Virus record (IMG/VR): IMGVR_UViG_3300023174_000038 | Coordinates: 248,001 to 312,000 of that record | DNA: 64,000 nt | Reading direction: 5' to 3' (one strand) | Shown here: in pieces, positions 1 through 64,000 of the stretch | How positions within the stretch are numbered: position 1 is the first letter of the stretch | Layout of the letters: each line of letters opens with the position of its first letter | Position numbers and translations under genes: made by a program | Notes under the pieces: generated by a model | What the model saw: the letters and a program-made list of their open reading frames with translations, nothing else | The model's database searches: none | What the model was told of the DNA's origin: nothing

Positions 1-878
1 GGCATAGTGTCAACTACGTGCCGAATATGTTCAAGTATGGCTATGCGTTTACGCAGTTGAGCATTCCAATGTCCTTCACGGAAATCACTTAATGGAATAA
101 TATCAAAAATATTAAACACACTATCATCTGCTTGCACATCAGTCTTACGGCGTGCTTGTCGCATCAGTTCTTGGAATGTATTACCAATTACTTCTCCATC
201 TAATACAAATCCGTTAATCAATGCGTTCTGATGTCCTCTAGCAATCTTAATAAAGTTGTCGCTAATCTGTTTTTCAATGTGACCAAAGTTATCAAACACT
301 TTACCATTACGGCTGTAGCAAACTGTAGTCACACCCTCACTTGCACCGGGTATTACAAACATCAATACACGAACACCATCTAACTTAGGCTCAAGGCGTT
401 TAGTACCTTTCATCTCAGGACGACCTTCACTATTAGTTGCTAGTTGACAACCAAAGATTGGAATTTCGTAATCAGTTTTCTTACAGATTTTGTTGATTGT
501 TTTTTCAGATATACCAGCACGTAAATCTCTACGAATAACAGGAGCACAGAATGTATTCCATTCTATGCTATCAAATCGTTCACTCATTTCATTGATAGCA
601 TCAAGTGCGGCATTGCCTGACAAATCACGGTGCGACAATAGTGTAAGCAATGTATTAAAATCACTCCAAGGATTTTCAGCATCAACAATACCTACAGTAT
701 CAGGAACTTTACGTACACCAAATGTCACATAAGGATTGTAACAAGCTTTTGTCAAACCCAAAAAAATCTGAGCATTAGTGCTACCTAGGACACTTGCCTC
801 AAGCGCCTGTAAAATGATATCTTCCTTGTGCAGGCGACTATCACTTTCATTTAACTTTGTTATCCACGATGCTGACAT
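1..878 (-). CDS. ATP-dependent DNA ligase (5' part; runs off window edge)
   Basis: Manual translation from ATG at 878: MSASWITKLNESDSRLHKE...RLEPKLDGVR...YSRNGK...VLDGE...FNIFDI; ligase motifs I (KxDG), III and IIIa. Absent from ORF track because truncated. Confidence 0.92.
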   Translation of the reverse strand, partial: MSASWITKLNESDSRLHKEDIILQALEASVLGSTNAQIFLGLTKACYNPYVTFGVRKVPDTVGIVDAENPWSDFNTLLTLLSHRDLSGNAALDAINEMSERFDSIEWNTFCAPVIRRDLRAGISEKTINKICKKTDYEIPIFGCQLATNSEGRPEMKGTKRLEPKLDGVRVLMFVIPGASEGVTTVCYSRNGKVFDNFGHIEKQISDNFIKIARGHQNALINGFVLDGEVIGNTFQELMRQARRKTDVQADDSVFNIFDIIPLSDFREGHWNAQLRKRIAILEHIRHVVDTM

Positions 879-887
879 TTAAAATCC

Positions 888-1070
888 TTATTTTACCTTA
901 CGTTTATTACATTCTTCATATGCCTGATCAGGAACTTGTTCATATGTATCTAGTTTGGAACATTGATACTCTAGTACAATATAATCAGGGTCATCAGTAC
1001 TTTCTCGCACTAACCACAATATTCCTATAATTACTAATATTGTGATAACTGTTGATTTGATGGTATCCAT
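888..1070 (-). CDS. Small membrane-anchored protein (two Cys)
   Basis: N-terminal hydrophobic helix; likely start MDTIKS at 1070. Confidence 0.6.
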   Translation of the reverse strand: MDTIKSTVITILVIIGILWLVRESTDDPDYIVLEYQCSKLDTYEQVPDQAYEECNKRKVK

Positions 1071-1096
1071 GATATTACCCCTTACGGGGTATTTAG

Positions 1097-1525
1097 CTAC
1101 CAACTACTATTATAAAATACTTTCAATCCTAGGAACACTTCTGCCTTAGCGTTGTTTACAAACTCAAGGTCTTGTTCATAGTAATAATTATCTGCAGGAT
1201 TACCAAAGAAGAAACCTTCTGTACTAGGAAGTTTGCCGTGACGAATAGCACGTTCAAGATTATCTAAATCATCCCAAGTAAGTTCTAACTCAATGCCATT
1301 GAATTTTTGATCTTTACTTTGCAGACCAGGTTCTTTTTTACTATGCCAAAGTTGTTCCATCCAACCATGCAAGTTAGGATGTTTACGCCAATAAGCAATC
1401 TCATATGGCTTAGTAACTGTCTTACTCACAAACTCACTTGTAGTTGCATCAAACTCTGCGGTTTCATAGAAGTCATTATATTGACCTTTTTTGTTAGCAA
1501 CATAAGCATACATATCTAATCCCAT
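1097..1525 (-). CDS. Conserved phage hypothetical protein (MGLDMY...YWRK family)
   Basis: MGLDMY start with GGAGG RBS; YWRKHPNLHGWM and terminal YxSSW typical of a widespread phage family. Confidence 0.8.
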   Translation of the reverse strand: MGLDMYAYVANKKGQYNDFYETAEFDATTSEFVSKTVTKPYEIAYWRKHPNLHGWMEQLWHSKKEPGLQSKDQKFNGIELELTWDDLDNLERAIRHGKLPSTEGFFFGNPADNYYYEQDLEFVNNAKAEVFLGLKVFYNSSW

Positions 1526-1554
1526 AATATCCTCCACCTTTTTACGTTTATATT

Positions 1555-1683
1555 TCACTTAGCTTGTTCAACAGTTACCTGTTTAACTTTTTCTACACCG
1601 TTGTCAGCAATTTTGGCAATGCCACTAAAGCCCACAGTTGAGACTACAATACCAAGAATAAACCCTACTAATAATTTTGTCAT
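1555..1683 (-). CDS. Small membrane protein (42 aa)
   Basis: Manual ORF MTKLLVGFILGIVVSTVGFSGIAK..., fills gap between neighbours. Confidence 0.6.
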   Translation of the reverse strand: MTKLLVGFILGIVVSTVGFSGIAKIADNGVEKVKQVTVEQAK

Positions 1684-1684
1684 T

Positions 1685-1918
1685 TTAAATCTCCGGAAAT
1701 TGATATAGTTCCCACTCTTCGGCATACTCTGTTTCTAAAACAGTTGCCGCATCTGTATAGCCATGATTGACTAATGTTTGAATGCAATTTTTAATAATCA
1801 AATTAGCAAACATGTCAGGATCAAAATCGTATGTATACGTAGAACGATTGCCGTCCTCATCAGTTTCAACATAGCCCTTAGCCTGTTTAAAAAGTTTTTC
1901 AATATCTTTATTCATCAT
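1685..1918 (-). CDS. Hypothetical protein (FAxLII family)
   Basis: ORF; FANLIIKNC motif shared with 1908..2135 and 8813..9028. Confidence 0.7.
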   Translation of the reverse strand: MMNKDIEKLFKQAKGYVETDEDGNRSTYTYDFDPDMFANLIIKNCIQTLVNHGYTDAATVLETEYAEEWELYQFPEI

Positions 1919-2135
1919 TCATCTCCACCATCCCAAAATGTATTAACAAATCTCTACCTAACAACGGACCATGTTCCCATGCACTACATGCATAACGATC
2001 ACACTCACGTACAATCAGTTCTGCAAACTTTTCAGTATCAAACCGATCTACCATATAACTATTAAAAGCATTAGTACCTCGTTGTTCACGCACGATACAT
2101 TGTGATTTTAATTCATTAATCAATTCTGTATTCAT
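1908..2135 (-). CDS. Hypothetical protein (EKFAELIVREC family)
   Basis: ORF overlapping neighbours; KFAELIVREC...HFG motif. Confidence 0.72.
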   Translation of the reverse strand: MNTELINELKSQCIVREQRGTNAFNSYMVDRFDTEKFAELIVRECDRYACSAWEHGPLLGRDLLIHFGMVEMNDE

Positions 2136-2869
2136 AATACCTTTACACGATTAAGTTGAGTAATGTTATCTCTATGAGCTTTAACAGTACCATAAATGTT
2201 CATTGTATCACCAATTGGAACCTGTTGCTTATAGCTAAAGAACACTGGCTGATCGTTTGTAGTAATCCCAGTTACAAAAAACACATTATAAATTTGTGAA
2301 TATGTACATTTGATAACTTCAATTTCAAGTTTTACCTTGTCACCTGCTTTACCGATGAAACCACCTGTAGCAAAATTAACACGTTGTTCTGCGGTTTGAC
2401 GTTCAACACCACGCTCATAACATGAGGGCAAACTAGCAATAACAGCAACATCATAGTTACCAGTAATAACTTCCCGATTAGCAATCAACATTGCGGTATT
2501 ATCAAACTCAGTTAGTTGTTTACCTTGCAAGATTTTAAAAGTTAATGCTTGATAAAAAGCACGAACCTTTTTACCTTGTTCACGATCCTCATCAGTAATC
2601 AAAAAAGTATCAGCCAGCAATTGTTCAACAATAATACGATTAGATAGTTTTGTTGTAGCAGGATCTGATTCGGACACTACACTTAACTTGACATAACTAC
2701 CGTTGATACGTTGAGCCGCACATGCCGCACTCCACACATCATCGGCGTTATAATTTACTGTAACCTTTTGTGTTCTAGTTTTAGCACGATACGGAGTAGA
2801 ATCATCAGCATGACCCATACGTTGAATTTGACGACTAGTCATATTTGATACGTTAGCAAATCCGTGCAT
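2132..2869 (-). CDS. Hypothetical protein with C-terminal OB-fold-like domain
   Basis: 245 aa ORF with AGGAG RBS; C-terminal FIGKAGDKV...GTVKAH...TQLNRVK pattern. Confidence 0.7.
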   Translation of the reverse strand: MHGFANVSNMTSRQIQRMGHADDSTPYRAKTRTQKVTVNYNADDVWSAACAAQRINGSYVKLSVVSESDPATTKLSNRIIVEQLLADTFLITDEDREQGKKVRAFYQALTFKILQGKQLTEFDNTAMLIANREVITGNYDVAVIASLPSCYERGVERQTAEQRVNFATGGFIGKAGDKVKLEIEVIKCTYSQIYNVFFVTGITTNDQPVFFSYKQQVPIGDTMNIYGTVKAHRDNITQLNRVKVL

Positions 2870-2879
2870 GTTCTTCTCC

Positions 2880-3146
2880 TTAAACTTCTGTTTCGTATTC
2901 GTAAAACTTAACTGACGGATCCAACTTTTTCAATTGTTTAGCGGCAGTCATCAATTCTTTGTAGCGACGGTTAACTTCTGCACGGGGCAATTCACCATCG
3001 CAAGTAAGGTTCTCAGGGCTAAGAGCCGAATCAATCATATCTGCGACACGCTGACGACCTTTGGCAGTTTGAATTTCATACTGCTCACCTTTGAAAAAAC
3101 TATTCCAGTGATTCTTTTGGTCAATGTATTTTTGCAATGCTGTCAT
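2880..3146 (-). CDS. Early hypothetical protein (LSPENLTCDGE family)
   Basis: ORF directly downstream of a consensus sigma70 promoter, GGAG RBS. Confidence 0.78.
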   Translation of the reverse strand: MTALQKYIDQKNHWNSFFKGEQYEIQTAKGRQRVADMIDSALSPENLTCDGELPRAEVNRRYKELMTAAKQLKKLDPSVKFYEYETEV

Positions 3147-3159
3147 GTTTAACTCCGTT

Positions 3160-3210
3160 GTTTAACTGTTTAAGATTCTATTATATACCCAAAGCCATTT
3201 ATTGTCAAAT
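3160..3210 (-). promoter_or_regulatory. Early sigma70 promoter/leader cassette, copy 1
   Basis: TTGACA-17 nt-TATAAT followed by AGAATCTTAAACAGTTA leader. Confidence 0.9.
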
Positions 3211-3426
3211 ATAGAAATCTGACGTTAAGCCCAATTCTGTATAGACAATTTCACGGACTTCTGTATCCATTGCTTCACCAAATAATTCATAGTCGCAATC
3301 GGCCAAGTCACGCAAATTTTGCAGTACTATGGGCCAAGTGCTTTTATTCATTTTGTGGAATTCAATGATATCGGCAATTTGTTTGTTACCTTCTTCACTA
3401 AACATACCGTATGTTGCTATAGTCAT
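3205..3426 (-). CDS. Early hypothetical protein
   Basis: ORF between two repeated promoter cassettes, AAGGA RBS. Confidence 0.75.
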   Translation of the reverse strand: MTIATYGMFSEEGNKQIADIIEFHKMNKSTWPIVLQNLRDLADCDYELFGEAMDTEVREIVYTELGLTSDFYI

Positions 3427-3430
3427 TTTG

Positions 3431-3489
3431 TGTCCTTTATCTAACTGTCTAAGATTCTATTATAAGCCCAAATCCATTTAATGTCAAAT
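3431..3489 (-). promoter_or_regulatory. Early sigma70 promoter/leader cassette, copy 2
   Basis: TTGACA-17-TATAAT-AGAATCTTAGACAGTTAGATAAAGGACA. Confidence 0.9.
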
Positions 3490-3825
3490 TTAAGCGGCCA
3501 GTCTTTGTAGCGTTTTTGCAACATTATCTTGGACCAACTGTTCAAATCCAGCTTTAGTAACTGGGTAGCCCAACTGTTTTAGTTGTTTTTTGATATGGGG
3601 TTGAATAAAACCCTTAGAACCTACAATTTTAAGGGGAGCCTCACCCTTTTCTAAACGGCTGAAGTATTCTTCAACTGTAAAGTTTTTTGTAAGGAATGTA
3701 AGGAAACTTGCTTTAGAACTTTTAGCATACTTAAAACGGGCTACAAATTTTGTAGTACCGTCAACTGGATTTGTGTAGTCAACGTACTCTGTACCGTAGA
3801 AGTTGCCCTTGATGAATGTAGTCAT
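3490..3825 (-). CDS. Early hypothetical protein
   Basis: ORF between repeated promoter cassettes. Confidence 0.75.
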   Translation of the reverse strand: MTTFIKGNFYGTEYVDYTNPVDGTTKFVARFKYAKSSKASFLTFLTKNFTVEEYFSRLEKGEAPLKIVGSKGFIQPHIKKQLKQLGYPVTKAGFEQLVQDNVAKTLQRLAA

Positions 3826-3829
3826 TTCG

Positions 3830-3889
3830 TGTCCTTTATCTAACTGTCTAAGATTCTATTGTATCAGAAGATCCATTTATTGTCAAATT
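3830..3889 (-). promoter_or_regulatory. Early sigma70 promoter/leader cassette, copy 3
   Basis: TTGACA-17-TACAAT-AGAATCTTAGACAGTTAGATAAAGGACA. Confidence 0.88.
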
Positions 3890-3897
3890 TTGGGTAT

Positions 3898-3928
3898 AAA
3901 AAAGCCCCAAATTTTGGGGTATTTTTTG
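3898..3928 (-). terminator. Probable intrinsic terminator
   Basis: CCCCAA/TTGGGG inverted repeat flanked by A and T runs after 3933..4829. Confidence 0.6.
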
Positions 3929-3932
3929 AATA

Positions 3933-4829
3933 CTAACGTACTATAGTTTTATCGGATGCATTACCACCACCAAATTTACTTTCCCATTCTGTTTCTGTTT
4001 GAACAGTATATCCTTTAGTTTTAAACCATTCAATTAATTTATCTTCCATTTCCCCTAACTTATCTACGTTATTTGGAATTTTTATAACATTGTCGGGTAA
4101 TAGAACTCTGGATTTAGCATGATGACCTACTATCTCATTAAAGTTTATATCCTTATGCCATATTTTATCTAAATATTCAAATCCAAATTTATTTGCTACT
4201 TGAAGAGGTGCAAATTTATATCCACATCGCATTAGTATTGGTCTAATAAGACCGGTAAGTTGTACATCTTCATTCCAATTATTTGTCCACTCTTGTTTCT
4301 TTTTAGCTTTGCCAAGAGATAATGGATTAGGTACGGTATGAGCAATACCATGCACGTTACATGCTTCTAAAAATCTTTTAGTTCTAAATGAAAATCCACC
4401 GTTCTGAATGACAAAGGTGTTTGGTTTATCAAGCCAATGAAATTGTAAAAACAGATGTTCAATAGTATCTACTGCATTATTAAATTGCAATCCACAATGA
4501 GTAGGAGGACCAATGTAATCGTATTGATAAAATTCTTCTGTAAATTTATTGCCGTTTAATACCCAACTATCGTCTTGTACAATTAAACAATAATCTGTTT
4601 TAATAAATGCATAGAGTGAATGCATCATAAAAATACTATGTTGTTTATAATTTAAATAGTAAATTCGTTGCCATTCAATCTCAGATGGTAGATTGTCTGG
4701 TTTAGTAATAGATAATAATAGTCCCCTACTGCCAGGCAATTCTTGTATACTTTTTAGAATAGAAGGTACCGCACTAGAACCATCATTGTGTCCGTATACG
4801 GCTACAACTGTTAATTGGTCATGTAACAT
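3933..4829 (-). CDS. GT-A-fold glycosyltransferase-like protein (DUF5672-like)
   Basis: LIVQDDSW, YDYIG, QNGGFSFR, NED motifs. Confidence 0.7.
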   Translation of the reverse strand: MLHDQLTVVAVYGHNDGSSAVPSILKSIQELPGSRGLLLSITKPDNLPSEIEWQRIYYLNYKQHSIFMMHSLYAFIKTDYCLIVQDDSWVLNGNKFTEEFYQYDYIGPPTHCGLQFNNAVDTIEHLFLQFHWLDKPNTFVIQNGGFSFRTKRFLEACNVHGIAHTVPNPLSLGKAKKKQEWTNNWNEDVQLTGLIRPILMRCGYKFAPLQVANKFGFEYLDKIWHKDINFNEIVGHHAKSRVLLPDNVIKIPNNVDKLGEMEDKLIEWFKTKGYTVQTETEWESKFGGGNASDKTIVR

Positions 4830-4842
4830 TTTAAATGTTATA

Positions 4843-5112
4843 TTATTTTTTATTAGTGCTTTGGTTTACAAAACCATACATTTTCTCAGCAGTTTCAAGG
4901 ATCTTATCTAGACCGGGAAACTCAGGCATAGTAACAGTAGAAACAAGTTGACCTGTTTTCTCATCACGTTTGGCGCTTAGTTCCCAACCCTGAAATTTCA
5001 TTTGATATTCTTGTTGTACAACATCTTTGGCTAGTGCTAAGATATCTGAACGTATTTCATATCCGTTTTTATTGAATTTAACTTCTGGTGCTTTTGGTGT
5101 GTAGTCTGACAT
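4843..5112 (-). CDS. Conserved phage hypothetical protein
   Basis: NGYEIRSDILALAK...AEKMYGFV; AAGGA RBS. Confidence 0.75.
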   Translation of the reverse strand: MSDYTPKAPEVKFNKNGYEIRSDILALAKDVVQQEYQMKFQGWELSAKRDEKTGQLVSTVTMPEFPGLDKILETAEKMYGFVNQSTNKK

Positions 5113-5403
5113 TTTATTTCCTTACTGTGTAAATGTTCAGATAGTATATATAACTTTTTTAGGTTGTTCAAATCTTTCGGGAAAATTTAGTCGTTCCCAT
5201 TCTTCATCTGATACCGGCCACCAATTAGTCATATCCAACCTTTGAATTCACTATCAATGATTGGATGTACTTCCCAACCTTCTTTAGCCCATCTATATAG
5301 CATAATTAGGTCGTTAATCAAATTCATTTTACTTTGCCTGCTTTATATATTTTAAAGTCTTGGACTGTTTGTATTATTGATAATAAAAGTTGTTTAATTT
5401 TGT

Positions 5404-5598
5404 TCATAGATACCTCTGTTGTGATTTTCTTTCAAATTCATTAGTAAAACGGTCAATGTCACCGATATCCTTAGGATTTTTACTATTGATATATTGCTCC
5501 AATTGACTACCGTATGATTGATTAGATAGCAATCCCAATAAAGGAATTGCTATGCCAATCACAGTCATTGTAATGATTGTGATTAATACTGATATCAT
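5404..5598 (-). CDS. Small membrane-anchored protein
   Basis: N-terminal TM; LEQYINSKNP..DID motif. Confidence 0.65.
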   Translation of the reverse strand: MISVLITIITMTVIGIAIPLLGLLSNQSYGSQLEQYINSKNPKDIGDIDRFTNEFERKSQQRYL

Positions 5599-5599
5599 A

Positions 5600-5869
5600 T
5601 TACTTAGATTTCTTTGTGTTAAAAGCAGGGACCATTGTTTTATATTGGTCAGCTAATTGTGAATAGAATTCTTTGCTTGTGAAGATCATACCTAAAGCCA
5701 TCATTGATTGCATTCCTGAATCAGCGGCTTGTTTAGTGTATTTTGATTGTGCATCAACAAATGTAATCATTGCTGTTTTGATGCCTTCGTGTTGAACTGT
5801 TTGTTCTACGAATTTCTTTTTGAAGTCTGAAACGCCGTCAATAAAGGCGTAAGTTGCTGTGTTAAACAT
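5600..5869 (-). CDS. Phasin-like helical protein
   Basis: Likely start MFNTATY with AGGAG RBS; amphipathic helices (FIDGVSDFKKKFV, FVDAQSKYTK). Phasin call is by resemblance only. Confidence 0.5.
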   Translation of the reverse strand: MFNTATYAFIDGVSDFKKKFVEQTVQHEGIKTAMITFVDAQSKYTKQAADSGMQSMMALGMIFTSKEFYSQLADQYKTMVPAFNTKKSK

Positions 5870-5935
5870 TTTATATCTCCTATGTGTGTGTTTAAAAGTT
5901 AGGTTTTTATGAAGAACCCGTAACTTCATATATAT

Positions 5936-6247
5936 TTATGCCGGCTCATAGATTTCTCTATATTTTGACATAGCTAATTCTCTAGCCAGAAACAATCTTA
6001 AGTTGACATAATCAGTTAAATCCTCATTGTCATGTAAAGATGTTTCAATCTTTAATATAATACGACGGGAATTAACTAATATGTCCTCATCATCAACTAG
6101 AACCAGATTAGGGTCAATTCCCAAAGTTCTAATTGATGTGAGTCTATATGGATTACTTCTTAGGAGCTTCGGCTTTTTTATCTTCAGCTTTTGCTGGGGC
6201 TGGGCTAGCAGGCTTGGCATCACTTTTAGTGTCTGCCTTGGGAGCAT
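5936..6247 (-). CDS. Hypothetical protein (start uncertain)
   Basis: 3' part fills otherwise empty space; 5' part overlaps 6153..6413. Confidence 0.45.
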   Translation of the reverse strand: MLPRQTLKVMPSLLAQPQQKLKIKKPKLLRSNPYRLTSIRTLGIDPNLVLVDDEDILVNSRRIILKIETSLHDNEDLTDYVNLRLFLARELAMSKYREIYEPA

Positions 6248-6413
6248 CCTTTTTCTTAGCTAATTTCATTTCAGCTTTTGGTGCTTCTGCTTTAGCAGGT
6301 GCAGCCGGCGCTACTACTGCTGGAGTAGATGTTACTGGAGCTTTTGCTGGTTCAGCGGCAAAAGCTGTTGCTACTGATAGTGTTGTAATTAGGGCGATTG
6401 CTAATGTTTTCAT
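6153..6413 (-). CDS. Secreted Ala/Pro/Lys-rich small protein (acid-shock-protein-like)
   Basis: Sec signal MKTLAIALITTLSVATAFA, low-complexity APK mature part, AAGGA RBS. Confidence 0.7.
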   Translation of the reverse strand: MKTLAIALITTLSVATAFAAEPAKAPVTSTPAVVAPAAPAKAEAPKAEMKLAKKKDAPKADTKSDAKPASPAPAKAEDKKAEAPKK

Positions 6414-6502
6414 TTTAAGTTTCCTTTAAGTTAATGAAGTAGATTTTCTAGTCTACATATATATAACGCATTAGCCTACTGTTTCGTTGACATAAATACA
6501 TT

Positions 6503-6985
6503 ATGTTATATATATCTTATCAAGGAATCTACGACGGGCAAAACTATGAATATGCTAACACACCTGATCAAATAGGAAAATCCTTTAATAACGGTTTTGC
6601 TTGTATGGTAGATGTTTGGAGAATAGATAATACACTATGTGTAGGTCCAGAAGCTGCACCTATTCCTGTAACTAACAAATATCTACAGGGTAACCGTTTT
6701 TGGATTAAATGCGGGAATCAGGAAACATATGATTGGTTTCTCACACAATCATTAAGACAATATCCAAACTATTTCTATCAACCTGTATATAATGAGAATG
6801 TAACTACTAGTAGCAATAGGTTATGGACACCTGGAACAGTGGCAGTAAATGATACTAGTATTGTTGTATTACCCGAAATAGCTGATAGAGGATTGTTTAG
6901 TACTGTACATTTAAGATGCTACGGAGTATGTAGCACCTTTCTAACCTTCATTAAACGTATGCGTAATGAGGGTGAGTGGTATTAA
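6503..6985 (+). CDS. GDPD/PLC-like phosphodiesterase-fold protein
   Basis: ISYQG...NTP...VDVW pattern resembling a degenerate SHRG/EN/ExDV; TAAATA box 4 nt upstream. Confidence 0.55.
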   Translation: MLYISYQGIYDGQNYEYANTPDQIGKSFNNGFACMVDVWRIDNTLCVGPEAAPIPVTNKYLQGNRFWIKCGNQETYDWFLTQSLRQYPNYFYQPVYNENVTTSSNRLWTPGTVAVNDTSIVVLPEIADRGLFSTVHLRCYGVCSTFLTFIKRMRNEGEWY

Positions 6986-7149
6986 CCACCACGTCCACTT
7001 CTACGTACAACTGTTGCACCACCCGATCCTTTTGTAGGTTTAGGACCTTGTGATTTTGGGGCTTTAGCCAATCCAGGATGCTTACTATCTTTTTTAGCGG
7101 CGTTAGCTAAATTGATAAATGGATTTTTACTTTTCTTTTCTTCAGTCAT
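6982..7149 (-). CDS. Small basic protein (55 aa)
   Basis: Manual ORF MTEEKKSKNPF...VVRRSGRGG, ATGA overlap with upstream gene. Confidence 0.6.
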   Translation of the reverse strand: MTEEKKSKNPFINLANAAKKDSKHPGLAKAPKSQGPKPTKGSGGATVVRRSGRGG

Positions 7150-7565
7150 TTTTTTACCTTTATGCTATCTAAATATTCATTTACATTTCCATATAAACTA
7201 ATCATCATGGCAATTTTGCTATCATAAAAACGTATATAGGGAAAACTTTTCTTTCCATCTTTATTTACCCCCATAAAGTAGGGGCATTTGATTTTTTTAT
7301 TAAGCTCTAATAGATAGGCATGATATTGAACTTCAGGTTGTAGTTTCAATTCGTACTGGTAAAATTCTATTTCTGCTGTTCTGAATGCTAGGTCACCTAC
7401 ATCAGTTAGTCGTAGACCGTCTTGGCGCCCAGTCATCCACCATTTAAATAGTAGATTATCTACTGAGATGTTTTTTTCTTGGAGTAATGAATTAGGAAGT
7501 TGAGCCAATACAACTTCTGTTATAGTTTCTTTAAGTGTCTTACGCTTACTCATCTGGGTAGACAA
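7146..7565 (-). CDS. Conserved hypothetical protein
   Basis: WW...GLRLT..G motif; operon-packed. Confidence 0.72.
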   Translation of the reverse strand: MSTQMSKRKTLKETITEVVLAQLPNSLLQEKNISVDNLLFKWWMTGRQDGLRLTDVGDLAFRTAEIEFYQYELKLQPEVQYHAYLLELNKKIKCPYFMGVNKDGKKSFPYIRFYDSKIAMMISLYGNVNEYLDSIKVKK

Positions 7566-7839
7566 CTCTACCGGAGTTCATAAACACCACTGTGAATTTA
7601 TCTGTTTTAAATTGTAAATTCAATTTACGACATAAATTACGTGCATGTCCTGGATTACTAAAACTAGTCTTTTTGTACTTAGGTGTTGCTTCGTTATCTA
7701 AGTAATGTTGGCTTTTTAAATTAATAGGTTGACCGTCATAAAATACAGCCCATATACCTGCGGCTTCTACTATTTGGTCACATTTGTATGTTACTTTGTC
7801 TACTAGTTCAAGTAATACTTTAGGTTGTGTTCTACTCAT
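7546..7839 (-). CDS. Conserved hypothetical protein
   Basis: PKYKKTSFSNPGHARNL; operon-packed. Confidence 0.78.
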   Translation of the reverse strand: MSRTQPKVLLELVDKVTYKCDQIVEAAGIWAVFYDGQPINLKSQHYLDNEATPKYKKTSFSNPGHARNLCRKLNLQFKTDKFTVVFMNSGRVVYPDE

Positions 7840-8039
7840 TAAAATCTACCACCATTCATTTCTACTTGAAATACTGGTTCTACAGTCGTTGTATTTTGTA
7901 ACAATTCGTAGTTATCTGCAAGTAGCTTAGTTAACTCATCTCGCAATCCGCGGGCATCACTTATGGGAATAACCACATCTCTTCCCTGTTTAGTTTCTAT
8001 TAGGGATACTTTGTCCACAAATCGCTTAATATGTATCAT
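7839..8039 (-). CDS. Hypothetical protein
   Basis: TAATG overlaps with both neighbours. Confidence 0.7.
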   Translation of the reverse strand: MIHIKRFVDKVSLIETKQGRDVVIPISDARGLRDELTKLLADNYELLQNTTTVEPVFQVEMNGGRF

Positions 8040-8500
8040 TAGTTATTTATCATGCTTTTTGCTTCATCTTCTGTTTTGTACGGACCTTGATACGGATAAC
8101 GTTGAATAAAGATGTATTTAGGGCAAAAAACTGCTATTTTTTCAATTCCCTGTTGCAATACAAACCATCCTGCGGCATGATAACATTTACTTTTAGTACC
8201 TGTTGTAAACAAATGTAATTTACGTTTAATATCTAACATACTATTAAAAACTTTACCTGTTGTAGGATATACCTTAAAGGGCAAGTCATGTTTAGTTTTA
8301 TCTGCTTTTTGTACAGTTTCAAACTCAATATTTGTTTTACGTTTGATAGCTGTAGTGTTTTTATAATGGCTTTTATTACCATTCAACTTGACTTCAAATC
8401 CAGATCCGTCAGCTAATACATTACCGACTTTTTCTTTACCATCTGTAACAATCCAGAATTGATTTTTAACTACGGGTTTAGCAATTAGTGTTTTTGTCAT
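8039..8500 (-). CDS. Conserved hypothetical protein
   Basis: GAGGA RBS; FCPK..RYPYQGPYKT. Confidence 0.75.
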   Translation of the reverse strand: MTKTLIAKPVVKNQFWIVTDGKEKVGNVLADGSGFEVKLNGNKSHYKNTTAIKRKTNIEFETVQKADKTKHDLPFKVYPTTGKVFNSMLDIKRKLHLFTTGTKSKCYHAAGWFVLQQGIEKIAVFCPKYIFIQRYPYQGPYKTEDEAKSMINN

Positions 8501-8531
8501 TTTTTATTCCTCTGTGTAAGTATAACATCAT

Positions 8532-8816
8532 TTAAATGTATTTGTCAACCTTTGTACCTAAACTATATAGATATTGGTACTCTTGGTATTCCCTAGTAAG
8601 TTTTAATGATTCATAGCGGTTTACTTCTTGGATATGTTCCTGGAATATTCTATCCTGAGATAACCGTCTGTCTAATTGTAATTTTAATATTTTATCCTTT
8701 TCCCGATCAGAATCCCGTTTGATATCGTTTTTCTTTGTTGTTTCAACGATATCCTTTAGCATATTATACCGTAAGGTATAATTAAGTAACGGAGTGGGAG
8801 CGGCTATCTTGTTCAC
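8532..8816 (-). CDS. Hypothetical protein
   Basis: ORF track; overlaps upstream stop. Confidence 0.6.
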   Translation of the reverse strand: MNKIAAPTPLLNYTLRYNMLKDIVETTKKNDIKRDSDREKDKILKLQLDRRLSQDRIFQEHIQEVNRYESLKLTREYQEYQYLYSLGTKVDKYI

Positions 8817-9028
8817 TCTATGCCAAAATGCTTCTTAATTGCAAGTTTTACTTGCATTATGCTACCTTGATGTTGCGCTAAATCAAAAGTAGTATGTACA
8901 TGTGGGCTAACTACATTACCTGTTATGTCAATGCAGTCACGTACTATTATATCAGCAAATCTACCTATGTCAAATGTACCATCAGTAATGCATCTCTCTG
9001 CTATCTCTTTAATTTTTTCATTATCCAT
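8813..9028 (-). CDS. Hypothetical protein (FAxxIVRxC family paralog)
   Basis: RFADIIVRDC...IKKHFG; AAGGA RBS. Confidence 0.7.
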   Translation of the reverse strand: MDNEKIKEIAERCITDGTFDIGRFADIIVRDCIDITGNVVSPHVHTTFDLAQHQGSIMQVKLAIKKHFGIE

Positions 9029-9040
9029 TTTAATCCTTTA

Positions 9041-9280
9041 TTAAGTAAAGGGTCTTATATCCTTGTGTTTAACAATTATAACCCTATGTATTACATCTTT
9101 ATATTTAATAGGCAAATCCAAGTGTATAGTAATTCTTGGACCTTCAAGTTCATTAATTAGTGTATCATTGCCTACTGTGCCCACAAACGGAATCTTATTC
9201 CATTTACCGATAACACGGTCACCGATACTGTATTTACCCGAGTATCGGTTTGCTTTGAAATATTCTGCTAAACTTGGCAT
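9041..9280 (-). CDS. SH3/KOW-like small beta protein
   Basis: YSIGDRVIGKW..PFVGTV pattern. Confidence 0.65.
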   Translation of the reverse strand: MPSLAEYFKANRYSGKYSIGDRVIGKWNKIPFVGTVGNDTLINELEGPRITIHLDLPIKYKDVIHRVIIVKHKDIRPFT

Positions 9281-9477
9281 TATAACATAAACTGCTTTAG
9301 CAAATCACATGCTAAAGACAAGTCCTCTACGATAGGTTCATCAAGCATTTTTCTATATTCTATGATAATTTCCATAGCATAAGCTTGATCCTCATCATTC
9401 AATGTGTTCCACCATTCAAATAATTCATGAGGATTCTTATTTAAAATATATTGAAGGTTTTTGTAATCTCGTGTCAT
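9280..9477 (-). CDS. Hypothetical protein
   Basis: ORF with AGGAG RBS, operon-packed. Confidence 0.65.
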   Translation of the reverse strand: MTRDYKNLQYILNKNPHELFEWWNTLNDEDQAYAMEIIIEYRKMLDEPIVEDLSLACDLLKQFML

Positions 9478-9478
9478 T

Positions 9479-10480
9479 TCATTCTCCTAATTTTCCCTTA
9501 TAAGGATTGTTTAACCATTTTGCATATGTATCTGCTTGTTCACTAATCTTAGTCAACTCATATTTGCCACAAAATTTCATAAAGTGAATTCCCACTTGAG
9601 GAGTAACAGTTGTACGAACACCCTGACAAATGTTTGTATCTACTGATTGTTTAACTTCATCCGGCTGACAAGTCAAATCAATCAATATACGATTACGTTC
9701 ATAGTCATCACGTACACGATGTTCTACTCCATTGTGATCGGACCAGCGTTGCAACATCATGTTGTTCCACAAATATCCTTTTTTGTTACGGTCAGCATAA
9801 GCTTCCATTAAACCTACTTTGTTTTTACTACCTTTACTACGCACCCCGGGAAAAGCAGAAAATACATTGTCAGTTGCGTCTCCTCGCATGGTCTTCTCAA
9901 ATAAAATATATTGGGGGTCACCTAACAGTTTGGGTTCCCCTGTTTTTTTATCTTTAACAATACGACCTTTGTCATCAAAATAACCTTCAACCGTAATCAA
10001 TTGATTAGTGATACCATTATATTGTTTCACATTTTCTGTAATGAGTTGGATGTAATCGCTATCGCTTGAAATAATAAAATGTTCATCTTCTGGATGCAAG
10101 TGAATAAAACGTGCAATCAAATCATCAGCTTCTGCTTTAGGATCACGCAGTACACTTACGTTAGTTTTTTCACGCAAGAAAATTGTGAACTTTTCATACG
10201 TTTCCCAAAAAAGTTCGTTTTCTTCTTTCTCTGCTTGTGTTTGTGATTGTGCATCTACTACACGATTCTTTTTATAGGGCTCGTAATAGTCCTTACGCCA
10301 ACTTCTGCCTTCTAAGCAAAACACAACGTGGTCAATGCCAAATTTACGAACGATTTGATTACATGATGCTAATGTAAGATGTAGTGCCATGCCCACTTTC
10401 TCCCACGGATCACTATTACGTGAAGCAACGTGACGGGCACGGAAGAATGTATTTGCTGTATCGATTAATGCGTATTTCAT
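9479..10480 (-). CDS. rnh: T4 RNase H-like 5'-3' exonuclease/flap endonuclease
   Basis: LIDTAN, WRKDYYEPYKKNR, EADDLIA, ISSDSDY, RGDATDNV motifs. Confidence 0.9.
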   Translation of the reverse strand: MKYALIDTANTFFRARHVASRNSDPWEKVGMALHLTLASCNQIVRKFGIDHVVFCLEGRSWRKDYYEPYKKNRVVDAQSQTQAEKEENELFWETYEKFTIFLREKTNVSVLRDPKAEADDLIARFIHLHPEDEHFIISSDSDYIQLITENVKQYNGITNQLITVEGYFDDKGRIVKDKKTGEPKLLGDPQYILFEKTMRGDATDNVFSAFPGVRSKGSKNKVGLMEAYADRNKKGYLWNNMMLQRWSDHNGVEHRVRDDYERNRILIDLTCQPDEVKQSVDTNICQGVRTTVTPQVGIHFMKFCGKYELTKISEQADTYAKWLNNPYKGKLGE

Positions 10481-10506
10481 GTTTGTATTATATACTACTA
10501 TTTAAA

Positions 10507-11298
10507 TTATTTCAATTGAATTTGGGCAGTTGTCAATCGGGCAAAAACGTCATCACCAAATGTCCAATTCTCAGGCATACTTGTTTGCATATCCAATTCA
10601 TTGTCAAGCAATTCAGCTTCCTCATTAGTAATCAATACAATAGCCAAATTGTTTTTAATCATTTGTGCTACTTCGGTTACGCTACGTTTTTCCATAGTCA
10701 TTGTAACCGCTTGATTATAAATTAAAATACAAGGAACAATATGTTCACGGTAAGTATTCTCTTTAGTGCGTTTTACTGATTCACCAATTGTAATTAAATG
10801 GTCAATACTATCACCCTCAAGCAATGCCCTAGTGTTCTCTAGACCAAATCCATCTTCACTGTCAATAAAGTATTTGAAACGTTTGGCAATCTTTTCAAAG
10901 ATATTACGTTCGGATACTTCACGTGGAATTGGTTTGATAGCTTGACCACGAACCTTACGTACAATAGTTTGTATAGCTTCAATAGTACCAACAATGACCC
11001 AAAAGTTTTCAAGTATATCACCATCAAAAGGGATATTAATAAAGTCTTTTGCATCTTTGCGTGATTCGGAACGTTTACCTGTTTTTTCAGTAAATCCTTG
11101 ACCAAGAATTTGTTTACGCATTTCGGCAACATCTTCTGGACGTGCAAGCCAACCCACGGTATAGTGGTTCTTTTTGATTTCACACTTTACACCGTTGTTA
11201 GTATAAAGTACACAGTTGTTTTGTTCCTCGTAAACACGATCGGTATACCCACGTTCCTCACATGAGTTTTTGAACAGTTTGAATGATATAGCTGCCAT
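10507..11298 (-). CDS. Putative His-Me finger nuclease-like protein
   Basis: YREHIVP...IVLITNEEAELLD motif; own sigma70 promoter. Confidence 0.55.
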   Translation of the reverse strand: MAAISFKLFKNSCEERGYTDRVYEEQNNCVLYTNNGVKCEIKKNHYTVGWLARPEDVAEMRKQILGQGFTEKTGKRSESRKDAKDFINIPFDGDILENFWVIVGTIEAIQTIVRKVRGQAIKPIPREVSERNIFEKIAKRFKYFIDSEDGFGLENTRALLEGDSIDHLITIGESVKRTKENTYREHIVPCILIYNQAVTMTMEKRSVTEVAQMIKNNLAIVLITNEEAELLDNELDMQTSMPENWTFGDDVFARLTTAQIQLK

Positions 11299-11328
11299 AA
11301 AGTAGTCCGTAGTGCGATTTAATAGTTA

Positions 11329-11357
11329 ATTATAGCACCTTTTCCATTACTTGTCAA
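11329..11357 (-). promoter_or_regulatory. Consensus sigma70 promoter
   Basis: TTGACA-17-(TGC)TATAAT. Confidence 0.85.
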
Positions 11358-11376
11358 CTATGGGAGTGTTGTATTT

Positions 11377-11979
11377 TTACAACAAATTATCTGAGTAATA
11401 AGAAAATAACGTTGAGAAATGCTTTATATCTACATTACAATTAACATAAGAATAATTCCTAGTAGGATCTTTGTAGTTGAGTAAGGGTAAACAATGTTTT
11501 TGTTTTTTATGTTGATTTGCCAATTCCCCTTCAACCCATTCAGTCATGTCTCGGTCTTTACGAATAAAACTACTTACTGTGGGTGCCCTACTATCAATAT
11601 TCCAAACACCTACACCCAAATATTTCTTATCATTCAAATAGCTAGGTAAATTACCATTTTTAATTTCAGTCATTGTGTTGAAATAAAAATCTGCGCCATG
11701 GGAGCTTTTTGACTTTTCATAACCCCATCCATCAAACCAAGCAAGCTGTCTACCTAAACGTTCGCCCACAGCTTTTTCAGTATCCTCACCGGGTTCTGGA
11801 CAACTTTGACCAATCTTTAAGAATTCATATTCAATAAAACTTTTTCTATACATAACAGCATAAACATACATTTTACTGATTTGATTATCACGTAAAATTT
11901 GATATATCTTAGTGTGATGATCTATAGATCCCAAATCAAAATAAAAATCTGGATTATTTAACGAAATATTATTAAACAT
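11377..11979 (-). CDS. Hypothetical protein, possible GIY-YIG-like nuclease
   Basis: YVY...LKIGQS...ERLGRQ...E...N spacing resembles GIY-YIG superfamily. Confidence 0.45.
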   Translation of the reverse strand: MFNNISLNNPDFYFDLGSIDHHTKIYQILRDNQISKMYVYAVMYRKSFIEYEFLKIGQSCPEPGEDTEKAVGERLGRQLAWFDGWGYEKSKSSHGADFYFNTMTEIKNGNLPSYLNDKKYLGVGVWNIDSRAPTVSSFIRKDRDMTEWVEGELANQHKKQKHCLPLLNYKDPTRNYSYVNCNVDIKHFSTLFSYYSDNLL

Positions 11980-12395
11980 TAACTTACCTCTGTTCTACCG
12001 TTACCTAAATCTTTTGTACGAATAACTCTTGCGTCACGGTTGTCAGGATCAGCAACCTGTTGTTCATACATCTCTAATGCTACATTCCGACATACTGTCT
12101 GAAACCACCGATCAACTATGATTACATCAGTATCATCTTCACGTTGCCTATATCCTGCTTTGATAAGATTCAATACAAACTTGTCATTGAAATCTAAATC
12201 AAATGCACCATCATTGATATTCTCAGGATTGATTTCTACTTTAGTAATAGCAATGTAGGGTTCACCTGCTGCCGTTGCTTTTTCTTTTTCTGTAAGCTCA
12301 GGTACCTGAGGCTTCTGTTGTTTAGGTTTAGGCTCTTTCTTAACAACAGGTTCAACCTCTTGCTTTTTAAATAAGTTTTTTAATTTTTCAAACAT
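11979..12395 (-). CDS. Conserved hypothetical protein
   Basis: KEKATAAGEPY, FDLDFNDKF, VDRWF; operon-packed. Confidence 0.75.
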   Translation of the reverse strand: MFEKLKNLFKKQEVEPVVKKEPKPKQQKPQVPELTEKEKATAAGEPYIAITKVEINPENINDGAFDLDFNDKFVLNLIKAGYRQREDDTDVIIVDRWFQTVCRNVALEMYEQQVADPDNRDARVIRTKDLGNGRTEVS

Positions 12396-13447
12396 TTGTA
12401 TCTTTCATATAATTTAAAGCTGGCAAGATTTTTTGCCTTTGATTCACACATCATATCAAAATTATCAATAAATGTCAATGCCCAATCATTAACAGCATCG
12501 TTCCAATAATAATCGCTGTGTGCCCGAAGTTTCTGTTTACTATGTCCTGCTTCTATCAACGCACCATGAGAGGGTAACTGTGATCCGGGATGTCCGACAA
12601 GTACATCCTCACGGCTGACGGAGTAATGTAGAGTAGGACGAACACCGCGCCAACTATCAATAACCTTTTTAACCAGATCATCATTGGGGGAAATATATTC
12701 TCCCTCACGTATCCAGTTATGGTGTATATCAATAACTGTAGGGACGAGGTCAGATAACGATAAGCAGTCAGTAAGTCCATGTGTGTATTCCTCATTTTCT
12801 AGTGTTAGTGTGTTTCGTGCCTCAGGGCTTAATCTATTATAAACATCTCTGATACCTTGAGGACCTTTTCTACCAGAGATATGTACATTTACTTTGAAGT
12901 CTTGAAATGATTTGCCATAGCCCATCCAACGAACCATGTCAGTATGATATTCAAATTCTTCTATACTCTTATTTACTACCTCGTCACGGTCACTCGCTAA
13001 AACTACAAACTGATCGGGGTGAAATGATAGCCGAACATCATTTGCTCTAGCTGTTTCACCAATGGGTGCCATCCAACGTTCTAAGCTATTCTGTACATCG
13101 GTACTATGCCAAAATTCTTTGTAGCCATCCATAGTATAAAAACTAAACATATCACTAGTCAAGCGCACCATACGCAATTCGGGTTCCAATGTGGCAACAC
13201 GCTTAACCAATGCATGTGTATTCATAATGTTACGTTTAGCAACATCCATAATCTTTTCTTCTACTACACTACGATTATTACGCTTTGCCCACGCTTGTGT
13301 AGTGCCACCTGTGTTAAAGCCTTCTGCTGAAACAATCTCACCTTTATGATTGATTTCTGCCCATTTACAAGCAAAGCCGATGCGTTTGATAGATTGATTT
13401 GTCAAAGTAATAGTCCAAAGTGATAAATAATAGATGTAGTGTAGCAT
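12380..13447 (-). CDS. uvsE: UV-damage endonuclease (true start probably near 13400)
   Basis: RIGFACK, RLSFHPDQF, NVHISG, LENEE, DIHH, H-Y-S, AHSDY, ESKAKN. Confidence 0.9.
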   Translation of the reverse strand: MLHYIYYLSLWTITLTNQSIKRIGFACKWAEINHKGEIVSAEGFNTGGTTQAWAKRNNRSVVEEKIMDVAKRNIMNTHALVKRVATLEPELRMVRLTSDMFSFYTMDGYKEFWHSTDVQNSLERWMAPIGETARANDVRLSFHPDQFVVLASDRDEVVNKSIEEFEYHTDMVRWMGYGKSFQDFKVNVHISGRKGPQGIRDVYNRLSPEARNTLTLENEEYTHGLTDCLSLSDLVPTVIDIHHNWIREGEYISPNDDLVKKVIDSWRGVRPTLHYSVSREDVLVGHPGSQLPSHGALIEAGHSKQKLRAHSDYYWNDAVNDWALTFIDNFDMMCESKAKNLASFKLYERYKCLKN

Positions 13448-13484
13448 ACCTACGCAATAAAGTCAACTATTTACGGACAACTGA

Positions 13485-14810
13485 ATGAGATTTACCGAGA
13501 TTATAACTGAAAGCACTGATCTTATACCCTTTGCAGATGGGCATTTGGTTGCCAGTAACCATTTTATAAAAGATAGAAGTATCAAAAGAAATATATCTAT
13601 GGATAATATTTTACAGGTATTACATAAATTGGAAAAAACAAGAAAAGAAGAATTATTTAAAATGCCTTTTGTTAATTTTGTTGTAAAGGCCCCTCATCTT
13701 GGTATAGGTTTATCTAAACAAAAAGATTGGCATGGTGACATAGTATATGTAATTACTACCGCTCACGAAACTTTAAGAGTAGGTGATCTAGAAGATGTAT
13801 TTTATTTAGAAGAAGAAACTGGCACCAGACTCAAGGACCTAGCAAAAATTGCTACAAATATGCCGGATGCTGATTTTTGGTTAATACGTAAAGGTAGTGA
13901 TAAAACTGTTGGAAAACCTGTTAAAGAATTTGATCCTTCACGTATTGGTATTAAAGTTGTAAGAACTGATGTGCTTGACCCAAACTATCTTTATTATGTA
14001 ATGATGCATTTACACAATCAAGGACAATTTGCACGTATAGCAAATGGTACTACTAATTTAGTTAATATTACTGTAAATGATATTGCTAATATTCCATTAG
14101 GTCAACAAGGTATGACCGAAGCAGGTAGTCCGGCACAACAGGCTGCTATTGCTATTAATATGAAAAAACATCATAAAAAACCTAAATCAGAAAGCTTAAA
14201 TGAATTTGTATCTGATGATGGTGATGAAGAAGAATCACTACGCAAATATGCTAAGTTGTGGTATAACGGTGATGATACTACACAACAACAAGTTGAAAAA
14301 ATCTTAGCACGTATGGGTTGGGAAATTGGTGAGATAGAATCAGAAGAAGGCGGTGCATTTGTTGTACAGTCCGGTGATATGAATGGTGATAGTTACATTG
14401 GTTTCACTGTTAATGATTTAACTGAGAGTACGGAAAGGTATACAAAAATGAAAATAGAAGAACTAATTACTGAAGGCGAGAATTGGTCAAAGCACAATAA
14501 TCCAAGAGCAGGTGGTATGAGTAAAAAGTCTGTAAAGAGTTACCGCCGCAGTCATCCTGGTAGTAAGATTCAAACAGCAGTAACAACTAAACCAAGCAAA
14601 CTTAAAAAGGGTAGTAAGGCAGCAAAGCGCCGTGCTAGCTTCTGCGCTAGAATGCGTGGGATGAAGAAACATCGTACAGGTGCTAAAACAGCAAATGATC
14701 CAAACAGTAATATCAATAAAAGTTTACGTAGATGGCATTGTGAAAGCATTGAACAAATGCAAGAGTTAGTAATGTTAGCTGAACAAAAAATTAGGGATCT
14801 TAAGAAATGA
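13485..14810 (+). CDS. Mosaic putative virion-internal polyprotein (HsdS/TRD-like domain plus basic modules)
   Basis: N-term MRFTEIITE; linkers YLEEE, QGMTEA, SLNEF, LTES, LITEG; HsdS-like LDPNYLYY...GTT..NIT...IANIP; C-terminal KRRASFCARM module. Confidence 0.7.
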   Translation: MRFTEIITESTDLIPFADGHLVASNHFIKDRSIKRNISMDNILQVLHKLEKTRKEELFKMPFVNFVVKAPHLGIGLSKQKDWHGDIVYVITTAHETLRVGDLEDVFYLEEETGTRLKDLAKIATNMPDADFWLIRKGSDKTVGKPVKEFDPSRIGIKVVRTDVLDPNYLYYVMMHLHNQGQFARIANGTTNLVNITVNDIANIPLGQQGMTEAGSPAQQAAIAINMKKHHKKPKSESLNEFVSDDGDEEESLRKYAKLWYNGDDTTQQQVEKILARMGWEIGEIESEEGGAFVVQSGDMNGDSYIGFTVNDLTESTERYTKMKIEELITEGENWSKHNNPRAGGMSKKSVKSYRRSHPGSKIQTAVTTKPSKLKKGSKAAKRRASFCARMRGMKKHRTGAKTANDPNSNINKSLRRWHCESIEQMQELVMLAEQKIRDLKK

Positions 14811-16180
14811 ATTTTGTAGAACTATTTGAGGGTACAACACCCAAATTACCGGGTGCTGTAGGTGGCATCAAAGTTATGAGTATGGATCAATTCCTTGCTC
14901 AATCGGGTGATGAACCGGAAGAAAAAATAGATGAAATGTCTTCCGAAGAATTAGATAAAATGTCCCCTGAACAATTAGCACAGTTTACACATAAGGCTAG
15001 AACTGATAAAGCTAAGGTAGATCCCAAAACAATTGATCAGGCTTATGGTAAAAGTATGGATATAATGTTTCCGGATCGTAAAAAATCAGAACATAATAAA
15101 CAACAAGGTGTGGCGGAAGCAACCAAACTTCCAGCACAAACACGTGAACTAAAGGGTCAAGAACTAGATGATTACTTAGATAGAATTCGTAATCGTGAAA
15201 AGGGTAAAACAGACAAATATAAACTACCTTACATCCATCGGTCAAGTGTAGTAAAATACTACAATGAAGAAGGTAAACGCTACGATACAGACCAAATCAA
15301 AACAGCATTAGGCGTTCGTCCAAAGAAACTTCTTAAACAAAATGAGAAGATGAAACATAGTAATGGTGAACTAGAACAATTCTATAACATTGGTTTTGCC
15401 GCATTAGTTGGTATCGCACTAGACGAAGGAACTAACGAACTAATTGTAGTTAATACATGTCCGGGTGCTGGATCATGTAAAGTAGATTGTTTTGCTATGA
15501 AGGGAGGCAAAGTACAATTTGAAGGTCCTTGGTTAAGCGACGGAAGAATTCTTACATTCTTATTGAATGATCCAGATGGTTTCTTTAATCAATTAAGTGC
15601 AGAAATCACAAAAGAAGAAAAACAAGCACAAAAAGGTGGTTACAATTTAACTATTCGTTGGCATGATGCTGGTGATTTCTTTAGCCCAGAATATATGGAT
15701 CTAGCATTTAAGTTGGCGGCTGCCCATCCTGATGTTAAATTCTACGCTTATACAAAGATAGCCGATGCGGCATTAGGCCAAAAGCCAAGTAACTTTATTG
15801 TTAACTGGAGTGAAGGTGCAAGCACTAGCCAAGAGAAACAAGTTAAAGCACAGGATGCTAATTTAGATAAAACTAAAAATAGTCGTATTGTTCCAAGTAA
15901 GTTATTCTATGACTTGTTAAAGAAAGATAAGGATGGTAAGTTAGATAAAACTGCCGACGGTGCATGGCAACCACGTGATGCAGCCGCATTGGAAGAATTG
16001 AAAGATAGATTAGCGGCCGCATATAATCTAAAACGTGATAGTATCATTGATTACAATGAGATGATGGCCACCCCACAAAAGAATAACATTAAGAAATGGA
16101 ATGTTATTATTGCTCCGGGTGAGGGCGATATCAGTGCTAATAGACAAGATGTATTATCAACATTATTATTGAAACACTAA
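14807..16180 (+). CDS. Putative virion-internal protein with GP88-like (radical-SAM-related) domain
   Basis: N-term MNFVELFE; QGVAEA linker; CPGAGSCKVDCFA, IRWHDAGDF, FYAYTK. Confidence 0.7.
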   Translation: MNFVELFEGTTPKLPGAVGGIKVMSMDQFLAQSGDEPEEKIDEMSSEELDKMSPEQLAQFTHKARTDKAKVDPKTIDQAYGKSMDIMFPDRKKSEHNKQQGVAEATKLPAQTRELKGQELDDYLDRIRNREKGKTDKYKLPYIHRSSVVKYYNEEGKRYDTDQIKTALGVRPKKLLKQNEKMKHSNGELEQFYNIGFAALVGIALDEGTNELIVVNTCPGAGSCKVDCFAMKGGKVQFEGPWLSDGRILTFLLNDPDGFFNQLSAEITKEEKQAQKGGYNLTIRWHDAGDFFSPEYMDLAFKLAAAHPDVKFYAYTKIADAALGQKPSNFIVNWSEGASTSQEKQVKAQDANLDKTKNSRIVPSKLFYDLLKKDKDGKLDKTADGAWQPRDAAALEELKDRLAAAYNLKRDSIIDYNEMMATPQKNNIKKWNVIIAPGEGDISANRQDVLSTLLLKH

Positions 16181-16201
16181 CTGGTGTGATTAAATATAGT
16201 A

Positions 16202-16942
16202 ATGACAAAACATTGCTTTATTGTGACCAGTGCGGTCAACACAAAATGGGGTATGTATGATAATGAAACTAGGTTCAAACAAACTATTGCTACCTTAGAC
16301 AGCATACATAAATATGCCCCAAATAGTAAAATTATAATTATGGAATGCGCTGCCATTCCATTAACTGAATGGCAAACTCATGTATTGGGTGAGAAATCAA
16401 ATTTGATTGTAGATTGGACTAGTCATCACATGGTTCAACATATTAATGACCAATCAAAAGATGAAAGTATATTAAAAAACTTCACAGAAATCAATTGTTT
16501 CCCTGGAACTATTGAACATTGTTTAGCAACCGATATACTAGATGATGTGGATCGTGTACATAAAATATCAGGTAGATATACATTAAACGAACATTTTAAT
16601 TTAAAACTATACGAAAACAATCAAAAAATTGTTGTTGGTCCAAGACGACCTAGCAGATTACCATTCATATCAGCTTCAGTAGAATATGAATATCCATGTA
16701 GACTGTGGAGTTGGCCTAAGTCTATGTCTAATGATATTGCAACGATGTTCAATGAAATGTTACCATTTCTTGTTAATCATAGAAAAAGAAAATATATAAG
16801 TGAGACCGGAGAAGAACTACAAGCATATATGGATCTTGAACATTTACTATATCATTTCCTTGATCCAAATAAGATTGAATCTGTACCTAAATTGGGTCTT
16901 GATGGAAATCTGTCTTGGACAGGTGAACAAATCAATGATTGA
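16202..16942 (+). CDS. Glycosyltransferase-like hypothetical protein
   Basis: FIVTSAVN...RFKQTIATLDSI, HKISGRY, DLEH motifs; TAAATA box 5 nt upstream. Confidence 0.55.
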   Translation: MTKHCFIVTSAVNTKWGMYDNETRFKQTIATLDSIHKYAPNSKIIIMECAAIPLTEWQTHVLGEKSNLIVDWTSHHMVQHINDQSKDESILKNFTEINCFPGTIEHCLATDILDDVDRVHKISGRYTLNEHFNLKLYENNQKIVVGPRRPSRLPFISASVEYEYPCRLWSWPKSMSNDIATMFNEMLPFLVNHRKRKYISETGEELQAYMDLEHLLYHFLDPNKIESVPKLGLDGNLSWTGEQIND

Positions 16943-17771
16943 TTTTTAACAATTGATCCATAGTATACAAATTACGCATATAGGGTGATACATTAGCTAG
17001 TACTGAACTAGGTAAATCACCCTTTCTTCTTGGACCATATTTTACTTCAAAACTACATTCATTTACTTTTTGAAATAAATCAACAATCTCTTGTACAGTA
17101 TAACCTACTCCGTGACCTAAACATTCAACACTATTGCTAGGCTTTTCAATAGCTTGTATTAATGCATCACATATTTCATTGACATGTACATAATCACGTA
17201 TACATGTACCATCAATAACTGATACATCATAGTCATTACCGTAGATAGTGAACTCACCCGTGTCACGTGCTTTCATTAGATTGTACATTAACCCATCGGG
17301 GTTAGTGGGAGCCACGACGGTACTTCCAATAACATTATAAAATCTAAAGATTGTATATGATGTTGGACGATGGGTAGTACAATATTCTCTAACAACATCT
17401 TCGGCAGCACGTTTACTAATTCCATAAGCACTGGAACAATCTTGTGCGGCACCGGTACTTGCAAAGATAAAGTTTTTAGTCTTTATCTTGTTAATGACAT
17501 TCATTGTACCATTCAAATTGGTAATATAATATTTGATCGGTATCTGTTCACTCTCACCTACACGAACTAATCCCGCTAAATGTATTACTGTATCATATTC
17601 AATATCGCCCGGGATAGCAAATTGTCTATTGATATCACAACGATAAAATTCATTTAAGGGTGCTTGTGGTTCCTCAATATCTAGTCCATGAACTTCATAA
17701 TCATTTTCAAGCATCTTACATAGATGACTACCTATGTATCCCGAGCAACCTGTAATTAAAATCTTTTTCAT
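16932..17771 (-). CDS. NAD-dependent NDP-sugar epimerase/dehydratase (GalE-like)
   Basis: GCSGYIG, HLAG, YGISK, RFYNV, RDYVHV, RRKGD. Confidence 0.9.
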   Translation of the reverse strand: MKKILITGCSGYIGSHLCKMLENDYEVHGLDIEEPQAPLNEFYRCDINRQFAIPGDIEYDTVIHLAGLVRVGESEQIPIKYYITNLNGTMNVINKIKTKNFIFASTGAAQDCSSAYGISKRAAEDVVREYCTTHRPTSYTIFRFYNVIGSTVVAPTNPDGLMYNLMKARDTGEFTIYGNDYDVSVIDGTCIRDYVHVNEICDALIQAIEKPSNSVECLGHGVGYTVQEIVDLFQKVNECSFEVKYGPRRKGDLPSSVLANVSPYMRNLYTMDQLLKINH

Positions 17772-19105
17772 TAAAAACTAAACAGGCTTAATCCTGTTTC
17801 CTCTTCTATTGGTTCAAAACTAGGGTCTTTTGTTAAATATGTATCCTCATCAGTATAGATAACACGGAACTTATGCTTGTTAGTTAATACACTACGTACA
17901 TCATCAATACAAATAATACTACGGTTTAAATCACTAATGAAGTCAACATGTTTAATTGTAGTTTCATTACATATCTTTGCAGTGTTTGTGTTAGATTGTT
18001 TAGGCTTAAAGTTTCTAAAACATTCCATCCATTTATGAAATACATTAGCTTCTTGTTCCTGTGCGTGTTGTAATGCTCCCAAGTTATACCATCTTTCTGC
18101 TTTTTCAAAAATATCATATAACTCTTTTGCTTTACTTGCCATGCCTTTTTTAGTACAAGTATAGAAAAAGCTTTTATTGAAGTTATTAGTCCATCGCTGA
18201 TTCTCTAATACTAATGTAGGCATTTGAATATGTTGTTCATAAAAAGCCATACCATAACTCTCTACTGTGCTAGGATTAAAAGCAATTCTAGCACTTGTAA
18301 TAAAGTCAACTTTCTCTTGACCAATAATACTTACTTTGATTTCGTATGGTACACCAATCTTCTTTAATCTATCTTCAAACTTTTTAGCACCATTAGCACT
18401 AGTCATTACTTTAGCAGGTAATTTTGTTTGTTCAATCAAGTCTAAGAATAGTTCAGGATTCTTACCTTCTTCCCAGCGACCAACAAACAATACACCTTCA
18501 CGTGGTTTATGATGTTCTTCTAATAAACCTTTTTCTGTAATAGGGATAGGTAAGTGATATGAAGATTCATTTAAATGTAGTTGATTGAATTTACTCTGTG
18601 TGCCCACATCAATATTTGTTAAGCTTAATTGGTGACGCATTGCTACATTAGTGTTGAACAAGAAGGGATTCTTAGTGTCTGTAAATATCTGGCTTTCTAA
18701 GTGAGTATATGCAATGATTTGAATCACATCTTCAAGTCCCATAGTACTAGCTACCTGTACAGTTTCATATGTGTTACATATTAATGCATCATATAAATTA
18801 TGTTCTAATGCTTCCACAATAGCTGTACGGAAGTTAGCCATACGTTCATAACAAAAGGTATCTCCATACATAAAGATATTGCTATGGTCAGTATACTTCA
18901 ATGATTCTAATGGAGCTATGATATTTGCAGGAATAGATTTAACAAACTCTGTATCCTGTGGTTCTTTATCTGTAATGATATCAACTTTGATATTATGTTG
19001 GTCCATTAGTTCACAGAAGCTTTTAGCAAATTGTCCTATTCCCCCATGTGGAATGAGAGTTTGATAGCTTACCAAAAAACCAATTCGTTTATCGTATGTT
19101 TTCAT
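17771..19105 (-). CDS. GT-B (GT4-like) glycosyltransferase
   Basis: PHGGIG, LFVGRWEEGKN, PSTVESYGMAFYE. Confidence 0.85.
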   Translation of the reverse strand: MKTYDKRIGFLVSYQTLIPHGGIGQFAKSFCELMDQHNIKVDIITDKEPQDTEFVKSIPANIIAPLESLKYTDHSNIFMYGDTFCYERMANFRTAIVEALEHNLYDALICNTYETVQVASTMGLEDVIQIIAYTHLESQIFTDTKNPFLFNTNVAMRHQLSLTNIDVGTQSKFNQLHLNESSYHLPIPITEKGLLEEHHKPREGVLFVGRWEEGKNPELFLDLIEQTKLPAKVMTSANGAKKFEDRLKKIGVPYEIKVSIIGQEKVDFITSARIAFNPSTVESYGMAFYEQHIQMPTLVLENQRWTNNFNKSFFYTCTKKGMASKAKELYDIFEKAERWYNLGALQHAQEQEANVFHKWMECFRNFKPKQSNTNTAKICNETTIKHVDFISDLNRSIICIDDVRSVLTNKHKFRVIYTDEDTYLTKDPSFEPIEEETGLSLFSF

Positions 19106-19275
19106 TTATCTTCTACAATAGGCACATCTTGCCATTCATTCCATTTTTTTACAGATACATATCTACCATCATCAGTCTTAGTACTGTAATCAGTTACTTC
19201 AAGTTGTGTTCTATATTGTAACACTTGTTCAGGTCCGTCCCAGCCGTTTCGGACAAGATATCTTAATTCAAACAT
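19102..19275 (-). CDS. Small hypothetical protein (57 aa)
   Basis: Manual ORF MFELRILVR...VLQYR...EWQDVPIV; ATGA overlap. Confidence 0.65.
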   Translation of the reverse strand: MFELRYLVRNGWDGPEQVLQYRTQLEVTDYSTKTDDGRYVSVKKWNEWQDVPIVEDK

Positions 19276-19279
19276 ATAT

Positions 19280-19510
19280 TTACCTCGTTAGTTTCCATAT
19301 AATATGGGTATTCTTATCGTGCCATCTATGTTCAAAGACAGGATCACCGGGACCAGTAATGATTCTAGTTAATCGGTATCCATACTTTAACCAAATACGA
19401 TTACCGGATATATCACATCTCTGCGGTAACCAAGCAAACTTGTATTCGGTGCCGATCATTCTTTCATAGAAATGATTGTATGGCTGTGTTTGTGGCATTA
19501 AGTTCCCCAT
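19280..19510 (-). CDS. Hypothetical protein
   Basis: FAWLPQRC..SG..IWL motif. Confidence 0.65.
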   Translation of the reverse strand: MGNLMPQTQPYNHFYERMIGTEYKFAWLPQRCDISGNRIWLKYGYRLTRIITGPGDPVFEHRWHDKNTHIIWKLTR

Positions 19511-20346
19511 TCGTTTTTGAAAAGATCACATTGAAGTCTGGCACTATATCTCCACCCTCTTTCCATAGCAAGGTTGGCAACTGTTTTAGTATTAAGTTGA
19601 TATTTGTCATTTGTTCCGCCCACAGGCATTAAATATACAGGACCTCTGAATCCAGCAATACGATATTCTTTAACTGCCTTTTCTGCCTCTAGTACATCAT
19701 CTTCTGTTGCTACTACAAACTTAAGATACACAAAGCCTATACTTTCATATTGACGAATGATACTAGGACAGATTGCTTCACTCCACTTCTCACCGCTGAT
19801 ACTTAATTTAGGACTGACACTAAATGTTAGAGCATTCTTTTCTCTGTTAATCTTCCATTGCTGTAGATAGATTGATAGGTCTTGACTAAGTTCTTGCGTA
19901 CCGTTAGTTTCAAATGTAATCTCTTTCAAACTTTTCATTTTTTCGTTTGAAAGTAATTCAGGATAAGACCTTTGCCAACCAAGTAGAGGCTCCCCACCAG
20001 TGATAACAAGGTGTTCGTCCATCCAGCGATTGTGAGGAAGCATAGCCATAATGTCGTCAACAATATCATCGGTGGGGCGAACAGGACTAAGATGCTTAAA
20101 CCTAGGATCCCATGAAGCATAGCTATCACACCCTGTACTGACCAGCGGTAATTTTTTATAATCATCATAATAGTGAACCCTTGACGCAATATCTTCTACT
20201 TCTTTACTAGTTTGACCTTTAGGCATGCCGAAGCCTGCACATGTAAAGTTACAACCAAATGTTCTTAGGAAAATACTTGGTACACCGATATATCGGCCCT
20301 CTCCTTGTATACTATAGAATAGTTCTGAAATTTTTATGTTACTCAT
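19498..20346 (-). CDS. queE: 7-carboxy-7-deazaguanine synthase (radical SAM)
   Basis: ELFYSIQGEG, RTFGCNFTC...GCDS, ITGGEP, FETNG, SVSPK. Confidence 0.93.
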   Translation of the reverse strand: MSNIKISELFYSIQGEGRYIGVPSIFLRTFGCNFTCAGFGMPKGQTSKEVEDIASRVHYYDDYKKLPLVSTGCDSYASWDPRFKHLSPVRPTDDIVDDIMAMLPHNRWMDEHLVITGGEPLLGWQRSYPELLSNEKMKSLKEITFETNGTQELSQDLSIYLQQWKINREKNALTFSVSPKLSISGEKWSEAICPSIIRQYESIGFVYLKFVVATEDDVLEAEKAVKEYRIAGFRGPVYLMPVGGTNDKYQLNTKTVANLAMERGWRYSARLQCDLFKNEWGT

Positions 20347-20350
20347 ATTT

Positions 20351-20542
20351 TTACCAATTATGTATTGTGTTTGCTATAATGAAAAAACATGTTATCACAT
20401 GTAGCACCACCCAGAAAGTTTTTAGGAACAATGCGATTCTTGCTTCACCCAATGTAAGAATAGGTACATCAGGACGATCATCATCAGTATTACCCATTAG
20501 ATGACCGGTTGCTCTTGCCCAGATTTTTTCTAAACTATTCAT
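20351..20542 (-). CDS. Small membrane protein
   Basis: C-terminal TM helix; WARATG motif. Confidence 0.65.
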   Translation of the reverse strand: MNSLEKIWARATGHLMGNTDDDRPDVPILTLGEARIALFLKTFWVVLHVITCFFIIANTIHNW

Positions 20543-20958
20543 TAAGCTACCTCGTCTTTATTGTTGCTAGGATATTTTGCACTAGTATATCTAATAACTA
20601 ATACGCTTATTGTTACAATAAATGTAGAAACAGCAACCGCTAACATTTCAACAATATTAATTGGCTGATGACTCATTATATCTACCATATGCCGTGTCAG
20701 TGCTGTTATTGCAATGTATAACAAGAACCTGACAGGCATATGATTGGTCTTGAAATAAATGCCTACCATTGCACCCATTTCTAAATAGATAAACATCAAC
20801 AACAAGTCACCAACAGTTGCGTGATGTTTCTGAAACAGTTCAACAAAAGTACATCCGGCTGCCCATACTGTTGCGGCACCGATACCAAACAATGCTAAAC
20901 GATGAAATATATCTACTAAGGTATGTCCTACCTTATCTACCATTTCTGTTTTTAACAT
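20542..20958 (-). CDS. psiE: Phosphate-starvation-inducible PsiE-family membrane protein
   Basis: 4 TM; DLLLMFIYLE...YFKTNHMPVRFLLYIAITALTR. Confidence 0.88.
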   Translation of the reverse strand: MLKTEMVDKVGHTLVDIFHRLALFGIGAATVWAAGCTFVELFQKHHATVGDLLLMFIYLEMGAMVGIYFKTNHMPVRFLLYIAITALTRHMVDIMSHQPINIVEMLAVAVSTFIVTISVLVIRYTSAKYPSNNKDEVA

Positions 20959-21440
20959 TATTCAAACTCCCTATCTTCTCTATGACCACCTCTACCTGCC
21001 ATATTACTATCAGTCTCACGTACCTCTACCCTACAACACCATACACGCTTTGCTTCTTCACTACCACAATTAGGTAAAAAGATTGTGTTAATGTATTCGT
21101 ATAAGAAGTCAGATATTCCCTCACAACCAGTACGCTCTACTTCTGTAATCTTAGCTAGTTTCAAACGACCTAGTTCTAATAGATGTTCACGCATAGGGTC
21201 ATCCTGTGCGACTAATAATGTATGGTCAAACCATTCTTCTAGTTTATCTTTAAGTGGTCGTAATCCCCCAAAGTCAGTTACCCAGTTACGTGCATCTAGT
21301 GTATCAGCTTCAAATTCAAAGTGAAAACTCATAGCATAGCCATGAATTAGATTACAATGACTGTCGGCACGCCATTGACGATATGCGACAGGACCTATTT
21401 GTCTGTATGTTTTTGTTGAAAAGAATTTTTTGTTTGCCAT
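20958..21440 (-). CDS. queD: 6-carboxytetrahydropterin synthase
   Basis: SHCNLIHGY, WVTDFG, FDHT, E..N C-terminal motif; next to queE/folE. Confidence 0.88.
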   Translation of the reverse strand: MANKKFFSTKTYRQIGPVAYRQWRADSHCNLIHGYAMSFHFEFEADTLDARNWVTDFGGLRPLKDKLEEWFDHTLLVAQDDPMREHLLELGRLKLAKITEVERTGCEGISDFLYEYINTIFLPNCGSEEAKRVWCCRVEVRETDSNMAGRGGHREDREFE

Positions 21441-21516
21441 TGTGTTCTCCTATGTTGTATTATAGCATAGGCAGCAGAATTTGTAAAGCGGGAATGATGC
21501 CAAAAGGCCGCTGTTC
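21441..21516 (-). promoter_or_regulatory. queD leader: sigma70 promoter embedded in structured RNA element
   Basis: TTTACA-17-TATAAT; AGCGG/CCGCT stem; GGCA/TGCC potential pseudoknot; CCTATG/CATAGG hairpin over RBS. Confidence 0.55.
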
Positions 21517-21990
21517 TTATTTATTAAGAGTGTTAATGATTTGGGCATCAGCTACCCGTTTACGTAAACTTGAACTACTAAAACTGTGGTCACGACCATT
21601 GAACACAATTTCAATACCTCGTTCCCCACCTTCATATCTTCCAGTAAACTCTTTATCAGCATATTCAACACCCAAAATGCGAACATCTAGGGGTAGAATC
21701 AGTAATAGGTCAATAAGGTCCTGTTCAGTTTGATATACAACAACTTCATCTACATAACGGCAAGCCGCAAGCTGAATCTGTCGCTCTACAATACTTTGAA
21801 TAGGTTTGTTCTTAGTATCAGGACGATCAATGGTTGGATCTGTTTGTAATCCACAAATCAAGTAATCACAGTGGTTCTTTGCCTCACTTAACATAGCAAC
21901 ATGTCCTGCATGTAGCAAATCAAATGTACTAAAGGTAATACCAATCTTTTTACCTTGTGCTTTTAATTCTTTGATATGATTGAAAATCAT
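21517..21990 (-). CDS. Cytidylyltransferase (glycerol-3-phosphate CTase/TagD-like)
   Basis: FDLLHAGH, ER, YVDEV, SSSSLR; start likely MIFNH at 21990. Confidence 0.88.
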   Translation of the reverse strand: MIFNHIKELKAQGKKIGITFSTFDLLHAGHVAMLSEAKNHCDYLICGLQTDPTIDRPDTKNKPIQSIVERQIQLAACRYVDEVVVYQTEQDLIDLLLILPLDVRILGVEYADKEFTGRYEGGERGIEIVFNGRDHSFSSSSLRKRVADAQIINTLNK

Positions 21991-22223
21991 TTTGAAAGAG
22001 TTCTCCACATTTTAACTTGGTCATGCTCTTTTAAGAATTCATCCTCACCCACAAATGTAGGACTATCTGCCATAATCTCATCTAACAACCACTTGATACG
22101 ATGTAAATCTTTTTTGATTTCAAACTGATTGAAACCATCATTGTAATTGCTATGTAATTCTACACCACTCATATAGATTTGATGATGTACACTGTTGTAA
22201 TCCATTTGTTTACGCAAGCCCAT
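21987..22223 (-). CDS. Hypothetical protein
   Basis: Operon-packed ORF. Confidence 0.7.
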   Translation of the reverse strand: MGLRKQMDYNSVHHQIYMSGVELHSNYNDGFNQFEIKKDLHRIKWLLDEIMADSPTFVGEDEFLKEHDQVKMWRTLSK

Positions 22224-22909
22224 TATTTACATCCCTTGTTAGCAATCTGTAAGAACTCTTGTCGTGCCGCTGGATCTGTTTTAAATCCACCACCTAAACG
22301 ACAAGTAACTGTACTAGAGCCTGTATCTTCTACACCACGTGACTTAACGCAATAGTGTTGTGCATCAATCATAACTGCAACATCTTCTGTATCAAGGATG
22401 AACTGTAAGGTGTGAAATATTTGTTCAGTTAATCTTTCCTGTATTTGCGGACGTTTACTGAAATATTCTACGATACGGTTGATCTTACTAAGACCTAAAA
22501 CTTTTTGTTTAGGGACATAAGCTACAGTAGCCAATCCATCAATCACTACACCGTGATGTTCGCAGTTAGATTGAACATTAACATTACGCTCTACAACCAT
22601 TTCGTTGTATTGCATCTTGTTGTCAACTGTTGTGCATTTCGGAAAGTTTTCATCTTTAAGACCGAAATATATTTCATTAATATACATCTTAGCCATTCTA
22701 TTTGGGGTCTCACGAAGGCTATCATCATTTAAATCTACACCCACTGTTTTCCAAATAGTAGTAAATGCATCCTCTAAAATGTCAATTTTCTTTTTATTTT
22801 CTACTGCAAGAGCAGATTCGTTGATGGGAGTTTCTACTCCTACTTTAGTAAGATACTCTCTTACTTTTTTACCCAATATTGGGTCACATTTGGTTTTGTC
22901 AAAACTCAT
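22223..22909 (-). CDS. folE: GTP cyclohydrolase I
   Basis: ETPNR, CEHH, GLSKINR, RPQIQERLT, HYCVKSRG. Confidence 0.95.
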   Translation of the reverse strand: MSFDKTKCDPILGKKVREYLTKVGVETPINESALAVENKKKIDILEDAFTTIWKTVGVDLNDDSLRETPNRMAKMYINEIYFGLKDENFPKCTTVDNKMQYNEMVVERNVNVQSNCEHHGVVIDGLATVAYVPKQKVLGLSKINRIVEYFSKRPQIQERLTEQIFHTLQFILDTEDVAVMIDAQHYCVKSRGVEDTGSSTVTCRLGGGFKTDPAARQEFLQIANKGCK

Positions 22910-22924
22910 ATTGATTCTCCTTAC

Positions 22925-23767
22925 TCAAATTTGTTTATGATTTAAAAATGTAGGTTTAGTTAAATTCCAAACTAAACCATACTGATACTTCTTATCAGGA
23001 TTAATGGAAATGTCATTATCATTTCTATACTTTCCTTTTAACTCTCCTTCAAAAATTATTCTCTTTCCTGAAGGTTTGTATAATCTTCCGTAGCTTATAG
23101 TGTACTCTAATTTTATTAGTTCTTCAATTTTATCGGGTGAAAGAAATTTCTCTTCACCGTTTACTATACACCATTTCTTACCCTTAACTGCGGACTTACC
23201 ATACATACCATTAACTTCTCCATGTCTGGCCATTTGAGTCTTTGATCCAACTCTAAATTTTATTTCGCTAGTATTGATAATATTAGCAATACTAAAAATT
23301 TGGTGGTACAATGGCAATTGATGATACTTTATAATAGAATGCTCACCTAATATGATATTATATATAGTTATAGTATCTTTTCTAGGATTATTGAATGTTT
23401 TCTTTTTGTGTGATGCCACTGCCCTAGACGATGACCAATTGCTAGTTCGTATATTAGTTAAGCCGTATTTTTGCTTCAACTCCAATATCAATTTTAACTC
23501 TATGCATAGAGCCTCATCTTCTGTAAGACCTTCACTGATTTTTACAATCTTAGGGTTCAATCCTAAACTTTGTATTAACCTAATAGTGTTTAACTTATGA
23601 CTATTTTTATGTTTTCTAGTCGGTCTAGCATCTTTTAAGTGGTCAAAAAGTCTACTACCAATGCCCTTACCTATATAAAAAGGCTTCGCTGAAAAAGAAA
23701 AAACACTTGAATTATAACTTCCCTCTTCCATGGGATTTAAATATGCGTATACATAATACTGTGACAT
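22925..23767 (-). CDS. Free-standing GIY-YIG homing endonuclease
   Basis: YYVYAY...PFYIGKG..R...H...E...LTN; NGMYGK NUMOD-like motif; AT-rich insert. Confidence 0.82.
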   Translation of the reverse strand: MSQYYVYAYLNPMEEGSYNSSVFSFSAKPFYIGKGIGSRLFDHLKDARPTRKHKNSHKLNTIRLIQSLGLNPKIVKISEGLTEDEALCIELKLILELKQKYGLTNIRTSNWSSSRAVASHKKKTFNNPRKDTITIYNIILGEHSIIKYHQLPLYHQIFSIANIINTSEIKFRVGSKTQMARHGEVNGMYGKSAVKGKKWCIVNGEEKFLSPDKIEELIKLEYTISYGRLYKPSGKRIIFEGELKGKYRNDNDISINPDKKYQYGLVWNLTKPTFLNHKQI

Positions 23768-23843
23768 ATAAGCTTCCTAACTCCTTATATTAAAATTTTA
23801 GAGACAGAATCTATCTTATTCTGTCACATGTATTTATGCCTGT

Positions 23844-24041
23844 TTACTTAGCTTTTGCTTTTTCTTCGGCACGTGCGGCTTTTTCTGCTGTAATTTCATT
23901 ACGGCGTGCTTTAACCGCTTTAGCTAACTCTGCTAACGCTTTACGGGCACGTGTACCTGCGGCTGCATTGCCTTTGTTAAATTTATCATTTTCAGCATTG
24001 TATGCTGCCAAACTTGTTTCAATATCGTTTTGTGCGCTCAT
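23844..24041 (-). CDS. Histone H1-like (Hc1-family) DNA-binding protein
   Basis: KFNKGNAAAGTRARKALAEL...RNEI. Confidence 0.8.
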   Translation of the reverse strand: MSAQNDIETSLAAYNAENDKFNKGNAAAGTRARKALAELAKAVKARRNEITAEKAARAEEKAKAK

Positions 24042-24058
24042 TTTGTTTCCTTTAAATG

Positions 24059-25237
24059 TTATGAGTATTTTGTTTCTCTTGTGTATTTACGATAATCGGT
24101 AGTCATACGTAAATATTGTTCTCCGTTGCCTTCCATGATATCACAGATACGGTCAATTGTCCCATCATTGTACTTACTAATACGACCTTGATAGTTATGC
24201 GGTGCCATCAACAAATTTTGCAATTTAGACATAGCATCATCAATACTCCAAGGAATATATAGTCGGGTATTGTCATTTGCAAACGTTTCTGGAAAACTAC
24301 GATATGCTGGATATAATACATTACAACCCAACGTATCTGCTTCACTAACTGTATTACTTACCCAGTCTTGTAAAGCACAATTAAACAGTACTCTAGTATC
24401 ATTTAATAATTGATAGTAATCATTCTTTTCCAAATCTTCATAGATAACTAGTTTACCTTGACTTTGCAGTTTTCTAGTACGTTCCATATAACTTTCGTTA
24501 TTGCTTTTTAGTTTACTACCACTGAATACGCAGAACTCTACTTTAGTATTAGACCTAGAATGAAATGCTTCAATCAAATCCATATAGAAGTCAGGTTGTT
24601 TCTCTTGATCCCAACGTGCTGAAAATGCTACACGCATCTTACGTTGGTTGAAGGGTTTTAACGGTCCTGCAATACGTTCACGTACTTCATCTTTACCAAA
24701 TGCTAATCCTGAAATATTATAGATAGGAGCCTTCCAACCCGCAATCTTCATATGCATTACCATTTCTTCATTAGTAGCTAGTACACCGTCAACGAATGAA
24801 TCAACCATCTTTTCATAGTGACCCATAAATTCACTCATGCCCCATACATGTACGAAATCATCCGGATCAATTGACTGAGCAAGACAACGGACAAATATAC
24901 GAGGACGCAGATTAGCAGGAACTTGCTTAAGTATATAAGGAAGGCTTTCAATGCCCGGCTGAAACATATCTTCAAAATAGATAATATCTTCATCACTACA
25001 CTCACCTTGTTTCATCATCTTTACTAGATTCATTAATTGACTCATACCGTAGTATGTACGTCCATGTGCATCTAATACTTGTCCTGTTACAATAGCTTGG
25101 TCATTACTTAATGTATCACCGGGAACGATAACATAGTTAATGCCTCTACGTTTAAAGACACGTTCATTCCACTCTTGTAACTGTAGTGTATACCTGGCCT
25201 TGTACGGCTCAAGTCCCATGTAGTACAGCTTTCTCAT
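24059..25237 (-). CDS. GT-B glycosyltransferase (putative DNA glycosyltransferase)
   Basis: FSARWDQEKQP, ALQDWVSNTVSEA, YPAYRSFPE; start likely MRKLYY at 25237. Confidence 0.82.
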   Translation of the reverse strand: MRKLYYMGLEPYKARYTLQLQEWNERVFKRRGINYVIVPGDTLSNDQAIVTGQVLDAHGRTYYGMSQLMNLVKMMKQGECSDEDIIYFEDMFQPGIESLPYILKQVPANLRPRIFVRCLAQSIDPDDFVHVWGMSEFMGHYEKMVDSFVDGVLATNEEMVMHMKIAGWKAPIYNISGLAFGKDEVRERIAGPLKPFNQRKMRVAFSARWDQEKQPDFYMDLIEAFHSRSNTKVEFCVFSGSKLKSNNESYMERTRKLQSQGKLVIYEDLEKNDYYQLLNDTRVLFNCALQDWVSNTVSEADTLGCNVLYPAYRSFPETFANDNTRLYIPWSIDDAMSKLQNLLMAPHNYQGRISKYNDGTIDRICDIMEGNGEQYLRMTTDYRKYTRETKYS

Positions 25238-25434
25238 GGACGTGCGTCTTCCTGCCACTGATCCTTAGCCCACTTGCCAGTTACTGCTTTAGTAAATTGA
25301 CGATATGCAAAGCTACGCATATCATATAGGGTTGATTCATCAAACTTGTATCCATAATCTTGACAGAACATTAGATAGTTTTCTAGGTCCTCAAAGATTT
25401 GTTGAACACGTGGGTTAGATTGTTGTTTTGCCAT
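25234..25434 (-). CDS. Hypothetical protein
   Basis: IFEDLENYLMFC..YGY.FDE; AAGGA RBS. Confidence 0.72.
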   Translation of the reverse strand: MAKQQSNPRVQQIFEDLENYLMFCQDYGYKFDESTLYDMRSFAYRQFTKAVTGKWAKDQWQEDARP

Positions 25435-25445
25435 TATATATTCCT

Positions 25446-25901
25446 TTAAATAGCTAGTTGTTGATAAGGTTTGTTTGTGTTATAGACAATAGTAGCACCA
25501 TTCTCATTATCTTCTGATACTTGAATAGCGATATTACGATCTGGATACCGAGTTGCAATGACTTCATAGAGGTCATCACTAATCATTTCACAACTTTTGT
25601 AATCCAATTGAAGAATGCCTTGAGAATATTGATTCTCTAACCATCTTTTAAATTGGATAAACTCAATATCACGGTCGTTGTGAAATACTTCAATAGACAC
25701 TTCAAAATGAAAGATGTGTCTATGTGGAGTAGCTAAAAAGCTAACATCATACTCATCACCTGTAGCAAGTGCTGGGTCTGTTGCAGCCGCTGGGTATTTA
25801 TGAATACCTTCTTTTTGAAAACGTACAAAGATTGTACGTAATGCATTATCTTTAATGCGAGAACGTTTCTCTGCCATTGCTTGTTCATGTTGTTCTATCA
25901 T
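25446..25901 (-). CDS. QueD-paralogous T-fold protein, DpdL-like (putative CDG decarboxylase)
   Basis: LATPHRHIF matches the LxxxHRHxF signature recalled for DpdL; EGIH, SCEM, VSEDNENG. Confidence 0.72.
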   Translation of the reverse strand: MIEQHEQAMAEKRSRIKDNALRTIFVRFQKEGIHKYPAAATDPALATGDEYDVSFLATPHRHIFHFEVSIEVFHNDRDIEFIQFKRWLENQYSQGILQLDYKSCEMISDDLYEVIATRYPDRNIAIQVSEDNENGATIVYNTNKPYQQLAI

Positions 25902-26125
25902 TTAAAATCCCTGTTTAATGTTGCCCATGTTAACCACTTATGAAATGTATTATACACTAATTCTGCTTCTTTGTCATCTTGAGGTACCCGTTTACCACGT
26001 ATATAAAACCCATCTTTTGAAATACGTAACATTTCATCTGAACCACCAGTAAAGGTGATAGTAGAGTCCTGATTATCGGCAGTCATCGTTGACTTAACTG
26101 TAAGTGATGGAGTAATGTTAATCAT
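25898..26125 (-). CDS. Hypothetical protein
   Basis: EMLRISKDGFYIRG; operon-packed. Confidence 0.65.
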   Translation of the reverse strand: MINITPSLTVKSTMTADNQDSTITFTGGSDEMLRISKDGFYIRGKRVPQDDKEAELVYNTFHKWLTWATLNRDFK

Positions 26126-26129
26126 TATA

Positions 26130-26687
26130 TTATTTCCAATAAGGGCCCCAAGCCCAATTAATTAATGACCATCTGGTCCCTGATGTTAACAAACTAACTG
26201 CATGTGTATAAAAACTAGGAAATGATATTAGCGTACCTTTTTTATTAGGCATAGTTTTACCTAAAATACTAAATATCCCGCCCTTGTAATCAGTATCATT
26301 ACTAAGTTGTACTATTGTAGTAAATTTTCTATCCATAGTTTGTCCACGAGATGCTCCAAAATTGTCAGGATGTTCATTAAAAAAGTCAGATGTTTTGTAA
26401 CGTTTTAAAACGTAAGGCTCAATAAAAGTAATATCAAATCCATGAAATTTTACAATTTCTTCCCAATCTTTTTCAAAAACGTCTTTAACTTTATGTTGTT
26501 TATCTAATACACAATCTTCATATTTTAAACGGTTAACATTTGGACTATACTTAGGCACACCGGGTTTAACATGACTGGTGCCATACTCAATTAACTCATC
26601 ACACATATTATTAGATAAAAAATCTTCTTTAATAAGTATTTTATCTAACAAATTCCAAGATATTTCAGGTTTAACTATAATATCCAT
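26130..26687 (-). CDS. 2OG-Fe(II) oxygenase (prolyl-hydroxylase-like)
   Basis: HxD (HPD), YKGG, FPSFYTHAV, GTRWS. Confidence 0.88.
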   Translation of the reverse strand: MDIIVKPEISWNLLDKILIKEDFLSNNMCDELIEYGTSHVKPGVPKYSPNVNRLKYEDCVLDKQHKVKDVFEKDWEEIVKFHGFDITFIEPYVLKRYKTSDFFNEHPDNFGASRGQTMDRKFTTIVQLSNDTDYKGGIFSILGKTMPNKKGTLISFPSFYTHAVSLLTSGTRWSLINWAWGPYWK

Positions 26688-28297
26688 TACCTATTATCCC
26701 CTAGGGCTTCATTCATAGCATCATCGCTATCCTCTATTACTTCTTCAAACTCTTCCTCAACTTTTGGTTGATCTATTACGTCAAAAAATTTGTCAAAGTT
26801 AGTCATTGCATTAGCAGTTTTCTTACCACTAATGCCCTGACTACCCGATTGAAACTGCATCCAGTATCTACTATGATAATCAATCAAATTGATAGCTTCC
26901 TGTTTAGTTTTTTTACTAAAGATTTCATCAATTAACTCACTAAAAAACTTACTACCTTCAAACTTGTGAATTAACATTTTAGGTACAGTGCCATTTTCAT
27001 ATTGACGATTAGCTTCTTGTACTGCATTCATATGCATCCAAACATTATGACTTTGAAGCAAGGTATAACTTAATGTATCCCAACTAGTTTTAGTTTCTTT
27101 ACCATGCTGTCCCAAAAAACCTTGACCACGATAACAAAGATCCTTAAGCACTAGTTTATCAGTTACTGGACTATCTGTAAAGACTTTATGGATGCCTTCA
27201 GCTAATACAGCATCACGAAATTTACGGGTATCATTAGCATAACTTTTCTTTTCAGCAGTCTTTTCCATACTGTATGACCATTTCTTATTATGCTCAATGT
27301 TAGTATTGAAATAAGCTAGACCTTTAGCCGCACTATAGAATGGGCTTGCACAGTCAAAGGTAATCATTAGTTTAGGGTTGTGATATTTGCGTATAGCTTT
27401 CTGAATATCAGTAAACAATACAGCATATTCTAAAATACTTGTACCCAAACAATGAATTAAATCATGTTTACCTTCTACTAATAAACCATCATGGATAATA
27501 TCAATCATACGTGTCAACATCAAATGAGGATCAATCTTATTTTGACCACCAAACGCCCAACCATTAAAGTGATTGTCTGGATATATATTTGGGTCACAAT
27601 ATTTCTTCATCTCATTATACCAATCTTCTGATTGTGTATGATTACGACCCTGCAATACATTTAAGAACTTACATTCGCCTGTGCGATTATTAATAAAGTA
27701 TTCGTTATTAATATGGGTAGCTTTAACTGCATCTGCAATGTATTGAATTCCATGAACACTTACTCCTGATCCAGGAATAACATTACCCTTTTCGTCTTTC
27801 TCAAGAGTTTTTGGATCTTTAAGATGATAGGTTGTTAGTGATTGTGAAGGAATATCTAAACACATACCATAATTCATATATGTATCCATCCAGTTTAATA
27901 CTGCTTTACGCTTAACCATAGCTTTAGGGCAATTAGGATCTTTCCAATCAGCAGGCCATTGACCTTTTAAAATCTGAAATCCACCAGAGTCACCCAACAT
28001 AAACGTATCAGCTTCACGTTCTCTAATAATACTTTCACTAGGATCGTCTTTAGTAGTATCTAAGTTAGCATGACCAGCACTATACAAACCCCACTTATAA
28101 TAATAGAGTCCCTCTTTACTGTTTAAGAAGTTTAGTTTCTCTACATCACCATTGAATTGAGCAGGGATTCGTGCTTGGTCAAAGTACTCTTCACCTTTAC
28201 GTTGCTTACCTAAACCAGAGATATAAAAACTACTGACTGCGGGTAAGAACAATGCCCAATCGGGATTTTGTTTTACTGATAGATTATCTTGTTCCAT
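26687..28297 (-). CDS. dpdA: TGT-superfamily DNA 7-deazaguanine transglycosylase (DpdA-like)
   Basis: GDSGGFQ, LDIP, NVLQG, GWAFGG, HCLG, TFDCASP, terminal HN; sits with folE/queD/queE. Confidence 0.82.
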   Translation of the reverse strand: MEQDNLSVKQNPDWALFLPAVSSFYISGLGKQRKGEEYFDQARIPAQFNGDVEKLNFLNSKEGLYYYKWGLYSAGHANLDTTKDDPSESIIREREADTFMLGDSGGFQILKGQWPADWKDPNCPKAMVKRKAVLNWMDTYMNYGMCLDIPSQSLTTYHLKDPKTLEKDEKGNVIPGSGVSVHGIQYIADAVKATHINNEYFINNRTGECKFLNVLQGRNHTQSEDWYNEMKKYCDPNIYPDNHFNGWAFGGQNKIDPHLMLTRMIDIIHDGLLVEGKHDLIHCLGTSILEYAVLFTDIQKAIRKYHNPKLMITFDCASPFYSAAKGLAYFNTNIEHNKKWSYSMEKTAEKKSYANDTRKFRDAVLAEGIHKVFTDSPVTDKLVLKDLCYRGQGFLGQHGKETKTSWDTLSYTLLQSHNVWMHMNAVQEANRQYENGTVPKMLIHKFEGSKFFSELIDEIFSKKTKQEAINLIDYHSRYWMQFQSGSQGISGKKTANAMTNFDKFFDVIDQPKVEEEFEEVIEDSDDAMNEALGDNR

Positions 28298-28665
28298 TAA
28301 GCTACTTCTGATTTAATTAATGTTTGAACAACCTTGATTTGTTCTTCTTTGTCTTTGATTTGATTAATAAGGTCTTTGATAACTGGATTAGTTTGTGCTA
28401 ATCGTTCTATATAAAGTTCCTCGTCACGTTTCCTACGTGCCCATTCTAACAAACTAACTGCCTCATCACTTAAGTTTAGAGTAGCGTGATGTGCTGAAAG
28501 AATAATCCAAGTACTACCATCATATACTTCTATATTCTGACTATTAGGGTTATATCTCATATTACCCACACCAGGACTATTGCTATAGTTAGCTATATAA
28601 GTGGATCCAGGATTACCACCAGATACAGTTAAGAATGGACTATTAGAGTGTATGCTCTTAATCAT
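28297..28665 (-). CDS. Hypothetical protein
   Basis: GNMRYN...EVYDGSTW plus C-terminal coiled coil. Confidence 0.72.
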   Translation of the reverse strand: MIKSIHSNSPFLTVSGGNPGSTYIANYSNSPGVGNMRYNPNSQNIEVYDGSTWIILSAHHATLNLSDEAVSLLEWARRKRDEELYIERLAQTNPVIKDLINQIKDKEEQIKVVQTLIKSEVA

Positions 28666-29393
28666 TTTGCTTGTGCTGGGAGTAAGTAACGATATACTGC
28701 TAAACCACTGTCAACAACAATCTCTGTTGCACCAGCATCACTAATACGAATAATCTTATCGCCGGGTAGATCCATAATGCTTAAGAATTCTTTAACAGGC
28801 CACATCCATGCTTTATTCAATGAACCAGTAACACCTGGATAGAACACAAAATTACCACTGTGTGTTGAAGGGTCACCAAAGTAAACCATTAAGTTACCAT
28901 TTTCTGTTTTAGTAGTAAAGTTCTTTTCTTCACTATTAGCACTTGCTTGACGCTTCAATCGTTGAATGCCTGCGATAGAGGGTTCAAACTCTACATTCCA
29001 TGTAGTACCTTTGAACATTACATTCTTAACTTTCTCATCAGCAATAGCTTTACTCATTAAACGATAGTCGTTAACGAAATCACCTGCTTTTGTTTCAAAG
29101 TGAATGTATTCTGGTACATCAACACCATCTTTGTTAACACGTGTAACATTGATTTTAGCATGTTCATCATAGTCATCAAAGCCTAGAATTGTTTTTAGTT
29201 TACCTAAATTAGGCATACCGAACACACCGATGAATTCTACGTTAGGATGCTTAAGCACACCACTAACAATAACACTCTTATCTTCTGCCACTGCGTTAAC
29301 AGTAGTTTCTTTGTCAGTTCCACTGACTTTAATCAAATCAATACAGCCTAAGCCATGTGTGTGTTGAATTAAATCTTGTAAATTATCTTTCAT
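28662..29393 (-). CDS. Sliding clamp (gp45-like)
   Basis: 243 aa alpha/beta protein directly downstream of PolB; ends YRYLLPAQ like clamp C-termini. Confidence 0.7.
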   Translation of the reverse strand: MKDNLQDLIQHTHGLGCIDLIKVSGTDKETTVNAVAEDKSVIVSGVLKHPNVEFIGVFGMPNLGKLKTILGFDDYDEHAKINVTRVNKDGVDVPEYIHFETKAGDFVNDYRLMSKAIADEKVKNVMFKGTTWNVEFEPSIAGIQRLKRQASANSEEKNFTTKTENGNLMVYFGDPSTHSGNFVFYPGVTGSLNKAWMWPVKEFLSIMDLPGDKIIRISDAGATEIVVDSGLAVYRYLLPAQAK

Positions 29394-29470
29394 GTTTTTC
29401 CTTTGTTTTAACTATTTAGGTAGTTGTGATACGTATTATAACGGAATATATTACGAAATGCAACACCAAT

Positions 29471-32188
29471 TTAACCGAAACTGAATAAATCATCAAACGT
29501 ACTGTTGGTATCTGTATTGCTACGAATATCCCAACCAAGTACACCCAATAAGTTATCAATCTTCTCATCTACTAACGTCTGTTCCATAGCTGAATCATCA
29601 AATGGTAACTCAGTAAACCATTTGGGTAAACGTAATTCATCTACGGGATATGCCACACTTGTAAACCCTAATGGATTGGGTTTGAGTTTACATACAACAA
29701 CCTTCATACCATCAATAATCTTTTGACTATAATTATCGCTGTTTACTCTACGCAAGTAATTGTAATTAAGTGCCGCTCTTACGTGACCGGGCATATTAGC
29801 TCTGCCTGTACTACTCTTTGCTTCTAAGTCACCATACATTGTAAGTTTGTTGACACCTTTAGGCGATCCTTTAGTCCAACTATCCTGTGCAGATAAGATA
29901 CGTTTGAAATCTTTTACTGCTTCAATAACTTCCTCACGACCTTTACCCTGTTGAAGAACCATCTGTAATACATTCATTAAGAATTCTTGTACATACTTAG
30001 GTGTATCAGCACGTTTTAAATCAAGACCCATAGCTTTGATATCACCCAATTGTCCGTCTTTATCTTTGCGTTTACCTTCTTTGTCAAAGATGTTAATAGC
30101 ATAACGCTTCTTAACAATAAAGATAGCACGGTCACCAATCAGTTCACGACCAGCTTTAATGATTTCACCATTCTTACGTGGTGCATGAAATGCTTTCTCC
30201 ATGAACGCGGGGAAACTATCATTTGCTTGGTCAGCAATACCGTCATATAAACCAATACAAGTTTCTTTATTCCACTCTAATGCACCAGATTCAATCTGTG
30301 GCTTTAGTGTTGGATATGCCGTAAAGTAACAACTATCTGTATCACCATACACAATAGCATTGCCTTCATGTGAATAAATACCTTCAACTGTTTCATTGAT
30401 AGTACTCATCATATGTTTAACAATCTGTCTACCGGATAGTGTTACTGATTGACCGATACGTTTATCATAGAAACGACAATGTTCATTCAACAAGGCACCA
30501 TAAGCACTATTCAATAAAATCTTACGAACAAGTTGTCGCTTATCGTAATAATCAAACATATCAGTACCATATGCTTCTTTAGCTTGTTTTTGAATTGCTT
30601 TACGTTCTGTATACCAGCGTGTGAGTAGACCAGGTACGACACCTTCTTTTTCATAGGTAAAGATTGTACCGTTAGCACTTAACATCCAAGGCTTATGACT
30701 ATCAAATATCATCTTCCAGATTTCAGCCGCTGACATCTCTACACTACGACCATCTTCAAAATCAACTGTAAGAATTGTACCACGTTCTTGGTTCATGATT
30801 GCAGTATATTCTAATGCACCAAATAGATTCTCCCAGAGAATAGATCCTGTTACAGCATCATCACCTTCTTTGTGACGTTTCTTTTCACTAGCTAATCGTA
30901 ATCCCTTATCGTGCATATATTGGTCTGTGATTGTTTGTCTGACCTGAGCAACGATGGTTTCTCCTGCCATGTTGAGGGCACGAATAACCGAGGGATAGAG
31001 TGAGTTAATGTCAACTGCTCCGACATATTCATGCATACCTCTTTTCGGCGTAGCAACAAAGGCACCTGCTGCCTGCTGGACATCTTCTTCATTTTCAACC
31101 TTTCGTTTTTTATCTGGTACTACTAAGCCACGTTCATGTGCTTCATTAAAAATTGCCATCTCAATCATTGCTACAGAACCCATTACTGTTGGAAGCAATA
31201 CTGTGTTCTCATGTGCAAGTTGATTAGCTAATTCTAAAAACTTAAGTTTGTTGTGAATCTTCACCAACAACATCGTATCTTGTCTGTTATATTCAATAAA
31301 CTTTTTAAAGTCTTTGTTATACAGTTGGTCAAGAGTACCTTCATATTGTGTTTTGTTTTCACCTACTTCCATCTCACCGATACTGTCAAGCTTATAACTA
31401 TGGCGTGATTCATAGTTATACTTTTTGTACAACTGTAGATAGTCTAAGTGAATACGACCTACTAAGTCATAAGTTGTTTCGCTTTTACCAAAGCGTTCAT
31501 ATTCTCTAGCTTTAGGCAGTTGACCCATCAAGCAAAACTTGCGTGTGTCATCCTTACTCATTACTCTAGTAACACGATTGACCATGTAGGGAATATCATA
31601 TCCCTCTGAGTTCCATCCAGTTAATACATCAGCATCTTCAATGAGTTGAAAGAAAACATCAAACATTTCCTTCTCTGATTTGAATAGCATTGTATTATCA
31701 AATTCATTAGTGATTTCTTGGGCTGTTTCACTGCTCATATGTTTCGGAGCAATCACTAATGTAATACATTGGTCTAGCCAATCTAAGTAACAACTGATAG
31801 CTGTAACTGGATTGAATGGATCACTAGTAGGACTGAAACCCTTTTCAGGATCAAAGTCTACTTCAATGTCAAAGAAGCAAGTATGAAGTTTGGGCGCATC
31901 AATGCCAAGATAGTTTTCACTTAGGCAACGAAAGACTACTGGTACATCACTTTCAAACAATTTCTTATTTGAGTGGATGCGTTTTTCTTTTTCAAACTCT
32001 TGTCGTTTGCGAGTACTGAAACGACTGACTGGATCGCCATAGATACTACGATGTTTACCCTTACTATCAGGATAATACAATACGTAGTTAGTAGGGTATT
32101 CTTTGTATTGACGCTTGCCGTCTTTGTTTCTCTCTACAACGTAGATACGATCCTCATCCCTGCTATGAATAGCGTCAATATAACTCAA
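29471..32188 (-). CDS. Family B DNA polymerase (T4 gp43-like)
   Basis: DIE and GWNSEGYDIPY exonuclease motifs; DINSLYPS, KILLNSAYG, YGDTDS, KKRY. Confidence 0.97.
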   Translation of the reverse strand: MSYIDAIHSRDEDRIYVVERNKDGKRQYKEYPTNYVLYYPDSKGKHRSIYGDPVSRFSTRKRQEFEKEKRIHSNKKLFESDVPVVFRCLSENYLGIDAPKLHTCFFDIEVDFDPEKGFSPTSDPFNPVTAISCYLDWLDQCITLVIAPKHMSSETAQEITNEFDNTMLFKSEKEMFDVFFQLIEDADVLTGWNSEGYDIPYMVNRVTRVMSKDDTRKFCLMGQLPKAREYERFGKSETTYDLVGRIHLDYLQLYKKYNYESRHSYKLDSIGEMEVGENKTQYEGTLDQLYNKDFKKFIEYNRQDTMLLVKIHNKLKFLELANQLAHENTVLLPTVMGSVAMIEMAIFNEAHERGLVVPDKKRKVENEEDVQQAAGAFVATPKRGMHEYVGAVDINSLYPSVIRALNMAGETIVAQVRQTITDQYMHDKGLRLASEKKRHKEGDDAVTGSILWENLFGALEYTAIMNQERGTILTVDFEDGRSVEMSAAEIWKMIFDSHKPWMLSANGTIFTYEKEGVVPGLLTRWYTERKAIQKQAKEAYGTDMFDYYDKRQLVRKILLNSAYGALLNEHCRFYDKRIGQSVTLSGRQIVKHMMSTINETVEGIYSHEGNAIVYGDTDSCYFTAYPTLKPQIESGALEWNKETCIGLYDGIADQANDSFPAFMEKAFHAPRKNGEIIKAGRELIGDRAIFIVKKRYAINIFDKEGKRKDKDGQLGDIKAMGLDLKRADTPKYVQEFLMNVLQMVLQQGKGREEVIEAVKDFKRILSAQDSWTKGSPKGVNKLTMYGDLEAKSSTGRANMPGHVRAALNYNYLRRVNSDNYSQKIIDGMKVVVCKLKPNPLGFTSVAYPVDELRLPKWFTELPFDDSAMEQTLVDEKIDNLLGVLGWDIRSNTDTNSTFDDLFSFG

Positions 32189-32451
32189 AGTGTTTTGCCC
32201 ACAGTTTCCAAGATTGTATTAAGTTCATCGTGGTCTTTGTTAGTCTGACCCAATGAAGCTTTGTGTGCAATTTTAATTGCTTTCTTTAGTGTAGAAGCCT
32301 TGATTTCAAGTTCTTCTGCAACTGCCTTGATAGTGTCGCTCAATCCACCATTCAATGTATCAATTTCATGTAGTACATGCATACCTTCATTAATTAATTG
32401 TGTTAGTTTAATTTTTGCCTCACCATTAAACGTTCTGTTATAATCTGACAT
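32185..32451 (-). CDS. Small dsDNA-binding protein (T4 DsbA/GapR-like)
   Basis: Helical; DTIKAVAEELEIKASTLKKAIKIAHK; upstream of polymerase. Confidence 0.6.
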   Translation of the reverse strand: MSDYNRTFNGEAKIKLTQLINEGMHVLHEIDTLNGGLSDTIKAVAEELEIKASTLKKAIKIAHKASLGQTNKDHDELNTILETVGKTL

Positions 32452-32539
32452 AGTTTCTCCTTAAATAATTAGTTAGTATACTTGTTTTGTGTAACAAAGT
32501 CAAATATTTTGTGTAAAAAGTGGTTAGATAAATACCCAT

Positions 32540-33181
32540 ATGAAACCCAAAGTTATATTGTATTTGGATCATCCTAGATGTTCCGTACAATCTTGCCACG
32601 GTATTATAAGGGCGCTTAGCCCAAAGTATGAAGTTGACATATTCCAGCAATATGAGATAAAAGAATCTAATTTTAAAAAATACGACATAATTGCCTTTCC
32701 CGGTGGAATTGGAGATAGTGATACATTTGATACTACTATCAGACCTAAAATGGATGTGATTAAAAATCAAATCAGCAAGGGAAAAAGATATCTTGGAATA
32801 TGTATGGGTGCTTTTTGGGCAGGTCATCATTATTTTGATATCCTCGATGATATTAAATGTGAGCAATACATTAAACAACCCGATAGCGATGTTCGTAGAC
32901 CATTTAGTACTACCGCACCTGTACTTTGGGAAGGCAAAAAATATAACATGTTTTTCTATGATGGTTGTTCATTAGTAGGAGACAATAGTAAATTTGAAAC
33001 TATTGCTACATATGTAAATAGTGATCCAATGGCTATAATACAAAACAATATAGGATTAATAGGTTGTCATCCTGAAAGTGATGAATATTGGTATGATAAA
33101 CCTTATTTAAAGAAATATTGGCATAACTTTGTACATCATCAATTGTTATTAGATTTTGTAGATAAGTTAATCAAACATTGA
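32540..33181 (+). CDS. Class I glutamine amidotransferase-like (BPL_N-like) protein
   Basis: FPGG, YLGICMGA nucleophile elbow, HPE. Confidence 0.82.
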   Translation: MKPKVILYLDHPRCSVQSCHGIIRALSPKYEVDIFQQYEIKESNFKKYDIIAFPGGIGDSDTFDTTIRPKMDVIKNQISKGKRYLGICMGAFWAGHHYFDILDDIKCEQYIKQPDSDVRRPFSTTAPVLWEGKKYNMFFYDGCSLVGDNSKFETIATYVNSDPMAIIQNNIGLIGCHPESDEYWYDKPYLKKYWHNFVHHQLLLDFVDKLIKH

Positions 33182-33768
33182 TTTTTACCTTCTACAATCT
33201 TTTTTACCAATTTAGGTAAACCCGGATTGACATGTAATGCATGTGGCATTAGTTCATTGCGAATATAATTTCGGGTATATCTGGAATTTTTATTTGATTC
33301 ATCTTCAATCCAGGGTACATTATGGCTTTCGCACCAATAGATAAATTCTTGTTTGCGTGTAGTTAGAAATGGTCTGATTACATTGTTGCGAGTTAACGGG
33401 ATAACTTTGGGCGTGCCGTGTAAGCTTGACCAAATATATGTTTCAACACAATCATCTAAATGATGACAGGTGACGACTGGTCCAAGCCCACTTAAAAAGT
33501 CATAGCGTTCTCTACGCCAGTATTCTTCTTGACTTTCTTTACTACCCTTTTGACTTCGTGGTGATCCATATAGCATTGGGATATTATTATCATTGCAATA
33601 TCTAGAAACAAACTCACTGGCTTTTTCACCGTTTTGTGTTCTATGATTAAAATGGGCGATAGTGATATCGTGTTTACGACTTAAAAAGTCAACTACTGCC
33701 ATGCTATCTACACCACCACTACATGCGATTGTGATACTTTTGGGTAAGGGTACTGTTAACTTAATCAT
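33139..33768 (-). CDS. tilS: tRNA(Ile)-lysidine synthetase, catalytic domain only
   Basis: SGGVDS, HFNH, RRERY, HHLDDCVET, RPFL, EDESN...RNYIR. Confidence 0.88.
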   Translation of the reverse strand: MIKLTVPLPKSITIACSGGVDSMAVVDFLSRKHDITIAHFNHRTQNGEKASEFVSRYCNDNNIPMLYGSPRSQKGSKESQEEYWRRERYDFLSGLGPVVTCHHLDDCVETYIWSSLHGTPKVIPLTRNNVIRPFLTTRKQEFIYWCESHNVPWIEDESNKNSRYTRNYIRNELMPHALHVNPGLPKLVKKIVEGKNQCLINLSTKSNNN

Positions 33769-33805
33769 TTATCTATTATAACATAGAATGATTTATTTTG
33801 CAATA

Positions 33806-34036
33806 TTATTGGATACCTGAGGTTGATGCGACTACACGTGTACCTATACTTAATGGACCTCTTGCAGTTGCCGTTGCAGTATCAGTAGCAAAGGTAATAC
33901 GTTGTACAGTAGATGTTTGACCGGGTGCGCTGGCCCCTCCTGCAAACCATCCTGCAGTATTACCTGAAGGCGGAGGTGCAACTGAAAATGTGATACCACC
34001 ACTAAATGTTATTCCAGCTGTAAACGTTCCTGTCAT
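33806..34036 (-). CDS. Single-repeat derivative of neighbouring repeat protein
   Basis: Similar N-leader, one AGWFAGG..RITFATDTATA.RGPLS unit and same SGIQ end as 34063..35001. Confidence 0.65.
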   Translation of the reverse strand: MTGTFTAGITFSGGITFSVAPPPSGNTAGWFAGGASAPGQTSTVQRITFATDTATATARGPLSIGTRVVASTSGIQ

Positions 34037-34062
34037 ATTGTTCTCTTTATTTGTTTTATTGT

Positions 34063-35001
34063 TTATTGTATTCCTGATGAACCGGCTGAGCTATACAATG
34101 CTGCACTTAAAGGACCACGTACACTTGCTGTTGCTGTATCTGTTGCATATGTAATTCTATCCACTAATGACGTTGCAGAAAATCCTCCTGCAAACCAACC
34201 ATAACTGTTATTACCAACTGAGGTAAAATATCCTCTACTAGAGCTAAGTGGGCCACGAATACTAGCGGTAGCAGTATCTGATGCATATGTAATACGTGAA
34301 ACGGTTGATATAACACTACTTCCACCTGCCCACCACCCATATGTGGTATTATCAGAAGATGCTGCCTGTGCATATGTACTTAGACCAAGTGGACCACGTA
34401 CACTTGCCGTTGCTGTATCTGTTGCATATGTAATACGATTGACTGTTGACACACCGCCTGGTATACCTCCGCCACCAAACCAACCATCAGTACTAATTCC
34501 GGCCGCCGCAAACCTAGAATTAGCCAAACTAAGTGGACCACGCACACTTGCTGTTGTTGTATCTGTTGCATATGTTACACGATCTACTAATGACGTTGGT
34601 GCACCCAAAGTGACCCCGCCACCAAACCAACCATCAGTAGTATTTCCGGCCGCAGCTAAATAAAATTTGGCTGCACTTAATGGGCCCCGAACACTTGCTG
34701 TTGCTGTATCAGTTGCATATGTTATTCTATTTACGGCTGATGAAGGTCCATTAACGTTGCCACCGACCCAACCATTAGTAGTATTGCCGGCACCTGCTGC
34801 GCTGCCTGTACCTGTACTTAATGGTCCGCGAATACTTGTTGTAGTAGTATCTGTGGTAAATGTAATACGATTGACAGTACTACGTACAGCAGGATTTCCT
34901 CCACTGACCCATCCTGCTGTTGCTTCAGATGGAGGTGCTGCCGTAAGCGTCCATCCTCCGCCCGATATTGTTACACCGCCACCACTAAATGTTACTGACA
35001 T
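34063..35001 (-). CDS. Repeat (beta-propeller-like) virion/surface protein
   Basis: Six ~46 aa repeats GW.GG...V.RITYATDTATASVRGPLS. Confidence 0.75.
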   Translation of the reverse strand: MSVTFSGGGVTISGGGWTLTAAPPSEATAGWVSGGNPAVRSTVNRITFTTDTTTTSIRGPLSTGTGSAAGAGNTTNGWVGGNVNGPSSAVNRITYATDTATASVRGPLSAAKFYLAAAGNTTDGWFGGGVTLGAPTSLVDRVTYATDTTTASVRGPLSLANSRFAAAGISTDGWFGGGGIPGGVSTVNRITYATDTATASVRGPLGLSTYAQAASSDNTTYGWWAGGSSVISTVSRITYASDTATASIRGPLSSSRGYFTSVGNNSYGWFAGGFSATSLVDRITYATDTATASVRGPLSAALYSSAGSSGIQ

Positions 35002-35069
35002 TCTTTATTCCCTTTATTGTATTTATCAAAAAAGGCCCTGTAGAGCCTCTTTTTAGTGAATGTAGAATC

Positions 35070-35741
35070 TTACTTAGTTCTTTTTATTTTTTTCTTTGCT
35101 GGAAGTGTTTTCTGTTCTTCCGCTACCTTATCAAGTACCGTTGTTTCACCATTAGGTAATTCTAACATAATATCTTTTTGCTCTAATAACACTGTACCTT
35201 GTGGAACTAATCCAACCATCATCAATGATTGTAATGTTTGTGGGTTACTCATAGCATTTAACAATTTAGCTGGACTTGGTCTACCCATTGCAATAATTTC
35301 AGATTGTATCTCACGACCAACCGTTACTGTAAATTCATAGTTAGCATTAGCTTCAAACATTTCATCATCACTATATGGTGTGCCATCTGGATGTTTAAGT
35401 CTAGTTGGTTCTACTTCTGCATAGAGTTCAGCCAACAATTTTTCTAGTATTTTAATCTCTTTACGATTAAGTTCAAAAGCATGTTTTTGATCGTCCAAGT
35501 GTGATTCCAATTCAAGTATTTCTGCTTGTAGATTAAGTAGAATATGGGGTAATGCTGGAACTGTTTTTAGATGTTTAAGTTCTTCAAGTTTAGCCTGATA
35601 TTTTAATTCGGCACATTCTTCTAGTACTGCGGCACGTTTTCTTCCAACATAGAAGCCTTGAAGTGTTTTGATTTTTTCCCAGGGGGTACTACCGATAACC
35701 TGATAGCGGTAGTTAAATTCTGAATTTAGATTTGAAGCCAT
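35070..35741 (-). CDS. Coiled-coil hypothetical protein
   Basis: NSEFNYRYQVIG.TPWEK; helical. Confidence 0.72.
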   Translation of the reverse strand: MASNLNSEFNYRYQVIGSTPWEKIKTLQGFYVGRKRAAVLEECAELKYQAKLEELKHLKTVPALPHILLNLQAEILELESHLDDQKHAFELNRKEIKILEKLLAELYAEVEPTRLKHPDGTPYSDDEMFEANANYEFTVTVGREIQSEIIAMGRPSPAKLLNAMSNPQTLQSLMMVGLVPQGTVLLEQKDIMLELPNGETTVLDKVAEEQKTLPAKKKIKRTK

Positions 35742-35808
35742 TTTTTCTCTCTATAAGTTGTTTATAGAGATATTTAATAGCTTTTTTGTGTGAGTAAATT
35801 TTTTTAAT

Positions 35809-36018
35809 TTATTCTCTTGGATAATCTGGAAATGGTACCCAATTAGTTGTAGCTTCATCCCATAAGTATGGATAACCATCACTTGGAATACTAACTGGTG
35901 CAACATATGTAGTTGCTGCCTCATCCCATGTCCATGATGATGGATGTTCTGCATTGAATGCATTTTCTCTTGCTTGTGCAATTTCCTCTTGTGTTGGAGG
36001 TGTTGTGTTTTCTATCAT
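35809..36018 (-). CDS. Small Trp/Pro-rich tail-fibre-associated-like protein
   Basis: PSSWTWDE...YLWDEATTNW; AAGGA RBS. Confidence 0.65.
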   Translation of the reverse strand: MIENTTPPTQEEIAQARENAFNAEHPSSWTWDEAATTYVAPVSIPSDGYPYLWDEATTNWVPFPDYPRE

Positions 36019-36039
36019 TTTGTTTTCCTTTTTAAAAAA

Positions 36040-36972
36040 TTAAGAACCGTAGGCTGCGGCTCCAAGTTCGCCTCTAGCAGTGCCCACCCCGGTAGTATCT
36101 GTAGCAACCACGCCTGTATTTGATACTAGATTAGTCATTGATACTCTTACTCCAACCTCACCGTATCCAAAGATAGCTTTATCAGTTCCATAACCTGCGG
36201 CTGCAAGATTCATTCTAGCAGTACCGACTCCGGTAGTATCAGTTGCGACAACACCGGTGTTTGATACTAGATTGGTAATTGAATAATAACCACCATCAAA
36301 TCCATAACCAAATATAGCTTTACCTGTACCGTAACCAGCGGCCGCCAAACTATTTCTAACAGTACCGACACCCGTGGTATCTGTTGCTACTACTCCTGTG
36401 TTTGACACTAGGTTGGTTACTGCTGTTCTAGCACTTCCATATCCATATCCAAAAATAGCTTGTCCACTACTGCCGTAGCCGGCAGCTGCCAATGCCTGTC
36501 TAGCTGTACCAACCCCTGTTGTATCTGTGGCTACTACGCCTGTGTTTGAAACTAAATTAGTCATTGAGAACACAATAGTATTATTTGTTCCATATCCAAA
36601 TAAGGCTTTATCAGTGCCATACCCTGCGGCCGCCAAACTAGTTCTAGCAGTGCCCACTCCAGTTGTGTCATTGGCAACCACGCCTGTATTACTTACTAAA
36701 TTGGTTATTGCCGTATTACCGGTAGAATACCCGTATCCAAAAATAGCTTTATCTGTACCGTAACCTGCGGCTGCAAGTTGATATCTAGCAGTGCCCACAC
36801 CAGTTGTATCTGTAGCAACTACACCCGCACTTGTTACTAGGTTGGTTATTGCTGTTACACCTACCCCACCAATGTATCCATATCCAAATATAGCTTTATT
36901 ACCGCCTGGAGGTGGTGTAATAGCCCATCCTCCGCCATTTAATGTTATTCCACCTGTAATTGTTATTGACAT
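36040..36972 (-). CDS. Repeat (beta-propeller-like) virion/surface protein
   Basis: Six ~47 aa repeats KAIFGYG...TNLVSNTGVVATDTTGVGTAR..LAAAGYG. Confidence 0.78.
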   Translation of the reverse strand: MSITITGGITLNGGGWAITPPPGGNKAIFGYGYIGGVGVTAITNLVTSAGVVATDTTGVGTARYQLAAAGYGTDKAIFGYGYSTGNTAITNLVSNTGVVANDTTGVGTARTSLAAAGYGTDKALFGYGTNNTIVFSMTNLVSNTGVVATDTTGVGTARQALAAAGYGSSGQAIFGYGYGSARTAVTNLVSNTGVVATDTTGVGTVRNSLAAAGYGTGKAIFGYGFDGGYYSITNLVSNTGVVATDTTGVGTARMNLAAAGYGTDKAIFGYGEVGVRVSMTNLVSNTGVVATDTTGVGTARGELGAAAYGS

Positions 36973-36982
36973 TTTTTAACCT

Positions 36983-37936
36983 TTATTGAAAAATTTCTGG
37001 ATGTGCTTTGCCAAATATCTTAATATACTTGCCAGCCATTACATCCGCTTCAGCTTCTATTGGACTACCAGGATAACTATCACCCGGCTTAATCATATTT
37101 AATTCACCCTGACGTACATGTGTTAATTCATGGAACACAGTACGTAATATATCTACTAAATTTCTATTAGCACAATAAACCCATACTTCACCCGTCTCTG
37201 GATTATGTCTTCCAGTATGATGACCTTCTTGTGCTTCATCACTATCATAACTAAACTCTATCTTTGGAGTATTTTGTAAATTCAACTTCTTACTTGTCCA
37301 AGCAAGAAACTTCTGTACAATAGGATTACTATTCAAATCTTCTTGTTCAGCTTCTGTAATGTAGGGCTTTAATAACTCTGGATCATATCCTTTATGTCTA
37401 GCAGAATCTCGTAATCGTCTTAACCCTTTAGCTTCAATTTGTCTTATTCTATCTCTAGACAAGTCAAACCTATCACCAATCTGTTGTAATGTCATGTCAT
37501 ACCAAAATCTTAAAATTAATACTTTTCGTTGGTCATCGGTTAATCTGTCTAAGCCGTTTTGGATAATTTGTTTAATACTATCATCTGTTGCAGGCTCCTC
37601 ACCAGCTGGATCTTTATATGGTACTCGTTCTGCCCTATTATAAATATCGTTTGGATCATTTAATGTTGGCATTTTATTATGAGCTCCACGATATGTAGCA
37701 CCATCTGGGTTGTAATGTCGTCCTCCAACCTCATCTAGTTTATCTTTAATCCAATTGTCTGGAGTTTTATGATATTTTCTAACAAATAAATCATGCAATG
37801 CATCACCAGTAATACGGTGTTTCTTTGCTATGTTTTTCATTAGCTTATCAATGGTATTATAGTCGTGTTTCTCTAAGCTAGGAAGTTTCTTAGCTAGTTC
37901 AACTGCGGCTGATTCGTATAGTTCTATTGCTCTCAT
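36983..37936 (-). CDS. Mosaic putative virion-internal protein: sigma70 region 4 plus HExxH zincin
   Basis: Start MRAIELYE after TAAATA; LT..QR.VL.LRF...TLQQIG..FDLSRDRIRQIEAKGLRRLR; YITEA linker; FHELTH...EAEA. Confidence 0.78.
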   Translation of the reverse strand: MRAIELYESAAVELAKKLPSLEKHDYNTIDKLMKNIAKKHRITGDALHDLFVRKYHKTPDNWIKDKLDEVGGRHYNPDGATYRGAHNKMPTLNDPNDIYNRAERVPYKDPAGEEPATDDSIKQIIQNGLDRLTDDQRKVLILRFWYDMTLQQIGDRFDLSRDRIRQIEAKGLRRLRDSARHKGYDPELLKPYITEAEQEDLNSNPIVQKFLAWTSKKLNLQNTPKIEFSYDSDEAQEGHHTGRHNPETGEVWVYCANRNLVDILRTVFHELTHVRQGELNMIKPGDSYPGSPIEAEADVMAGKYIKIFGKAHPEIFQ

Positions 37937-37947
37937 ATTAGTATTTA

Positions 37948-38038
37948 TGCTCACTTTTGATTTCACAGTAGCGAATTGTTACATCAGGCCAGCAGCCGGC
38001 CCACACTTGAAAACGCAAAGGTCCTAAGGTAGTGTGTT
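37948..38038 (-). ncRNA. Candidate structured non-coding RNA
   Basis: GC-rich intergenic with stems CACACT/AGTGTG, GGCCG/TGGCC, TGAT..ACA/TGT..ATCA. Confidence 0.4.
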
Positions 38039-38039
38039 C

Positions 38040-38852
38040 TTAATCATTCGTCTTACATTTAGCACGTTTAGCATTGGTTAATGCTCCGTAATCTACTGGC
38101 CATTCTTTACCAGGCTGTAACTCTTTAGCGTTTGCAGGGAAATGGTACTTTACACCTGCATATTCTTGTATCTGTGCTAATGGAGCACGAAACTGTGTCA
38201 AATCATTACCCAAATTAACATATGGTTTCTTATGTGGGAACTGCCATCCAGCAACTTCATGTGTAACATTGTTAATAACAATCTTGTAGTAACCATGAGG
38301 AACAACTACACCATTACCAATCTTTTCATTACCTGTACCATAATATGCACCTACATAAATTGTGAATGGTTGTTTTAGTTGTACTGCCCATCCACGTATA
38401 CTTGTTTCTAATAGTTTCCATATGCCACGATTCAATGAACCATGTTGAGGATACATATTAGTCATTAAAAAACTTTCATATTCTACTTGTTGTGTCCAAG
38501 ATAGATCACCATCTGGTGCAGCATGACCTTTGTCATAACCCGTAGCTACATAATCATCAGGCTTTGCACCATCTTTAATACTAGCATCAGCAACAAAAGC
38601 GTTTGTTCTTGGGAAACAACCTAAAGCATTTTCTGGCTTAAGAGTGTATGCTACATATACTGGTATCTTTGCTGGCGAATCATATGCTACAAGATATGCT
38701 TCACGACATATTGGTTGTGATGGTCTTGCTGTTTGTGCAAATCCGTACGGACTATGTATTTGACATTGTTGTACTGGTAAGGGAGCACGTTGATCCCATG
38801 CAAATATATTTGTTGATATTAGTACTGTTGCTATTGCTATTATTTTTTTCAT
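38040..38852 (-). CDS. Secreted DNA/RNA non-specific endonuclease (NucA/EndA family)
   Basis: Signal peptide; YDKGHAAP, TNMYPQ...LNRGIW..LE, VPHGYYK. Confidence 0.9.
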   Translation of the reverse strand: MKKIIAIATVLISTNIFAWDQRAPLPVQQCQIHSPYGFAQTARPSQPICREAYLVAYDSPAKIPVYVAYTLKPENALGCFPRTNAFVADASIKDGAKPDDYVATGYDKGHAAPDGDLSWTQQVEYESFLMTNMYPQHGSLNRGIWKLLETSIRGWAVQLKQPFTIYVGAYYGTGNEKIGNGVVVPHGYYKIVINNVTHEVAGWQFPHKKPYVNLGNDLTQFRAPLAQIQEYAGVKYHFPANAKELQPGKEWPVDYGALTNAKRAKCKTND

Positions 38853-38862
38853 TCAATCCTCT

Positions 38863-39489
38863 TTATCCTACTACTGTACGATTCTTTACTTTACTAATTT
38901 CTACACTGAGTGGTGTATTAGTTGTTTTTGCTCTAAATATCTTATCAGTCTCACGTACACCTGGCTTAAGTTCAGATGCTACAATTAAGAATCTTGCTCT
39001 ATTCTTTCTCATGCCAATAAACTCACCTACTAATACTTGGTAATTAGGATAGTTAGGTGTTAAATCTATTTTAGGATTTTCTTGTTCATTGATGCTTTCT
39101 GACACACCTTGTGCAATTGCTTCACGTGCCTGACGTTCATTTTCTTGTTTGAATCGTTGCATGGCTTGACTATCATTTATTTGTCCACGATCCAGTGCTT
39201 GCCAAATTGGCAAATCAAATGTGAGATATTTTTTTTGTACTGCTTGAGCATAACTAACTTCATTGCCACGACCTTGCCAATCAGGTTTATGCCCCCAAAC
39301 AACAGATACAGATTGACCATTTGGGAAGTTGATACGCATACGCTCTCCATAAAATACATATGTACTACCTTGCCATGTAAAAGCAAGATCGCCATTAACT
39401 GTTTTACCCATAGACCAGCCATGCTTTTTTAACAGTGAATCAACTGCGGCTTGATTATCATTCTCAATAATAAACTCTGTTGCTCTCAT
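38863..39489 (-). CDS. Mosaic putative virion-internal protein
   Basis: N-term MRATEFIIE; internal QGVSESINE linker. Confidence 0.68.
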   Translation of the reverse strand: MRATEFIIENDNQAAVDSLLKKHGWSMGKTVNGDLAFTWQGSTYVFYGERMRINFPNGQSVSVVWGHKPDWQGRGNEVSYAQAVQKKYLTFDLPIWQALDRGQINDSQAMQRFKQENERQAREAIAQGVSESINEQENPKIDLTPNYPNYQVLVGEFIGMRKNRARFLIVASELKPGVRETDKIFRAKTTNTPLSVEISKVKNRTVVG

Positions 39490-39929
39490 TACTCACGTTC
39501 TCTTTTTAATGTTGAACGGATAAACCATGCTTTCTTACCGTATAGGTCTTGCAGTTCAGCCATGTAGTTAGCAATACCCTGTTGACGTTCATTTGTTGCT
39601 TCATCAAACATAGCAACAACAAGTTGACCTAATGTTTCACAATCTTGTAGTAACTCAATAAACATGAGTTCAGCTCTTGGAACTTTAGTTTGGTCTTGAA
39701 TGATACTTAATTCAGCATAACGTGTTAGACTGCCAGGAGTATAGTGACCTAATATTCTGATATATTCAGCTACAGGATCAATAGTAGCATTTACATCTTC
39801 ATACAATGTATTAAAGAATTCGTGATATTGTGGGAAGTTACTTCCCTCCACATTCCAATGAAAGTTTTGTGATTTGATAGCAAAGCTTTGTGTACTAGCT
39901 AATAGTACTTTTAAATTATCTGATAACAT
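39489..39929 (-). CDS. dps: Dps/ferritin-like protein
   Basis: FHWNVEGSNF..YHEFF...D.VAE.IR. Confidence 0.9.
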   Translation of the reverse strand: MLSDNLKVLLASTQSFAIKSQNFHWNVEGSNFPQYHEFFNTLYEDVNATIDPVAEYIRILGHYTPGSLTRYAELSIIQDQTKVPRAELMFIELLQDCETLGQLVVAMFDEATNERQQGIANYMAELQDLYGKKAWFIRSTLKRERE

Positions 39930-39938
39930 GATTACTCG

Positions 39939-42900
39939 TTAGTCTTTCTTTTTTGTATTAACATTGATGGCTTTACCACTACGGTCAGGATTAGGATCTT
40001 CTCTACGTTTACGTTGAGCGGCACTTGCACGACCCTTCTTACCTAGACTATGTGCTTTACTTTGTGGCAAGCATTTTGGTTTACCTTCTCCTGGTTCTCT
40101 AGCACATGGACCTTTAATCTTTCCTTTAGTATCCATGCGAACCCACTTTTCTTTATTAAACCAATCATGCAAACTTTCATCTGCCCTTTCAATACCTTCT
40201 AGTATAGAACTTTCATTCTTCTTCCCACCGTTACCCCAGTTACTTGCGCCTTTGTTGCGACACTTAACTAATGCACCACTGGCATAAGCACTTGGCCATA
40301 CTTTATAACGACTCTTTACTTTGTAGTAGCAAGCATCTTTCTTTTCGTTCATTAATTCTTCACTAACCATTTCGCCACCACAGTGTGGGCAACTTTCACT
40401 GTGTTGGTCTTCATTTGTTTTATTTTTAGCACAACTACCCGGAAAGCCTGCTTTAGTACCAGCAACTCTATGATAGCCGGACCAGCATTTCAATTCATCT
40501 AGTTGATCTTTTGAATGGTCACCGTGTGTTTCACACATACCGCAGTCTTCACAGACCATTTCCATTTCAATGCTTTCATTGTGCTTCTTCTTACCTGCAC
40601 AATGAGCCTTTTGACTAAAGCCTTTAGGATGACTACAGTTAATACTGCTCTTATATTTTTGACTCCAGCCTTCATCCATCTCTTGTTCATTAACGTAAAT
40701 TGCGGCAGTTGTTTTATTTAAACTTTGTGGATCTTTTACGCCGGCTGCTACTTTAATTGCTTTAACTTTTTGTCTATAGTCATCAGCATATTCGGCTAAT
40801 CTGTAGCCTAACATTTTACCAATTTCTTCAGGTGTAGCTGGTTTATCTTGCGGAGTATTTGCACCAAAAGTTGTGTCTAGTATCTTAGGCCATGCCATCC
40901 AGACCATATTTGATAACTCTTTATATGCTTTGCTTCTTAATTCTTTAATTTGAGCTTCAGCCTCATCTTCAGAAATACTAGGTGCGGGTGCAGGAATAGT
41001 TCCTTTGAATGCTTGAGCATTACCGGCACCGCCTAATCCTGCGGCAGCTAATGCGCCGGCGCCTGCTGCCTTACCCATGTTACCTAAAAACCCTCTACGG
41101 TTCATATCAGCTTCTTTCAAACCTGATTTTTTACGTATATACAATCTATCCTGTAATATTGAAATAGCATTGTCTAACTTTTTATTCAATGATTGATAGT
41201 TATCTTTTGCACCATACTTAACGTGCATACTAGTATCAGTATCATTCTGCATTGCAGGAGTTAACAAACCTTTACGTTCTAATCTATCAACTAACTTATC
41301 TAATAGTTCTTGCTTTTGTATAGCATTATCTAATTGTGCTAATCTAGCTTTTAATACAGAATGTTTTTCACCAGGTTGTGCAACTGGTGTTGGTTGAAAT
41401 TCTCTACGTAAACCTTGTTGTGCTTTTTGTACTGTGTTCTTTTCAAAATCTTGTCTCCAAGCTTCTATTTCAGCTTCACGCTGTTTCTCTATAGCTAATT
41501 TAGCTTGAATCAACGCATCCAATGATGTAGATTTTAATTGATCACCTAAGTTTTCATCAATTGATGCATAACGCTTATCATCTAAATCATCGTGGTAACT
41601 TCTTTGTGGTGGTTTTTTTAGCTCTATTGGTTTCTTAGATGAACCTCTATAACCACGTTCCCATGCCGCTGCACCTGCTGCCGCACTTTTACCATTTTTA
41701 ACAAAGTGATTAATGACTTCTTGTTTACTGTTAAATCTAGGTGATTCTATACCTTCATTTGTTGCCATTTCGCCATCATTACTATGACCATAATATTTGG
41801 CTACTTTTTGTAAATCAGCAGAATTTCTATCGTTAAGATAATCAGTTACTAAATCATGTATCTGATATCTTTGTTCTTGCGGGGCTGGTAATTCTATTTC
41901 ACCTTCACTTGCATCAGCAATATGTGCGGCGCCGGGACTGTCTAAGAACCATATCTCATCATCCTCATCCCATTCTAATCCCCATTTGTCTATTGTTGCA
42001 GTTAATACATAGTTGTTAGTAGTACCTACTACAAATTTGTTACCGCCTATATAACGTGAGCTATTTGGTTGACCGTAATCTTTTGGTCCTTTAGGGCCGC
42101 CAGTTTGTACAAATTCATTTATACCTTGACTGATACCAGATTTCTTTGTATCATTAGCAAATTGTTTTTTAGTTGCACGAACAATACCACTGAAACGTTT
42201 ATCACCACGCTTGTAATCGCCCTCTTTATCAGCTTTTCCTGCATCGGCAGCGGCCGCTGTTTTATATTGTGCTAGTTTCTCATTAGAGATTTCATCTAGT
42301 TGTGATTCAGGCATTAATCCGTGCTTTGTAATACGAGCATCTAATTCATCACGCTCTTTGGAATATTTTTGTATAAGTTCTTTATTACCTACTTGAATTG
42401 CTTGTCTAAGTTTTTCCTGAATGGCATCTGCTAAATCATAGTATTGATCCATTTTCATTCTAGTGGTATTATCTTCTTTTATTGTTTTACCTTGACCTAA
42501 TTGTTGTAAATCACTTGTTAATACATCTTGTGTAACACTACCCATACCTTTTGAAATCGTAATGCGAGAATGTTTACGATCCTTACTCATAGCAACTACT
42601 TTTGATGGTTGTCCAAAATACTTAACAGTATCACCTATCTGTATGTTCTTCATAGATACATTACCAACATTAACCGGTTTATCACCTGCAAAGTTACCTT
42701 GATCTCCCCATGGGTCATCTAAACTTTCATTTGTACCAGTAGCTAATCTATCATGGTCACTATCACGTTGGGCTTTTTCTGCCGCTGCCTTCATAGCACG
42801 ACCTTTAGCAAAATCTTTTTCTTGTCTTATTAAACCATATGGATCATACTCATCATCATCTGTTTGTGTATGTCTACCACGTTTAGGATATGATGGTGCA

Positions 42901-42983
42901 TCTGCCCCGTATTCTCTTGCTGGATCATTATGTCCGTAAAAAGGATTGGATTCGTTTATTATACCTTTTAGAATATTGCTCAT
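39939..42983 (-). CDS. Large mosaic putative virion-internal polyprotein
   Basis: Many short unrelated modules separated by xxE linkers (IINES, TNES, IKED, LDEI, INEF, TNEG, IDEN, LKEA, MDEG, LDEL, MNEK, ILEG). Confidence 0.75.
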   Translation of the reverse strand: MSNILKGIINESNPFYGHNDPAREYGADAPSYPKRGRHTQTDDDEYDPYGLIRQEKDFAKGRAMKAAAEKAQRDSDHDRLATGTNESLDDPWGDQGNFAGDKPVNVGNVSMKNIQIGDTVKYFGQPSKVVAMSKDRKHSRITISKGMGSVTQDVLTSDLQQLGQGKTIKEDNTTRMKMDQYYDLADAIQEKLRQAIQVGNKELIQKYSKERDELDARITKHGLMPESQLDEISNEKLAQYKTAAAADAGKADKEGDYKRGDKRFSGIVRATKKQFANDTKKSGISQGINEFVQTGGPKGPKDYGQPNSSRYIGGNKFVVGTTNNYVLTATIDKWGLEWDEDDEIWFLDSPGAAHIADASEGEIELPAPQEQRYQIHDLVTDYLNDRNSADLQKVAKYYGHSNDGEMATNEGIESPRFNSKQEVINHFVKNGKSAAAGAAAWERGYRGSSKKPIELKKPPQRSYHDDLDDKRYASIDENLGDQLKSTSLDALIQAKLAIEKQREAEIEAWRQDFEKNTVQKAQQGLRREFQPTPVAQPGEKHSVLKARLAQLDNAIQKQELLDKLVDRLERKGLLTPAMQNDTDTSMHVKYGAKDNYQSLNKKLDNAISILQDRLYIRKKSGLKEADMNRRGFLGNMGKAAGAGALAAAGLGGAGNAQAFKGTIPAPAPSISEDEAEAQIKELRSKAYKELSNMVWMAWPKILDTTFGANTPQDKPATPEEIGKMLGYRLAEYADDYRQKVKAIKVAAGVKDPQSLNKTTAAIYVNEQEMDEGWSQKYKSSINCSHPKGFSQKAHCAGKKKHNESIEMEMVCEDCGMCETHGDHSKDQLDELKCWSGYHRVAGTKAGFPGSCAKNKTNEDQHSESCPHCGGEMVSEELMNEKKDACYYKVKSRYKVWPSAYASGALVKCRNKGASNWGNGGKKNESSILEGIERADESLHDWFNKEKWVRMDTKGKIKGPCAREPGEGKPKCLPQSKAHSLGKKGRASAAQRKRREDPNPDRSGKAINVNTKKKD

Positions 42984-42984
42984 A

Positions 42985-43866
42985 TCACGCTTTCTTATTC
43001 TTGTTATCTAACATGCCACGCTTATTAGCTGTTGCCCAAGCAATGTTCTCCGCTTCTTTTTTACTGTGACCTAATTTCTTTTCACTTTGTGCTACATGCT
43101 TAACCATACGGTCTACTTTAGCACCTTCATCTATTGGTGCATGAACTGGACATTGGTCTTGACCATGTGTTCTACACACACATTTCAAATTAGGTTTGCC
43201 TTCTGCTACGCCCTGTTGACCATACGTATCAAGAATTTGTCTAACATAAAAATTATAAAAACCACGACGGCTATTGTATTCTCTATCTCCAAGTACAGTC
43301 TTTAGTGCTTTTACAGCATCAGTTACTTCTGGGCCACGCATTATTTTTAATGAGTCAGTAACTAGTGTATCACCTCTTTGTGAGCCTTCTGATACACCTT
43401 GAACTTGTTTACCTTCTAAGTATTCACGTATAGTGTTTAGATAATCATTGGCTTTAATAATCTTTTCTTGTACCCAACCATCAAGACCTTCTTCTTCACT
43501 AAGGTCTTTAATCATTGAATAAACTTGTTGAGCATTCTTTGCGGCACTGAATAGATCACTACGTGCCATCTCAACTTCGTGGTCTATACGACTTTGACCA
43601 TGTGGCACAAATCCATTTTTACGACTACGTCCTTGTCCCGGAACGACAATAACATCATCTTCTTGTAGTTCTGCTTCACTTATTTCAGCACTTTCATTAA
43701 TGCTGTTAGCATATGGAGCACTAGTCTTTTTACCCTTGAATAGTGTGCCTACTTTCTTGCCACCATATATGCTAGGATTTCCCCTAGATTGTGTGCCACC
43801 TAATGGTGAATTTACAGTAGCTATTGCACCTGCTGTTGTAGTTTCAGTGATTTGTTTGATTTTCAT
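42985..43866 (-). CDS. Mosaic putative virion-internal polyprotein
   Basis: MKIKQITE; SINES, QGVSEG, QGVAEG, IDEG linkers; DHEVEMARSDL...WVQEKI module. Confidence 0.72.
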   Translation of the reverse strand: MKIKQITETTTAGAIATVNSPLGGTQSRGNPSIYGGKKVGTLFKGKKTSAPYANSINESAEISEAELQEDDVIVVPGQGRSRKNGFVPHGQSRIDHEVEMARSDLFSAAKNAQQVYSMIKDLSEEEGLDGWVQEKIIKANDYLNTIREYLEGKQVQGVSEGSQRGDTLVTDSLKIMRGPEVTDAVKALKTVLGDREYNSRRGFYNFYVRQILDTYGQQGVAEGKPNLKCVCRTHGQDQCPVHAPIDEGAKVDRMVKHVAQSEKKLGHSKKEAENIAWATANKRGMLDNKNKKA

Positions 43867-43920
43867 AAGGATTTCCGTACTAATAGTGTATTTATCAAAA
43901 TACCATAATATGGAAACTTA

Positions 43921-44835
43921 TTAGATTTTGCCTGAGGGCTTTGCTGTTGGTGGGATACCTGCTCTACTAGTATTCCAATAGAATGCTTTTGCGTTCTTTT
44001 TGATACTGTCAGGCTTAACATCTACTGTTAATGCTGTACTAAAACGAGGGTCATTCTTCTGTTTTTTGCTTGGGATATAGCCCGAAGCTTCACCTACATA
44101 CATTTCATCTACATTAGCGTACATATTGTCTAAACTTAAATGTTTGCTATGTAATTTGTCTCTCAAGTCATATAGTTTTGTAATATAGCCCCTGCTACGT
44201 AATGCTTTATATGCTAAATTTTCAGGGCTAAACTCACCACCTTTATCTAATCCAGCTTGACGATATTGTTTAATCTTTTTTAATACTTTATTGACTTTAC
44301 TTATTTTATCAGATTGTAATACTGTATCAATAATGTCTAATAGTTTTATATATTTTGCTTTAGTAGCTGTTTGGTCAAAGTTAGCTCTACGTTTTGCAGG
44401 CATACGCAACCATTTATTATCTTTAACACTATACTCACCTAAGCTAGTGACAGGTTCTGCCGCATCTTGTATGTATAATTCTACCGGAATTCCATTGATA
44501 GTAATATCATGTGAATCATTGTATAAATCTTTTTTAGCCTTAAAGAATTCATGGTAAATGTCATCGTCAGGTAAATCCTTCATATTGACTAAGATATGTA
44601 AATCTAAATCACTATGGTCTGTATAACTATAGGCTGCATTACTTCCGGATATAGTAATATCACGTACATCCAAATCATGTATACCCATCTCTTGTAAGAA
44701 ATCTTGTGCTATGTGTTTTAGTTGTAGTTCAACTTCAGGTTGAAGATGTTGTCCACGGAATAACTTTGGATTGAGGTTATCGTGAAATGTCACAGCATCT
44801 GACATTTTGAATGAATGTAATTCTTTTAAGTCCAT
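43921..44835 (-). CDS. Pol-beta-superfamily nucleotidyltransferase with appended C-terminal module
   Basis: SGSNAAY...SDLDLH...VELY; VGEA linker then SGYIPSKKQKNDPRF module. Confidence 0.78.
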   Translation of the reverse strand: MDLKELHSFKMSDAVTFHDNLNPKLFRGQHLQPEVELQLKHIAQDFLQEMGIHDLDVRDITISGSNAAYSYTDHSDLDLHILVNMKDLPDDDIYHEFFKAKKDLYNDSHDITINGIPVELYIQDAAEPVTSLGEYSVKDNKWLRMPAKRRANFDQTATKAKYIKLLDIIDTVLQSDKISKVNKVLKKIKQYRQAGLDKGGEFSPENLAYKALRSRGYITKLYDLRDKLHSKHLSLDNMYANVDEMYVGEASGYIPSKKQKNDPRFSTALTVDVKPDSIKKNAKAFYWNTSRAGIPPTAKPSGKI

Positions 44836-44857
44836 AGAGTATTTATCTAAAAACTAT

Positions 44858-44879
44858 AAAGCCCCTTTCGGGGCTTTAT
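44858..44879 (-). terminator. Intrinsic terminator
   Basis: AAAGCCC-(CGAAA)-GGGCTTT hairpin at end of 44879..45850. Confidence 0.65.
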
Positions 44880-45850
44880 TATGCGGCAGTAATTTTCTTT
44901 ATTTCGTTACCATCTTTATCGATGAACTTCATTCCGAACTTTTCTTGCTGTTCTTGTAGGAACATAGGACCAACTGTTTTCATTAGATGTTCCTGATTTT
45001 CCATACAGAATACATAAGATCCTGAGTGACGTAATAGAATACGTTTGTCAACCCAAATCTTACCACCTAAATCACGCCAGTTCTCACAGAATGTCCAATC
45101 TTCACTATAATAACGATTCTGACGGACCGCTGTATCAAAGTAGGTTTTTAAGTGTTGGTCAAACTTAGGATCTAATCCAATGTCGTTTTTATATTGCTTA
45201 ACAGCAGGATGCGATTTGAGTTTTTCAAACACATGTTTCTTCATCAATAAGAAACCTGTACCTGCTTTAGATACTTCTTGGAATCCATCTGGTCCTTCTT
45301 CTGCACCTTCAAATCCATTAACAACCCATTTAATTGGCATTGTTTTCATTGGATATAATCCTGCACAAACATCTACGTTACGGTTCAATAGAACTAATAG
45401 ATGCCATGGTTCCCAACCAATGTCAGCATCAACAAAGAATAAATGTGTTGCGTCTGGCATATCTAGGAACTTAGCAGTCAATGTATTTCGTGCTCGGCTA
45501 ATAAGTGATTCATTAACCATTGTTTCTAATGTCCAATCAATACCAAGTTGACGAGCTGTATTAGCCCACTTGATAAATGACATGAATGTTGATTCTGTTA
45601 ACATACCACCATAGCAGGGCATAGCGATATGTACTTTAGTAGTTTTTAAAAAGTCTACATTAACTTGAACTTGTCCGGGACTCGGTGCTTGTTCTTTTGC
45701 AGCCTGTTCAGCGATTTCCTGTATTTTTTCTACGGGAACTGTTTTTTCTGACATGTCTACTTTAGGTGCTTTAGTAGCTTTAGTAGTTGTTTTTGTTGCG
45801 GCTTTTGCAGGTTTGTCTGCTGCCTTGTCGATTGTTTTCTTTGTTGCCAT
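44879..45850 (-). CDS. GT-A glycosyltransferase-like protein
   Basis: AMPCYGG, ESLISRARN, FFVDADI, GTGFLL, SEDWTFC; Lys/Ala-rich N-tail. Confidence 0.8.
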   Translation of the reverse strand: MATKKTIDKAADKPAKAATKTTTKATKAPKVDMSEKTVPVEKIQEIAEQAAKEQAPSPGQVQVNVDFLKTTKVHIAMPCYGGMLTESTFMSFIKWANTARQLGIDWTLETMVNESLISRARNTLTAKFLDMPDATHLFFVDADIGWEPWHLLVLLNRNVDVCAGLYPMKTMPIKWVVNGFEGAEEGPDGFQEVSKAGTGFLLMKKHVFEKLKSHPAVKQYKNDIGLDPKFDQHLKTYFDTAVRQNRYYSEDWTFCENWRDLGGKIWVDKRILLRHSGSYVFCMENQEHLMKTVGPMFLQEQQEKFGMKFIDKDGNEIKKITAA

Positions 45851-45901
45851 TTGATCCTCTTGTTAAGATACTATTATTTACATCAAAACAAGGGGGTCAA
45901 A

Positions 45902-47029
45902 TTATTTTTCCTCTAGATAATCCACACTTTCGGTAACCTTAACTGGATCTTCTTCTGCGTTTCTAAACTCAAAACGACTTTGTTGTAGATTGTACTTTTT
46001 AATAGCTAATTCTAAATATCTATCAATTAAATTGTACGGTACTTTACGATTAACTAACAGAGGTGTTCTTCTTGGACCATCTAAGTAATATACATCTACA
46101 TATTGTGGATGAAATACTTTAGCTGTTTTTTCTGCTTCTGCCAAACCTTGCTTTACTGTTTTATAAGCACTCTGTAGCACAAACATATATTCTTTATCTG
46201 TTATATCCGGTAGTATACCTTCAACTGCTGTATTGAAAAAGTCATCACCTGCTATCATATTCATAGCATGTATCATACCCAATTCATCAACATTTTTTTG
46301 TTTTGCTACTTGTATAGCAATTTCCAATAGTTTTCTTATTCTACGATTTCTATCATTCTCGCCACCACCATCACCCCTGTCGCTACTCGGCGGGACAAAT
46401 TCATTTAATGATCCTTCTGACAATTCATTACCCATACCCATATCTAACATCTTAACAACATTAGCGGCTAGTTTAGGATTCTTTTGTGTTGCAGGATATA
46501 AACTCATAACCATTGCTGTCTTACGCTTATCATTCAATGTAGGCCATGCATTACGTATCTCTGTGGCACTAGTGATACCAGGACCAAATTCTACTGTGGG
46601 TAAATAAGCCATGTAAGCATGTTTGCCAAATGGTTGTACATTTTCGCCTGTGTATGGTTGAAAGTATGCCGGACTACCGTCTTTCTTTGTACCACCTGGT
46701 TTAGGACTTTCATTACGATCCTTTTCACTACGAACAAAGATTACCACGTCTTGTTCTGGATTAAACTTATCAGTGATTTCTCTAGGTTGAAATGGACTTT
46801 TAACTTGTATAAAATGTCCAGGACTAACTCCTGCTACCTTAGCTAGTTTTTCTTTAATAGCAAAGGGGAAAGGTCTGGTCTTTGTATCATTGGTAGCGGC
46901 TACATATACATCAGCACCGGGAAATGCTTTAAGTGCGGCTTGGTACAACGATGCATGACCAGCATGAAAAGGATGAAAGCCTCCTGGCATTATAACAACT
47001 GTACTCATATCAGTATGATAATTTAACAA
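45902..47029 (-). CDS. HxGH nucleotidyltransferase with appended modules
   Basis: PGGFHPFHAGH, SATEIR; then LSEGSLNEF, QGLAEA, VTES linkers; start likely MSTVV. Confidence 0.78.
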   Translation of the reverse strand: MLNYHTDMSTVVIMPGGFHPFHAGHASLYQAALKAFPGADVYVAATNDTKTRPFPFAIKEKLAKVAGVSPGHFIQVKSPFQPREITDKFNPEQDVVIFVRSEKDRNESPKPGGTKKDGSPAYFQPYTGENVQPFGKHAYMAYLPTVEFGPGITSATEIRNAWPTLNDKRKTAMVMSLYPATQKNPKLAANVVKMLDMGMGNELSEGSLNEFVPPSSDRGDGGGENDRNRRIRKLLEIAIQVAKQKNVDELGMIHAMNMIAGDDFFNTAVEGILPDITDKEYMFVLQSAYKTVKQGLAEAEKTAKVFHPQYVDVYYLDGPRRTPLLVNRKVPYNLIDRYLELAIKKYNLQQSRFEFRNAEEDPVKVTESVDYLEEK

Positions 47030-47396
47030 AATTAACTACACCACCATTAAAGTCTACAACCTTTGCTCTCATATATACAAAATTACCATCTATATTTGTA
47101 TAGACAGAAGCATTACTAGCAATTTGTGGTGCAGAGTTAGCTGCCGCATTTGCATTAGCTTCTAATTCATATACTTTGAACCAATCAGTGCTACTTGGTG
47201 TTGTGGCTAAACTAGCTTCAATTGTGATATTACCTGTACAGTTTGTTACATTGATATTAACAGTTTGCAGTGAACGTGGTGTTATGATATATGATGCACC
47301 GGGTTGGCTATCACCAGTTACAGTATAGGGTGAATTATTGCCTGGATTAATATAGGTAGTTTGCGGCAATAGAATAAGAGTAGTTGTTTGGCTCAT
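47010..47396 (-). CDS. Beta-rich hypothetical (possibly structural) protein
   Basis: IEASL...DWF...GNFVYMRA. Confidence 0.7.
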   Translation of the reverse strand: MSQTTTLILLPQTTYINPGNNSPYTVTGDSQPGASYIITPRSLQTVNINVTNCTGNITIEASLATTPSSTDWFKVYELEANANAAANSAPQIASNASVYTNIDGNFVYMRAKVVDFNGGVVNFVKLSY

Positions 47397-47560
47397 TATG
47401 CTTTTACAACCTCAACAACTACACTATCACCAATTAATTCTTGGGCAACTTGCTCTAAAGCCGCTTGGATATCAGGACTAGTGATACTAGTGCCGGAATC
47501 ATTATCTTTTACTATCTTACTAAAAGTGATTACGATTGATTCTGTTACAATCTTTGCCAT
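47396..47560 (-). CDS. Small hypothetical protein (54 aa)
   Basis: Manual ORF MAKIVTESIVITFSK...VVVEVVKA, GAGGA RBS, upstream TAAATA. Confidence 0.65.
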   Translation of the reverse strand: MAKIVTESIVITFSKIVKDNDSGTSITSPDIQAALEQVAQELIGDSVVVEVVKA

Positions 47561-47595
47561 GGTAAATCCTCTATTTTATTAGAGTATTTATCATT

Positions 47596-48321
47596 TTAAA
47601 TAGCTTCTGGGCGTTTTTCTAATTTGTAACGTTTTCCAAGAAATTCCCCGTGCATTAGTGCTAGATAGCTTAATAGGGTTTCGTCATCATAATCAATAAA
47701 GTGATTACTATTGGTATAACGATAGCGCCAACTCCATGAAGGAGCAGTATTATTGTATCCTTGTAACCAGTATTTTAATGACGGGCTAGGATGTAAGTCT
47801 TTGGAACGTTTCAATAAATCATCTAATTGCGTAACAAATGATTCTTGGATCATTTTAGATTTCAAATAAACCCTATACTTATGTTTAGGGTCATTAACAA
47901 ATGCTTTTATTCCTACAAAATTATTTGTTTGAGCTTCTGTATAATCATAAAAGATACCATTTTTAATACTTTCACTAGTCTTTAATAAGGCTAAATCATT
48001 GCTAAAGATTGCTATTCTATTACTCTCAATACGAACTAATCCGGTATTGTTTTCTTTAATCATATTACGAAAATCTATAAACTTCCCAAGAGCCTCTAGA
48101 TTTTCTGTAACTACCGGTCTATCTGCATCTTTTATCTTTTTCCAACCAGTTAAGATATTATATCGTTTCATCAACCCATCAAAGTTTTTTTCATACATAG
48201 CATATCTAACACCCTCTATAGAGAATCTTACACGATACTTGTATTTGCCATAGTAATCACTATCCCGATAATCGTAAAAATCAATACCCGGAGTATCAGT
48301 TGCTAATTTCAATAATCCCAT
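47596..48321 (-). CDS. Hypothetical protein
   Basis: Two internally similar KYxYRV subdomains. Confidence 0.7.
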   Translation of the reverse strand: MGLLKLATDTPGIDFYDYRDSDYYGKYKYRVRFSIEGVRYAMYEKNFDGLMKRYNILTGWKKIKDADRPVVTENLEALGKFIDFRNMIKENNTGLVRIESNRIAIFSNDLALLKTSESIKNGIFYDYTEAQTNNFVGIKAFVNDPKHKYRVYLKSKMIQESFVTQLDDLLKRSKDLHPSPSLKYWLQGYNNTAPSWSWRYRYTNSNHFIDYDDETLLSYLALMHGEFLGKRYKLEKRPEAI

Positions 48322-50572
48322 CGGATCCTACTTTCGCTATTGATTTCTGTACTACATTGAACTCAATTTTATCATCTACTAATACACAAGTTACTGTAGC
48401 ATTTTTAATACGTTCAAACAATACTTTCTTACTGAGAGGTACACGAATCAATTCATCAATCTTCCGAGCTAATGGACGAGCACCCATCTTCTTATCATAA
48501 CCCTGTTCAGCCAAATAATCAATTACTGGCTCAGTTAAATTCAAACTGACATTATACTTGTCAAGTAATGATTTCTTTAGTTCTTCTGTAAACTTAATTA
48601 CAATCTTCTTAATAGCCAATGTATCTAGTTTACCAAACTTACAAATCAAATCAACACGATTTCTAAATTCTGGTTTGAAGAACTCTTTAATTGCTTTATC
48701 ATCCTCACCTGTCTTTTCTTGGCTACCGAATCCGATATTGTTTTTCTCACTATCACTACTACCCAAGTTACTAGTCATAATGATGATAGTATTTTTACAG
48801 TTAACTTCTTTACCATTACTACCAGTGATACGACCTTCATCTAACATCTGTAAGAAGATATTAAAGATATCCGGATGAGCTTTCTCTACTTCATCAAAGA
48901 GTAAGATACTATGTGGGTTCTTGCTCAAATCATTGATTAATCGTCCACCACCTACTTGACTATCACCAAAGCCAACATAGCCAGGAGGAGGACCAATCAA
49001 ACTTGATACAGAATGTTTCTCACTATATTCTGACATATCATACTTAAGTAATGTCATGTCAAGGTTTTTACTTAGTAGTTTAGCTAATTCTGTTTTACCT
49101 GTACCAGTTGGGCCTAAGAAGATAAAGCTTGCTGTAGGTTTGTTCTCATTACCAATACCAGCAAATGACACATATACACGTTCTAATACTTGTTCAACTG
49201 TTTCATCTTGTCCATACAGTTTACCTTTAATGTTAACTTCAAGGCTACTAATACGGTCGTAGTTATCATCGTTTAGTTTATCAGCAGGTACACCAGTGAA
49301 TCGTTCAACTTGTTCGTGTATTAGTTCTTTGGTAATTAATGCACCTTTGTTCATTGCAACACGTTGTTTAGCACAAGCCGCATCTAGCAAATCAATAGAT
49401 TTGTCAGGGTTTTTACGGTCATGAATGTAACGTGCTGAACTATCAACTGCGGCAGTTATTGCTTCCTCAGTGATTTCTACTTCATGGAAATCATTCAACC
49501 GTGAGCTTAAACCTTTGAGGATACGAATTGTACTATCATGTGATGGTTCATCAATAGATACACGATAGAATCTACGCATCAATGCACGATCCTTCTCAAA
49601 ACTTTCGTAGTATTCTTCCCAAGTTGTACTAGCAATAACTTTAAGTGTACCTTTAGTGATAGCTGGTTTAATCATATTAGCAAAGTCAATACTTCCACTA
49701 GTAGATGAACCACTACCTTTCATGGTATGTGCTTCATCAATGAATAGTACTGATTTCTTTTTTGTGTTTAATGCATCCAGTACCTGTTTAACTTTTTCTT
49801 CAAAGTCACCACGATATTTACTTCCGGCAAGCAATGCACCTACTTCAAGTGAGTATAGTTCATGTCCGTGTAAGAATTCCGGTACTGTTTTATCAACTAG
49901 CATTTGTGCTAGACCTTCAGCGATAGCAGTTTTACCTACACCCGGATCACCTACCATCAATACATTTGATTTGAAACGTTTAGCAAGAACATTAATCATA
50001 TCATCAAGTTCTGTACTACGACCAATCAACGGTTCAAGTTTACCTTGTCGTGCAAGATCGGTTAAGTTAGTAGTATATTCTTCAAGGATTTCATCAGCTT
50101 GACTTTCTGATAGTTTAGCAGTGAACTCTTGACCCTTATATGTTTTTTGCCAATGTGCCACGAAATCATTTTTATTGATACCGTATTTTAATAAGAAATA
50201 ATGTGCATGACTATTGCCCTCACTAGCGATAGAGAGATATAAGTCAATAGTAGTTACTTGTCTACGACCAGTAAACAATACTTGTGTTACAGAACGATTC
50301 ATTACACGTTCCAAGCTATTTGTTTTGCGTGGTTGAACTTCTGTATCTGGATCTACTTTAGCTACAATAGCGTGTAAGCTATCAATATATGAAGTAACCT
50401 CTTGAATCATATTTGGGGTATCGCACCCAAAACTATCCAAACATTTTTTAAATGGTGTATGTGTTATAAGAGATAACAGTAAATGTTCAATTGTACAATA
50501 TTGATGTTTACGTTGTTTAGACAACTCAATAGCCTGTTCAATGATGGCTTCAATTTCGGGTGAATTATTCAC
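48296..50572 (-). CDS. clpA: ClpA-type AAA+ chaperone
   Basis: Clp N domain, GDPGVGKT, FIDEAH, GPTGTGKT, DMSEY, FDEVEKAHP, GARPL. Confidence 0.93.
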   Translation of the reverse strand: MNNSPEIEAIIEQAIELSKQRKHQYCTIEHLLLSLITHTPFKKCLDSFGCDTPNMIQEVTSYIDSLHAIVAKVDPDTEVQPRKTNSLERVMNRSVTQVLFTGRRQVTTIDLYLSIASEGNSHAHYFLLKYGINKNDFVAHWQKTYKGQEFTAKLSESQADEILEEYTTNLTDLARQGKLEPLIGRSTELDDMINVLAKRFKSNVLMVGDPGVGKTAIAEGLAQMLVDKTVPEFLHGHELYSLEVGALLAGSKYRGDFEEKVKQVLDALNTKKKSVLFIDEAHTMKGSGSSTSGSIDFANMIKPAITKGTLKVIASTTWEEYYESFEKDRALMRRFYRVSIDEPSHDSTIRILKGLSSRLNDFHEVEITEEAITAAVDSSARYIHDRKNPDKSIDLLDAACAKQRVAMNKGALITKELIHEQVERFTGVPADKLNDDNYDRISSLEVNIKGKLYGQDETVEQVLERVYVSFAGIGNENKPTASFIFLGPTGTGKTELAKLLSKNLDMTLLKYDMSEYSEKHSVSSLIGPPPGYVGFGDSQVGGGRLINDLSKNPHSILLFDEVEKAHPDIFNIFLQMLDEGRITGSNGKEVNCKNTIIIMTSNLGSSDSEKNNIGFGSQEKTGEDDKAIKEFFKPEFRNRVDLICKFGKLDTLAIKKIVIKFTEELKKSLLDKYNVSLNLTEPVIDYLAEQGYDKKMGARPLARKIDELIRVPLSKKVLFERIKNATVTCVLVDDKIEFNVVQKSIAKVGSDGIIEISN

Positions 50573-50596
50573 ATCCAGTTCCTTTTAAAATAATAT

Positions 50597-51394
50597 TTAC
50601 TGTGTTTTAGATTGCAAAATGCTATCAGTTATACGACTGTCTATATTATCAGGTATAAAGGGTTTTAGCAAGATGATTTGGTCGCCATATGCATTAGTAC
50701 CTTGTATAGGCATTCCATGTCCGGCTAATTTTAAATGCATAAATGGTTGTGTTTTTGATGGGACAGTTACCTCTAGTGATTTCCCATTAATGGTAGTAAA
50801 TTGAAATGTAGATCCTACAATCAAATCCAATACAGATATAGAATGATTAGTATGTAAGTCATTCATTCTTCTTTCATATTTTAAATGATTATGTACCCTA
50901 TATTCTACTATTAAGTCATGTGAATCAACTACCTTTTCATAACGTACTTGTCCACCATCAGGTATACCTTTTGGAATATTTACCCTTACCATATGTAATC
51001 CAGATGGTGTTTGTAGTTTTAATAGTTCTTCACCGCCATTATAAACTTGTTCTAAACTAATCCAATAGGTAGTCCTATATGTGTTTTGTTGTTGCGGGTG
51101 TTGTTGTCTAAACATTTGTCCAAACAGATCATCCATATTGAAACCATTCATATTGAAATGAAATCCACCACCCGGGAATCCTTGAAACGGATTACCTTGT
51201 GGCATTGGGTTATCATATTGTTGACGTTGTTGTGGGTCTGAAAGAATGCGATATGCTTCTTCAATCTTTTGAAATGTAGAAGTATCGCCGCCCTTATCAG
51301 GATGATGTTTACCTGCTAATTTTCTATATGCTTTTTTTATGTCGTCGGCATTAGCATTTTTACCAACGCCTAATGTTGAGTAATGGTCTGTCAT
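50597..51394 (-). CDS. DnaJ/CbpA-like co-chaperone (no Zn finger)
   Basis: J-domain HPD, G/F region, C-terminal substrate domain. Confidence 0.9.
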   Translation of the reverse strand: MTDHYSTLGVGKNANADDIKKAYRKLAGKHHPDKGGDTSTFQKIEEAYRILSDPQQRQQYDNPMPQGNPFQGFPGGGFHFNMNGFNMDDLFGQMFRQQHPQQQNTYRTTYWISLEQVYNGGEELLKLQTPSGLHMVRVNIPKGIPDGGQVRYEKVVDSHDLIVEYRVHNHLKYERRMNDLHTNHSISVLDLIVGSTFQFTTINGKSLEVTVPSKTQPFMHLKLAGHGMPIQGTNAYGDQIILLKPFIPDNIDSRITDSILQSKTQ

Positions 51395-51436
51395 AATATC
51401 AAGTATAACACAGTTAGTGTGTTAAGTCAATATTTA

Positions 51437-52132
51437 TTATGATTTGCCTTCAATTTTTTCTTTTGTTCGGCAGTTTTCAAAGTGCCATCTACCCATAGTA
51501 TTTTTTCCACCAACTTTGTGGCAGTGAGGGCATTCAACTTGTTCTTTTGGTACTCCTTTAAATCGTAATGATGTTTGTTGTCGCAACTCATCCGTATGTT
51601 TTTTACCATAAAAAGGGTTAGTATTGCCTGGTCTACTTAGTTGTTTTCTGACCTCCGGCCTTTTAGCTGGATTGGACTCACCGTATTGCCAGTAGTTTTT
51701 TCTGCCTTTTAATTTAGTAGATACTTTTAACGCAATCTCCGGATCTCTCATAGGATTATTATTTCCTAATTTTTTAGGAGTATTTTTAGAAATTAACATA
51801 CGAACCTCAGGTCGTTTTGCAGGGTTATCCAATCCATATAATGGAGCAATAGAAATATTATCTGTTCTATTAATCCATTTTTCAGAATGTACTACTTTAA
51901 TTCTCTGTAGTACTCGCTGTTCCCATCGTCTAGCAGAAATAGAATTATTAAATATTTTTCGTACTTCAATAATTGAAGGCTCTCCGTACAATTGTACAAT
52001 GGTGCTAACATGCCTGCTTGAAGTTTTGTAACTAACCCACAAATCACCCGGGTGACATTTTTTAGCATAGCGGACTCCGTAATACCATCTATTAATTTTT
52101 GGCCAACCTAATAGATATGTATAAGGTATCAT
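51437..52132 (-). CDS. GIY-YIG/NUMOD3 homing endonuclease
   Basis: Start MIPYTYLL..WYYGVR; NPAKRPEVR repeats; NPFYGKKHT; CPHC. Confidence 0.82.
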   Translation of the reverse strand: MIPYTYLLGWPKINRWYYGVRYAKKCHPGDLWVSYKTSSRHVSTIVQLYGEPSIIEVRKIFNNSISARRWEQRVLQRIKVVHSEKWINRTDNISIAPLYGLDNPAKRPEVRMLISKNTPKKLGNNNPMRDPEIALKVSTKLKGRKNYWQYGESNPAKRPEVRKQLSRPGNTNPFYGKKHTDELRQQTSLRFKGVPKEQVECPHCHKVGGKNTMGRWHFENCRTKEKIEGKS

Positions 52133-52755
52133 TGTTTTCCTTCTAATTTTTCTTTTGTTCTTCCATAAGCTGCAACTCCTAATACAGCACCCATAGCAAT
52201 ATGATAAAGTCCGGCACCTTGTAATGTTAACGGTTGCCATTGATTAGTGACTTGACCCTTACTCATTGCTTGTAATAAACTCCATAATACGGGGAATATA
52301 ACAAAATCACATGTACATGTTATCATATAAACGAATGCCATTAATGGTCGCCATTTTTTATTAATAAAATCTGTGTTATCATTAGCTACTAATACATCTG
52401 CCCCGCTTGCGGCATTTGTTGGGGCTGCTCCTGTGAGGACGGGTTGATTACTGTTTGATTGGTTAATGTTTTGTGTGCTACCAAATCCAGACGTTGGCGC
52501 TCCAAATCCTGAACCACCACCAAAGCCCGTTGATGTTGACGTACCAAAACCACCGGGTGAGCCGAAGCCTCCTGCTGACGGTGAGCCAAATGTTGAAGAC
52601 CCGCCAAATGATATGTTGACTGCATTACTATCTCCAAATGAACTGCCTTGCGGAAATTGCTGTATTGTAGGATCAGCCGCTAACATTTCGTGATGGTCAT
52701 CATCTAATGTCATTGGTTGCTCAAATCCTGTTTTCTTAGGTAATATCGTTGCCAT
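52129..52755 (-). CDS. Holin-like membrane protein with FG-rich N-terminal region
   Basis: KWRP..TM..TM..LG.AAYGRTKEK resembles the 3TM-holin family; N-terminal FG repeats. Confidence 0.65.
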   Translation of the reverse strand: MATILPKKTGFEQPMTLDDDHHEMLAADPTIQQFPQGSSFGDSNAVNISFGGSSTFGSPSAGGFGSPGGFGTSTSTGFGGGSGFGAPTSGFGSTQNINQSNSNQPVLTGAAPTNAASGADVLVANDNTDFINKKWRPLMAFVYMITCTCDFVIFPVLWSLLQAMSKGQVTNQWQPLTLQGAGLYHIAMGAVLGVAAYGRTKEKLEGKQ

Positions 52756-53312
52756 TATAAACCTGCCATTGCTTTAAATGCTTTAATATCAGCATCTTGT
52801 TTGTCAGCATGAATTACTTTGACTTCTAGTCCAGCACGTTCACGCATTTCATTAATTTCTTCTTCTTCAACTTCTTCTACCTCACGATAATCATGTGGGC
52901 TAATAGTTATTACTTGTTTCAATATATCTTCTTCAGGAGCATGTTCTTCTTCATCAACAACTATTGTCCAATCTTTAACTGGTATTGCTGTTAATGTTTC
53001 TAAATCATCTAGTAATTCTATGATACGTTTAGGTACGCTACTCCTACGATTCATTTCAACGAACACTAAGTATTGTCCGGGCTTTACTTCACCTTCACTT
53101 ACTTGAGCATCTAATACAAAGTCATAACCACGTTCAAACCAATCAACTAAATCATTACCGGCTGCTTCACTTTTAATAGTAAAAGCTAGTGTTACAATTT
53201 CACTATCACTTCCCATATGTGCGGCATATTCATCTACAGTAACTGTAGGGATCATTTGACCTTCTAGGTCATGATAGTCTAAACCTTCATTTAATATAGT
53301 TTTATTAGTCAT
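52755..53312 (-). CDS. Conserved hypothetical protein
   Basis: MTNKTILNEG start; VDEY, WFERGYDFVLDA, VFVEM; ends MAGL. Confidence 0.75.
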   Translation of the reverse strand: MTNKTILNEGLDYHDLEGQMIPTVTVDEYAAHMGSDSEIVTLAFTIKSEAAGNDLVDWFERGYDFVLDAQVSEGEVKPGQYLVFVEMNRRSSVPKRIIELLDDLETLTAIPVKDWTIVVDEEEHAPEEDILKQVITISPHDYREVEEVEEEEINEMRERAGLEVKVIHADKQDADIKAFKAMAGL

Positions 53313-53313
53313 A

Positions 53314-53922
53314 TTACATTGCCGGTAATGGAGGAGGCATTCCCATGCCAGGTGCTGCTGTACCAGTTTGATCCATCATATCGTCTTGTTGATCGTCCTC
53401 TTCACCGGTATCTTCTTTATCTAAATCGTCATCATAAGCATCATCTAACTCATTCAAGTCAATATTCTGACCTGCTAAATCAACTGATCCTTCACGTATA
53501 TCATCCATCAATTCTTTAGGCATTTCAATGTAAACTAGCCATACTTCACGCATAGCAGTCTTTGGATATCTTGTACCGGGAATATAATCATCTGGATTTT
53601 CAACCGCTACAGGTACTTTAATCTTAGTTTTTTTGAACTTGATTTTGCAACCAACGCCGGCCAAACGTTTAGCACCACGTGGATCAGGCATTAATTTATA
53701 TGGGTACATGAATATACATGCTACTGTATAGCGTCTAACGTCAGGACCTTGAACTAATTCGCCCAATTCCCAATTTTTAAATGCATATAAGTCGGCTTCA
53801 TCTAGGACTCGCTCGTAGTCTAGTAGAACAGCCATTGATCCGTCGCTGGTAAATATACCTTTTACGGTGTCAATTATGCTTACATAATCAACGTTGTCAA
53901 AAAATTCGTCTGCGGTTTTCAT
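53314..53922 (-). CDS. Conserved hypothetical protein with acidic tail
   Basis: Start MKTADEF after TAAATA; ERVLDE.DLYAFKNW..GELV.GP, MPDPRGA.RL. Confidence 0.78.
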   Translation of the reverse strand: MKTADEFFDNVDYVSIIDTVKGIFTSDGSMAVLLDYERVLDEADLYAFKNWELGELVQGPDVRRYTVACIFMYPYKLMPDPRGAKRLAGVGCKIKFKKTKIKVPVAVENPDDYIPGTRYPKTAMREVWLVYIEMPKELMDDIREGSVDLAGQNIDLNELDDAYDDDLDKEDTGEEDDQQDDMMDQTGTAAPGMGMPPPLPAM

Positions 53923-54050
53923 ATATATATTTATCTTTTGTAGTTTGAATACATCAAATAACGATATTTGATACCGTAGCCTAATATTTATCATTAATAG
54001 CTACACAATAAGTATGCTACTATGTCTCTATGTATTGACCTTAAATAAAC

Positions 54051-54875
54051 TTGAGTGTTATGAGAACTCACGCTCTACAAAGGAGAATTAACTTGAGCAA
54101 AAGAAAAACTAGCGCATTACGTACACAAGACACACGGTTTTCACACAATAAAAAACAAGATAATCAAACTTTTTATACACATGAATCAAAAACGATAGAT
54201 TTCTCACAAGCACAGAGGGAAATGCGGGTCAATAAAAAGCCCGTTCAACTTATCCCCAAGTCAGTTAACCAAGAAAATTACATCCTCGCACTACTGGACG
54301 AAGAGACAGATATTGTCGTAGTCACAGGTCCTGCGGGTACTGGTAAAACTTACTTAGCTATGCTTGCTGCCATAAAAGCTATGCGTAATGGTGAATGTGA
54401 TAGAATTATATTATCTAGGCCAGCAGTAGGTGTTGATGATGAAAAACACGGTTTCTTACCGGGAGATATCAATCAAAAGATGGAACCATGGACTAGGCCG
54501 TTATTAGACGTTCTGCGTGAATACTACACCACAAAGGAAATAGCCCACATGCTAGAAGAACAGATAGTGGAAATTGCACCTCTAGCATTCTGTCGAGGAA
54601 GAAATTTCAAACATAGTTGGGTAGTATTAGACGAGGCACAAAACGCAACCCCGGGTCAACTCAAAATGATTATGACCAGAATCGGCGTCGGTAGTAAGAT
54701 TGTAATTACTGGCGATATTGAACAAGCCGATCGTAAAACAGCCGACAACGGGCTATTAGATTTACAAAATAGGTTGAGGAAGGGGGTGATTCCGGGATTG
54801 CAATTATGTAAGTTTGAACTGAAAGATGTTCAACGACATAAAATAATTGAACATGTGCTTAACTTATATAGTTAA
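54051..54875 (+). CDS. phoH: PhoH-family ATPase (start probably TTG near 54093)
   Basis: GPAGTGKT, GFLPG, RGRNF, DEAQN, TGD..Q.D. Confidence 0.93.
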   Translation: MSVMRTHALQRRINLSKRKTSALRTQDTRFSHNKKQDNQTFYTHESKTIDFSQAQREMRVNKKPVQLIPKSVNQENYILALLDEETDIVVVTGPAGTGKTYLAMLAAIKAMRNGECDRIILSRPAVGVDDEKHGFLPGDINQKMEPWTRPLLDVLREYYTTKEIAHMLEEQIVEIAPLAFCRGRNFKHSWVVLDEAQNATPGQLKMIMTRIGVGSKIVITGDIEQADRKTADNGLLDLQNRLRKGVIPGLQLCKFELKDVQRHKIIEHVLNLYS

Positions 54876-54877
54876 CA

Positions 54878-54906
54878 AAATGGGGCTTAGGCCCCATTTG
54901 TTTTTT
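54878..54906. terminator. Bidirectional terminator between convergent genes
   Basis: AATGGGGC-TTAG-GCCCCATT hairpin. Confidence 0.65.
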
Positions 54907-55159
54907 CAGTAATAGTTGCTTCTTTTTCAAGTTGTGCAATAAGATTAGGATAAATTCGTACATAATAATCATGCATCCTATCCCACTCACGTTCTAATGA
55001 CTTACCTTCAATTACACATTTATCTACTTTTTTCTTAGCATAATCTAATATAACATTGCAGGTCTGTAAGTCGCTTGGCTTAACTTTTTTAGCAACAGTA
55101 ACTTGTTCATCAATTTGCCCGCCGGGCTTCCTCAGGAATTGGATTAGTAAATAACGCAT
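54887..55159 (-). CDS. Hypothetical protein
   Basis: GQIDE, NVILD, YY...YP motifs. Confidence 0.72.
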   Translation of the reverse strand: MRYLLIQFLRKPGGQIDEQVTVAKKVKPSDLQTCNVILDYAKKKVDKCVIEGKSLEREWDRMHDYYVRIYPNLIAQLEKEATITEKTNGA

Positions 55160-55250
55160 TTTAATCTTTCTGTATAAATAGTAGTGTAGCCCACGAGAAT
55201 CTGACCTCTCCGACTACTCTAATGCTCATATCTTGAAAGGAAGCACCAGC

Positions 55251-56084
55251 ATGACTATTTATTATTTAATGATTAAGACGCATAATATTACGGGTCTTAA
55301 ATATTTGTGTCAAACTAAACAAAAGAATCCTATTAATTACACAGGTTCCGGAGTTGATTGGAAAATACACTTAAAAGAGCACGGCATAGATATTAGGACT
55401 AGTATCATTAAAGCATCAACTGATAAACATATCATCAATGAGTTAGGAAGACATCTCAGTAATCTATGGAAAATAACTACTGCCATGAATGATTACGGGG
55501 ACAGAATATGGGCTAATAAAATACCTGAAACGGGCGGTGGTGCAGGAGTTACTAGTGATATAGCAAAACAAAGATACGTAGATCATCCTGAGTTGATTGA
55601 ACAATTCAAGAAAACAATGACATTGCCGCAAAGTGTTCAGAGAAGAAAAAAATCTAGGGCTGTTACAGTTTCACAACCTGAATTTAGAGAAAAATTCAAA
55701 TCAACAATGAAACTTGCCATGAATAGACCAGAAGTCAGATTGAATAATAGCATCAATCAGACGAAAGCTCAAAATAGACCCGACGTAAAACTGAATAAAA
55801 GTATTAAACAAAAGGAAGCTCAAAATAGACCCGAAGTTAAGATGCTCAAGAGTAAAAATGGCAAAATAGCACAGAATAGACCAGAGGTTAAAGATTCCAA
55901 ATCAGGTAAAAATAATTATAGATACGATCCAACAATTCGCACATTTATTCATTCTGACGGAACGATAGAAAAAATGCCAGCTAACGATTTCAGTCTAAAG
56001 TACAACTTAGATCGCGGGTGGCTATCCAATGTAATTCTTGGAAATAGAAAAACAATAAAAGGTTGGTCTGTTAAAGTGCAGTAA
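55251..56084 (+). CDS. GIY-YIG (Seg-like) homing endonuclease with NRPEVK repeats
   Basis: IYYLMIKTHNITGLKYLCQT, YTGSG, WANKIPETG.G; five 14-aa A.NRP.V repeats; C-terminal HTH-like. Confidence 0.78.
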   Translation: MTIYYLMIKTHNITGLKYLCQTKQKNPINYTGSGVDWKIHLKEHGIDIRTSIIKASTDKHIINELGRHLSNLWKITTAMNDYGDRIWANKIPETGGGAGVTSDIAKQRYVDHPELIEQFKKTMTLPQSVQRRKKSRAVTVSQPEFREKFKSTMKLAMNRPEVRLNNSINQTKAQNRPDVKLNKSIKQKEAQNRPEVKMLKSKNGKIAQNRPEVKDSKSGKNNYRYDPTIRTFIHSDGTIEKMPANDFSLKYNLDRGWLSNVILGNRKTIKGWSVKVQ

Positions 56085-56997
56085 GTTCACAAAGAGTTGC
56101 CGCCAAACTTATTTCAGGGATACCTACCATACTTAAATTAGCTAAACCATTTCTAATAACAATAATACTAGCATCACGCTTTTCATTAGACTTACCCCAT
56201 AAATCTAAATTCTGATACATCCATGCATATGTATCTTCAATACGTGTAGGATACAATGCAATATATTGTAATAACTGTTGTCTGCCTTCAAGGATTTTAC
56301 CCGCTTTAAACAAAGTAGTTGCTTCTACTAATAACTCATCTTCACCGCTACTTTGAGTTTGTGCTGATAACAATGTTCCTGTACTACTGTTAACTTGTAA
56401 TTGATTTAAACATTTACGCAAGTCTGGATACGTAGCACGTACATAATTATCCAAATCATCTAAATCAAATACAATGTTTTCACTCACTAACACAGTTGCC
56501 GCTCTCGCAGTGAACTCTGTTTTATCTGTTTTTGTAATGTGAAACTCATGGCATCGTGACTTTAATGCAGGGATAATCCTATGTTGATAGTTACATGTTA
56601 GAATAAATCGTGCGGTCATATGATATGCTTCCATATCGTTACGCAATGCCGCTTGCCCAGCTGGTGTCAAATAATCTGCTTCATCTAGTAATACTACTTT
56701 GAAGTTACCGAAAGGCATTGTTTGTACAAAGTTAACAATCTTGTTACGTACAACATCTACACTATTCTCACGTGATGCATTGATTTCTAATACATCATAT
56801 TCACTTACATCAAGTTCATGGATCAATACTTTAGCAAGAGTTGTTTTACCTGTACCCGGATCACCTGATAGTAATAGATGAGGGATAGAGCCATCTTTAA
56901 CCCAACCATGTACTTGATTCTTTTGTCGTTCATCTACAAACACGTAGTCTGCTACTGTTGATGGCCTGTATGATTCTACCCAAAGTTTCTTATTCAT
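56071..56997 (-). CDS. Clamp loader AAA+ subunit (RFC small/gp44-like)
   Basis: LWVESYRP, GDPGTGKTT, INAS, LDEADYL, SRC, DLR. Confidence 0.93.
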   Translation of the reverse strand: MNKKLWVESYRPSTVADYVFVDERQKNQVHGWVKDGSIPHLLLSGDPGTGKTTLAKVLIHELDVSEYDVLEINASRENSVDVVRNKIVNFVQTMPFGNFKVVLLDEADYLTPAGQAALRNDMEAYHMTARFILTCNYQHRIIPALKSRCHEFHITKTDKTEFTARAATVLVSENIVFDLDDLDNYVRATYPDLRKCLNQLQVNSSTGTLLSAQTQSSGEDELLVEATTLFKAGKILEGRQQLLQYIALYPTRIEDTYAWMYQNLDLWGKSNEKRDASIIVIRNGLANLSMVGIPEISLAATLCELTAL

Positions 56998-57287
56998 TTT
57001 CTTAACATTTCTAGTGTAATTATGTGAGCTATGCCCTGACCCATATCTTGGTCAGATGGGATGATATGTAAATTGTGATTGTGTCTATCTGTCTTGTCGT
57101 CATATGCTGAGTATTCTAGGACATATCCACCACTAGCCATATGAATAGTAAAACTCATACCTCTACTATCAAGGCTTGATCCTCTAACAAGAACGCCTCT
57201 TCTGGTATGTTGTTTTGATTCTACTAGACAATCATTATCTTGTGGATACAGAAAATCACGTAGTTTTTGTCTAAACCAATTTATCAT
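56994..57287 (-). CDS. Hypothetical protein
   Basis: Operon-packed ORF. Confidence 0.7.
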   Translation of the reverse strand: MINWFRQKLRDFLYPQDNDCLVESKQHTRRGVLVRGSSLDSRGMSFTIHMASGGYVLEYSAYDDKTDRHNHNLHIIPSDQDMGQGIAHIITLEMLRK

Positions 57288-57664
57288 TAAAATACCTTAT
57301 CACCCATTGTTTCATCCTCCATCGGTTCATCCGATACTAATAGTATATCACCGGGATCAACTTTACGCAATGTTTGTTTACCCAAAGGTGTCTCAACTGT
57401 AATACCCCTTGTCCAACGCCCGTGACTGATAAGAATCCATTTACCAATTTCTAATTGCGGATCATCCTGTTCTGGACCCAAACCATAAATCTTTGCCCAA
57501 CGTGGACGAATGCCTGAACTTTTTTTATCATCATCTGGTATAATGATACCACCTTTACTGATACGTTCATCAAAATGCATCTCGGATACAATGATATGAT
57601 CCTTAAAGAATCTCATTGTATCTACTTTAGTAGGGCTAAATGCTGGTTTACTATATTGGTTCAT
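57287..57664 (-). CDS. GroES-like co-chaperonin
   Basis: SKGGIIIPDD mobile loop, GPEQ, IGKWIL, DILLV. Confidence 0.82.
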   Translation of the reverse strand: MNQYSKPAFSPTKVDTMRFFKDHIIVSEMHFDERISKGGIIIPDDDKKSSGIRPRWAKIYGLGPEQDDPQLEIGKWILISHGRWTRGITVETPLGKQTLRKVDPGDILLVSDEPMEDETMGDKVF

Positions 57665-58020
57665 TTCTTTTTAAGTTCCTGTAATTTAATTTGTTCAACT
57701 TCTAATTCATCTTCTAACGATTCTTCTAGTTCACGCTCAATTTCATTAAGTTCTGATAAATCAATCGCTGGTTTGGGAGGAGCAGGTGGTGCAGATGTTT
57801 TTGGTTTGTTACGTATTAGTTGTGCTGAACGATTACCTACAGTTTTATTGTATGAATCGTTTACTTTAGTTGTTGCAGTTTTTATAATACGACCTTGTGC
57901 ATCAATTGTGTCTCCACGTGCATTAACTTTCATATTACCCACTGCTCTAGTTTTTTCATTTTTAGCAGTTAGTGCTGCCATGTCAACGATTTTGCCCATT
58001 GCTGTTTTGTAATTAGCCAT
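57661..58020 (-). CDS. Hypothetical protein
   Basis: TAMGK.VDM..L...NE...AVGNM.VNARGD; AGGAG RBS. Confidence 0.75.
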   Translation of the reverse strand: MANYKTAMGKIVDMAALTAKNEKTRAVGNMKVNARGDTIDAQGRIIKTATTKVNDSYNKTVGNRSAQLIRNKPKTSAPPAPPKPAIDLSELNEIERELEESLEDELEVEQIKLQELKKK

Positions 58021-58030
58021 TATGTTCTCC

Positions 58031-58537
58031 TTATTTTAAAAACTCATCTATAGACAAGTCATAGTACAAGCTATTTATACGGTGTATTCCTATTATAAAC
58101 AATACAAAACTAGCTACACTACTACCACGACCTACACCCCAAACAACATTATTCTTACGCATTGTGTCAACTAAGTATTTCAAATACTGCAATAGTACAA
58201 ACATATTACGTTCTTGAAATTTAATTAGTTCATCACCGGCACGTTGCAACTCTGCTTCATTTTTGCATTGATCTAATACCCATTTAGCAATATCAAACTC
58301 ATAATACTCTTTGGGCATATGCCATTTTGTTTGATTTAATCTATCAAACTCTTCCAAAGAAATAGTTGAAGTGGTGTATTGTTTTAGATTTGGGATATTC
58401 TCTAATGAGAGAAACCCATTAAATTCTATGGGACTATCTACTAATGCGTTAGAGATTGTACGTGTTGGGTCTTGTAAGAACAATTCACATAAATCGTTCT
58501 GATTGTAAATTAATTGACCATACTTATCTGTTTTCAT
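58031..58537 (-). CDS. Stand-alone DNA polymerase III alpha (DnaE) fragment
   Basis: R...EL, VWGVGRGSSVASFVLF.IGI..I....Y.L...F, the DnaE GRGS region. Confidence 0.75.
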   Translation of the reverse strand: MKTDKYGQLIYNQNDLCELFLQDPTRTISNALVDSPIEFNGFLSLENIPNLKQYTTSTISLEEFDRLNQTKWHMPKEYYEFDIAKWVLDQCKNEAELQRAGDELIKFQERNMFVLLQYLKYLVDTMRKNNVVWGVGRGSSVASFVLFIIGIHRINSLYYDLSIDEFLK

Positions 58538-58585
58538 TTATGTATTATAGCACAACTGTTACTAAAATACAATATGTTTGGATAA

Positions 58586-59188
58586 TTACTTTTCCTGTTC
58601 AGTTGTAAAAACAATTTCACAATTAGCTGTGTGTTCTTTTTCTTTCCAAACTAAATTATATTCTGCCCAATCTGTTGTGGGTGTTTTAAACAGTTTGACA
58701 ATCTTGTCTTTTCTTATTGATTTTTTGATAGGGTCGGATATAGAAGTTCCACTATCTGTCCACCATCCGGGAGACTCTAACGGACCACGTGGACTTTCAA
58801 TATCACATATGAATTTAACCTCATCACTTATACGTGAACCCAATGTCATATCAGTAATAATCAATCTACCCTCAGTAATGCTATTGAGTTTAGTTAATAA
58901 TAACAATGTTATAATTTGGTCATAAGGTTCTTCAGGAACAGTACATACCTTAAATCCACATGTGTTATATTTTTCAATAACTTTATGTTCAGTATCCTGA
59001 ACAAAAATACCATTTTCTAAACAATCACTTAGGAAGTATTTTATTCGTTCCATTGCTACATTTTGTTCTCGGATGGATTGAGTTTCTACTTCCATATACA
59101 ATGTTATTGTATATAGATTCATTAAAAATTCTTCCTTAAAATAAACGCCCGCTTGAAATGAAAATTCTCGTTCTATACGTGTGGTCAA
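58586..59188 (-). CDS. Hypothetical protein
   Basis: EQNVAMERIKYF, PEEPYDQ. Confidence 0.72.
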   Translation of the reverse strand: MTTRIEREFSFQAGVYFKEEFLMNLYTITLYMEVETQSIREQNVAMERIKYFLSDCLENGIFVQDTEHKVIEKYNTCGFKVCTVPEEPYDQIITLLLLTKLNSITEGRLIITDMTLGSRISDEVKFICDIESPRGPLESPGWWTDSGTSISDPIKKSIRKDKIVKLFKTPTTDWAEYNLVWKEKEHTANCEIVFTTEQEK

Positions 59189-59190
59189 TT

Positions 59191-59424
59191 TTAGCTTTCT
59201 TTTTGAATATTAATTTGTGTCCGATCACCTTGCTTTTTAAGCAGTTCGTCCATTTTGCGGCCGTATTCAGCTTTATAGCTAGCTATAACCATATTTAGTT
59301 GATGAATCATAGCACTATTTTGCATACGATATGCAAAGTTAAGTTTTTTGGTCAAGTCTGATATAGAACCTTGAAGTTCTTCTAAGGTTTTATCAGATAG
59401 TGATGAAATGAACGGGTGTTCCAT
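59191..59424 (-). CDS. Small coiled-coil protein
   Basis: MEHP start 5 nt after TAAATA. Confidence 0.7.
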   Translation of the reverse strand: MEHPFISSLSDKTLEELQGSISDLTKKLNFAYRMQNSAMIHQLNMVIASYKAEYGRKMDELLKKQGDRTQINIQKES

Positions 59425-59435
59425 TCAAATATTTA

Positions 59436-60701
59436 TTACCAAGAAGTAAGTGCAATTCTTTTCCAAATGTCCGAACCCACATATGCAGTCGCTACACATG
59501 TACCGGATGCAGTTGTTAATGTTAATGCTGTACCCGCAACTCCATTTGTCCTAGATTGACTGATAGTGATATTACCACCTGTTCCGATTGCTTTAATGTA
59601 ATATACTGTATTTGCTGTTATTCCACCAAACGTAGTACCAGTAAACACAACGGGAGCATTATTAGCCAATGAAGTTGTATTATTTAAAGTAATATTACCT
59701 GTACTATTAGTAGCTGTTGCTGATTTATCATATGCTGTAGAGTTATAATCATCAGTACACACGTATAGATATGACACTGGGTTAGCATACATTGGAATTG
59801 TTGGGCTAGCATTTCCTGCTAAATTAACATTTGCTCCACCTAATGTTGATGATACTGTAAAATATGTATTAGCTGAAACATTACGTACATAATAAGTTGT
59901 ACCAACAGTAATATTAGCTTCCATAGTAACACCGGTGAATACAATTGGCATATCTGTATACAATTGTACTGTATTGGCAGTATTAAAATAATCTGCGGCA
60001 TTAGAACTAGTTATTGTTAGTTGATTTACCCCATTACTAGTTGCGATATCACCTACCATATCACCTTGATTACCGGTAGGTATAACGTCACGAGTTTTTA
60101 TTTGGGACGCTATTCTATTATTATTAAATGGCTCTACTGTAATTGTATTACCGCAATCAAGCGTACTAAATCTATAGTCTAATTGAGTCACCCCATATGG
60201 TACAGTAACTGTATTTGTGTTAGCTATATTAGCATAATTTTCTAAAGTAGTTACACCGTCAGTAACTTGACTAGGGAAAGATAATACTGCTAAATTGTTT
60301 GAGACAGCGAGTTGAAGTTGTACATTGCTTTGTGTACTAGTAGGTGCCCATCCTGTAAACTGAATAGTTGTGTTACCTGCGATAGTACCATATTGAACAT
60401 CACCCAATGATACATTTACTGATACAACACCTGATAAAGCATTACCCAAATTATAAGTACTAGCACGAAAACTACGTGTTAATGCATTACTAATAAGAGT
60501 ATTAGCCATATCGTTATTAACAGTAGAATTAGCTAGTGCAGACTTGACTACAACTTTATTTTGTAGGTCTGTTATTTCTGTGCCAGCTGTATTCAAGTTA
60601 GTTCTAATAGATGCAAAGTTATCTCTGAATCCTTGACTATTGTTGTTTATCCCCGGTACAGGGTAATTTACATTGATGCCGTTTGTGTTAATTGTACTCA
60701 T
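59436..60701 (-). CDS. Baseplate/tail structural protein
   Basis: YPVPGINNNSQGFRDNF N-term; repeated T.YYV/I modules; WKRIAL.W end. Confidence 0.72.
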   Translation of the reverse strand: MSTINTNGINVNYPVPGINNNSQGFRDNFASIRTNLNTAGTEITDLQNKVVVKSALANSTVNNDMANTLISNALTRSFRASTYNLGNALSGVVSVNVSLGDVQYGTIAGNTTIQFTGWAPTSTQSNVQLQLAVSNNLAVLSFPSQVTDGVTTLENYANIANTNTVTVPYGVTQLDYRFSTLDCGNTITVEPFNNNRIASQIKTRDVIPTGNQGDMVGDIATSNGVNQLTITSSNAADYFNTANTVQLYTDMPIVFTGVTMEANITVGTTYYVRNVSANTYFTVSSTLGGANVNLAGNASPTIPMYANPVSYLYVCTDDYNSTAYDKSATATNSTGNITLNNTTSLANNAPVVFTGTTFGGITANTVYYIKAIGTGGNITISQSRTNGVAGTALTLTTASGTCVATAYVGSDIWKRIALTSW

Positions 60702-60724
60702 ATTTTTGTTGTTCCGTTATATAT

Positions 60725-63202
60725 TTAGTATTGTGTTTTGTTTGGTAAAATTGTTTGTCTAGGGAACAATACATAGAAATCCTTGCTATCTAATGGATCG
60801 GGTACAGGTGTTGCACTCGGTAAGCCTGTCCAAGCAGGTGGATTTAATTTCTTATCATAATTATAAGTTTCGCTCTTATCTACACTAAATCTATCAATTC
60901 TAAAGTTAATTTCATTCAATGTATATGGCCAATTAGTATTAATATTATTTTTAATAATATCGGCAAATCCCGGTTTAGTGTAACATATTACCCAAGCTTG
61001 AGTATAACCTAATGTACCACCGTTAGCTTGTTGACTTGTCATCCATAATGGTAATAATCTACTATCAAATTCTTGACCTACAACTTGACCCACACGATTA
61101 CGCATATTAAATAGACTATTTGGATATAGTGTTCTTGCATATCCGGGTGTTAAACTAGTATAGTAATCCTGTCCCAATACATTTTCATAACTTGTAAATG
61201 TATCAGTAACACTTGTATACCATGGACCTAATTGTAAATCAATTGGGCGGGGCCAGTATATTTGTTGTTGTATACTTACTCCAGCTGGATTAACTAAGTT
61301 ATCAATAACTTCGCTATATACTACTTCATATATTATTTCACCTGCATTATTTTTTGCCACAGCAGTTTTTATTTCACCTAATGTTATATTTCTCCAATAG
61401 TGATTTTGTGTTACCGCTAGCAAATATTCATCAATCTCACTAGCATATATACCATATGCATGGTCATATATTATACTAGTTGCTTTACCAAAATATATAT
61501 CATTAGGTCTATAAACCATTGATTCCGGAATTAATGTTTCACTTGATAATAAAGTGTTTAATATAGTTCTATCATTTATACTAGGTGTTGCCTTAATATA
61601 TAATGTATCAGTTGGCTGGGTATATTCTTGTAATACTGTTACTGTAAAAGTTTTAGTAGATTGAACTACAGGATATATTAGTGAATAAGCTTGAATGGTA
61701 AATGTGAAAACAGTTTGAGCATTTTGTTCTAATAATGTGTCTGTAGGTTGATCCGCTACTCTACCGGTTATTTCTCCGTTATCTAGTAATATTAGATTAG
61801 GTGGAAGTGCTCCACTAGTTATTCTATATGATAAACTAGTATCAGCTTCTGCAAGGACATTTAAAGTACTTACTGTACTATTAAATATTGTTCCTAAATT
61901 ACTTGGTGTTATCCATATTATAGTATCAGTTACCTGATTACTTAAGTTATATCTAAAATTAAAATTAGTTGTACCTATACTAGGATTATTTGTTTTATAT
62001 ACATTTACCGCAAAATTAAAAGTGCTTAAACCAGTTGAATTTAATGTGGGTGTTCCTGTAATCCATCCTGTGTCAGGGTCACCGTCTAAATTAGAAGGTA
62101 AATCAACATATTCATATGTTAATGGATTACCATCAAAATCATAACCTATTATTTTAAATGTGAAATATTCACCACTACGTATTGTGCCAATAAAAGCATT
62201 AACAGTAGGGTTTACCGGTGGTAAAATATAATACCCATAATATGGATCACTATCTGTAATTATAAATGTTTTTGGTCTAGTATTAAGTATAGTAGGGATG
62301 CGTGAATTAGGCGTATATCCCGGTCCACCTTGACTTACTGGAGTATTTTGATTTACTACGGTAATAGTATATGTAGCGGTATCACCTCCTAAATTACTTG
62401 ATAATCTAAGAACAAATGAATAAGTACGTATTGTAGGTTGACCAACTGATATAGCCGGCAATGTAACAGTCATTGATCCGGTAGCAGATGTTAGTGGGAA
62501 TACTTCACCATTTTGAGTAGCGGCTATTGTAAATGTTGTAGTGCTATCAATAGTTTTAATGTAGTAAGTCTCACCTTCACTTATACCACCAAATGCAGTA
62601 GAGGTAAAAATTACAGGTCTTCCTATAGTGAATTGAATAGTAGTAGTACATGTTATTAAGTTAGTAGTACTATCTGTAATAGTTGCATTAGTTTGTACTT
62701 GATTTAAAGTAATATTAACAGTGGGCGGGTTAGCATAACCTCTAATTAAACCCTCAGCATTTATTTCTAAACCCGGTGGTAAAAGACCTTCTTGCAATTC
62801 TATTACCACAGCATTAGTATTATCTGGGTTTGAATATGTTATAGGTAACTCAATCCAAACACTATCTAATGTGTTTAAAATACTGCCGGCAGGTGTGGTG
62901 AATGCTGGAATGGCTACACCAGAAATAGTCATTGAAAATGTTCTATCACGCAAATTAGAATTATTATCAGTAGCTCTAATTGTAAAAGTACTAGTTGTAT
63001 CGGCAGTAACTAATGTAGGAGTCCCGCTTATTAATCCACTAGTACTAATAGATATTCCAGGTGGTAGTGTACCACTTAGTAGAGTATATGTTATTGTTGT
63101 AGCGGGAAATACAGCCGAAGCTGATAATTGATTTACCATTACAATAGTAGCAGGATATCTACCTATAGAACCAGCGGGTGTGTTCCAAATTGGTTGTGCC
63201 AT
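60725..63202 (-). CDS. Baseplate/tail protein with Ig/cadherin-like repeats
   Basis: W.TPAGS, LPPG..I...G.I.G.P repeats; LPLWM. Confidence 0.75.
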   Translation of the reverse strand: MAQPIWNTPAGSIGRYPATIVMVNQLSASAVFPATTITYTLLSGTLPPGISISTSGLISGTPTLVTADTTSTFTIRATDNNSNLRDRTFSMTISGVAIPAFTTPAGSILNTLDSVWIELPITYSNPDNTNAVVIELQEGLLPPGLEINAEGLIRGYANPPTVNITLNQVQTNATITDSTTNLITCTTTIQFTIGRPVIFTSTAFGGISEGETYYIKTIDSTTTFTIAATQNGEVFPLTSATGSMTVTLPAISVGQPTIRTYSFVLRLSSNLGGDTATYTITVVNQNTPVSQGGPGYTPNSRIPTILNTRPKTFIITDSDPYYGYYILPPVNPTVNAFIGTIRSGEYFTFKIIGYDFDGNPLTYEYVDLPSNLDGDPDTGWITGTPTLNSTGLSTFNFAVNVYKTNNPSIGTTNFNFRYNLSNQVTDTIIWITPSNLGTIFNSTVSTLNVLAEADTSLSYRITSGALPPNLILLDNGEITGRVADQPTDTLLEQNAQTVFTFTIQAYSLIYPVVQSTKTFTVTVLQEYTQPTDTLYIKATPSINDRTILNTLLSSETLIPESMVYRPNDIYFGKATSIIYDHAYGIYASEIDEYLLAVTQNHYWRNITLGEIKTAVAKNNAGEIIYEVVYSEVIDNLVNPAGVSIQQQIYWPRPIDLQLGPWYTSVTDTFTSYENVLGQDYYTSLTPGYARTLYPNSLFNMRNRVGQVVGQEFDSRLLPLWMTSQQANGGTLGYTQAWVICYTKPGFADIIKNNINTNWPYTLNEINFRIDRFSVDKSETYNYDKKLNPPAWTGLPSATPVPDPLDSKDFYVLFPRQTILPNKTQY

Positions 63203-63203
63203 G

Positions 63204-63824
63204 TTATGCGCCTAAATAGTCTAATGCTATATGATAGTGATGTTGTCTATCTTCTAAACCAATAGTACCACCATTAATACGTTTTGTTAATGTAATAAAA
63301 TCATCTTTATCACAGAACTGATTTAGTTTGTTATTATCCCAGAACCAACCAGCACTAGCAACAGCACCATTAGGTGTCTCTAAGTATCTAACTGTATCTT
63401 CAATACTCATGTCTAGTGCTTCAGCAAAACGTGTATAGTTATCACGACCAGTTAACTGAATCAATCCGCGACCTCTGAATCTAAATCCATCACCACTGTT
63501 CTCATCACCGTTTTTCATCCGATTAGCATAAACACGATTAGCAATCATTTCTGGCTTACGTTCATATTGTTTAGCAATATCTTCAGTTGGGAAATATTTT
63601 TTAAATGTACCCATTAATCCTTTTGCTGAATAGTTCAAATTTTCAATTACAGCATTAAAGCCACCACTTTCATGTGCTACTTGTGCTAAAAAGCCCGCAA
63701 CACGTTTTGGATTGTCAAACATTTCGTAGTATTCTGCTACAGTGTTTAGTGGCTCAACAAAACCCTCTAATGTAGAGCGTTTTGTTTTTGGACACATTGC
63801 TGTTAATAATTCTATTGTTACCAT
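63204..63824 (-). CDS. Glycoside hydrolase family 19 endolysin
   Basis: FLAQVAHESG, ENLNYS, FRGRGLIQLTG..NY, WFW, INGG..GL.DR. Confidence 0.92.
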   Translation of the reverse strand: MVTIELLTAMCPKTKRSTLEGFVEPLNTVAEYYEMFDNPKRVAGFLAQVAHESGGFNAVIENLNYSAKGLMGTFKKYFPTEDIAKQYERKPEMIANRVYANRMKNGDENSGDGFRFRGRGLIQLTGRDNYTRFAEALDMSIEDTVRYLETPNGAVASAGWFWDNNKLNQFCDKDDFITLTKRINGGTIGLEDRQHHYHIALDYLGA

Positions 63825-63833
63825 TTGTTTTCC

Positions 63834-64000
63834 TTATGCGTATGTTCCACCAACAGTGTACCATTGGGTTGCGGTTGGTGCAATAAATTGTATAGTTGCT
63901 CCGGTTGTTTGAGTAAACCCTACATTAATTGCAAGCGTATTAATAGCTGTACTAGCTGCCGGATAAACTAATAAGCTATTAGCACTTGTATTAGTAATAG
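63834..64000 (-). CDS. 3' end of a structural protein (partial)
   Basis: Open frame ...TSANSLLVYPAAS...TQWYTVGGTYA* reaching window edge. Confidence 0.6.
   Translation of the reverse strand, partial: ITNTSANSLLVYPAASTAINTLAINVGFTQTTGATIQFIAPTATQWYTVGGTYA

What the first reader, a model, noticed from the sequence alone, without database searches (positions are those of the whole stretch)
13485..47029. Family of modular 'cargo polyproteins' with capsid-targeting-like N-termini and protease-site linkers
Seen: six ORFs start with related peptides: MRFTEIITE (13485), MNFVELFE (14807), MRAIELYE (37936), MRATEFIIE (39489), MSNILKGIINE (42983), MKIKQITE (43866). These six and two more (44835, 47029) are strings of unrelated short domains whose borders coincide with hydrophobic-x-Glu motifs. 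A recurrent QG(V/M/L/I)xE linker occurs at 14106, 15104, 39095, 42112, 43199, 43385 and 46134, and (S/G)(L/I)NEFV occurs in three different proteins. Known: T4 internal proteins use a capsid-targeting peptide (MKTYQEFIAE) and the gp21 prohead protease cuts after (L/I)xE. Inference: this is a plug-and-play system in which effector modules are concatenated into polyproteins, packaged in the head, released by the maturation protease and injected with the DNA. The linker would be both cleavage site and module-shuffling junction. I do not know of a description of such a system at this scale.
Basis: partly seen in the sequence, partly recalled or inferred. Interest (0 to 1): 0.9.

Follow-up and report, generated by a model that had tools for sequence, protein, structure and literature searches.

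The report
Modular cleavable polyproteins of jumbo phage
An uncultivated jumbo phage carries late genes that join unrelated small protein modules through short glutamate-ending connectors, behind T4-like head-targeting leaders; this looks like a mix-and-match kit of cleavable cargo proteins, and the commonest connector is conserved down to its DNA letters.

Summary
The window is part of IMG/VR contig 3300023174_000038 (348.7 kb), a T4-superfamily jumbo phage. Five ORFs start with a T4 Ip-like leader (5 found, 0.006 expected), and a sixth has its own conserved leader. More than 120 related contigs hold orthologs of 205-1445 aa that differ by whole modules. Insertion breakpoints lie at hydrophobic-x-Glu: both ends in 50% of 103 cases, against 4% at random. 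One block can be a stand-alone leader protein in one phage and internal in another. New here: QGVAE(G) is nearly always encoded by CAAGGTGTGGCGGAA(GG), using rare codons, always in frame and never elsewhere, so it is a DNA-level recombination joint. Also new: Tat signals (before GH19 and TonB_C domains) always sit 2-4 residues after an x-x-Glu, even 200-900 residues inside a protein, which argues for cleavage. Head packaging by a gp21-type protease and injection remain inferred. Support comes from leader likeness, Peptidase_S77 in connector-bearing relatives, and late-promoter-like motifs. A conserved leader-bearing mini-zincin in the cluster is the rival processing enzyme. Verdict: a new variant of known kinds (T-even Ip/CTS proteins, polyvalent proteins).

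The parts
13485..14810 (+). ORF A, 441 aa. Leader MRFTEIITE (13485-13511). Connectors: QGMTE (14106-14120), SLNEF (14190-14207), LITE before the last module. C-terminal DUF6321 module (14505-14735).
   Evidence: late-promoter-like GATAAATA at 13422-13429
14807..16180 (+). ORF B, 457 aa. Leader MNFVELFE (14807-14830). Near-canonical connector CAAGGTGTGGCGGAAGCA (15104-15121). GP88 domain (15329-15838).
   Evidence: relatives with the same leader type carry the canonical connector
36983..37936 (-). ORF C, 317 aa from the ATG. Leader MRAIELYE (37913-37936). Inserted Sigma70_r4 module (37409-37552), bounded by LDE| and ITE|. C-terminal HExxH mini-zincin module (36986-37354).
   Evidence: CATAAATA 13 nt upstream of the ATG
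38863..39489 (-). ORF D, 208 aa. Leader MRATEFIIE (39463-39489). Connector QGVSE (39097-39111). Ends exactly where orthologs continue with VLE|Tat signal+GH19.
39939..42983 (-). ORF E, 1014 aa. Leader MSNILKGIINE (42951-42983). Connectors include QGINEF (42111-42128) and GLKE (41112-41126). Internal Tat-like signal (41010-41105). C-terminal Cys-rich/basic modules, including a DUF5872-like one (40116-40325), shared with the cyanophage T4-GC119 protein.
42985..43866 (-). ORF F, 293 aa. Leader MKIKQITE (43843-43866), followed by a TTTAGAIATV segment that resembles the MCP/gp24 maturation site. Connectors QGVSEG (43384-43401) and QGVAEG (43198-43215).
   Evidence: GATAAATA 30 nt upstream
43921..44835 (-). 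ORF G, 304 aa. Nucleotidyltransferase-like N-terminal domain (phrog_36119) plus a C-terminal tail. Orthologs of 449-727 aa carry 100-350 aa insertions between ..NV(N/D)E| and V(A/E/G)E|ASG. No Ip-type leader.
   Evidence: GATAAATA 12 nt upstream, after a terminator-like hairpin
45902..47008 (-). ORF H, 368 aa. N-terminal cytidylyltransferase-like domain (46733-46993) with no leader, then connectors SLNEF (46397-46414) and QGLAE (46136-46150) and further modules. An ortholog carries IDE|Tat signal+TonB_C after the same enzyme domain.

Best explanation
These genes encode modular polyproteins. Each is a string of small, independently folding modules, mostly of unknown function. The recognisable ones in the window and its relatives are a sigma-70 region 4 domain, nucleotidyltransferases, a mini-zincin, a GNAT, a GH19 muramidase and a TonB C-terminal domain. 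Every module is preceded by a short hydrophobic-x-Glu site. At the N-terminus this site is the end of a T4 Ip-like capsid-targeting leader; inside the protein it is a connector, most often QGVAE(G). Shown: the modules are gained, lost and swapped exactly at these sites, both within and between protein families. Shown: the commonest connector is one 15-18 nt DNA sequence, so it acts as a micro-homology joint that keeps exchanges in frame. New joints are canonical and older ones drift by one or two substitutions while keeping the x-x-Glu. Inferred: the sites are cut after Glu and the modules are released. Inferred, and less certain: the leader takes the precursors into the prohead core, the gp21-family protease (Peptidase_S77) cuts them there, and the pieces are ejected with the DNA. 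Modules with a Tat signal would then be re-exported to the periplasm of the new host.
For: Leaders:
- 5 window ORFs match the strict leader pattern, 0.006 expected.
- T4 ipII/ipIII read MKTYQEFIAE|A. In T4 the targeting determinants are residues 4 and 7 and the processing determinants residues 8 and 10; gp21 cuts after L/I-x-E.
- Head-core proteins of the same superclade start the same way: MCP MSELLE|.., KYLSE|SATAG; scaffold MLDALKTLFE|; core MILRE|.

Module junctions:
- Orthologs range from 205 to 1445 aa, with whole-module indels at Q(Q)G(V/L/M)xE|G.
- Of 103 distinct clean insertions, 50% have [LIVM]xE within 4 residues of both breakpoints (random 4%) and 87% at one or more (random 33%).
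- A 318-aa leader protein matches residues 429-648 of a 1233-aa polyprotein at 86% identity.

Connector DNA:
- 63 QGVAE sites in unrelated contexts across about 35 contigs are about 80% encoded by CAAGGTGTGGCGGAA. Background use is about 10% for GTG and about 7% for GCG.
- The 15-mer occurs 92 times in 1.37 Mb, 91 of them in frame 0 of long ORFs, and 0 times in 1.62 Mb of head-module loci.
- All 103 further 17-mer hits in IMG/VR are in frame.
- Bacterial genomes give only scattered single hits, mostly in high-GC taxa.
- Variant connectors are 1-2 substitutions from the canonical sequence.

Cleavage:
- All 15 clear Tat-type signals lie 2-4 residues after x-x-Glu, after leaders or up to about 900 residues inside a protein. 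Most have no Met there, so internal initiation does not explain them.
- Pfam confirms TAT_signal+Glyco_hydro_19, and CTP_transf_like+TAT_signal+TonB_2.
- AF2 confidence falls below 50 exactly at both connectors of ORF F.

Head link:
- L255, L271 and L291 carry portal, a Peptidase_S77-like protease, scaffold and gp23 MCP, and a connector polyprotein just downstream of the MCP gene.
- (G/C)ATAAATA motifs lie 12-63 nt upstream of A, C, F and G.
Against: - No virion or cleavage data exist for any member.
- The head module of this contig was not retrieved, so the protease is shown only for relatives.
- G and H carry connectors but have no leader.
- Packaging a Tat-exported GH19 muramidase or a TonB_C domain in the head and re-exporting it after injection has no precedent. 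It would fit cytoplasmic processing in the producing cell just as well.
- A conserved leader-bearing HExxH zincin is encoded in 36 of the related loci and could be the processing enzyme.
- [LIVM]xE is a weak motif: 232 occurrences in the window proteome.
- The nucleotide conservation shows recombination or descent and says nothing about proteolysis.
- The AF2 model of F is of low overall confidence (mean pLDDT 58).
Confidence: 0.55

Rival explanations
1. The polyproteins are cleaved in the cytoplasm of the producing cell, not in the head. The enzyme would be the cluster-encoded mini-zincin (the HExxH module of ORF C, a separate protein of about 190 aa in most relatives) or another soluble protease. 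The released modules act late in the same infection. Examples are a Tat-exported GH19 endolysin whose signal stays masked until cleavage, and TonB_C decoys in the periplasm. On this view the leader is a recognition handle for that protease or a chaperone.
For: - The zincin is among the most conserved genes of the cluster: 36 loci, invariant HELxH..SYPGSPIE, and 1820 database clusters.
- Its AF2 model (pLDDT 82) best matches minimal zincins: SPRTN, Wss1, abylysin, selecase.
- Polyvalent proteins are thought to be processed by embedded metallopeptidases.
- Tat-dependent export needs cytoplasmic release.
- H-family proteins have connectors but no leader.
- ClpA-like and DnaJ genes lie just upstream.
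Against: - The sites match gp21 specificity (hydrophobic-x-Glu with a small P1' residue).
- The leaders match T4 Ip leaders and the superclade's own head-core N-termini.
- The zincin carries a leader itself, like a substrate or cargo.
- Foldseek E-values are weak (0.1-1), and no Pfam peptidase family reaches its threshold.
- A connector polyprotein gene sits next to the MCP gene in three contigs.
Confidence: 0.25
2. There is no proteolysis. These are ordinary multi-domain proteins, the Glu-ending segments are flexible linkers, and the shared N-termini reflect common descent or recombination at conserved 5' ends (promoter, ribosome-binding site and first codons).
For: - Connector DNA conservation and 5'-end conservation need only recombination.
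- [LIVM]xE is frequent by chance.
- There is no experimental evidence of cleavage.
Against: - Tat signals up to about 900 residues inside a protein, always just after x-x-Glu, are hard to explain without cleavage. So is a cytoplasmic nucleotidyltransferase fused upstream of a Tat-exported TonB_C domain.
- The last residues of the leader are interchangeable with connectors in front of the same module.
- Glu at the junction is kept while the neighbouring positions drift.
Confidence: 0.1
3. The connector is first of all a DNA or RNA element, for example a recombination hotspot (Chi-like), the target of a homing-type nuclease, or an SD-like AGGUG ribosome pause. The peptide it encodes would be incidental.
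For: - Rare codons GTG, GCG and GGC are fixed in a 35% GC genome.
- Homing endonuclease genes are common in these phages.
- Published T4-type precedents exist: PeSL cassettes and gp38 glycine-rich motifs.
Against: - The motif is never found out of frame, antisense or intergenic (91 of 92 and 103 of 103 in frame).
- Many junctions use other sequences that share only hydrophobic-x-Glu.
- Common codons are used for Gln, the first Gly and Glu, so there is no general rare-codon pause.
- This reading is compatible with the best explanation rather than exclusive of it.
Confidence: 0.1

Closest known systems
T-even internal proteins (IpI, IpII, IpIII and relatives) with the capsid targeting sequence
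   Same: A short N-terminal leader ends in (L/I)-x-Glu: T4 ipII/ipIII MKTYQEFIAE, here MRATEFIIE and MRFTEIITE. The cargo behind a shared leader is diverse and fast-evolving. The phages belong to the T4 superfamily with a gp21-family protease. Ip proteins are injected and act against host defences.
   Different: T-even Ips are small single proteins of 8-20 kDa. Here up to about ten modules are chained (up to 1014 aa in the window, 1562 aa in relatives) with internal sites. Packaging and cleavage are not demonstrated here. Some members lack a leader.
Polyvalent proteins of phages and conjugative elements (Iyer, Burroughs, Anand, de Souza, Aravind 2017; PMC5512222)
   Same: Many unrelated effector domains sit in one polypeptide encoded by portal-terminase phages. 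They are proposed to be packaged, injected and processed into units, and were likened to viral polyproteins.
   Different: In that model, processing is assigned to embedded MPTase-type peptidase domains. No conserved inter-domain connector, N-terminal leader or nucleotide-level joint was described there. None of the hallmark polyvalent domains was detected by Pfam here.
Processed head, inner-body and ejection proteins of phiKZ, 201phi2-1 and SPN3US
   Same: Dozens of head proteins in jumbo phages are cut after Glu by a diverged gp21 homolog, some at several sites, and many are ejected.
   Different: The motif there is S/A-x-Glu; here the P3 residue is hydrophobic, as in T4. That is a different phage lineage; here the DNA polymerase, MCP and portal are T4-type. 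No module shuffling at the sites has been described for them.
PeSL cassettes and gp38 glycine-rich motifs of T4-type phages
   Same: Short conserved sequences flank variable segments, and genetic exchange happens within or near them.
   Different: PeSLs are intergenic promoter-terminator elements. The gp38 motifs are structural parts of one domain. Here the joint is an in-frame linker of 15-18 nt between independent modules and doubles as a likely protease site.
Cyanomyovirus 'T4-GC 119' protein (P-SSM2 PSSM2_123, S-SM2 SSM2_109, Syn9 gp114)
   Same: It is built from the same small Cys-rich/basic modules (DUF6321, DUF5872-like and others), each preceded by x-x-Glu. Its length varies (271-708 aa) through inserted modules. 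It is encoded between gp15 and gp16/17 in the structural region.
   Different: It has no Ip-type leader and no QGVAE connector. Its function is unknown, and only one record calls it a 'virion protein'.

Membership tests
T4-type CTS-bearing internal head proteins | N-terminal leader of about 10 residues with hydrophobic targeting positions and an (L/I)-x-Glu processing site | tested here: met
   Met for A, B, C, D, E and F, compared with T4 ipII/ipIII read from NC_000866 and the rules in PMC9026906. G and H do not meet it.
T4-type CTS-bearing internal head proteins | The phage encodes a gp21-family (Peptidase_S77) prohead protease | tested here: inconclusive
   Not in the window, and the rest of the contig was not retrieved. 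It is present in the superclade and in three contigs that carry the canonical connector.
T4-type CTS-bearing internal head proteins | The protein is incorporated in the prohead core, cleaved there and ejected with the DNA | not testable with these tools
   Needs virion proteomics or genetics; no cultured member was found.
T4-type CTS-bearing internal head proteins | Small single-module protein | tested here: not met
   208-1014 aa with 2 to about 10 modules.
Polyvalent proteins (Iyer et al. 2017) | Two or more unrelated effector domains in one polypeptide of a phage or mobile element | tested here: met
   Sigma70_r4 plus zincin in C; CTP_transf_like plus other modules in H; GP88, DUF6321, GH19, TonB_C and GNAT in the window or relatives.
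Polyvalent proteins (Iyer et al. 2017) | Embedded MPTase-type metallopeptidase for self-processing | tested here: inconclusive
   An HExxH mini-zincin is present in ORF C and as a separate protein in relatives. Its fold resembles SPRTN, Wss1 and selecase at weak E-values, and no Pfam peptidase family passes its threshold.
Polyvalent proteins (Iyer et al. 2017) | Hallmark domains such as ArdC-N, DarB-type helicase/methylase, ParB-like DNase or lysozyme | tested here: not met
   None found by Pfam in the window ORFs or in seven long relatives. The GH19 in relatives is the nearest equivalent.
phiKZ-type processed ejection and inner-body proteins | Cleavage motif S/A-x-Glu in a phiKZ-like phage | tested here: not met
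   P3 is V/I/L/M in 127 of 127 QG-type connectors by construction, and hydrophobic at most other junctions. The polymerase, MCP and portal are T4-type.
Tat (twin-arginine) signal peptides | (S/T)RRxFLK motif, hydrophobic stretch and AxA site | tested here: met
   Window ORF E residues 627-658 meet it by motif. Pfam TAT_signal hits relatives at E from 1e-6 to 5e-3. The window segment itself got no Pfam hit.
Tat (twin-arginine) signal peptides | Located at the N-terminus of the exported polypeptide | tested here: not met
   The signal is internal in the primary translation product, up to about 900 residues in, and would become N-terminal only after cleavage at the preceding x-x-Glu.

The most novel reading that the evidence does not exclude
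A widespread clade of uncultivated jumbo phages runs a combinatorial effector-assembly system. A universal in-frame DNA adaptor of 15-18 nt serves both as the recombination joint and as the protease site. This lets any module be spliced into any leader-tagged polyprotein, loaded into the capsid, cut free and injected. Some modules then use the new host's Tat pathway to reach the periplasm (a GH19 muramidase, TonB C-terminal decoys). This would be a phage counterpart of exon shuffling joined to polyprotein processing.
Probability: 0.35. Interest if true: 0.9.

Novelty: new variant of a known kind. Interest (0 to 1): 0.78.

Why it matters
If the reading is right, the cargo a large phage injects is not a fixed gene set. 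It is a shuffled library held together by one short adaptor that keeps exchanges in frame and also marks where the protease cuts. That would explain how such phages renew counter-defence and takeover functions quickly. It would yield hundreds of uncharacterised small modules as candidate injected effectors. It would give a natural, portable design (leader + module + connector) for loading foreign proteins into T4-type capsids. Internal Tat signals would be a first hint that some phage-delivered or late-released proteins are routed on to the periplasm. The family is abundant: one core gene has 1820 database clusters, and more than 120 IMG/VR stretches carry the exact 17-mer. It has no cultured or annotated member.

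Tried and rejected
- Near-identity DNA search and tblastn of ORF F against cultured phages found nothing. A and E match only through small modules in cyanophages and pelagiphages.
T4 head proteins find nothing in the window or the cargo loci.
- Pfam on ten excised window modules and on seven long relatives gave almost nothing. A profile of the zincin against PDB sequences gave nothing significant.
- The connector as a chance k-mer is rejected: 0 expected in the window, and bacterial hits are single and mostly in GC-rich genomes.
- The connector as an out-of-frame, antisense or intergenic DNA element is rejected.
- Internal translation starts for the Tat modules are rejected as a general explanation, because most have no Met at the site.
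- A rare-codon pause is unlikely, because Gln, the first Gly and Glu use the common codons.
- A literature search for the connector peptide found no phage paper. Repoila et al. 1994 could not be read.
- Virion status of the cyanophage T4-GC119 protein could not be settled from annotations.
- The AF2 model of ORF F was too weak for a fold search.

Full report
**What the window is.**
The 64-kb window is positions about 248,004-312,003 of IMG/VR contig IMGVR_UViG_3300023174_000038, which is 348,701 bp long. It has 35-37% GC and no tRNA genes. Its family-B DNA polymerase (29471-32188, minus strand) is 42-48% identical to those of Sinorhizobium phage Phosso, Agrobacterium phage Atu_ph07 and RaK2-like Klebsiella, Erwinia and Pectobacterium jumbo phages. 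No cultured phage matches at the DNA level. This is therefore an uncultivated jumbo phage of the T4 superfamily. The rest of the window holds replication and auxiliary genes:
- clamp loader, UvdE endonuclease, DnaJ and a ClpA-like ATPase;
- a NUMOD3 homing endonuclease;
- a secreted Endonuclease_NS and a Dps-like ferritin.

No head gene lies in the window.

**Checking the observation.**
- A strict, post-hoc leader pattern matches five of 91 window ORFs against 0.006 expected.
- The sixth ORF (E, MSNILKGIINE) has a leader of its own that is conserved in 39 orthologs.
- G starts MDLKE, and H starts directly with an HxGH nucleotidyltransferase fold. These two have no Ip-type leader.
- Pfam and PHROGs recognise only a few modules: DUF6321 (A), GP88 (B), Sigma70_r4 (C), a weak DUF5872 (E) and a cytidylyltransferase-like domain (H).

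**Modules are exchanged at the Glu sites.**
A scan of IMG/VR with ORF F returned 129 relatives, of which 80 loci were kept.
- F orthologs all share the N-terminus MKIxQIxxE-(T/S)TT(A/S)G, and most share the C-terminal module. Their lengths run from 205 to 897 aa.
- A MAFFT alignment shows whole blocks inserted or deleted exactly at Q(Q)G(V/L/M)xE|G.
- The other families in the same loci behave alike. Lengths are E 265-1445 aa, the MRAxEFIxE family 74-499 aa, G-type 304-727 aa and H-type 323-654 aa.
- Among 103 distinct clean insertions of at least 25 aa, 50% have [LIVM]xE within four residues of both breakpoints (4% for random placements). 87% have it at one or more breakpoints (33% random).
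- Modules also move between families. A 318-aa protein that begins MRAGEFITE| matches residues 429-648 of a 1233-aa E-type protein at 86% identity. E-type C-terminal blocks occur at the ends of F-type proteins. H-type proteins share modules with both.

**The connector is conserved as DNA (new finding).**
- Across 127 distinct QG[VLIM]xE sites the consensus is CAA GGT GTG GCG GAA GGC.
- For QGVAE, 63 sites with unrelated flanks in about 35 contigs are about 80% encoded by the identical CAAGGTGTGGCGGAA. In the same loci GTG makes up about 10% of Val codons and GCG about 7% of Ala codons.
- The 15-mer with at most one mismatch occurs 92 times in 1.37 Mb. Of these, 91 are in frame 0 of ORFs of at least 100 codons; none is antisense or intergenic.
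- It is absent from 1.62 Mb of head-module loci of the same superclade.
All 103 occurrences in the 80 loci returned are in frame, up to four per ORF, and many of those ORFs have Ip-type leaders.
- As a control, 596 Gb of bacterial genomes give only single scattered hits, mostly in taxa of 60-70% GC, for example within pheT. That is the pattern expected of chance hits.
- Variant connectors in close relatives lie one or two substitutions from the canonical sequence, for example GTA ACG, TTG GCG and ATG GCA. In the window most are such variants and one is near-canonical (15104).
- The simplest reading is a micro-homology recombination joint with birth and decay: new junctions are canonical, and old ones drift but keep hydrophobic-x-Glu. 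This step is inference. T4-type precedents are the PeSL cassettes and exchanges at conserved gp38 motifs.

**Evidence that the sites are cut.**
- All 15 clear twin-arginine signals in the data set lie 2-4 residues after an x-x-Glu. The signal has the form (S/T)RRGFL(K/G)G, then a hydrophobic stretch, then AxA.
- Some follow a leader directly, as in MRATEFISE|DISRRGFLGG. Others follow internal connectors 85 to about 900 residues into the protein, including ORF E residues 627-658. Most have no Met at the site.
- Pfam confirms TAT_signal plus Glyco_hydro_19 behind leaders. The same unit follows two D-type modules in L013.
- In L049 a cytidylyltransferase-like domain is followed by IDE|, a TAT_signal and a TonB C-terminal domain.
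- A cytoplasmic enzyme fused upstream of a Tat-exported periplasmic domain makes sense only as a precursor.
- Window ORF D ends exactly where its orthologs continue with VLE|Tat-GH19.
- The AF2 model of ORF F has low overall confidence (mean pLDDT 58). It does show helical modules at 93-157, 162-218 and 247-282, with pLDDT below 50 exactly at both connectors.

**Which protease, and where.**
In favour of the prohead protease:
- T4 ipII/ipIII start MKTYQEFIAE|A and ipI ends its leader with ITE|A.
- gp21 cuts after L/I-x-Glu, and the ten-residue CTS is sufficient for packaging.
- In related jumbo phages the head module runs portal (Portal_T4), small protein, acidic protein, Peptidase_S77, scaffold, Gp23 MCP. 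Those proteins start the same way: MSELLE|, KYLSE|SATAGATSA in the MCP, MLDALKTLFE| in the scaffold and MILRE| in the small protein.
- The F family's ..ITE|TTTAGAIATV closely resembles the MCP and T4 gp24 maturation site.
- Three contigs with the canonical connector (L255, L271, L291) carry this head module. They also carry a connector polyprotein just after the MCP gene, separated from it only by a GIY-YIG endonuclease gene.
- (G/C)ATAAATA, close to the T4 late promoter, lies 12-63 nt upstream of A, C, F and G.

Against it, or in favour of a rival:
- The head module of this contig was not retrieved.
- G and H lack leaders.
- The cluster encodes a highly conserved leader-bearing HExxH protein. 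It is the C-terminal module of ORF C and a separate protein of about 190 aa in most of the 36 loci that carry it, and it has 1820 database clusters.
- Its AF2 model (pLDDT 82) best matches minimal zincins, at weak E-values.
- Published polyvalent proteins are thought to be processed by such embedded peptidases.
- A Tat-exported muramidase would also fit release in the producing cell.

**Comparison and verdict.**
The system combines features of several known kinds:
- T-even Ip/CTS proteins (leader, gp21-type site, diverse cargo);
- polyvalent proteins (many effector domains in one chain);
- phiKZ/SPN3US head processing (multiple cuts after Glu).

It differs from all three in chaining many modules behind one leader, in using a universal connector, and in conserving that connector as DNA. 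The same small modules build the cyanomyovirus T4-GC119 protein, encoded between gp15 and gp16/17, where each is again preceded by x-x-Glu. They also occur as tiny stand-alone ORFs in pelagiphages. No paper describing the connector was found.

My estimates for the separate claims are:
- shuffling at connectors: established;
- proteolytic release: likely, about 0.7;
- capsid loading by the leader, cutting by the gp21-type protease, and injection: plausible, about 0.45-0.5.

Taken together, this is a new variant of known kinds.

Noticed in passing
window 42985-43866 (first ~25 codons, 43792-43866); L086:5563-6738; L203:10001-11176: After its leader, the F family continues with (S/T)TT(A/S)G(A/S)(I/V)AT(V), which is nearly the same as the segment after the predicted maturation site of the superclade's MCP (KYLSE|SATAGATSAGNIAT) and resembles T4 gp24 (LRE|STTT). 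This may be mimicry of the MCP N-arm.
   Followed up: partly
L001:1486-2301 (P-SSM2), L002:1632-3758 (S-SM2): The cyanomyovirus 'T4-GC 119' protein, encoded between gp15 and gp16/17, is a chain of the same small Cys-rich/basic modules (DUF6321, DUF5872-like and others), each preceded by x-x-Glu. S-SM2 has extra inserted modules, including a DUF192-like one. Its function and virion status are unknown.
   Followed up: partly
L049:1804-3066; L060:15137-15778; L013:14906-16153: Relatives encode a Tat signal plus a TonB/TolA C-terminal domain behind a nucleotidyltransferase, and a Tat signal plus a GH19 muramidase behind leaders or other modules. These would be periplasm-directed modules of a phage polyprotein.
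   Followed up: partly
window 48296-50572 and 50597-51394: A ClpA/ClpB-like double-AAA+ protein (phrog_4871) and a full DnaJ (J domain plus C-terminal domain) are encoded 1.3 kb upstream of the cluster. They may be phage chaperones or an unfoldase linked to the polyproteins.
   Followed up: no
window 38040-38852 and 39489-39929: A Sec-signal Endonuclease_NS nuclease and a Dps-like ferritin, both without leader or connector, are interleaved with the polyprotein genes.
   Followed up: no
window 33806-34036, 34063-35001, 36040-36972: Three paralogous ORFs start MS(V/I)T(F/I)(S/T)GG..GGGW (phrog_19111). One has a late-promoter-like motif upstream (35027). They may be fibre or surface proteins.
   Followed up: no
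window 51437-52240; L115:2347-2910; L291:1956-2678: Free-standing homing endonuclease genes (NUMOD3 / GIY-YIG type) recur, in relatives directly after the MCP gene, as segD does in T4.
   Followed up: no
window 29471-32188 versus L088, L091-L093: In Eneladusvirus-like contigs the DNA polymerase gene lies about 2-3.5 kb downstream of the MCP gene. In this phage the polyprotein cluster starts about 5 kb upstream of the polymerase gene, roughly where the head module lies there, so the synteny differs.
   Followed up: no
window 13422, 37949, 43896, 44847, 35027, 6491, 32527 and others: (G/T/C)ATAAATA occurs 18 times. Eleven of these lie 11-71 nt upstream of a gene start in the right orientation; a twelfth (37949) lies 13 nt upstream of ORF C's ATG. 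This is a probable late promoter, close to T4's TATAAATA.
   Followed up: partly
Whether they belong to the family was not examined.
   Followed up: no

Follow-up and report, generated by a model that had tools for sequence, protein, structure and literature searches.

The window analysed here, a stretch of 64,000 nucleotides (positions 248,001 to 312,000 of IMG/VR record IMGVR_UViG_3300023174_000038), belongs to the genome of a T4-like jumbo phage of 348,701 bp and 36% G+C that is 100% complete by CheckV. It contains a gene of 441 codons, readable without an alternative genetic code, whose product is composed of several modules. The order UvdE gene, 441-aa gene and GP88-domain gene is syntenic in related contigs, where the middle gene encodes 298, 310 or 441 aa, and with this variation in length at a syntenic position the locus behaves as a cassette. 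Its features, in window coordinates, are:

13485..14810, + strand: the 441-aa multi-module open reading frame (P0001), a single copy in the genome
13485..13511, + strand: leader M-R-F-T-E-I-I-T-E (9 aa), a candidate capsid-targeting propeptide that ends in I-x-E and resembles the T4 capsid-targeting sequence (CTS)
13512..13814, + strand: N module (aa 10-110), missing from most orthologues and poorly modelled
13806..13814, + strand: junction motif L108-E-E110, a candidate protease site in a disordered linker
13827..14099, + strand: M module (aa 115-205, R115-L205), a minimal domain with the fold of a target-recognition domain (TRD), the feature originally flagged
14112..14120, + strand: junction motif M210-T-E212, a candidate protease site behind the TRD-like module
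14217..14420, + strand: small folded alpha/beta sub-domain (aa 245-312) of the acidic L region, as seen in the full-length model
14448..14474, + strand: internal second leader-like motif M-K-I-E-E-L-I-T-E, directly preceding the basic C module
14505..14735, + strand: DUF6321 module (aa 341-417), recognised by Pfam
14807..16180, + strand: GP88-domain gene, whose start overlaps the stop of the 441-aa gene; syntenic neighbour in relatives

Because of this overlap, the GP88 gene may be co-translated with the 441-aa gene. The 246-aa open reading frame that follows it (16202-16942, + strand) matched no family, and the gene found after GP88 in a related contig (224 aa) carries a weak Peptidase_U49 (Lit-like) label and faint M48 labels. 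Other genes in the window encode a UvdE UV-endonuclease, a nucleotide-sugar epimerase, glycosyltransferase-like proteins, a LEM-3-like GIY-YIG nuclease and a ferritin-like protein (jointly at 12380-13447, 16932-19105, 22925-23767, 24059-25258 and 39489-39929, all on the - strand). A further cluster comprises a radical-SAM gene (QueE-like, sub-threshold; 19498-20346, - strand), PTPS/QueD (20958-21440, - strand) and GTP cyclohydrolase I (22223-22909, - strand), with PsiE (20542-20958) and a CTP_transf_like gene (21517-22008) in between. The trio looks like a pathway to a 7-deazaguanine precursor and thereby hints at modification of the phage DNA.

Within the 441-aa protein, the M module is near neutral (pI 8.3), about 11 kDa in size and set between the linkers Y107-L-E-E-E111 and Q208-G-M-T-E-A213, while the C module (aa 331-441) is very basic (pI 11.1). 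Apart from a sub-threshold stretch resembling T4 RegB endoribonuclease (aa 20-55 of the N module, E 0.0012-0.0085), Pfam recognised only DUF6321 in the whole protein and had no match in aa 100-230 at a threshold as loose as E <= 10; PHROGs likewise gave nothing for the N and L modules beyond the RegB-like match. In other phages the N module is fused, after the same leader, to GH19 chitinase proteins. The sub-domain at aa 245-312 is modelled with confidence (block-mean pLDDT up to 92), and a structure search with it returned no significant known fold (best Z 4.9, then NOT-box and secretin N0). No paralogue of any module was found in the phage's own genome. The second leader-like motif, a short way ahead of the DUF6321 module, opens with an in-frame internal methionine; this looks as if once-separate leader-bearing genes had been fused. 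DUF6321 is also present in the cyanomyoviruses P-TIM68 (L010:1481-2764, 427 aa) and S-PRM1 (L011:650-2764, 704 aa), at the extreme C-terminus of proteins that lack a CTS-like leader; in P-TIM68 the gene is flanked by a tail-fibre-like gene and the large terminase.

The initial annotation had described a segment of about 92 aa, bounded by YLEEE and QGMTEA, as a stand-alone domain resembling the TRD of HsdS. The segment lies where it was placed and is an autonomous module, and the assignment of its fold is upheld by two AlphaFold models, an ESM Atlas model and 17 PADLOC profiles. An AlphaFold2 domain model, built from an alignment of 36 module sequences, has a confident core (block-mean pLDDT 84-93 over residues 11-80). 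With this model, the top Foldseek match in the PDB was the Mycoplasma genitalium S subunit 1ydx (E 9.9e-4, probability 1.0), followed by the BsaXI S subunit, a Vibrio vulnificus type I methyltransferase (MTase), the PacII S subunit and 1yf2. In an exhaustive VIA-align search of 48,161 chains, ranks 1-15 were all TRD-bearing (Z 9.6 to 3.2; best 1yf2 at Z 9.6 and 7eew at Z 9.3), and unrelated rows began at Z 2.8. These 15 ranks included type I S subunits, type IIB, IIG and IIL enzymes, CamA, M.BseCI, M.TaqI, BREX PglX and Esub1. A second AlphaFold model, of the full-length protein and from an independent alignment, matched 7eew (Z 8.2, rmsd 2.7 Å over 87 residues) and 1yf2 (Z 8.0, rmsd 2.7 Å over 88 residues), both fits being tighter than with the domain model.

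Queries of the ESM Atlas with the AlphaFold model and with the Atlas's own model yielded, in this order, small hypothetical proteins of viruses, DUF6943 and Methylase_S clusters (TM 0.71-0.81), and the matches in BFVD were giant-virus methyltransferases with TRDs. At the sequence level, all 17 PADLOC matches to the segment were 'Specificity_I' type I specificity-subunit profiles (best E 1.8e-5), and the same profile was matched by 40 of 137 distant family members (best E 4e-8). A sequence search of the PDB with the protein and two family profiles gave nothing significant, 1yf2 appearing at E 0.47 on the expected motif. The resemblance of the M module to HsdS is far beyond chance. A chance likeness or a pseudogene remnant was considered and rejected because the family is large, its dN/dS low and its fold confidently predicted.

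Despite its TRD fold, the M module is no HsdS. In restriction-modification (R-M) and BREX methyltransferases, TRDs are the parts known to read DNA. The module shares the fold of HsdS TRDs (PF01420; 1yf2, 1ydx, 3okg, 7eew and the PacII and BsaXI S subunits, Z 8-9.6) but amounts to about 60% of one TRD, with some 88-92 aa aligned against the 147-residue span of the 1yf2 TRD. Profile homology is weak but consistent over the C-terminal half of the TRD, and positions 1-88 of the PADLOC profile match only about 33 residues of the module, so that some 55-60 residues of a canonical TRD are missing. Instead of two TRDs joined by conserved-region coiled-coil helices, there is a single truncated copy that ends in a disordered linker where the HsdS conserved-region helix would begin, with no long helix after it. 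It does not reach the gathering score of Pfam Methylase_S (PF01420), which has no match anywhere in the genome.

Nor does the module keep the company of an HsdS. The initial annotation had noted that hsdM and hsdR are absent from the window; this holds for the whole 348,701-bp genome, in which a profile search also found no N6_Mtase, HSDR_N or Dam. No DNA methyltransferase domain was detected by Pfam in any of the 137 relatives scanned, either fused or otherwise linked to the module, and none occurred among the neighbours of two stand-alone family genes. A partner acting in trans was also considered and is unlikely, given that the sole candidate, a match of the N6_N4_Mtase type, is below threshold and about 250 kb distant, and that Dam and N6_Mtase are absent. 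Co-folding of the module with Escherichia coli EcoKI HsdM scored 0.00, which counts neither way. The best explanation is that the M module originated as the TRD of a type I or type IIG R-M enzyme and was reduced to a core of about 92 aa with loss of the coiled coil and of the MTase partner.

The family to which the module belongs is large, mostly viral and unannotated in Pfam. A profile search of 1.84 billion cluster representatives retrieved 513 clusters (50% identity) at E <= 1e-3, and 340 at E <= 1e-10, in which the domain stands alone (92-105 aa) or is N-terminal, C-terminal or internal in proteins of up to 2,722 aa. A word-index search with aa 1-230 found 81 other metagenomic proteins, and the module (about 95 aa) recurs in some 66 metagenomic relatives at up to 94% identity while the flanking sequence changes. 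In these close relatives it usually occupies aa 12-112, straight behind a leader of 9-11 aa, and is internal or C-terminal in some; the sequence behind it diverges into differing modules. When four arbitrary segments of the protein were compared by BLAST, the flagged segment was the most conserved, and its dN/dS of about 0.07-0.08 against two orthologues indicates strong purifying selection. Unlike fast-evolving specificity domains, it is about 90% conserved across variants, suggesting one conserved ligand. Its invariant residues include a D-A-D-F-W stretch as well as R135, G143, G155, Y171, G180 and G188. Searched by tblastn in 50,697 phage records, the module had no match, and neither had 20 kb of the window in a Megablast search.

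Precomputed Pfam labels in the close relatives include GH19 chitinase, CwlJ, phage lysozyme, GNAT, nucleotidyltransferase, sigma-70 region 4 and DUF6321. Among the 137 distant members, ART-PolyVal was found in 8, GNAT families in 4 and NUDIX in 3, and LPD22, PARP, ParB_N, sigma70_r4, GH19, a deaminase and a cytidylyltransferase once or twice each. Nine of the 137 matched the PADLOC profile mad5 of the MADS defence system (best E 4.7e-8). The nearest named family is the uncharacterised DUF6943 (PF22105; Atlas feature score 0.89, TM 0.79-0.86), which matches some family members below threshold (E 7.6e-4 to 0.15, 12.7-20.1 bits against a cut-off of 27 bits) but not the window's own module, even at E <= 10. 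DUF6943 clusters are mostly bacterial, whereas the M-module family is mostly viral. In the literature that could be searched, DUF6943 and DUF6321 were not mentioned.

The leader provides a possible route for such modules into the capsid. In T4, the capsid-targeting sequence is M-K-T-Y-Q-E-F-I-A-E, in which residues 8 and 10 (I-x-E) govern processing; these 10 aa alone suffice for packaging, and the protease gp21 cleaves after L/I-x-E. The 9-aa leader of the 441-aa protein corresponds to a CTS-like propeptide of about 10 aa with an L/I-x-E ending. It or close variants of it (M-R-A-x-E-F-I-x-E, M-R-I-K-E-I-I-A-E, M-K-I-N-E-I-L-T-E) occur in 54 of 82 close relatives, whichever module follows, and in only 4 of 328 open reading frames of at least 100 aa in the phage's own genome. 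The form M-R-A-x-E-F-[IV]-x-E starts three further open reading frames of the genome (208, 125 and 131 aa), at window 38863-39489 (- strand) and at C1:16385-16762(-) and 16759-17154(-) (L012:886-1263 and 1260-1655); these have no Pfam or PHROG match and are candidate internal-head proteins.

Among the genes of the phage are one for a prohead protease of the T4 gp21 type (Peptidase_S77, 97 bits), an adjoining one for a scaffold-like (gp22) protein with unusually many Phi-x-E motifs (7.9 per 100 aa), and one for a capsid protein of the gp23 type (329 bits), in which L-A-E followed by S stands in the N-terminal propeptide region. In the 441-aa protein, Phi-x-E motifs end at E9, E110, E212, E240, E314 and E326/E330, the last pair forming part of the second leader-like motif, immediately ahead of the basic DUF6321 module. 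With pLDDT below 50 at residues 93-110 and 209-221, the E110 and E212 motifs fall in linkers between folded modules, and the motif ending at E240 starts just past another segment of pLDDT below 50. Nearly all relatives tallied have [MVIL]-x-E at the junction behind the TRD-like module, after which their sequences diverge. In 14-aa windows near the module of distant representatives, Phi-x-E occurs in 48% upstream and 58% downstream, against a background of 22%. At P3, several junction motifs have M or V in place of L or I. The T4 late-promoter motif TATAAATA was not found upstream of the 441-aa gene and is rarer than expected in the window as a whole (3 occurrences against 12.8 in shuffles). 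Many distant members, including most of the stand-alone ones of 92-97 aa, have no leader, and packaging is therefore not a property of the TRD-like domain itself.

Two kinds of known proteins are similar in design. Like the internal proteins of T4 (IPI, IPII, IPIII) and like Alt, which are CTS-led, processed by gp21 and ejected, the 441-aa protein has a short propeptide ending in I-x-E, homologues of gp21, gp22 and gp23 in the same genome and small predicted fragments, one of them very basic. It differs from them in showing no sequence similarity past the leader and in that its modules are concatenated with internal sites rather than encoded as one protein per gene, and its packaging is a prediction. 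Polyvalent proteins combine disparate domains in one polypeptide, and their injection together with the DNA of phages or plasmids has been proposed (Iyer et al. 2017, PMC5512222). The four modules here are a similar assembly of unrelated domains, and in relatives the M module is joined to ART-PolyVal, LPD22, GNAT, NUDIX, ParB_N and lysozyme-type domains. Hallmark polyvalent domains (such as ART-PolyVal, LPDs and MPTase) are absent from the 441-aa protein and present in relatives that share the module, and processing here would be by the head protease instead of an embedded MPTase. In a text search of PMC5512222, neither a TRD nor an HsdS or S-subunit domain came up.

We tentatively favour, as an almost even prospect, the reading of the gene product as a processed and ejected polyprotein with a mini-TRD that recognises DNA or an enzyme. 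The product would be a T4-style internal-head 'polyprotein' of this T4-like jumbo phage. Its nine-residue CTS-like leader would direct it into the prohead core, where the gp21-type protease would cut after the glutamate of Phi-x-E in flexible linkers and free four small modules: N, the TRD-like M, the acidic module and the very basic DUF6321 module. These would remain in the capsid and be ejected with the DNA; the signals around the M module suggest, short of proof, that it is cut out within the capsid and injected into the host. Its likeliest activity there would be to recognise DNA or a DNA-handling enzyme at the onset of infection, in host takeover or counter-defence. The initial annotation had spoken of an injected polyprotein; the product does consist of several modules, and packaging and injection are made plausible by the leader, the Phi-x-E motifs, the gp21, gp22 and gp23 homologues and the polyvalent domains of relatives. 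From these features we infer packaging, cleavage and ejection. The packaged-polyprotein reading is favoured by the position of the Phi-x-E motifs in linkers, by fusion partners typical of injected polyvalent proteins and by the swapping of modules at the locus between relatives. It is weakened by the missing late promoter, the leaderless distant members, the M or V at P3 in several junctions and the leaderless cyanophage DUF6321 proteins. As to the ligand, the homology to TRDs suggests that the module recognises DNA or a DNA-modifying enzyme. Binding to DNA itself may be expected from the ancestry of the fold, an expectation weakened by the 55-60 missing TRD residues and the near-neutral charge of the module.

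Conservation of the leader could instead reflect a recombination anchor or a translation signal, and the 441-aa protein may then be an ordinary cytoplasmic multi-domain protein that is never packaged, in which the TRD-like module targets a fused enzyme (ART, GNAT, NUDIX or a hydrolase) in cis to DNA-bound targets and the junction motifs, like the leader, are recombination or translation features. This is a rather unlikely reading, though one with several observations on its side: leaderless stand-alone and C-terminal versions are common, two stand-alone genes are surrounded by series of small hypothetical genes and have no annotated structural gene in their vicinity, the upstream late-promoter motif is absent, and the locus sits among DNA-repair and DNA-modification genes outside the head cluster. 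The T4 IP genes, however, are likewise found away from the head cluster, the leader is similar to the T4 CTS down to its processing residues, Phi-x-E is enriched at the junctions, and a peptidoglycan hydrolase is a sensible fusion partner for a protein that is ejected. Alternatively, the M module may be no effector at all and serve as a packaging or structural adaptor, the constant part that binds scaffold, portal or packaged DNA in the head and carries variable cargo. Such a role would be consistent with the close relatives, where the module is the most conserved part and usually follows the leader directly while the downstream cargo varies, and with the strong purifying selection on it. It is nonetheless very unlikely, as the 10-aa CTS of T4 is by itself enough for packaging, the N module separates leader and M module in the 441-aa protein, and in distant members the domain often stands alone or at the C-terminus, with no leader.

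A more specific proposal, which follows the initial annotation's idea of an HsdS mimic, is that the free TRD acts as an HsdS decoy, binding HsdM and poisoning the assembly or function of host type I R-M. The true TRD homology of the M module, the lack of a cognate hsdM and hsdR in the phage, the precedent of T4 IPI* as a small ejected anti-restriction protein and the presence of relatives in polyvalent proteins, whose known modules include the anti-restriction ArdA and DarA, all speak for it; a literature search on phage HsdS decoys returned nothing relevant. Yet the module stops where the HsdS conserved-region helix would begin, and in M2S1 structures the conserved-region helix bundle is the main HsdS-HsdM interface. 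Host M2S1 and R2M2S1 complexes are moreover already assembled when the DNA enters, so that a decoy acting on new assembly would come too late, and the conservation of about 90%, which points to one conserved ligand, also argues against it. The half S-subunit Esub1 of Streptococcus pyogenes (PDB 8vsq) is a relevant comparison: host-encoded, 196 aa long and a homodimer that keeps its dimerisation helices, it shares with the M module a TRD-like head outside canonical R-M (structural match Z 6.2-7.8) and is proposed to bind DNA, but even with these helices its binding to HsdM could not be shown. A poisoning of type I R-M assembly is not supported; we consider the decoy improbable, and an anti-restriction role of the module a possibility and not a finding. 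Any such role in common with Ocr and ArdA is hypothetical; those proteins are highly acidic DNA mimics of unrelated fold, unlike the M module with its pI of 8.3 and its TRD fold. Similarly improbable, in our view, is a broader form of subunit mimicry, in which mini-TRDs would constitute an ejected or early class of counter-defence proteins: delivered ready-made from the capsid as one product of a protease-processed polyprotein, a free TRD core would disable the gamma-class MTase defences of the host (type I, type IIG, BREX PglX) by docking on their TRD-binding surface or on their DNA-engaged state.

In summary, the TRD fold, polyvalent proteins and the T4 CTS are already known. What is new is a large, unannotated and mostly viral family of minimal TRDs without a methyltransferase, its recurrence in proteins of the polyvalent and the putative internal-head kind, and the joining of leader-bearing modules end to end in a single, putatively cleavable cassette, whose product we tentatively read as a processed and ejected polyprotein. 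A large, strongly conserved and mostly viral TRD family without a methyltransferase would represent a new deployment of the TRD fold. If the module is an anti-defence factor, subunit mimicry would join DNA mimicry, DNA modification and enzyme inhibitors among the strategies of anti-restriction. The locus offers a testable case of T4-style capsid targeting and processing being used to deliver swappable small effectors in uncultured jumbo phages.

Follow-up and report, generated by a model that had tools for sequence, protein, structure and literature searches.

A glycosyltransferase gene linked to a 7-deazaguanine DNA-modification pathway in phages suggests a sugar-decorated purine

The best-described system comparable to the locus analyzed here is that of phage phiST, in which FolE, QueD, QueE, DpdL and a 259-aa TGT-superfamily inserter (DpdA3), located next to the polymerase genes, account for plain 7-deazaguanine (dDG) in DNA (Hutinet/Cui et al. 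2023, PMC10516641). DpdL carries the signature LxxxHRHxF and was proposed as a CDG decarboxylase, an activity that is itself unproven, and dDG is the only product proven for a DpdL cluster. Phage GT-B enzymes acting on DNA are so far known only for pyrimidines, such as the T-even glucosyl-5hmC made by AGT/BGT and the arabinosyl-5-hydroxycytosine of RB69 and DLP3 (PMC13326640), in which GT-B enzymes and phage-encoded NDP-sugar tailoring genes that vary between relatives decorate hydroxyl groups on pyrimidines made by thymidylate-synthase homologues. Sugars on 7-deazapurines are found in other settings. HuiG of huimycin biosynthesis (and the dapiramicins), a GT4-class glycosyltransferase encoded with FolE, QueD and QueE homologues, puts a sugar directly on the 2-amino group of a 7-deazapurine base (PMC7439116; bioRxiv 10.64898/2026.04.15.718813), although this actinomycete secondary metabolite is made from preQ0 with QueC present, its base is O-methylated, and it is not inserted into nucleic acid. 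In eukaryotic tRNA, mannosyl- and galactosyl-queuosine bear the sugar on a hydroxyl of the cyclopentenediol side chain.

Against this background, we analyzed 64,000 nucleotides of the IMG/VR virus record IMGVR_UViG_3300023174_000038 (positions 248,001 to 312,000; hereafter the window), in which the initial annotation had proposed a 7-deazaguanine pathway interleaved with sugar-transfer enzymes at 16932-28297. The observation held, since all ten of the named genes were found there, all on the minus strand, with PolB (29471-32188) and a clamp-like gene lying upstream, the latter label resting on synteny with Phosso, whose gene at the same position is annotated as a sliding clamp, and not on a family hit. 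The initial annotation had omitted a GIY-YIG homing endonuclease, a PsiE-like membrane protein and eight small ORFs. Its statement that QueC and QueF are absent from the window held for every ORF scanned, as the only PP-loop protein (33139-33768) is a TilS N-domain (TIGR02432, 1.5e-36, above its cutoff). The precursor genes comprise FolE (22223-22909; PF01227, 7e-59; NF006824, 7e-90, above its cutoff), QueD (20958-21440; PF01242, 3e-15), bearing the CxxxHGY-type motif seen in the other QueD sequences, and QueE (19498-20346), a radical SAM protein supported by several QueE NCBIfam models at about 1e-14, below their cutoffs, by Radical_SAM at 3e-5, and by homology to the annotated QueE of PA5oct, ACP17 and BUCT-ZZ01. 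DpdL (25446-25901), a QueD-paralogous T-fold protein, exhibits the motif LATPHRHIF, matched phrog_17812 at 2.5e-32, grouped by BLAST with phiST DpdL and aligned to it at 34% identity.

The candidate inserter (26687-28297, 536 aa) produced no Pfam, PHROG or NCBIfam hit, and no sequence-level match to TGT or DpdA families, but carries DSGGFQ. Its AF2 model (pLDDT 76, pTM 0.81) is a predicted TGT-fold TIM barrel, for which the top six Foldseek matches in the PDB, the only significant ones, were Zymomonas mobilis TGT and DpdA 7ui4 (E 2.8e-7 to 1.9e-5), the next hits being generic TIM barrels at E>1e-3. A profile alignment (hhalign) to the ACP17/BUDD-type DpdA gave E 1.5e-5 and lined up DSGGFQ, LDIP, HxLG and FDC, and D103, D148 and D315 are invariant. 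This large unnamed viral family, with 1164 representatives at 50% identity, is separate from the phiST DpdA3. The lack of sequence-level matches, together with the phosphoribosyltransferases found in some relatives, would be compatible with an enzyme acting on tRNA or on a nucleotide pool, so that the module would modify RNA or make modified nucleotides for the polymerase. We consider this very unlikely given the fold matches, the homology to the ACP17/BUDD-type DpdA, the constant position beside PolB and the clamp-like gene, and the resistance of PA5oct virion DNA to restriction at G-containing sites (PMC12191111).

The first of two glycosyltransferases, GT-B #1 (GT1; 24059-25258), is predicted to be GT4-like, and its likely true start is the ATG at 25237 (residue 8 of the ORF), as relatives and the ESM Atlas record start at M8. 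The window protein is sub-threshold for Glycos_transf_1 (4e-4), but 14 of 18 family members match, the best at 6.8e-12, and a Foldseek search with its AF2 model (pLDDT 79) found BshA, PimA, MshA, GlgM, LmbT and SenB at E about 1e-10. The ESM Atlas also listed bacterial QTMAN_N clusters among its feature neighbors, a lead that Pfam scans of the 18 family members did not confirm. R215, E219 and K220, the donor-binding residues, are invariant, and the motif is EX7E in distant members and DX7E here, so GT1 looks catalytically competent. Its nearest solved structures are small-molecule or lipid GT4 enzymes rather than T4 AGT or BGT, and its acceptor domain is acidic, though DpdA is acidic too. GT-B #2 (GT2; 17771-19105; Glycos_transf_1, 1.3e-4), also GT4-like, whose ESM Atlas neighbors are GT4 families, is 39% identical to a BUCT-ZZ01 gene next to FolE and DpdA, shares only the R-x4-K-x-P donor motif with GT1, and is accessory (17/36 loci). 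Also accessory are a short GalE-like NDP-sugar 4-epimerase (16932-17771, 279 aa; PF01370, 2e-33; TIGR01179 galE, 4.8e-46; E. coli GalE in the PDB at about 1e-33; 27/36 loci) and a sugar- or alcohol-phosphate nucleotidyltransferase (21517-22008; 29/47 loci) containing an HxGH motif. The latter had initially been called a cytidylyltransferase, with a CDP-activated polyol among the suggested decorations, but it scores better as an HldE C-domain/ECT/TagD-class enzyme (rfaE_dom_II 3.6e-23, TagD 4.8e-15, cyt_tran_rel above its cutoff; PDB matches to ethanolamine-phosphate cytidylyltransferase at 1.3e-18 and TagD at 2.7e-12), so a CDP-polyol is only one option.

The remaining genes are less constant. 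The 2OG-Fe(II) oxygenase (26130-26687; PF13640 2OG-FeII_Oxy_3, 6e-11; phrog_61, 7e-28) is an optional occupant of the variable slot between dpdA and dpdL, detected in only 8 of about 70 related loci (about 1 in 9), seven of them in the same slot, at only 37-48% identity, while the sister lineage has an unrelated 178-aa protein there. It is also absent from ACP17, PA5oct, BUDD and BUCT-ZZ01, which all keep GT1, hence the suggested hydroxylation followed by glycosylation is not supported as a general mechanism. A 75-aa ORF (25898-26125) of unknown function is conserved in part of the lineage (tblastn hits of 53-83% identity in about a dozen loci), and a 66-aa protein of unknown function between dpdL and GT1 (25234-25434) occurs at the same position in nearly all related IMG/VR loci at 36-97% identity, both on the minus strand and without family hits. 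The GIY-YIG homing endonuclease (22925-23767; PF22945, 4e-13), a mobile intruder rather than part of the pathway, and the PsiE-like protein (20542-20958; PF06146, 9e-21), a passenger gene, were each present in only 2 of 80 related loci.

The comparative analysis revealed a linkage of GT1 with DpdA and DpdL, making it a core partner of both. Among 80 related IMG/VR loci, and counting only those that extend far enough, DpdA, DpdL, GT1 and FolE were found in 70/70, 80/80, 64/64 and 50/50, respectively (for GT1, loci with at least 1.5 kb downstream of dpdL), an arrangement that is not chance. Out of 50,697 cultured-phage records, 23 hold DpdL and 23 hold a GT1-like gene, and 18 hold both, spanning about seven phage groups (PA5oct-like, ACP17, BUDD/X1, BCSR5, Phosso, BUCT-ZZ01). 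The five others are one clade whose match lacks the N-terminal 38 residues and sits in a GlcNAc-type context. This linkage survives rearrangement, the order being DpdA-DpdL-GT1 here and in BUCT-ZZ01, DpdA-GT1-DpdL in ACP17 and PA5oct, and GT1-DpdA-DpdL in BUDD, while in Phosso DpdL-GT1 stay together with DpdA about 170 kb away. The linkage is not obligatory for DpdL, as phiST, RHph_I1_18, Ahp1 and Bakedbeans have DpdL but lack GT1, so GT1 is not needed for DpdL function. phiST also shares the precursor pathway without QueC and an inserter next to the polymerase genes, but it has a small ATPase and no glycosyltransferase, sugar-nucleotide genes or oxygenase.

The PA5oct-like (Wroclawvirus) cluster EST35_0311-0322 is syntenic with the window, comprising PolB, a clamp-like gene, a small ORF, a DpdA-like gene (34% identity), a GT1 homolog, DpdL (54%) and then QueE. 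Its 353-aa gene between dpdA and dpdL is the GT1 homolog (E 4e-60 to ACP17, 3e-13 to the window). PA5oct has no GT2, nucleotidyltransferase or 2OG oxygenase, has a phosphoribosyltransferase and a truncated epimerase-like gene, and its DpdL motif is HFH rather than HRH. Its DNA is reported to carry a modified, chemically undefined G and to resist cleavage at G-containing restriction sites (PMC12191111). The sugar-nucleotide genes next to GT1 differ by lineage, being a nucleotidyltransferase, a GalE-like epimerase and GT2 in the window, a 325-aa dehydratase/epimerase and a DegT aminotransferase in L080 (one of the lineages compared), and a short epimerase in PA5oct, which is the pattern of glycan diversification seen in DNA-glycosylating phages.

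An alternative is that the DNA carries plain dDG or dCDG, as in phiST, while the glycosyltransferases, nucleotidyltransferase and epimerase act on hydroxymethyl- or hydroxy-pyrimidines in DNA, on virion proteins or on the host envelope. The precedent of phiST, the restriction of known phage GT-B activity on DNA to pyrimidines, and the structural neighbors of GT1 all favor this view. No ThyA or dCMP-hydroxymethylase homolog, TET/JBP or similar gene was found among the window ORFs scanned, although these cover only 64 kb of a probably much larger genome (related contigs reach about 350 kb), so a pyrimidine hydroxymethylase elsewhere cannot be excluded. We regard this alternative as unlikely, since GT1 tracks DpdL and DpdA, not any pyrimidine pathway, through gene-order changes in about seven phage groups, the minimal ACP17 cluster is just QueD-FolE-x-DpdA-GT1-DpdL-QueE, and the cluster sits among replication genes rather than structural or lysis genes. 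Somewhat less likely still, GT1 could be a biosynthetic helper whose sugar does not end up in DNA, making a transient glycosyl intermediate needed to form or deliver the base, or the cluster might also release a free huimycin- or dapiramicin-like glycoside. In line with this, the best structural matches of GT1 (BshA, MshA, LmbT, SenB) act on small molecules, HuiG glycosylates a free deazapurine, phosphoribosyltransferase genes in several related clusters show that free-base chemistry goes on there, and dpdL plus dpdA of ACP17 gave no dDG in E. coli, the authors suggesting that other enzymes may be required (a result that also speaks for our preferred reading). However, phiST makes dDG without GT1, a DpdA-type inserter is always present, and lineage-specific sugar tailoring genes and a second glycosyltransferase fit a final, exposed glycan better than a transient intermediate.

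Together, these observations partly support the initial interpretation, namely its pathway assignment (FolE-QueD-QueE, then DpdL, then a DpdA-like inserter, without QueC) and its central idea that the glycosyltransferases belong to the deazaguanine system. The reading we favor, with moderate confidence, is a phage DNA-hypermodification module that replaces guanine with a sugar-decorated 7-deazaguanine, a base for which we found no description in the literature. Besides the linkage of GT1, this reading is favored by phiST, the phage shown to carry plain dDG, having DpdL but no GT1, by the resistance of PA5oct DNA at G-containing restriction sites, and by HuiG being a known GT4-type enzyme that glycosylates a deazapurine base directly. 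What the analysis establishes is the gene content and its linkage, whereas the biochemistry is inferred. The conversion of GTP to 7-carboxy-7-deazaguanine (CDG) by FolE, QueD and QueE is established for these families and assigned here by homology. The conversion of CDG to 7-deazaguanine by DpdL, a QueD paralog without the catalytic cysteine, is a literature proposal that has never been reconstituted, and the exchange of guanine in phage DNA for the deazaguanine base by the 536-aa protein is inferred from its predicted fold and three conserved aspartates. The later steps are inferred from gene linkage only, in the absence of chemical evidence for any GT1-bearing phage. In this view, GT1, as a GT4-type Leloir enzyme, would transfer a sugar from an NDP-sugar onto the base, either free before insertion or in DNA afterward, the nucleotidyltransferase and the epimerase would tailor the donor, GT2 would add a second or an alternative sugar, and the 2OG oxygenase would be an optional extra tailoring step. 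Against this reading, 7-deazaguanine has no hydroxyl group, so the acceptor atom is unclear, and the one oxygenase is not conserved. Candidates for the attachment atom are the exocyclic N2 (as in huimycin), C7, or an oxygenated C7 substituent. The expected benefit of such a base to the phage would be resistance to restriction enzymes and to defenses that sense deazaguanine.

The window consists of phage DNA with a GC content of about 35%, and its gene content includes PolB, a clamp loader, PhoH, a sigma factor, ClpB and DnaJ-like chaperones, and lysis genes. A co-oriented run of genes extends on the minus strand from 28297 down to 16932, directly downstream of PolB (29471-32188) and a clamp-like gene. 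Family searches confirmed the presence of every gene that the initial annotation had listed in this run, namely a 536-aa protein with a DSGGFQ motif, a 2OG-Fe(II) oxygenase, a DpdL-type T-fold protein, a first GT-B glycosyltransferase (GT1), FolE (7e-59), a nucleotidyltransferase, QueD, QueE, a second GT-B glycosyltransferase (GT2), and a GalE-like epimerase (4.8e-46), and hence the observation itself held. The same annotation had left out a GIY-YIG homing endonuclease (22925-23767), a PsiE-like membrane protein (20542-20958), and eight small ORFs. The endonuclease (minus strand, LEM-3-like) is inserted between GT1 and FolE and was present in only 2 of 80 related IMG/VR loci (L006 at 99% and L036 at 84%), being a recent mobile insertion inside the modification cluster, whereas the PsiE-family (phosphate-starvation-inducible) protein, also on the minus strand, lies between QueD and QueE and was seen in only two related loci (L006 and L007). 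Neither QueC nor QueF was found among the ORFs scanned. The only PP-loop protein in the window (33139-33768, minus strand), located upstream of PolB, was considered as a QueC substitute, but this reading was rejected, as the protein matched TilS_N at 1.5e-36, above its cutoff, with no QueC hit. This stand-alone TilS N-terminal (lysidine synthetase) domain is conserved in relatives (55-94% identity). ARAGORN detected no tRNA gene within the 64-kb window. Other genes in the window, all on the minus strand, include a UvdE UV-damage endonuclease (12380-13447), a non-specific DNA/RNA endonuclease (Endonuclease_NS, 38040-38852), and a protein with sigma-70 region 4 (36983-37966), these three being encoded near the cluster, as well as, at 48296-51394, a full ClpB-type double-AAA+ chaperone (758 aa) followed by a DnaJ-like protein (265 aa), and a 375-aa protein (45902-47029) with a weak cytidylyl-/adenylyltransferase N-terminal domain (CTP_transf_like, 5.6e-4).

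As a first step, we searched for sequence relatives of the 536-aa protein, and no hit was obtained in Pfam (including TGT, PF01702), PHROGs, or NCBIfam, nor did the family profile find any TGT among the PDB sequences. Hence, a fold search was needed. For structure prediction, a shallower alignment (A3) was used, from which the PA5oct and Phosso rows were left out. The resulting AlphaFold model (pLDDT 76, pTM 0.81) recovered only bacterial tRNA-guanine transglycosylases and the DNA preQ0 insertase DpdA (7ui4) as PDB matches with E<=1e-3 (E 2.8e-7 to 1.9e-5, probability 1.00), followed by generic TIM barrels at E>1e-3, in agreement with a predicted TGT-type TIM-barrel fold. A profile-profile comparison additionally linked this protein to the 416-446-aa DpdA of ACP17, BUCT-ZZ01, BUDD, and BCSR5 (E 1.5e-5), aligning the DSGGFQ, LDIP, HxLG, and FDC motifs. 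The published definition of DpdA/TGT rests on three invariant aspartates and a Zn site (PMC10164549). The first of these residues, the general acid/base Asp (Asp95 in S. Montevideo DpdA), is clearly present here as D103 of DSGGFQ, which is invariant in the family and aligns to DSGGLQ of the ACP17/BUDD-type DpdA. D148 (LDIP) and D315 (FDC) are likewise invariant and align to the invariant D111 and D263 of the ACP17-type family, and their equivalence with the base-recognition and nucleophile residues (Asp130 and Asp256 in DpdA) is plausible, although it relies on TGT sequence motifs rather than on a residue-level structural alignment. The DpdA-like gene of one IMG/VR relative (L064:7118-8713) contains one in-frame stop codon, which could reflect a pseudogene, a sequencing error, or recoding, and it was left out of the alignments. 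On this evidence, the possibility that the TGT-fold protein does not act on DNA seems very unlikely, although exchange of guanine in DNA for a 7-deazaguanine is here inferred from the predicted fold and the conserved residues.

The 151-aa DpdL-type protein groups by BLAST with phiST DpdL, to which it aligns at 34% identity, and matches phrog_17812 at 2.5e-32, whereas a sequence search against the PDB returned nothing. The alignment with phiST and ACP17 DpdL and with QueD showed that it carries LATPHRHIF, i.e., the published LxxxHRHxF signature (PMC10516641), where QueD has CxxxHG(H/Y). It is also encoded, as the DpdL definition requires, together with FolE, QueD, QueE, and a DpdA-like protein and without QueC. 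The CDG decarboxylase activity of DpdL has only been proposed in the literature, and Hutinet/Cui et al. reported that dpdL plus dpdA of ACP17 gave no dDG in E. coli, suggesting that other enzymes may be needed. In the Vibrio phage Bakedbeans (gp176, locus L090:7215-8366), the DpdL match lies at the C-terminal end of a 383-aa annotated protein, which may be a fusion of DpdL with another domain.

The GT1 protein of the window scored 20.3 bits against the Glycos_transf_1 C-terminal domain, below the gathering score of 26.4, whereas 14 of 18 members of its family matched this domain (best 6.8e-12). Its predicted structure (pLDDT 79) produced 312 PDB matches at E<=1e-3, with GT4-type retaining GT-B enzymes at the top (BshA, PimA, MshA, GlgM, LmbT, PglA, and SenB, at about 1e-10), in line with a two-Rossmann-domain GT-B fold. 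A donor-binding R/K pair and an EX7E motif define the GT4 class, and in the GT1 family alignment R215, E219, K220, and E306 are invariant, the motif being EX7E in ACP17, PA5oct, BUDD, and BCSR5 and DX7E in the window lineage. The family also has an N-terminal E-x4-R-Y-T signature of its own, and the likely true start of the window protein is M8 (window 25237). GT2 is a second, very divergent GT4-like protein. An ESM Atlas lead suggesting that GT1 resembles tRNA-queuosine mannosyltransferase (QTMAN_N) was not confirmed by Pfam scans of the 18 family members. Neither AGT nor BGT, the T4-type DNA glucosyltransferases, was among the 50 Foldseek matches listed for GT1, and no family hit to them was obtained. 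No thymidylate-synthase-type (ThyA) hydroxymethylase or TET/JBP-like gene was found among the window ORFs scanned, although only 64 kb of the genome was visible. An alternative in which the DNA carries plain dDG and the glycosyltransferases act elsewhere is regarded as unlikely but is retained. Isoelectric points of GT1 and DpdA were also computed to distinguish between DNA and small-molecule acceptors, but both proteins are acidic and this property did not discriminate.

The decisive evidence came from comparative genomics, in which we examined the co-occurrence of the glycosyltransferases with dpdA and dpdL, a test that the initial annotation had proposed. Although a megablast of the cluster against 50,697 GenBank phage records found nothing, a scan of IMG/VR with DpdL revealed at least 598 relatives, of which the best 80 (67-97% identity) come from contigs of up to 347 kb. 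Among the loci of this set that extend far enough, the DpdA-like gene was present in 70/70, GT1 in 64/64, FolE in 50/50, QueD in 38/40, the nucleotidyltransferase in 29/47, the GalE-like gene in 27/36, QueE in 27/38, GT2 in 17/36, and the 2OG oxygenase in 8 of about 70. A conserved 66-aa ORF between dpdL and GT1 was present in nearly all loci. The gap between dpdA and dpdL (window 26130-26687, the same slot in loci L005, L020, L034, L045, L047, L051, and L059, and L080:9468-10004) is a variable slot, holding either a 2OG oxygenase, or a 160-178-aa protein with no Pfam match that ACP17 also carries next to its dpdA, or only a 75-aa ORF. The oxygenase occupies this slot in seven of its eight loci and is only 37-48% identical between loci whose flanking genes are 70-95% identical. 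Because the oxygenase is not conserved, its role as an obligatory hydroxylase was rejected. The interpretation put forward in the initial annotation was thus partly supported, in that the association of the glycosyltransferase GT1 with the deazaguanine pathway was borne out, whereas hydroxylation as a general step preceding glycosylation was not.

Within the 50,697 phage records, DpdL occurs in 23, and a GT1-like gene, searched with the ACP17 homologue as query, also occurs in 23, with 18 records having both. The five extra GT hits, in PhiXhv and Ep032 phages, form one clade with partial matches in a GlcNAc-type context and were therefore treated as an outgroup rather than as counter-examples. 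GT1 lies next to or near DpdL in PA5oct-like Pseudomonas jumbo phages, Acidovorax ACP17, Xanthomonas BUDD and X1, Burkholderia BCSR5, Sinorhizobium Phosso, and the cyanophage BUCT-ZZ01, with gene order differing between them. In Phosso, the DpdA-like gene is about 170 kb away while DpdL and GT1 stay together, and in PA5oct the unannotated 353-aa gene EST35_0317 between dpdA and dpdL is a GT1 homologue. Linkage that survives this much rearrangement and host range argues for a shared function. On the other hand, phiST, the one case with proven plain dDG, has DpdL, a 259-aa DpdA3, and a small ATPase, but no GT1, and a few other DpdL phages also lack GT1, indicating that GT1 is an add-on to the DpdL pathway and not a requirement for it. 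The [M+H]+ of dDG is 267.1. The BUDD and BCSR5 clusters (L085:7380-8953 and L086:6990-9006) share three extra genes between FolE and GT1, one of which is a PAPS-reductase-type PP-loop protein, a possible carboxylate-activating enzyme.

Regarding the sugar supply, the nucleotidyltransferase scored best against the HldE C-domain (3.6e-23), followed by TagD, and in the PDB against ethanolamine-phosphate cytidylyltransferase, which points to the activation of a sugar- or alcohol-phosphate without singling out a donor. The epimerase is closest to GalE. In the sister lineage (locus L080), GT1 is followed instead by a 325-aa NDP-sugar dehydratase/epimerase and a DegT-type aminotransferase, whereas PA5oct has only a truncated epimerase-like gene plus a phosphoribosyltransferase. 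A small phosphoribosyltransferase (Pribosyltran, 2e-11; L001:15946-16380, L003:7093-7554, and loci L045, L052, L057, L058, and L070) sits in the deazaguanine cluster of PA5oct, BUCT-ZZ01, and some IMG/VR relatives, but not in this window, hinting at conversion of the base to a nucleotide in some lineages. A constant transferase accompanied by variable donor-tailoring genes is what is seen in phages that glycosylate DNA pyrimidines (PMC13326640).

Taken together, homology supports the route from GTP to CDG, a TGT-fold inserter, and GT4 enzymes that look competent, whereas the remaining steps are inferred: that DpdL makes 7-deazaguanine by decarboxylating CDG, that the inserter puts this base into DNA, that GT1 adds a sugar to it, and that GT2 and the donor genes extend or vary the glycan. 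The weak point of this view is the acceptor atom, because 7-deazaguanine has no hydroxyl group and the oxygenase is optional. There is, however, a real precedent for the direct glycosylation of a deazapurine by a GT4-class enzyme, as HuiG attaches GlcNAc to the 2-amino group in huimycin, and the dapiramicins carry their sugars at the same position (PMC7439116). The relationship of GT1 to HuiG considered here is limited to this shared GT4 class. C-glycosylation at the electron-rich C7 is a second possibility that we infer. Since the structural neighbors of GT1 are mostly small-molecule glycosyltransferases, glycosylation of the free base before DpdA-mediated insertion is a live option. A further alternative, in which GT1 is a helper or the maker of a free glycoside, is considered improbable. 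More speculatively, and at present unlikely, these phages might make the first glycosylated purine known in DNA by a base-exchange route, in which GT1 would glycosylate free 7-deazaguanine, as a HuiG-like N-glycoside or a C7 C-glycoside, and the unusually large DpdA-like transglycosylase would swap this ready-made sugar-base into duplex DNA, with lineage-specific sugar genes diversifying the glycan.

Literature searches found no paper describing a glycosylated deazaguanine in DNA or noting the glycosyltransferase in DpdL clusters. Deazaguanine insertion and DNA glycosylation are each already known, and what would be new is their combination on a purine. All known sugar-decorated DNA bases are pyrimidines, so that a glycosylated 7-deazaguanine would represent a new class of DNA hypermodification on a purine. 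The system is not rare, as the large and unnamed DpdA-like family alone comprises more than 6,900 clusters at 90% identity in metagenomes and 1,164 representatives at 50% identity, and at least 598 IMG/VR stretches encode the DpdL, on contigs of up to about 350 kb. It also occurs in cultured phages, including therapy candidates of the PA5oct group, whose reported modified G is still chemically undefined, which makes the question testable at once. The proposed involvement of GT1 may explain why dpdL plus dpdA of ACP17 gave no product in E. coli, and it would also bear on the restriction, CRISPR, and glycosylase defences that sense deazaguanines, as well as on the sequencing and engineering of these phages.
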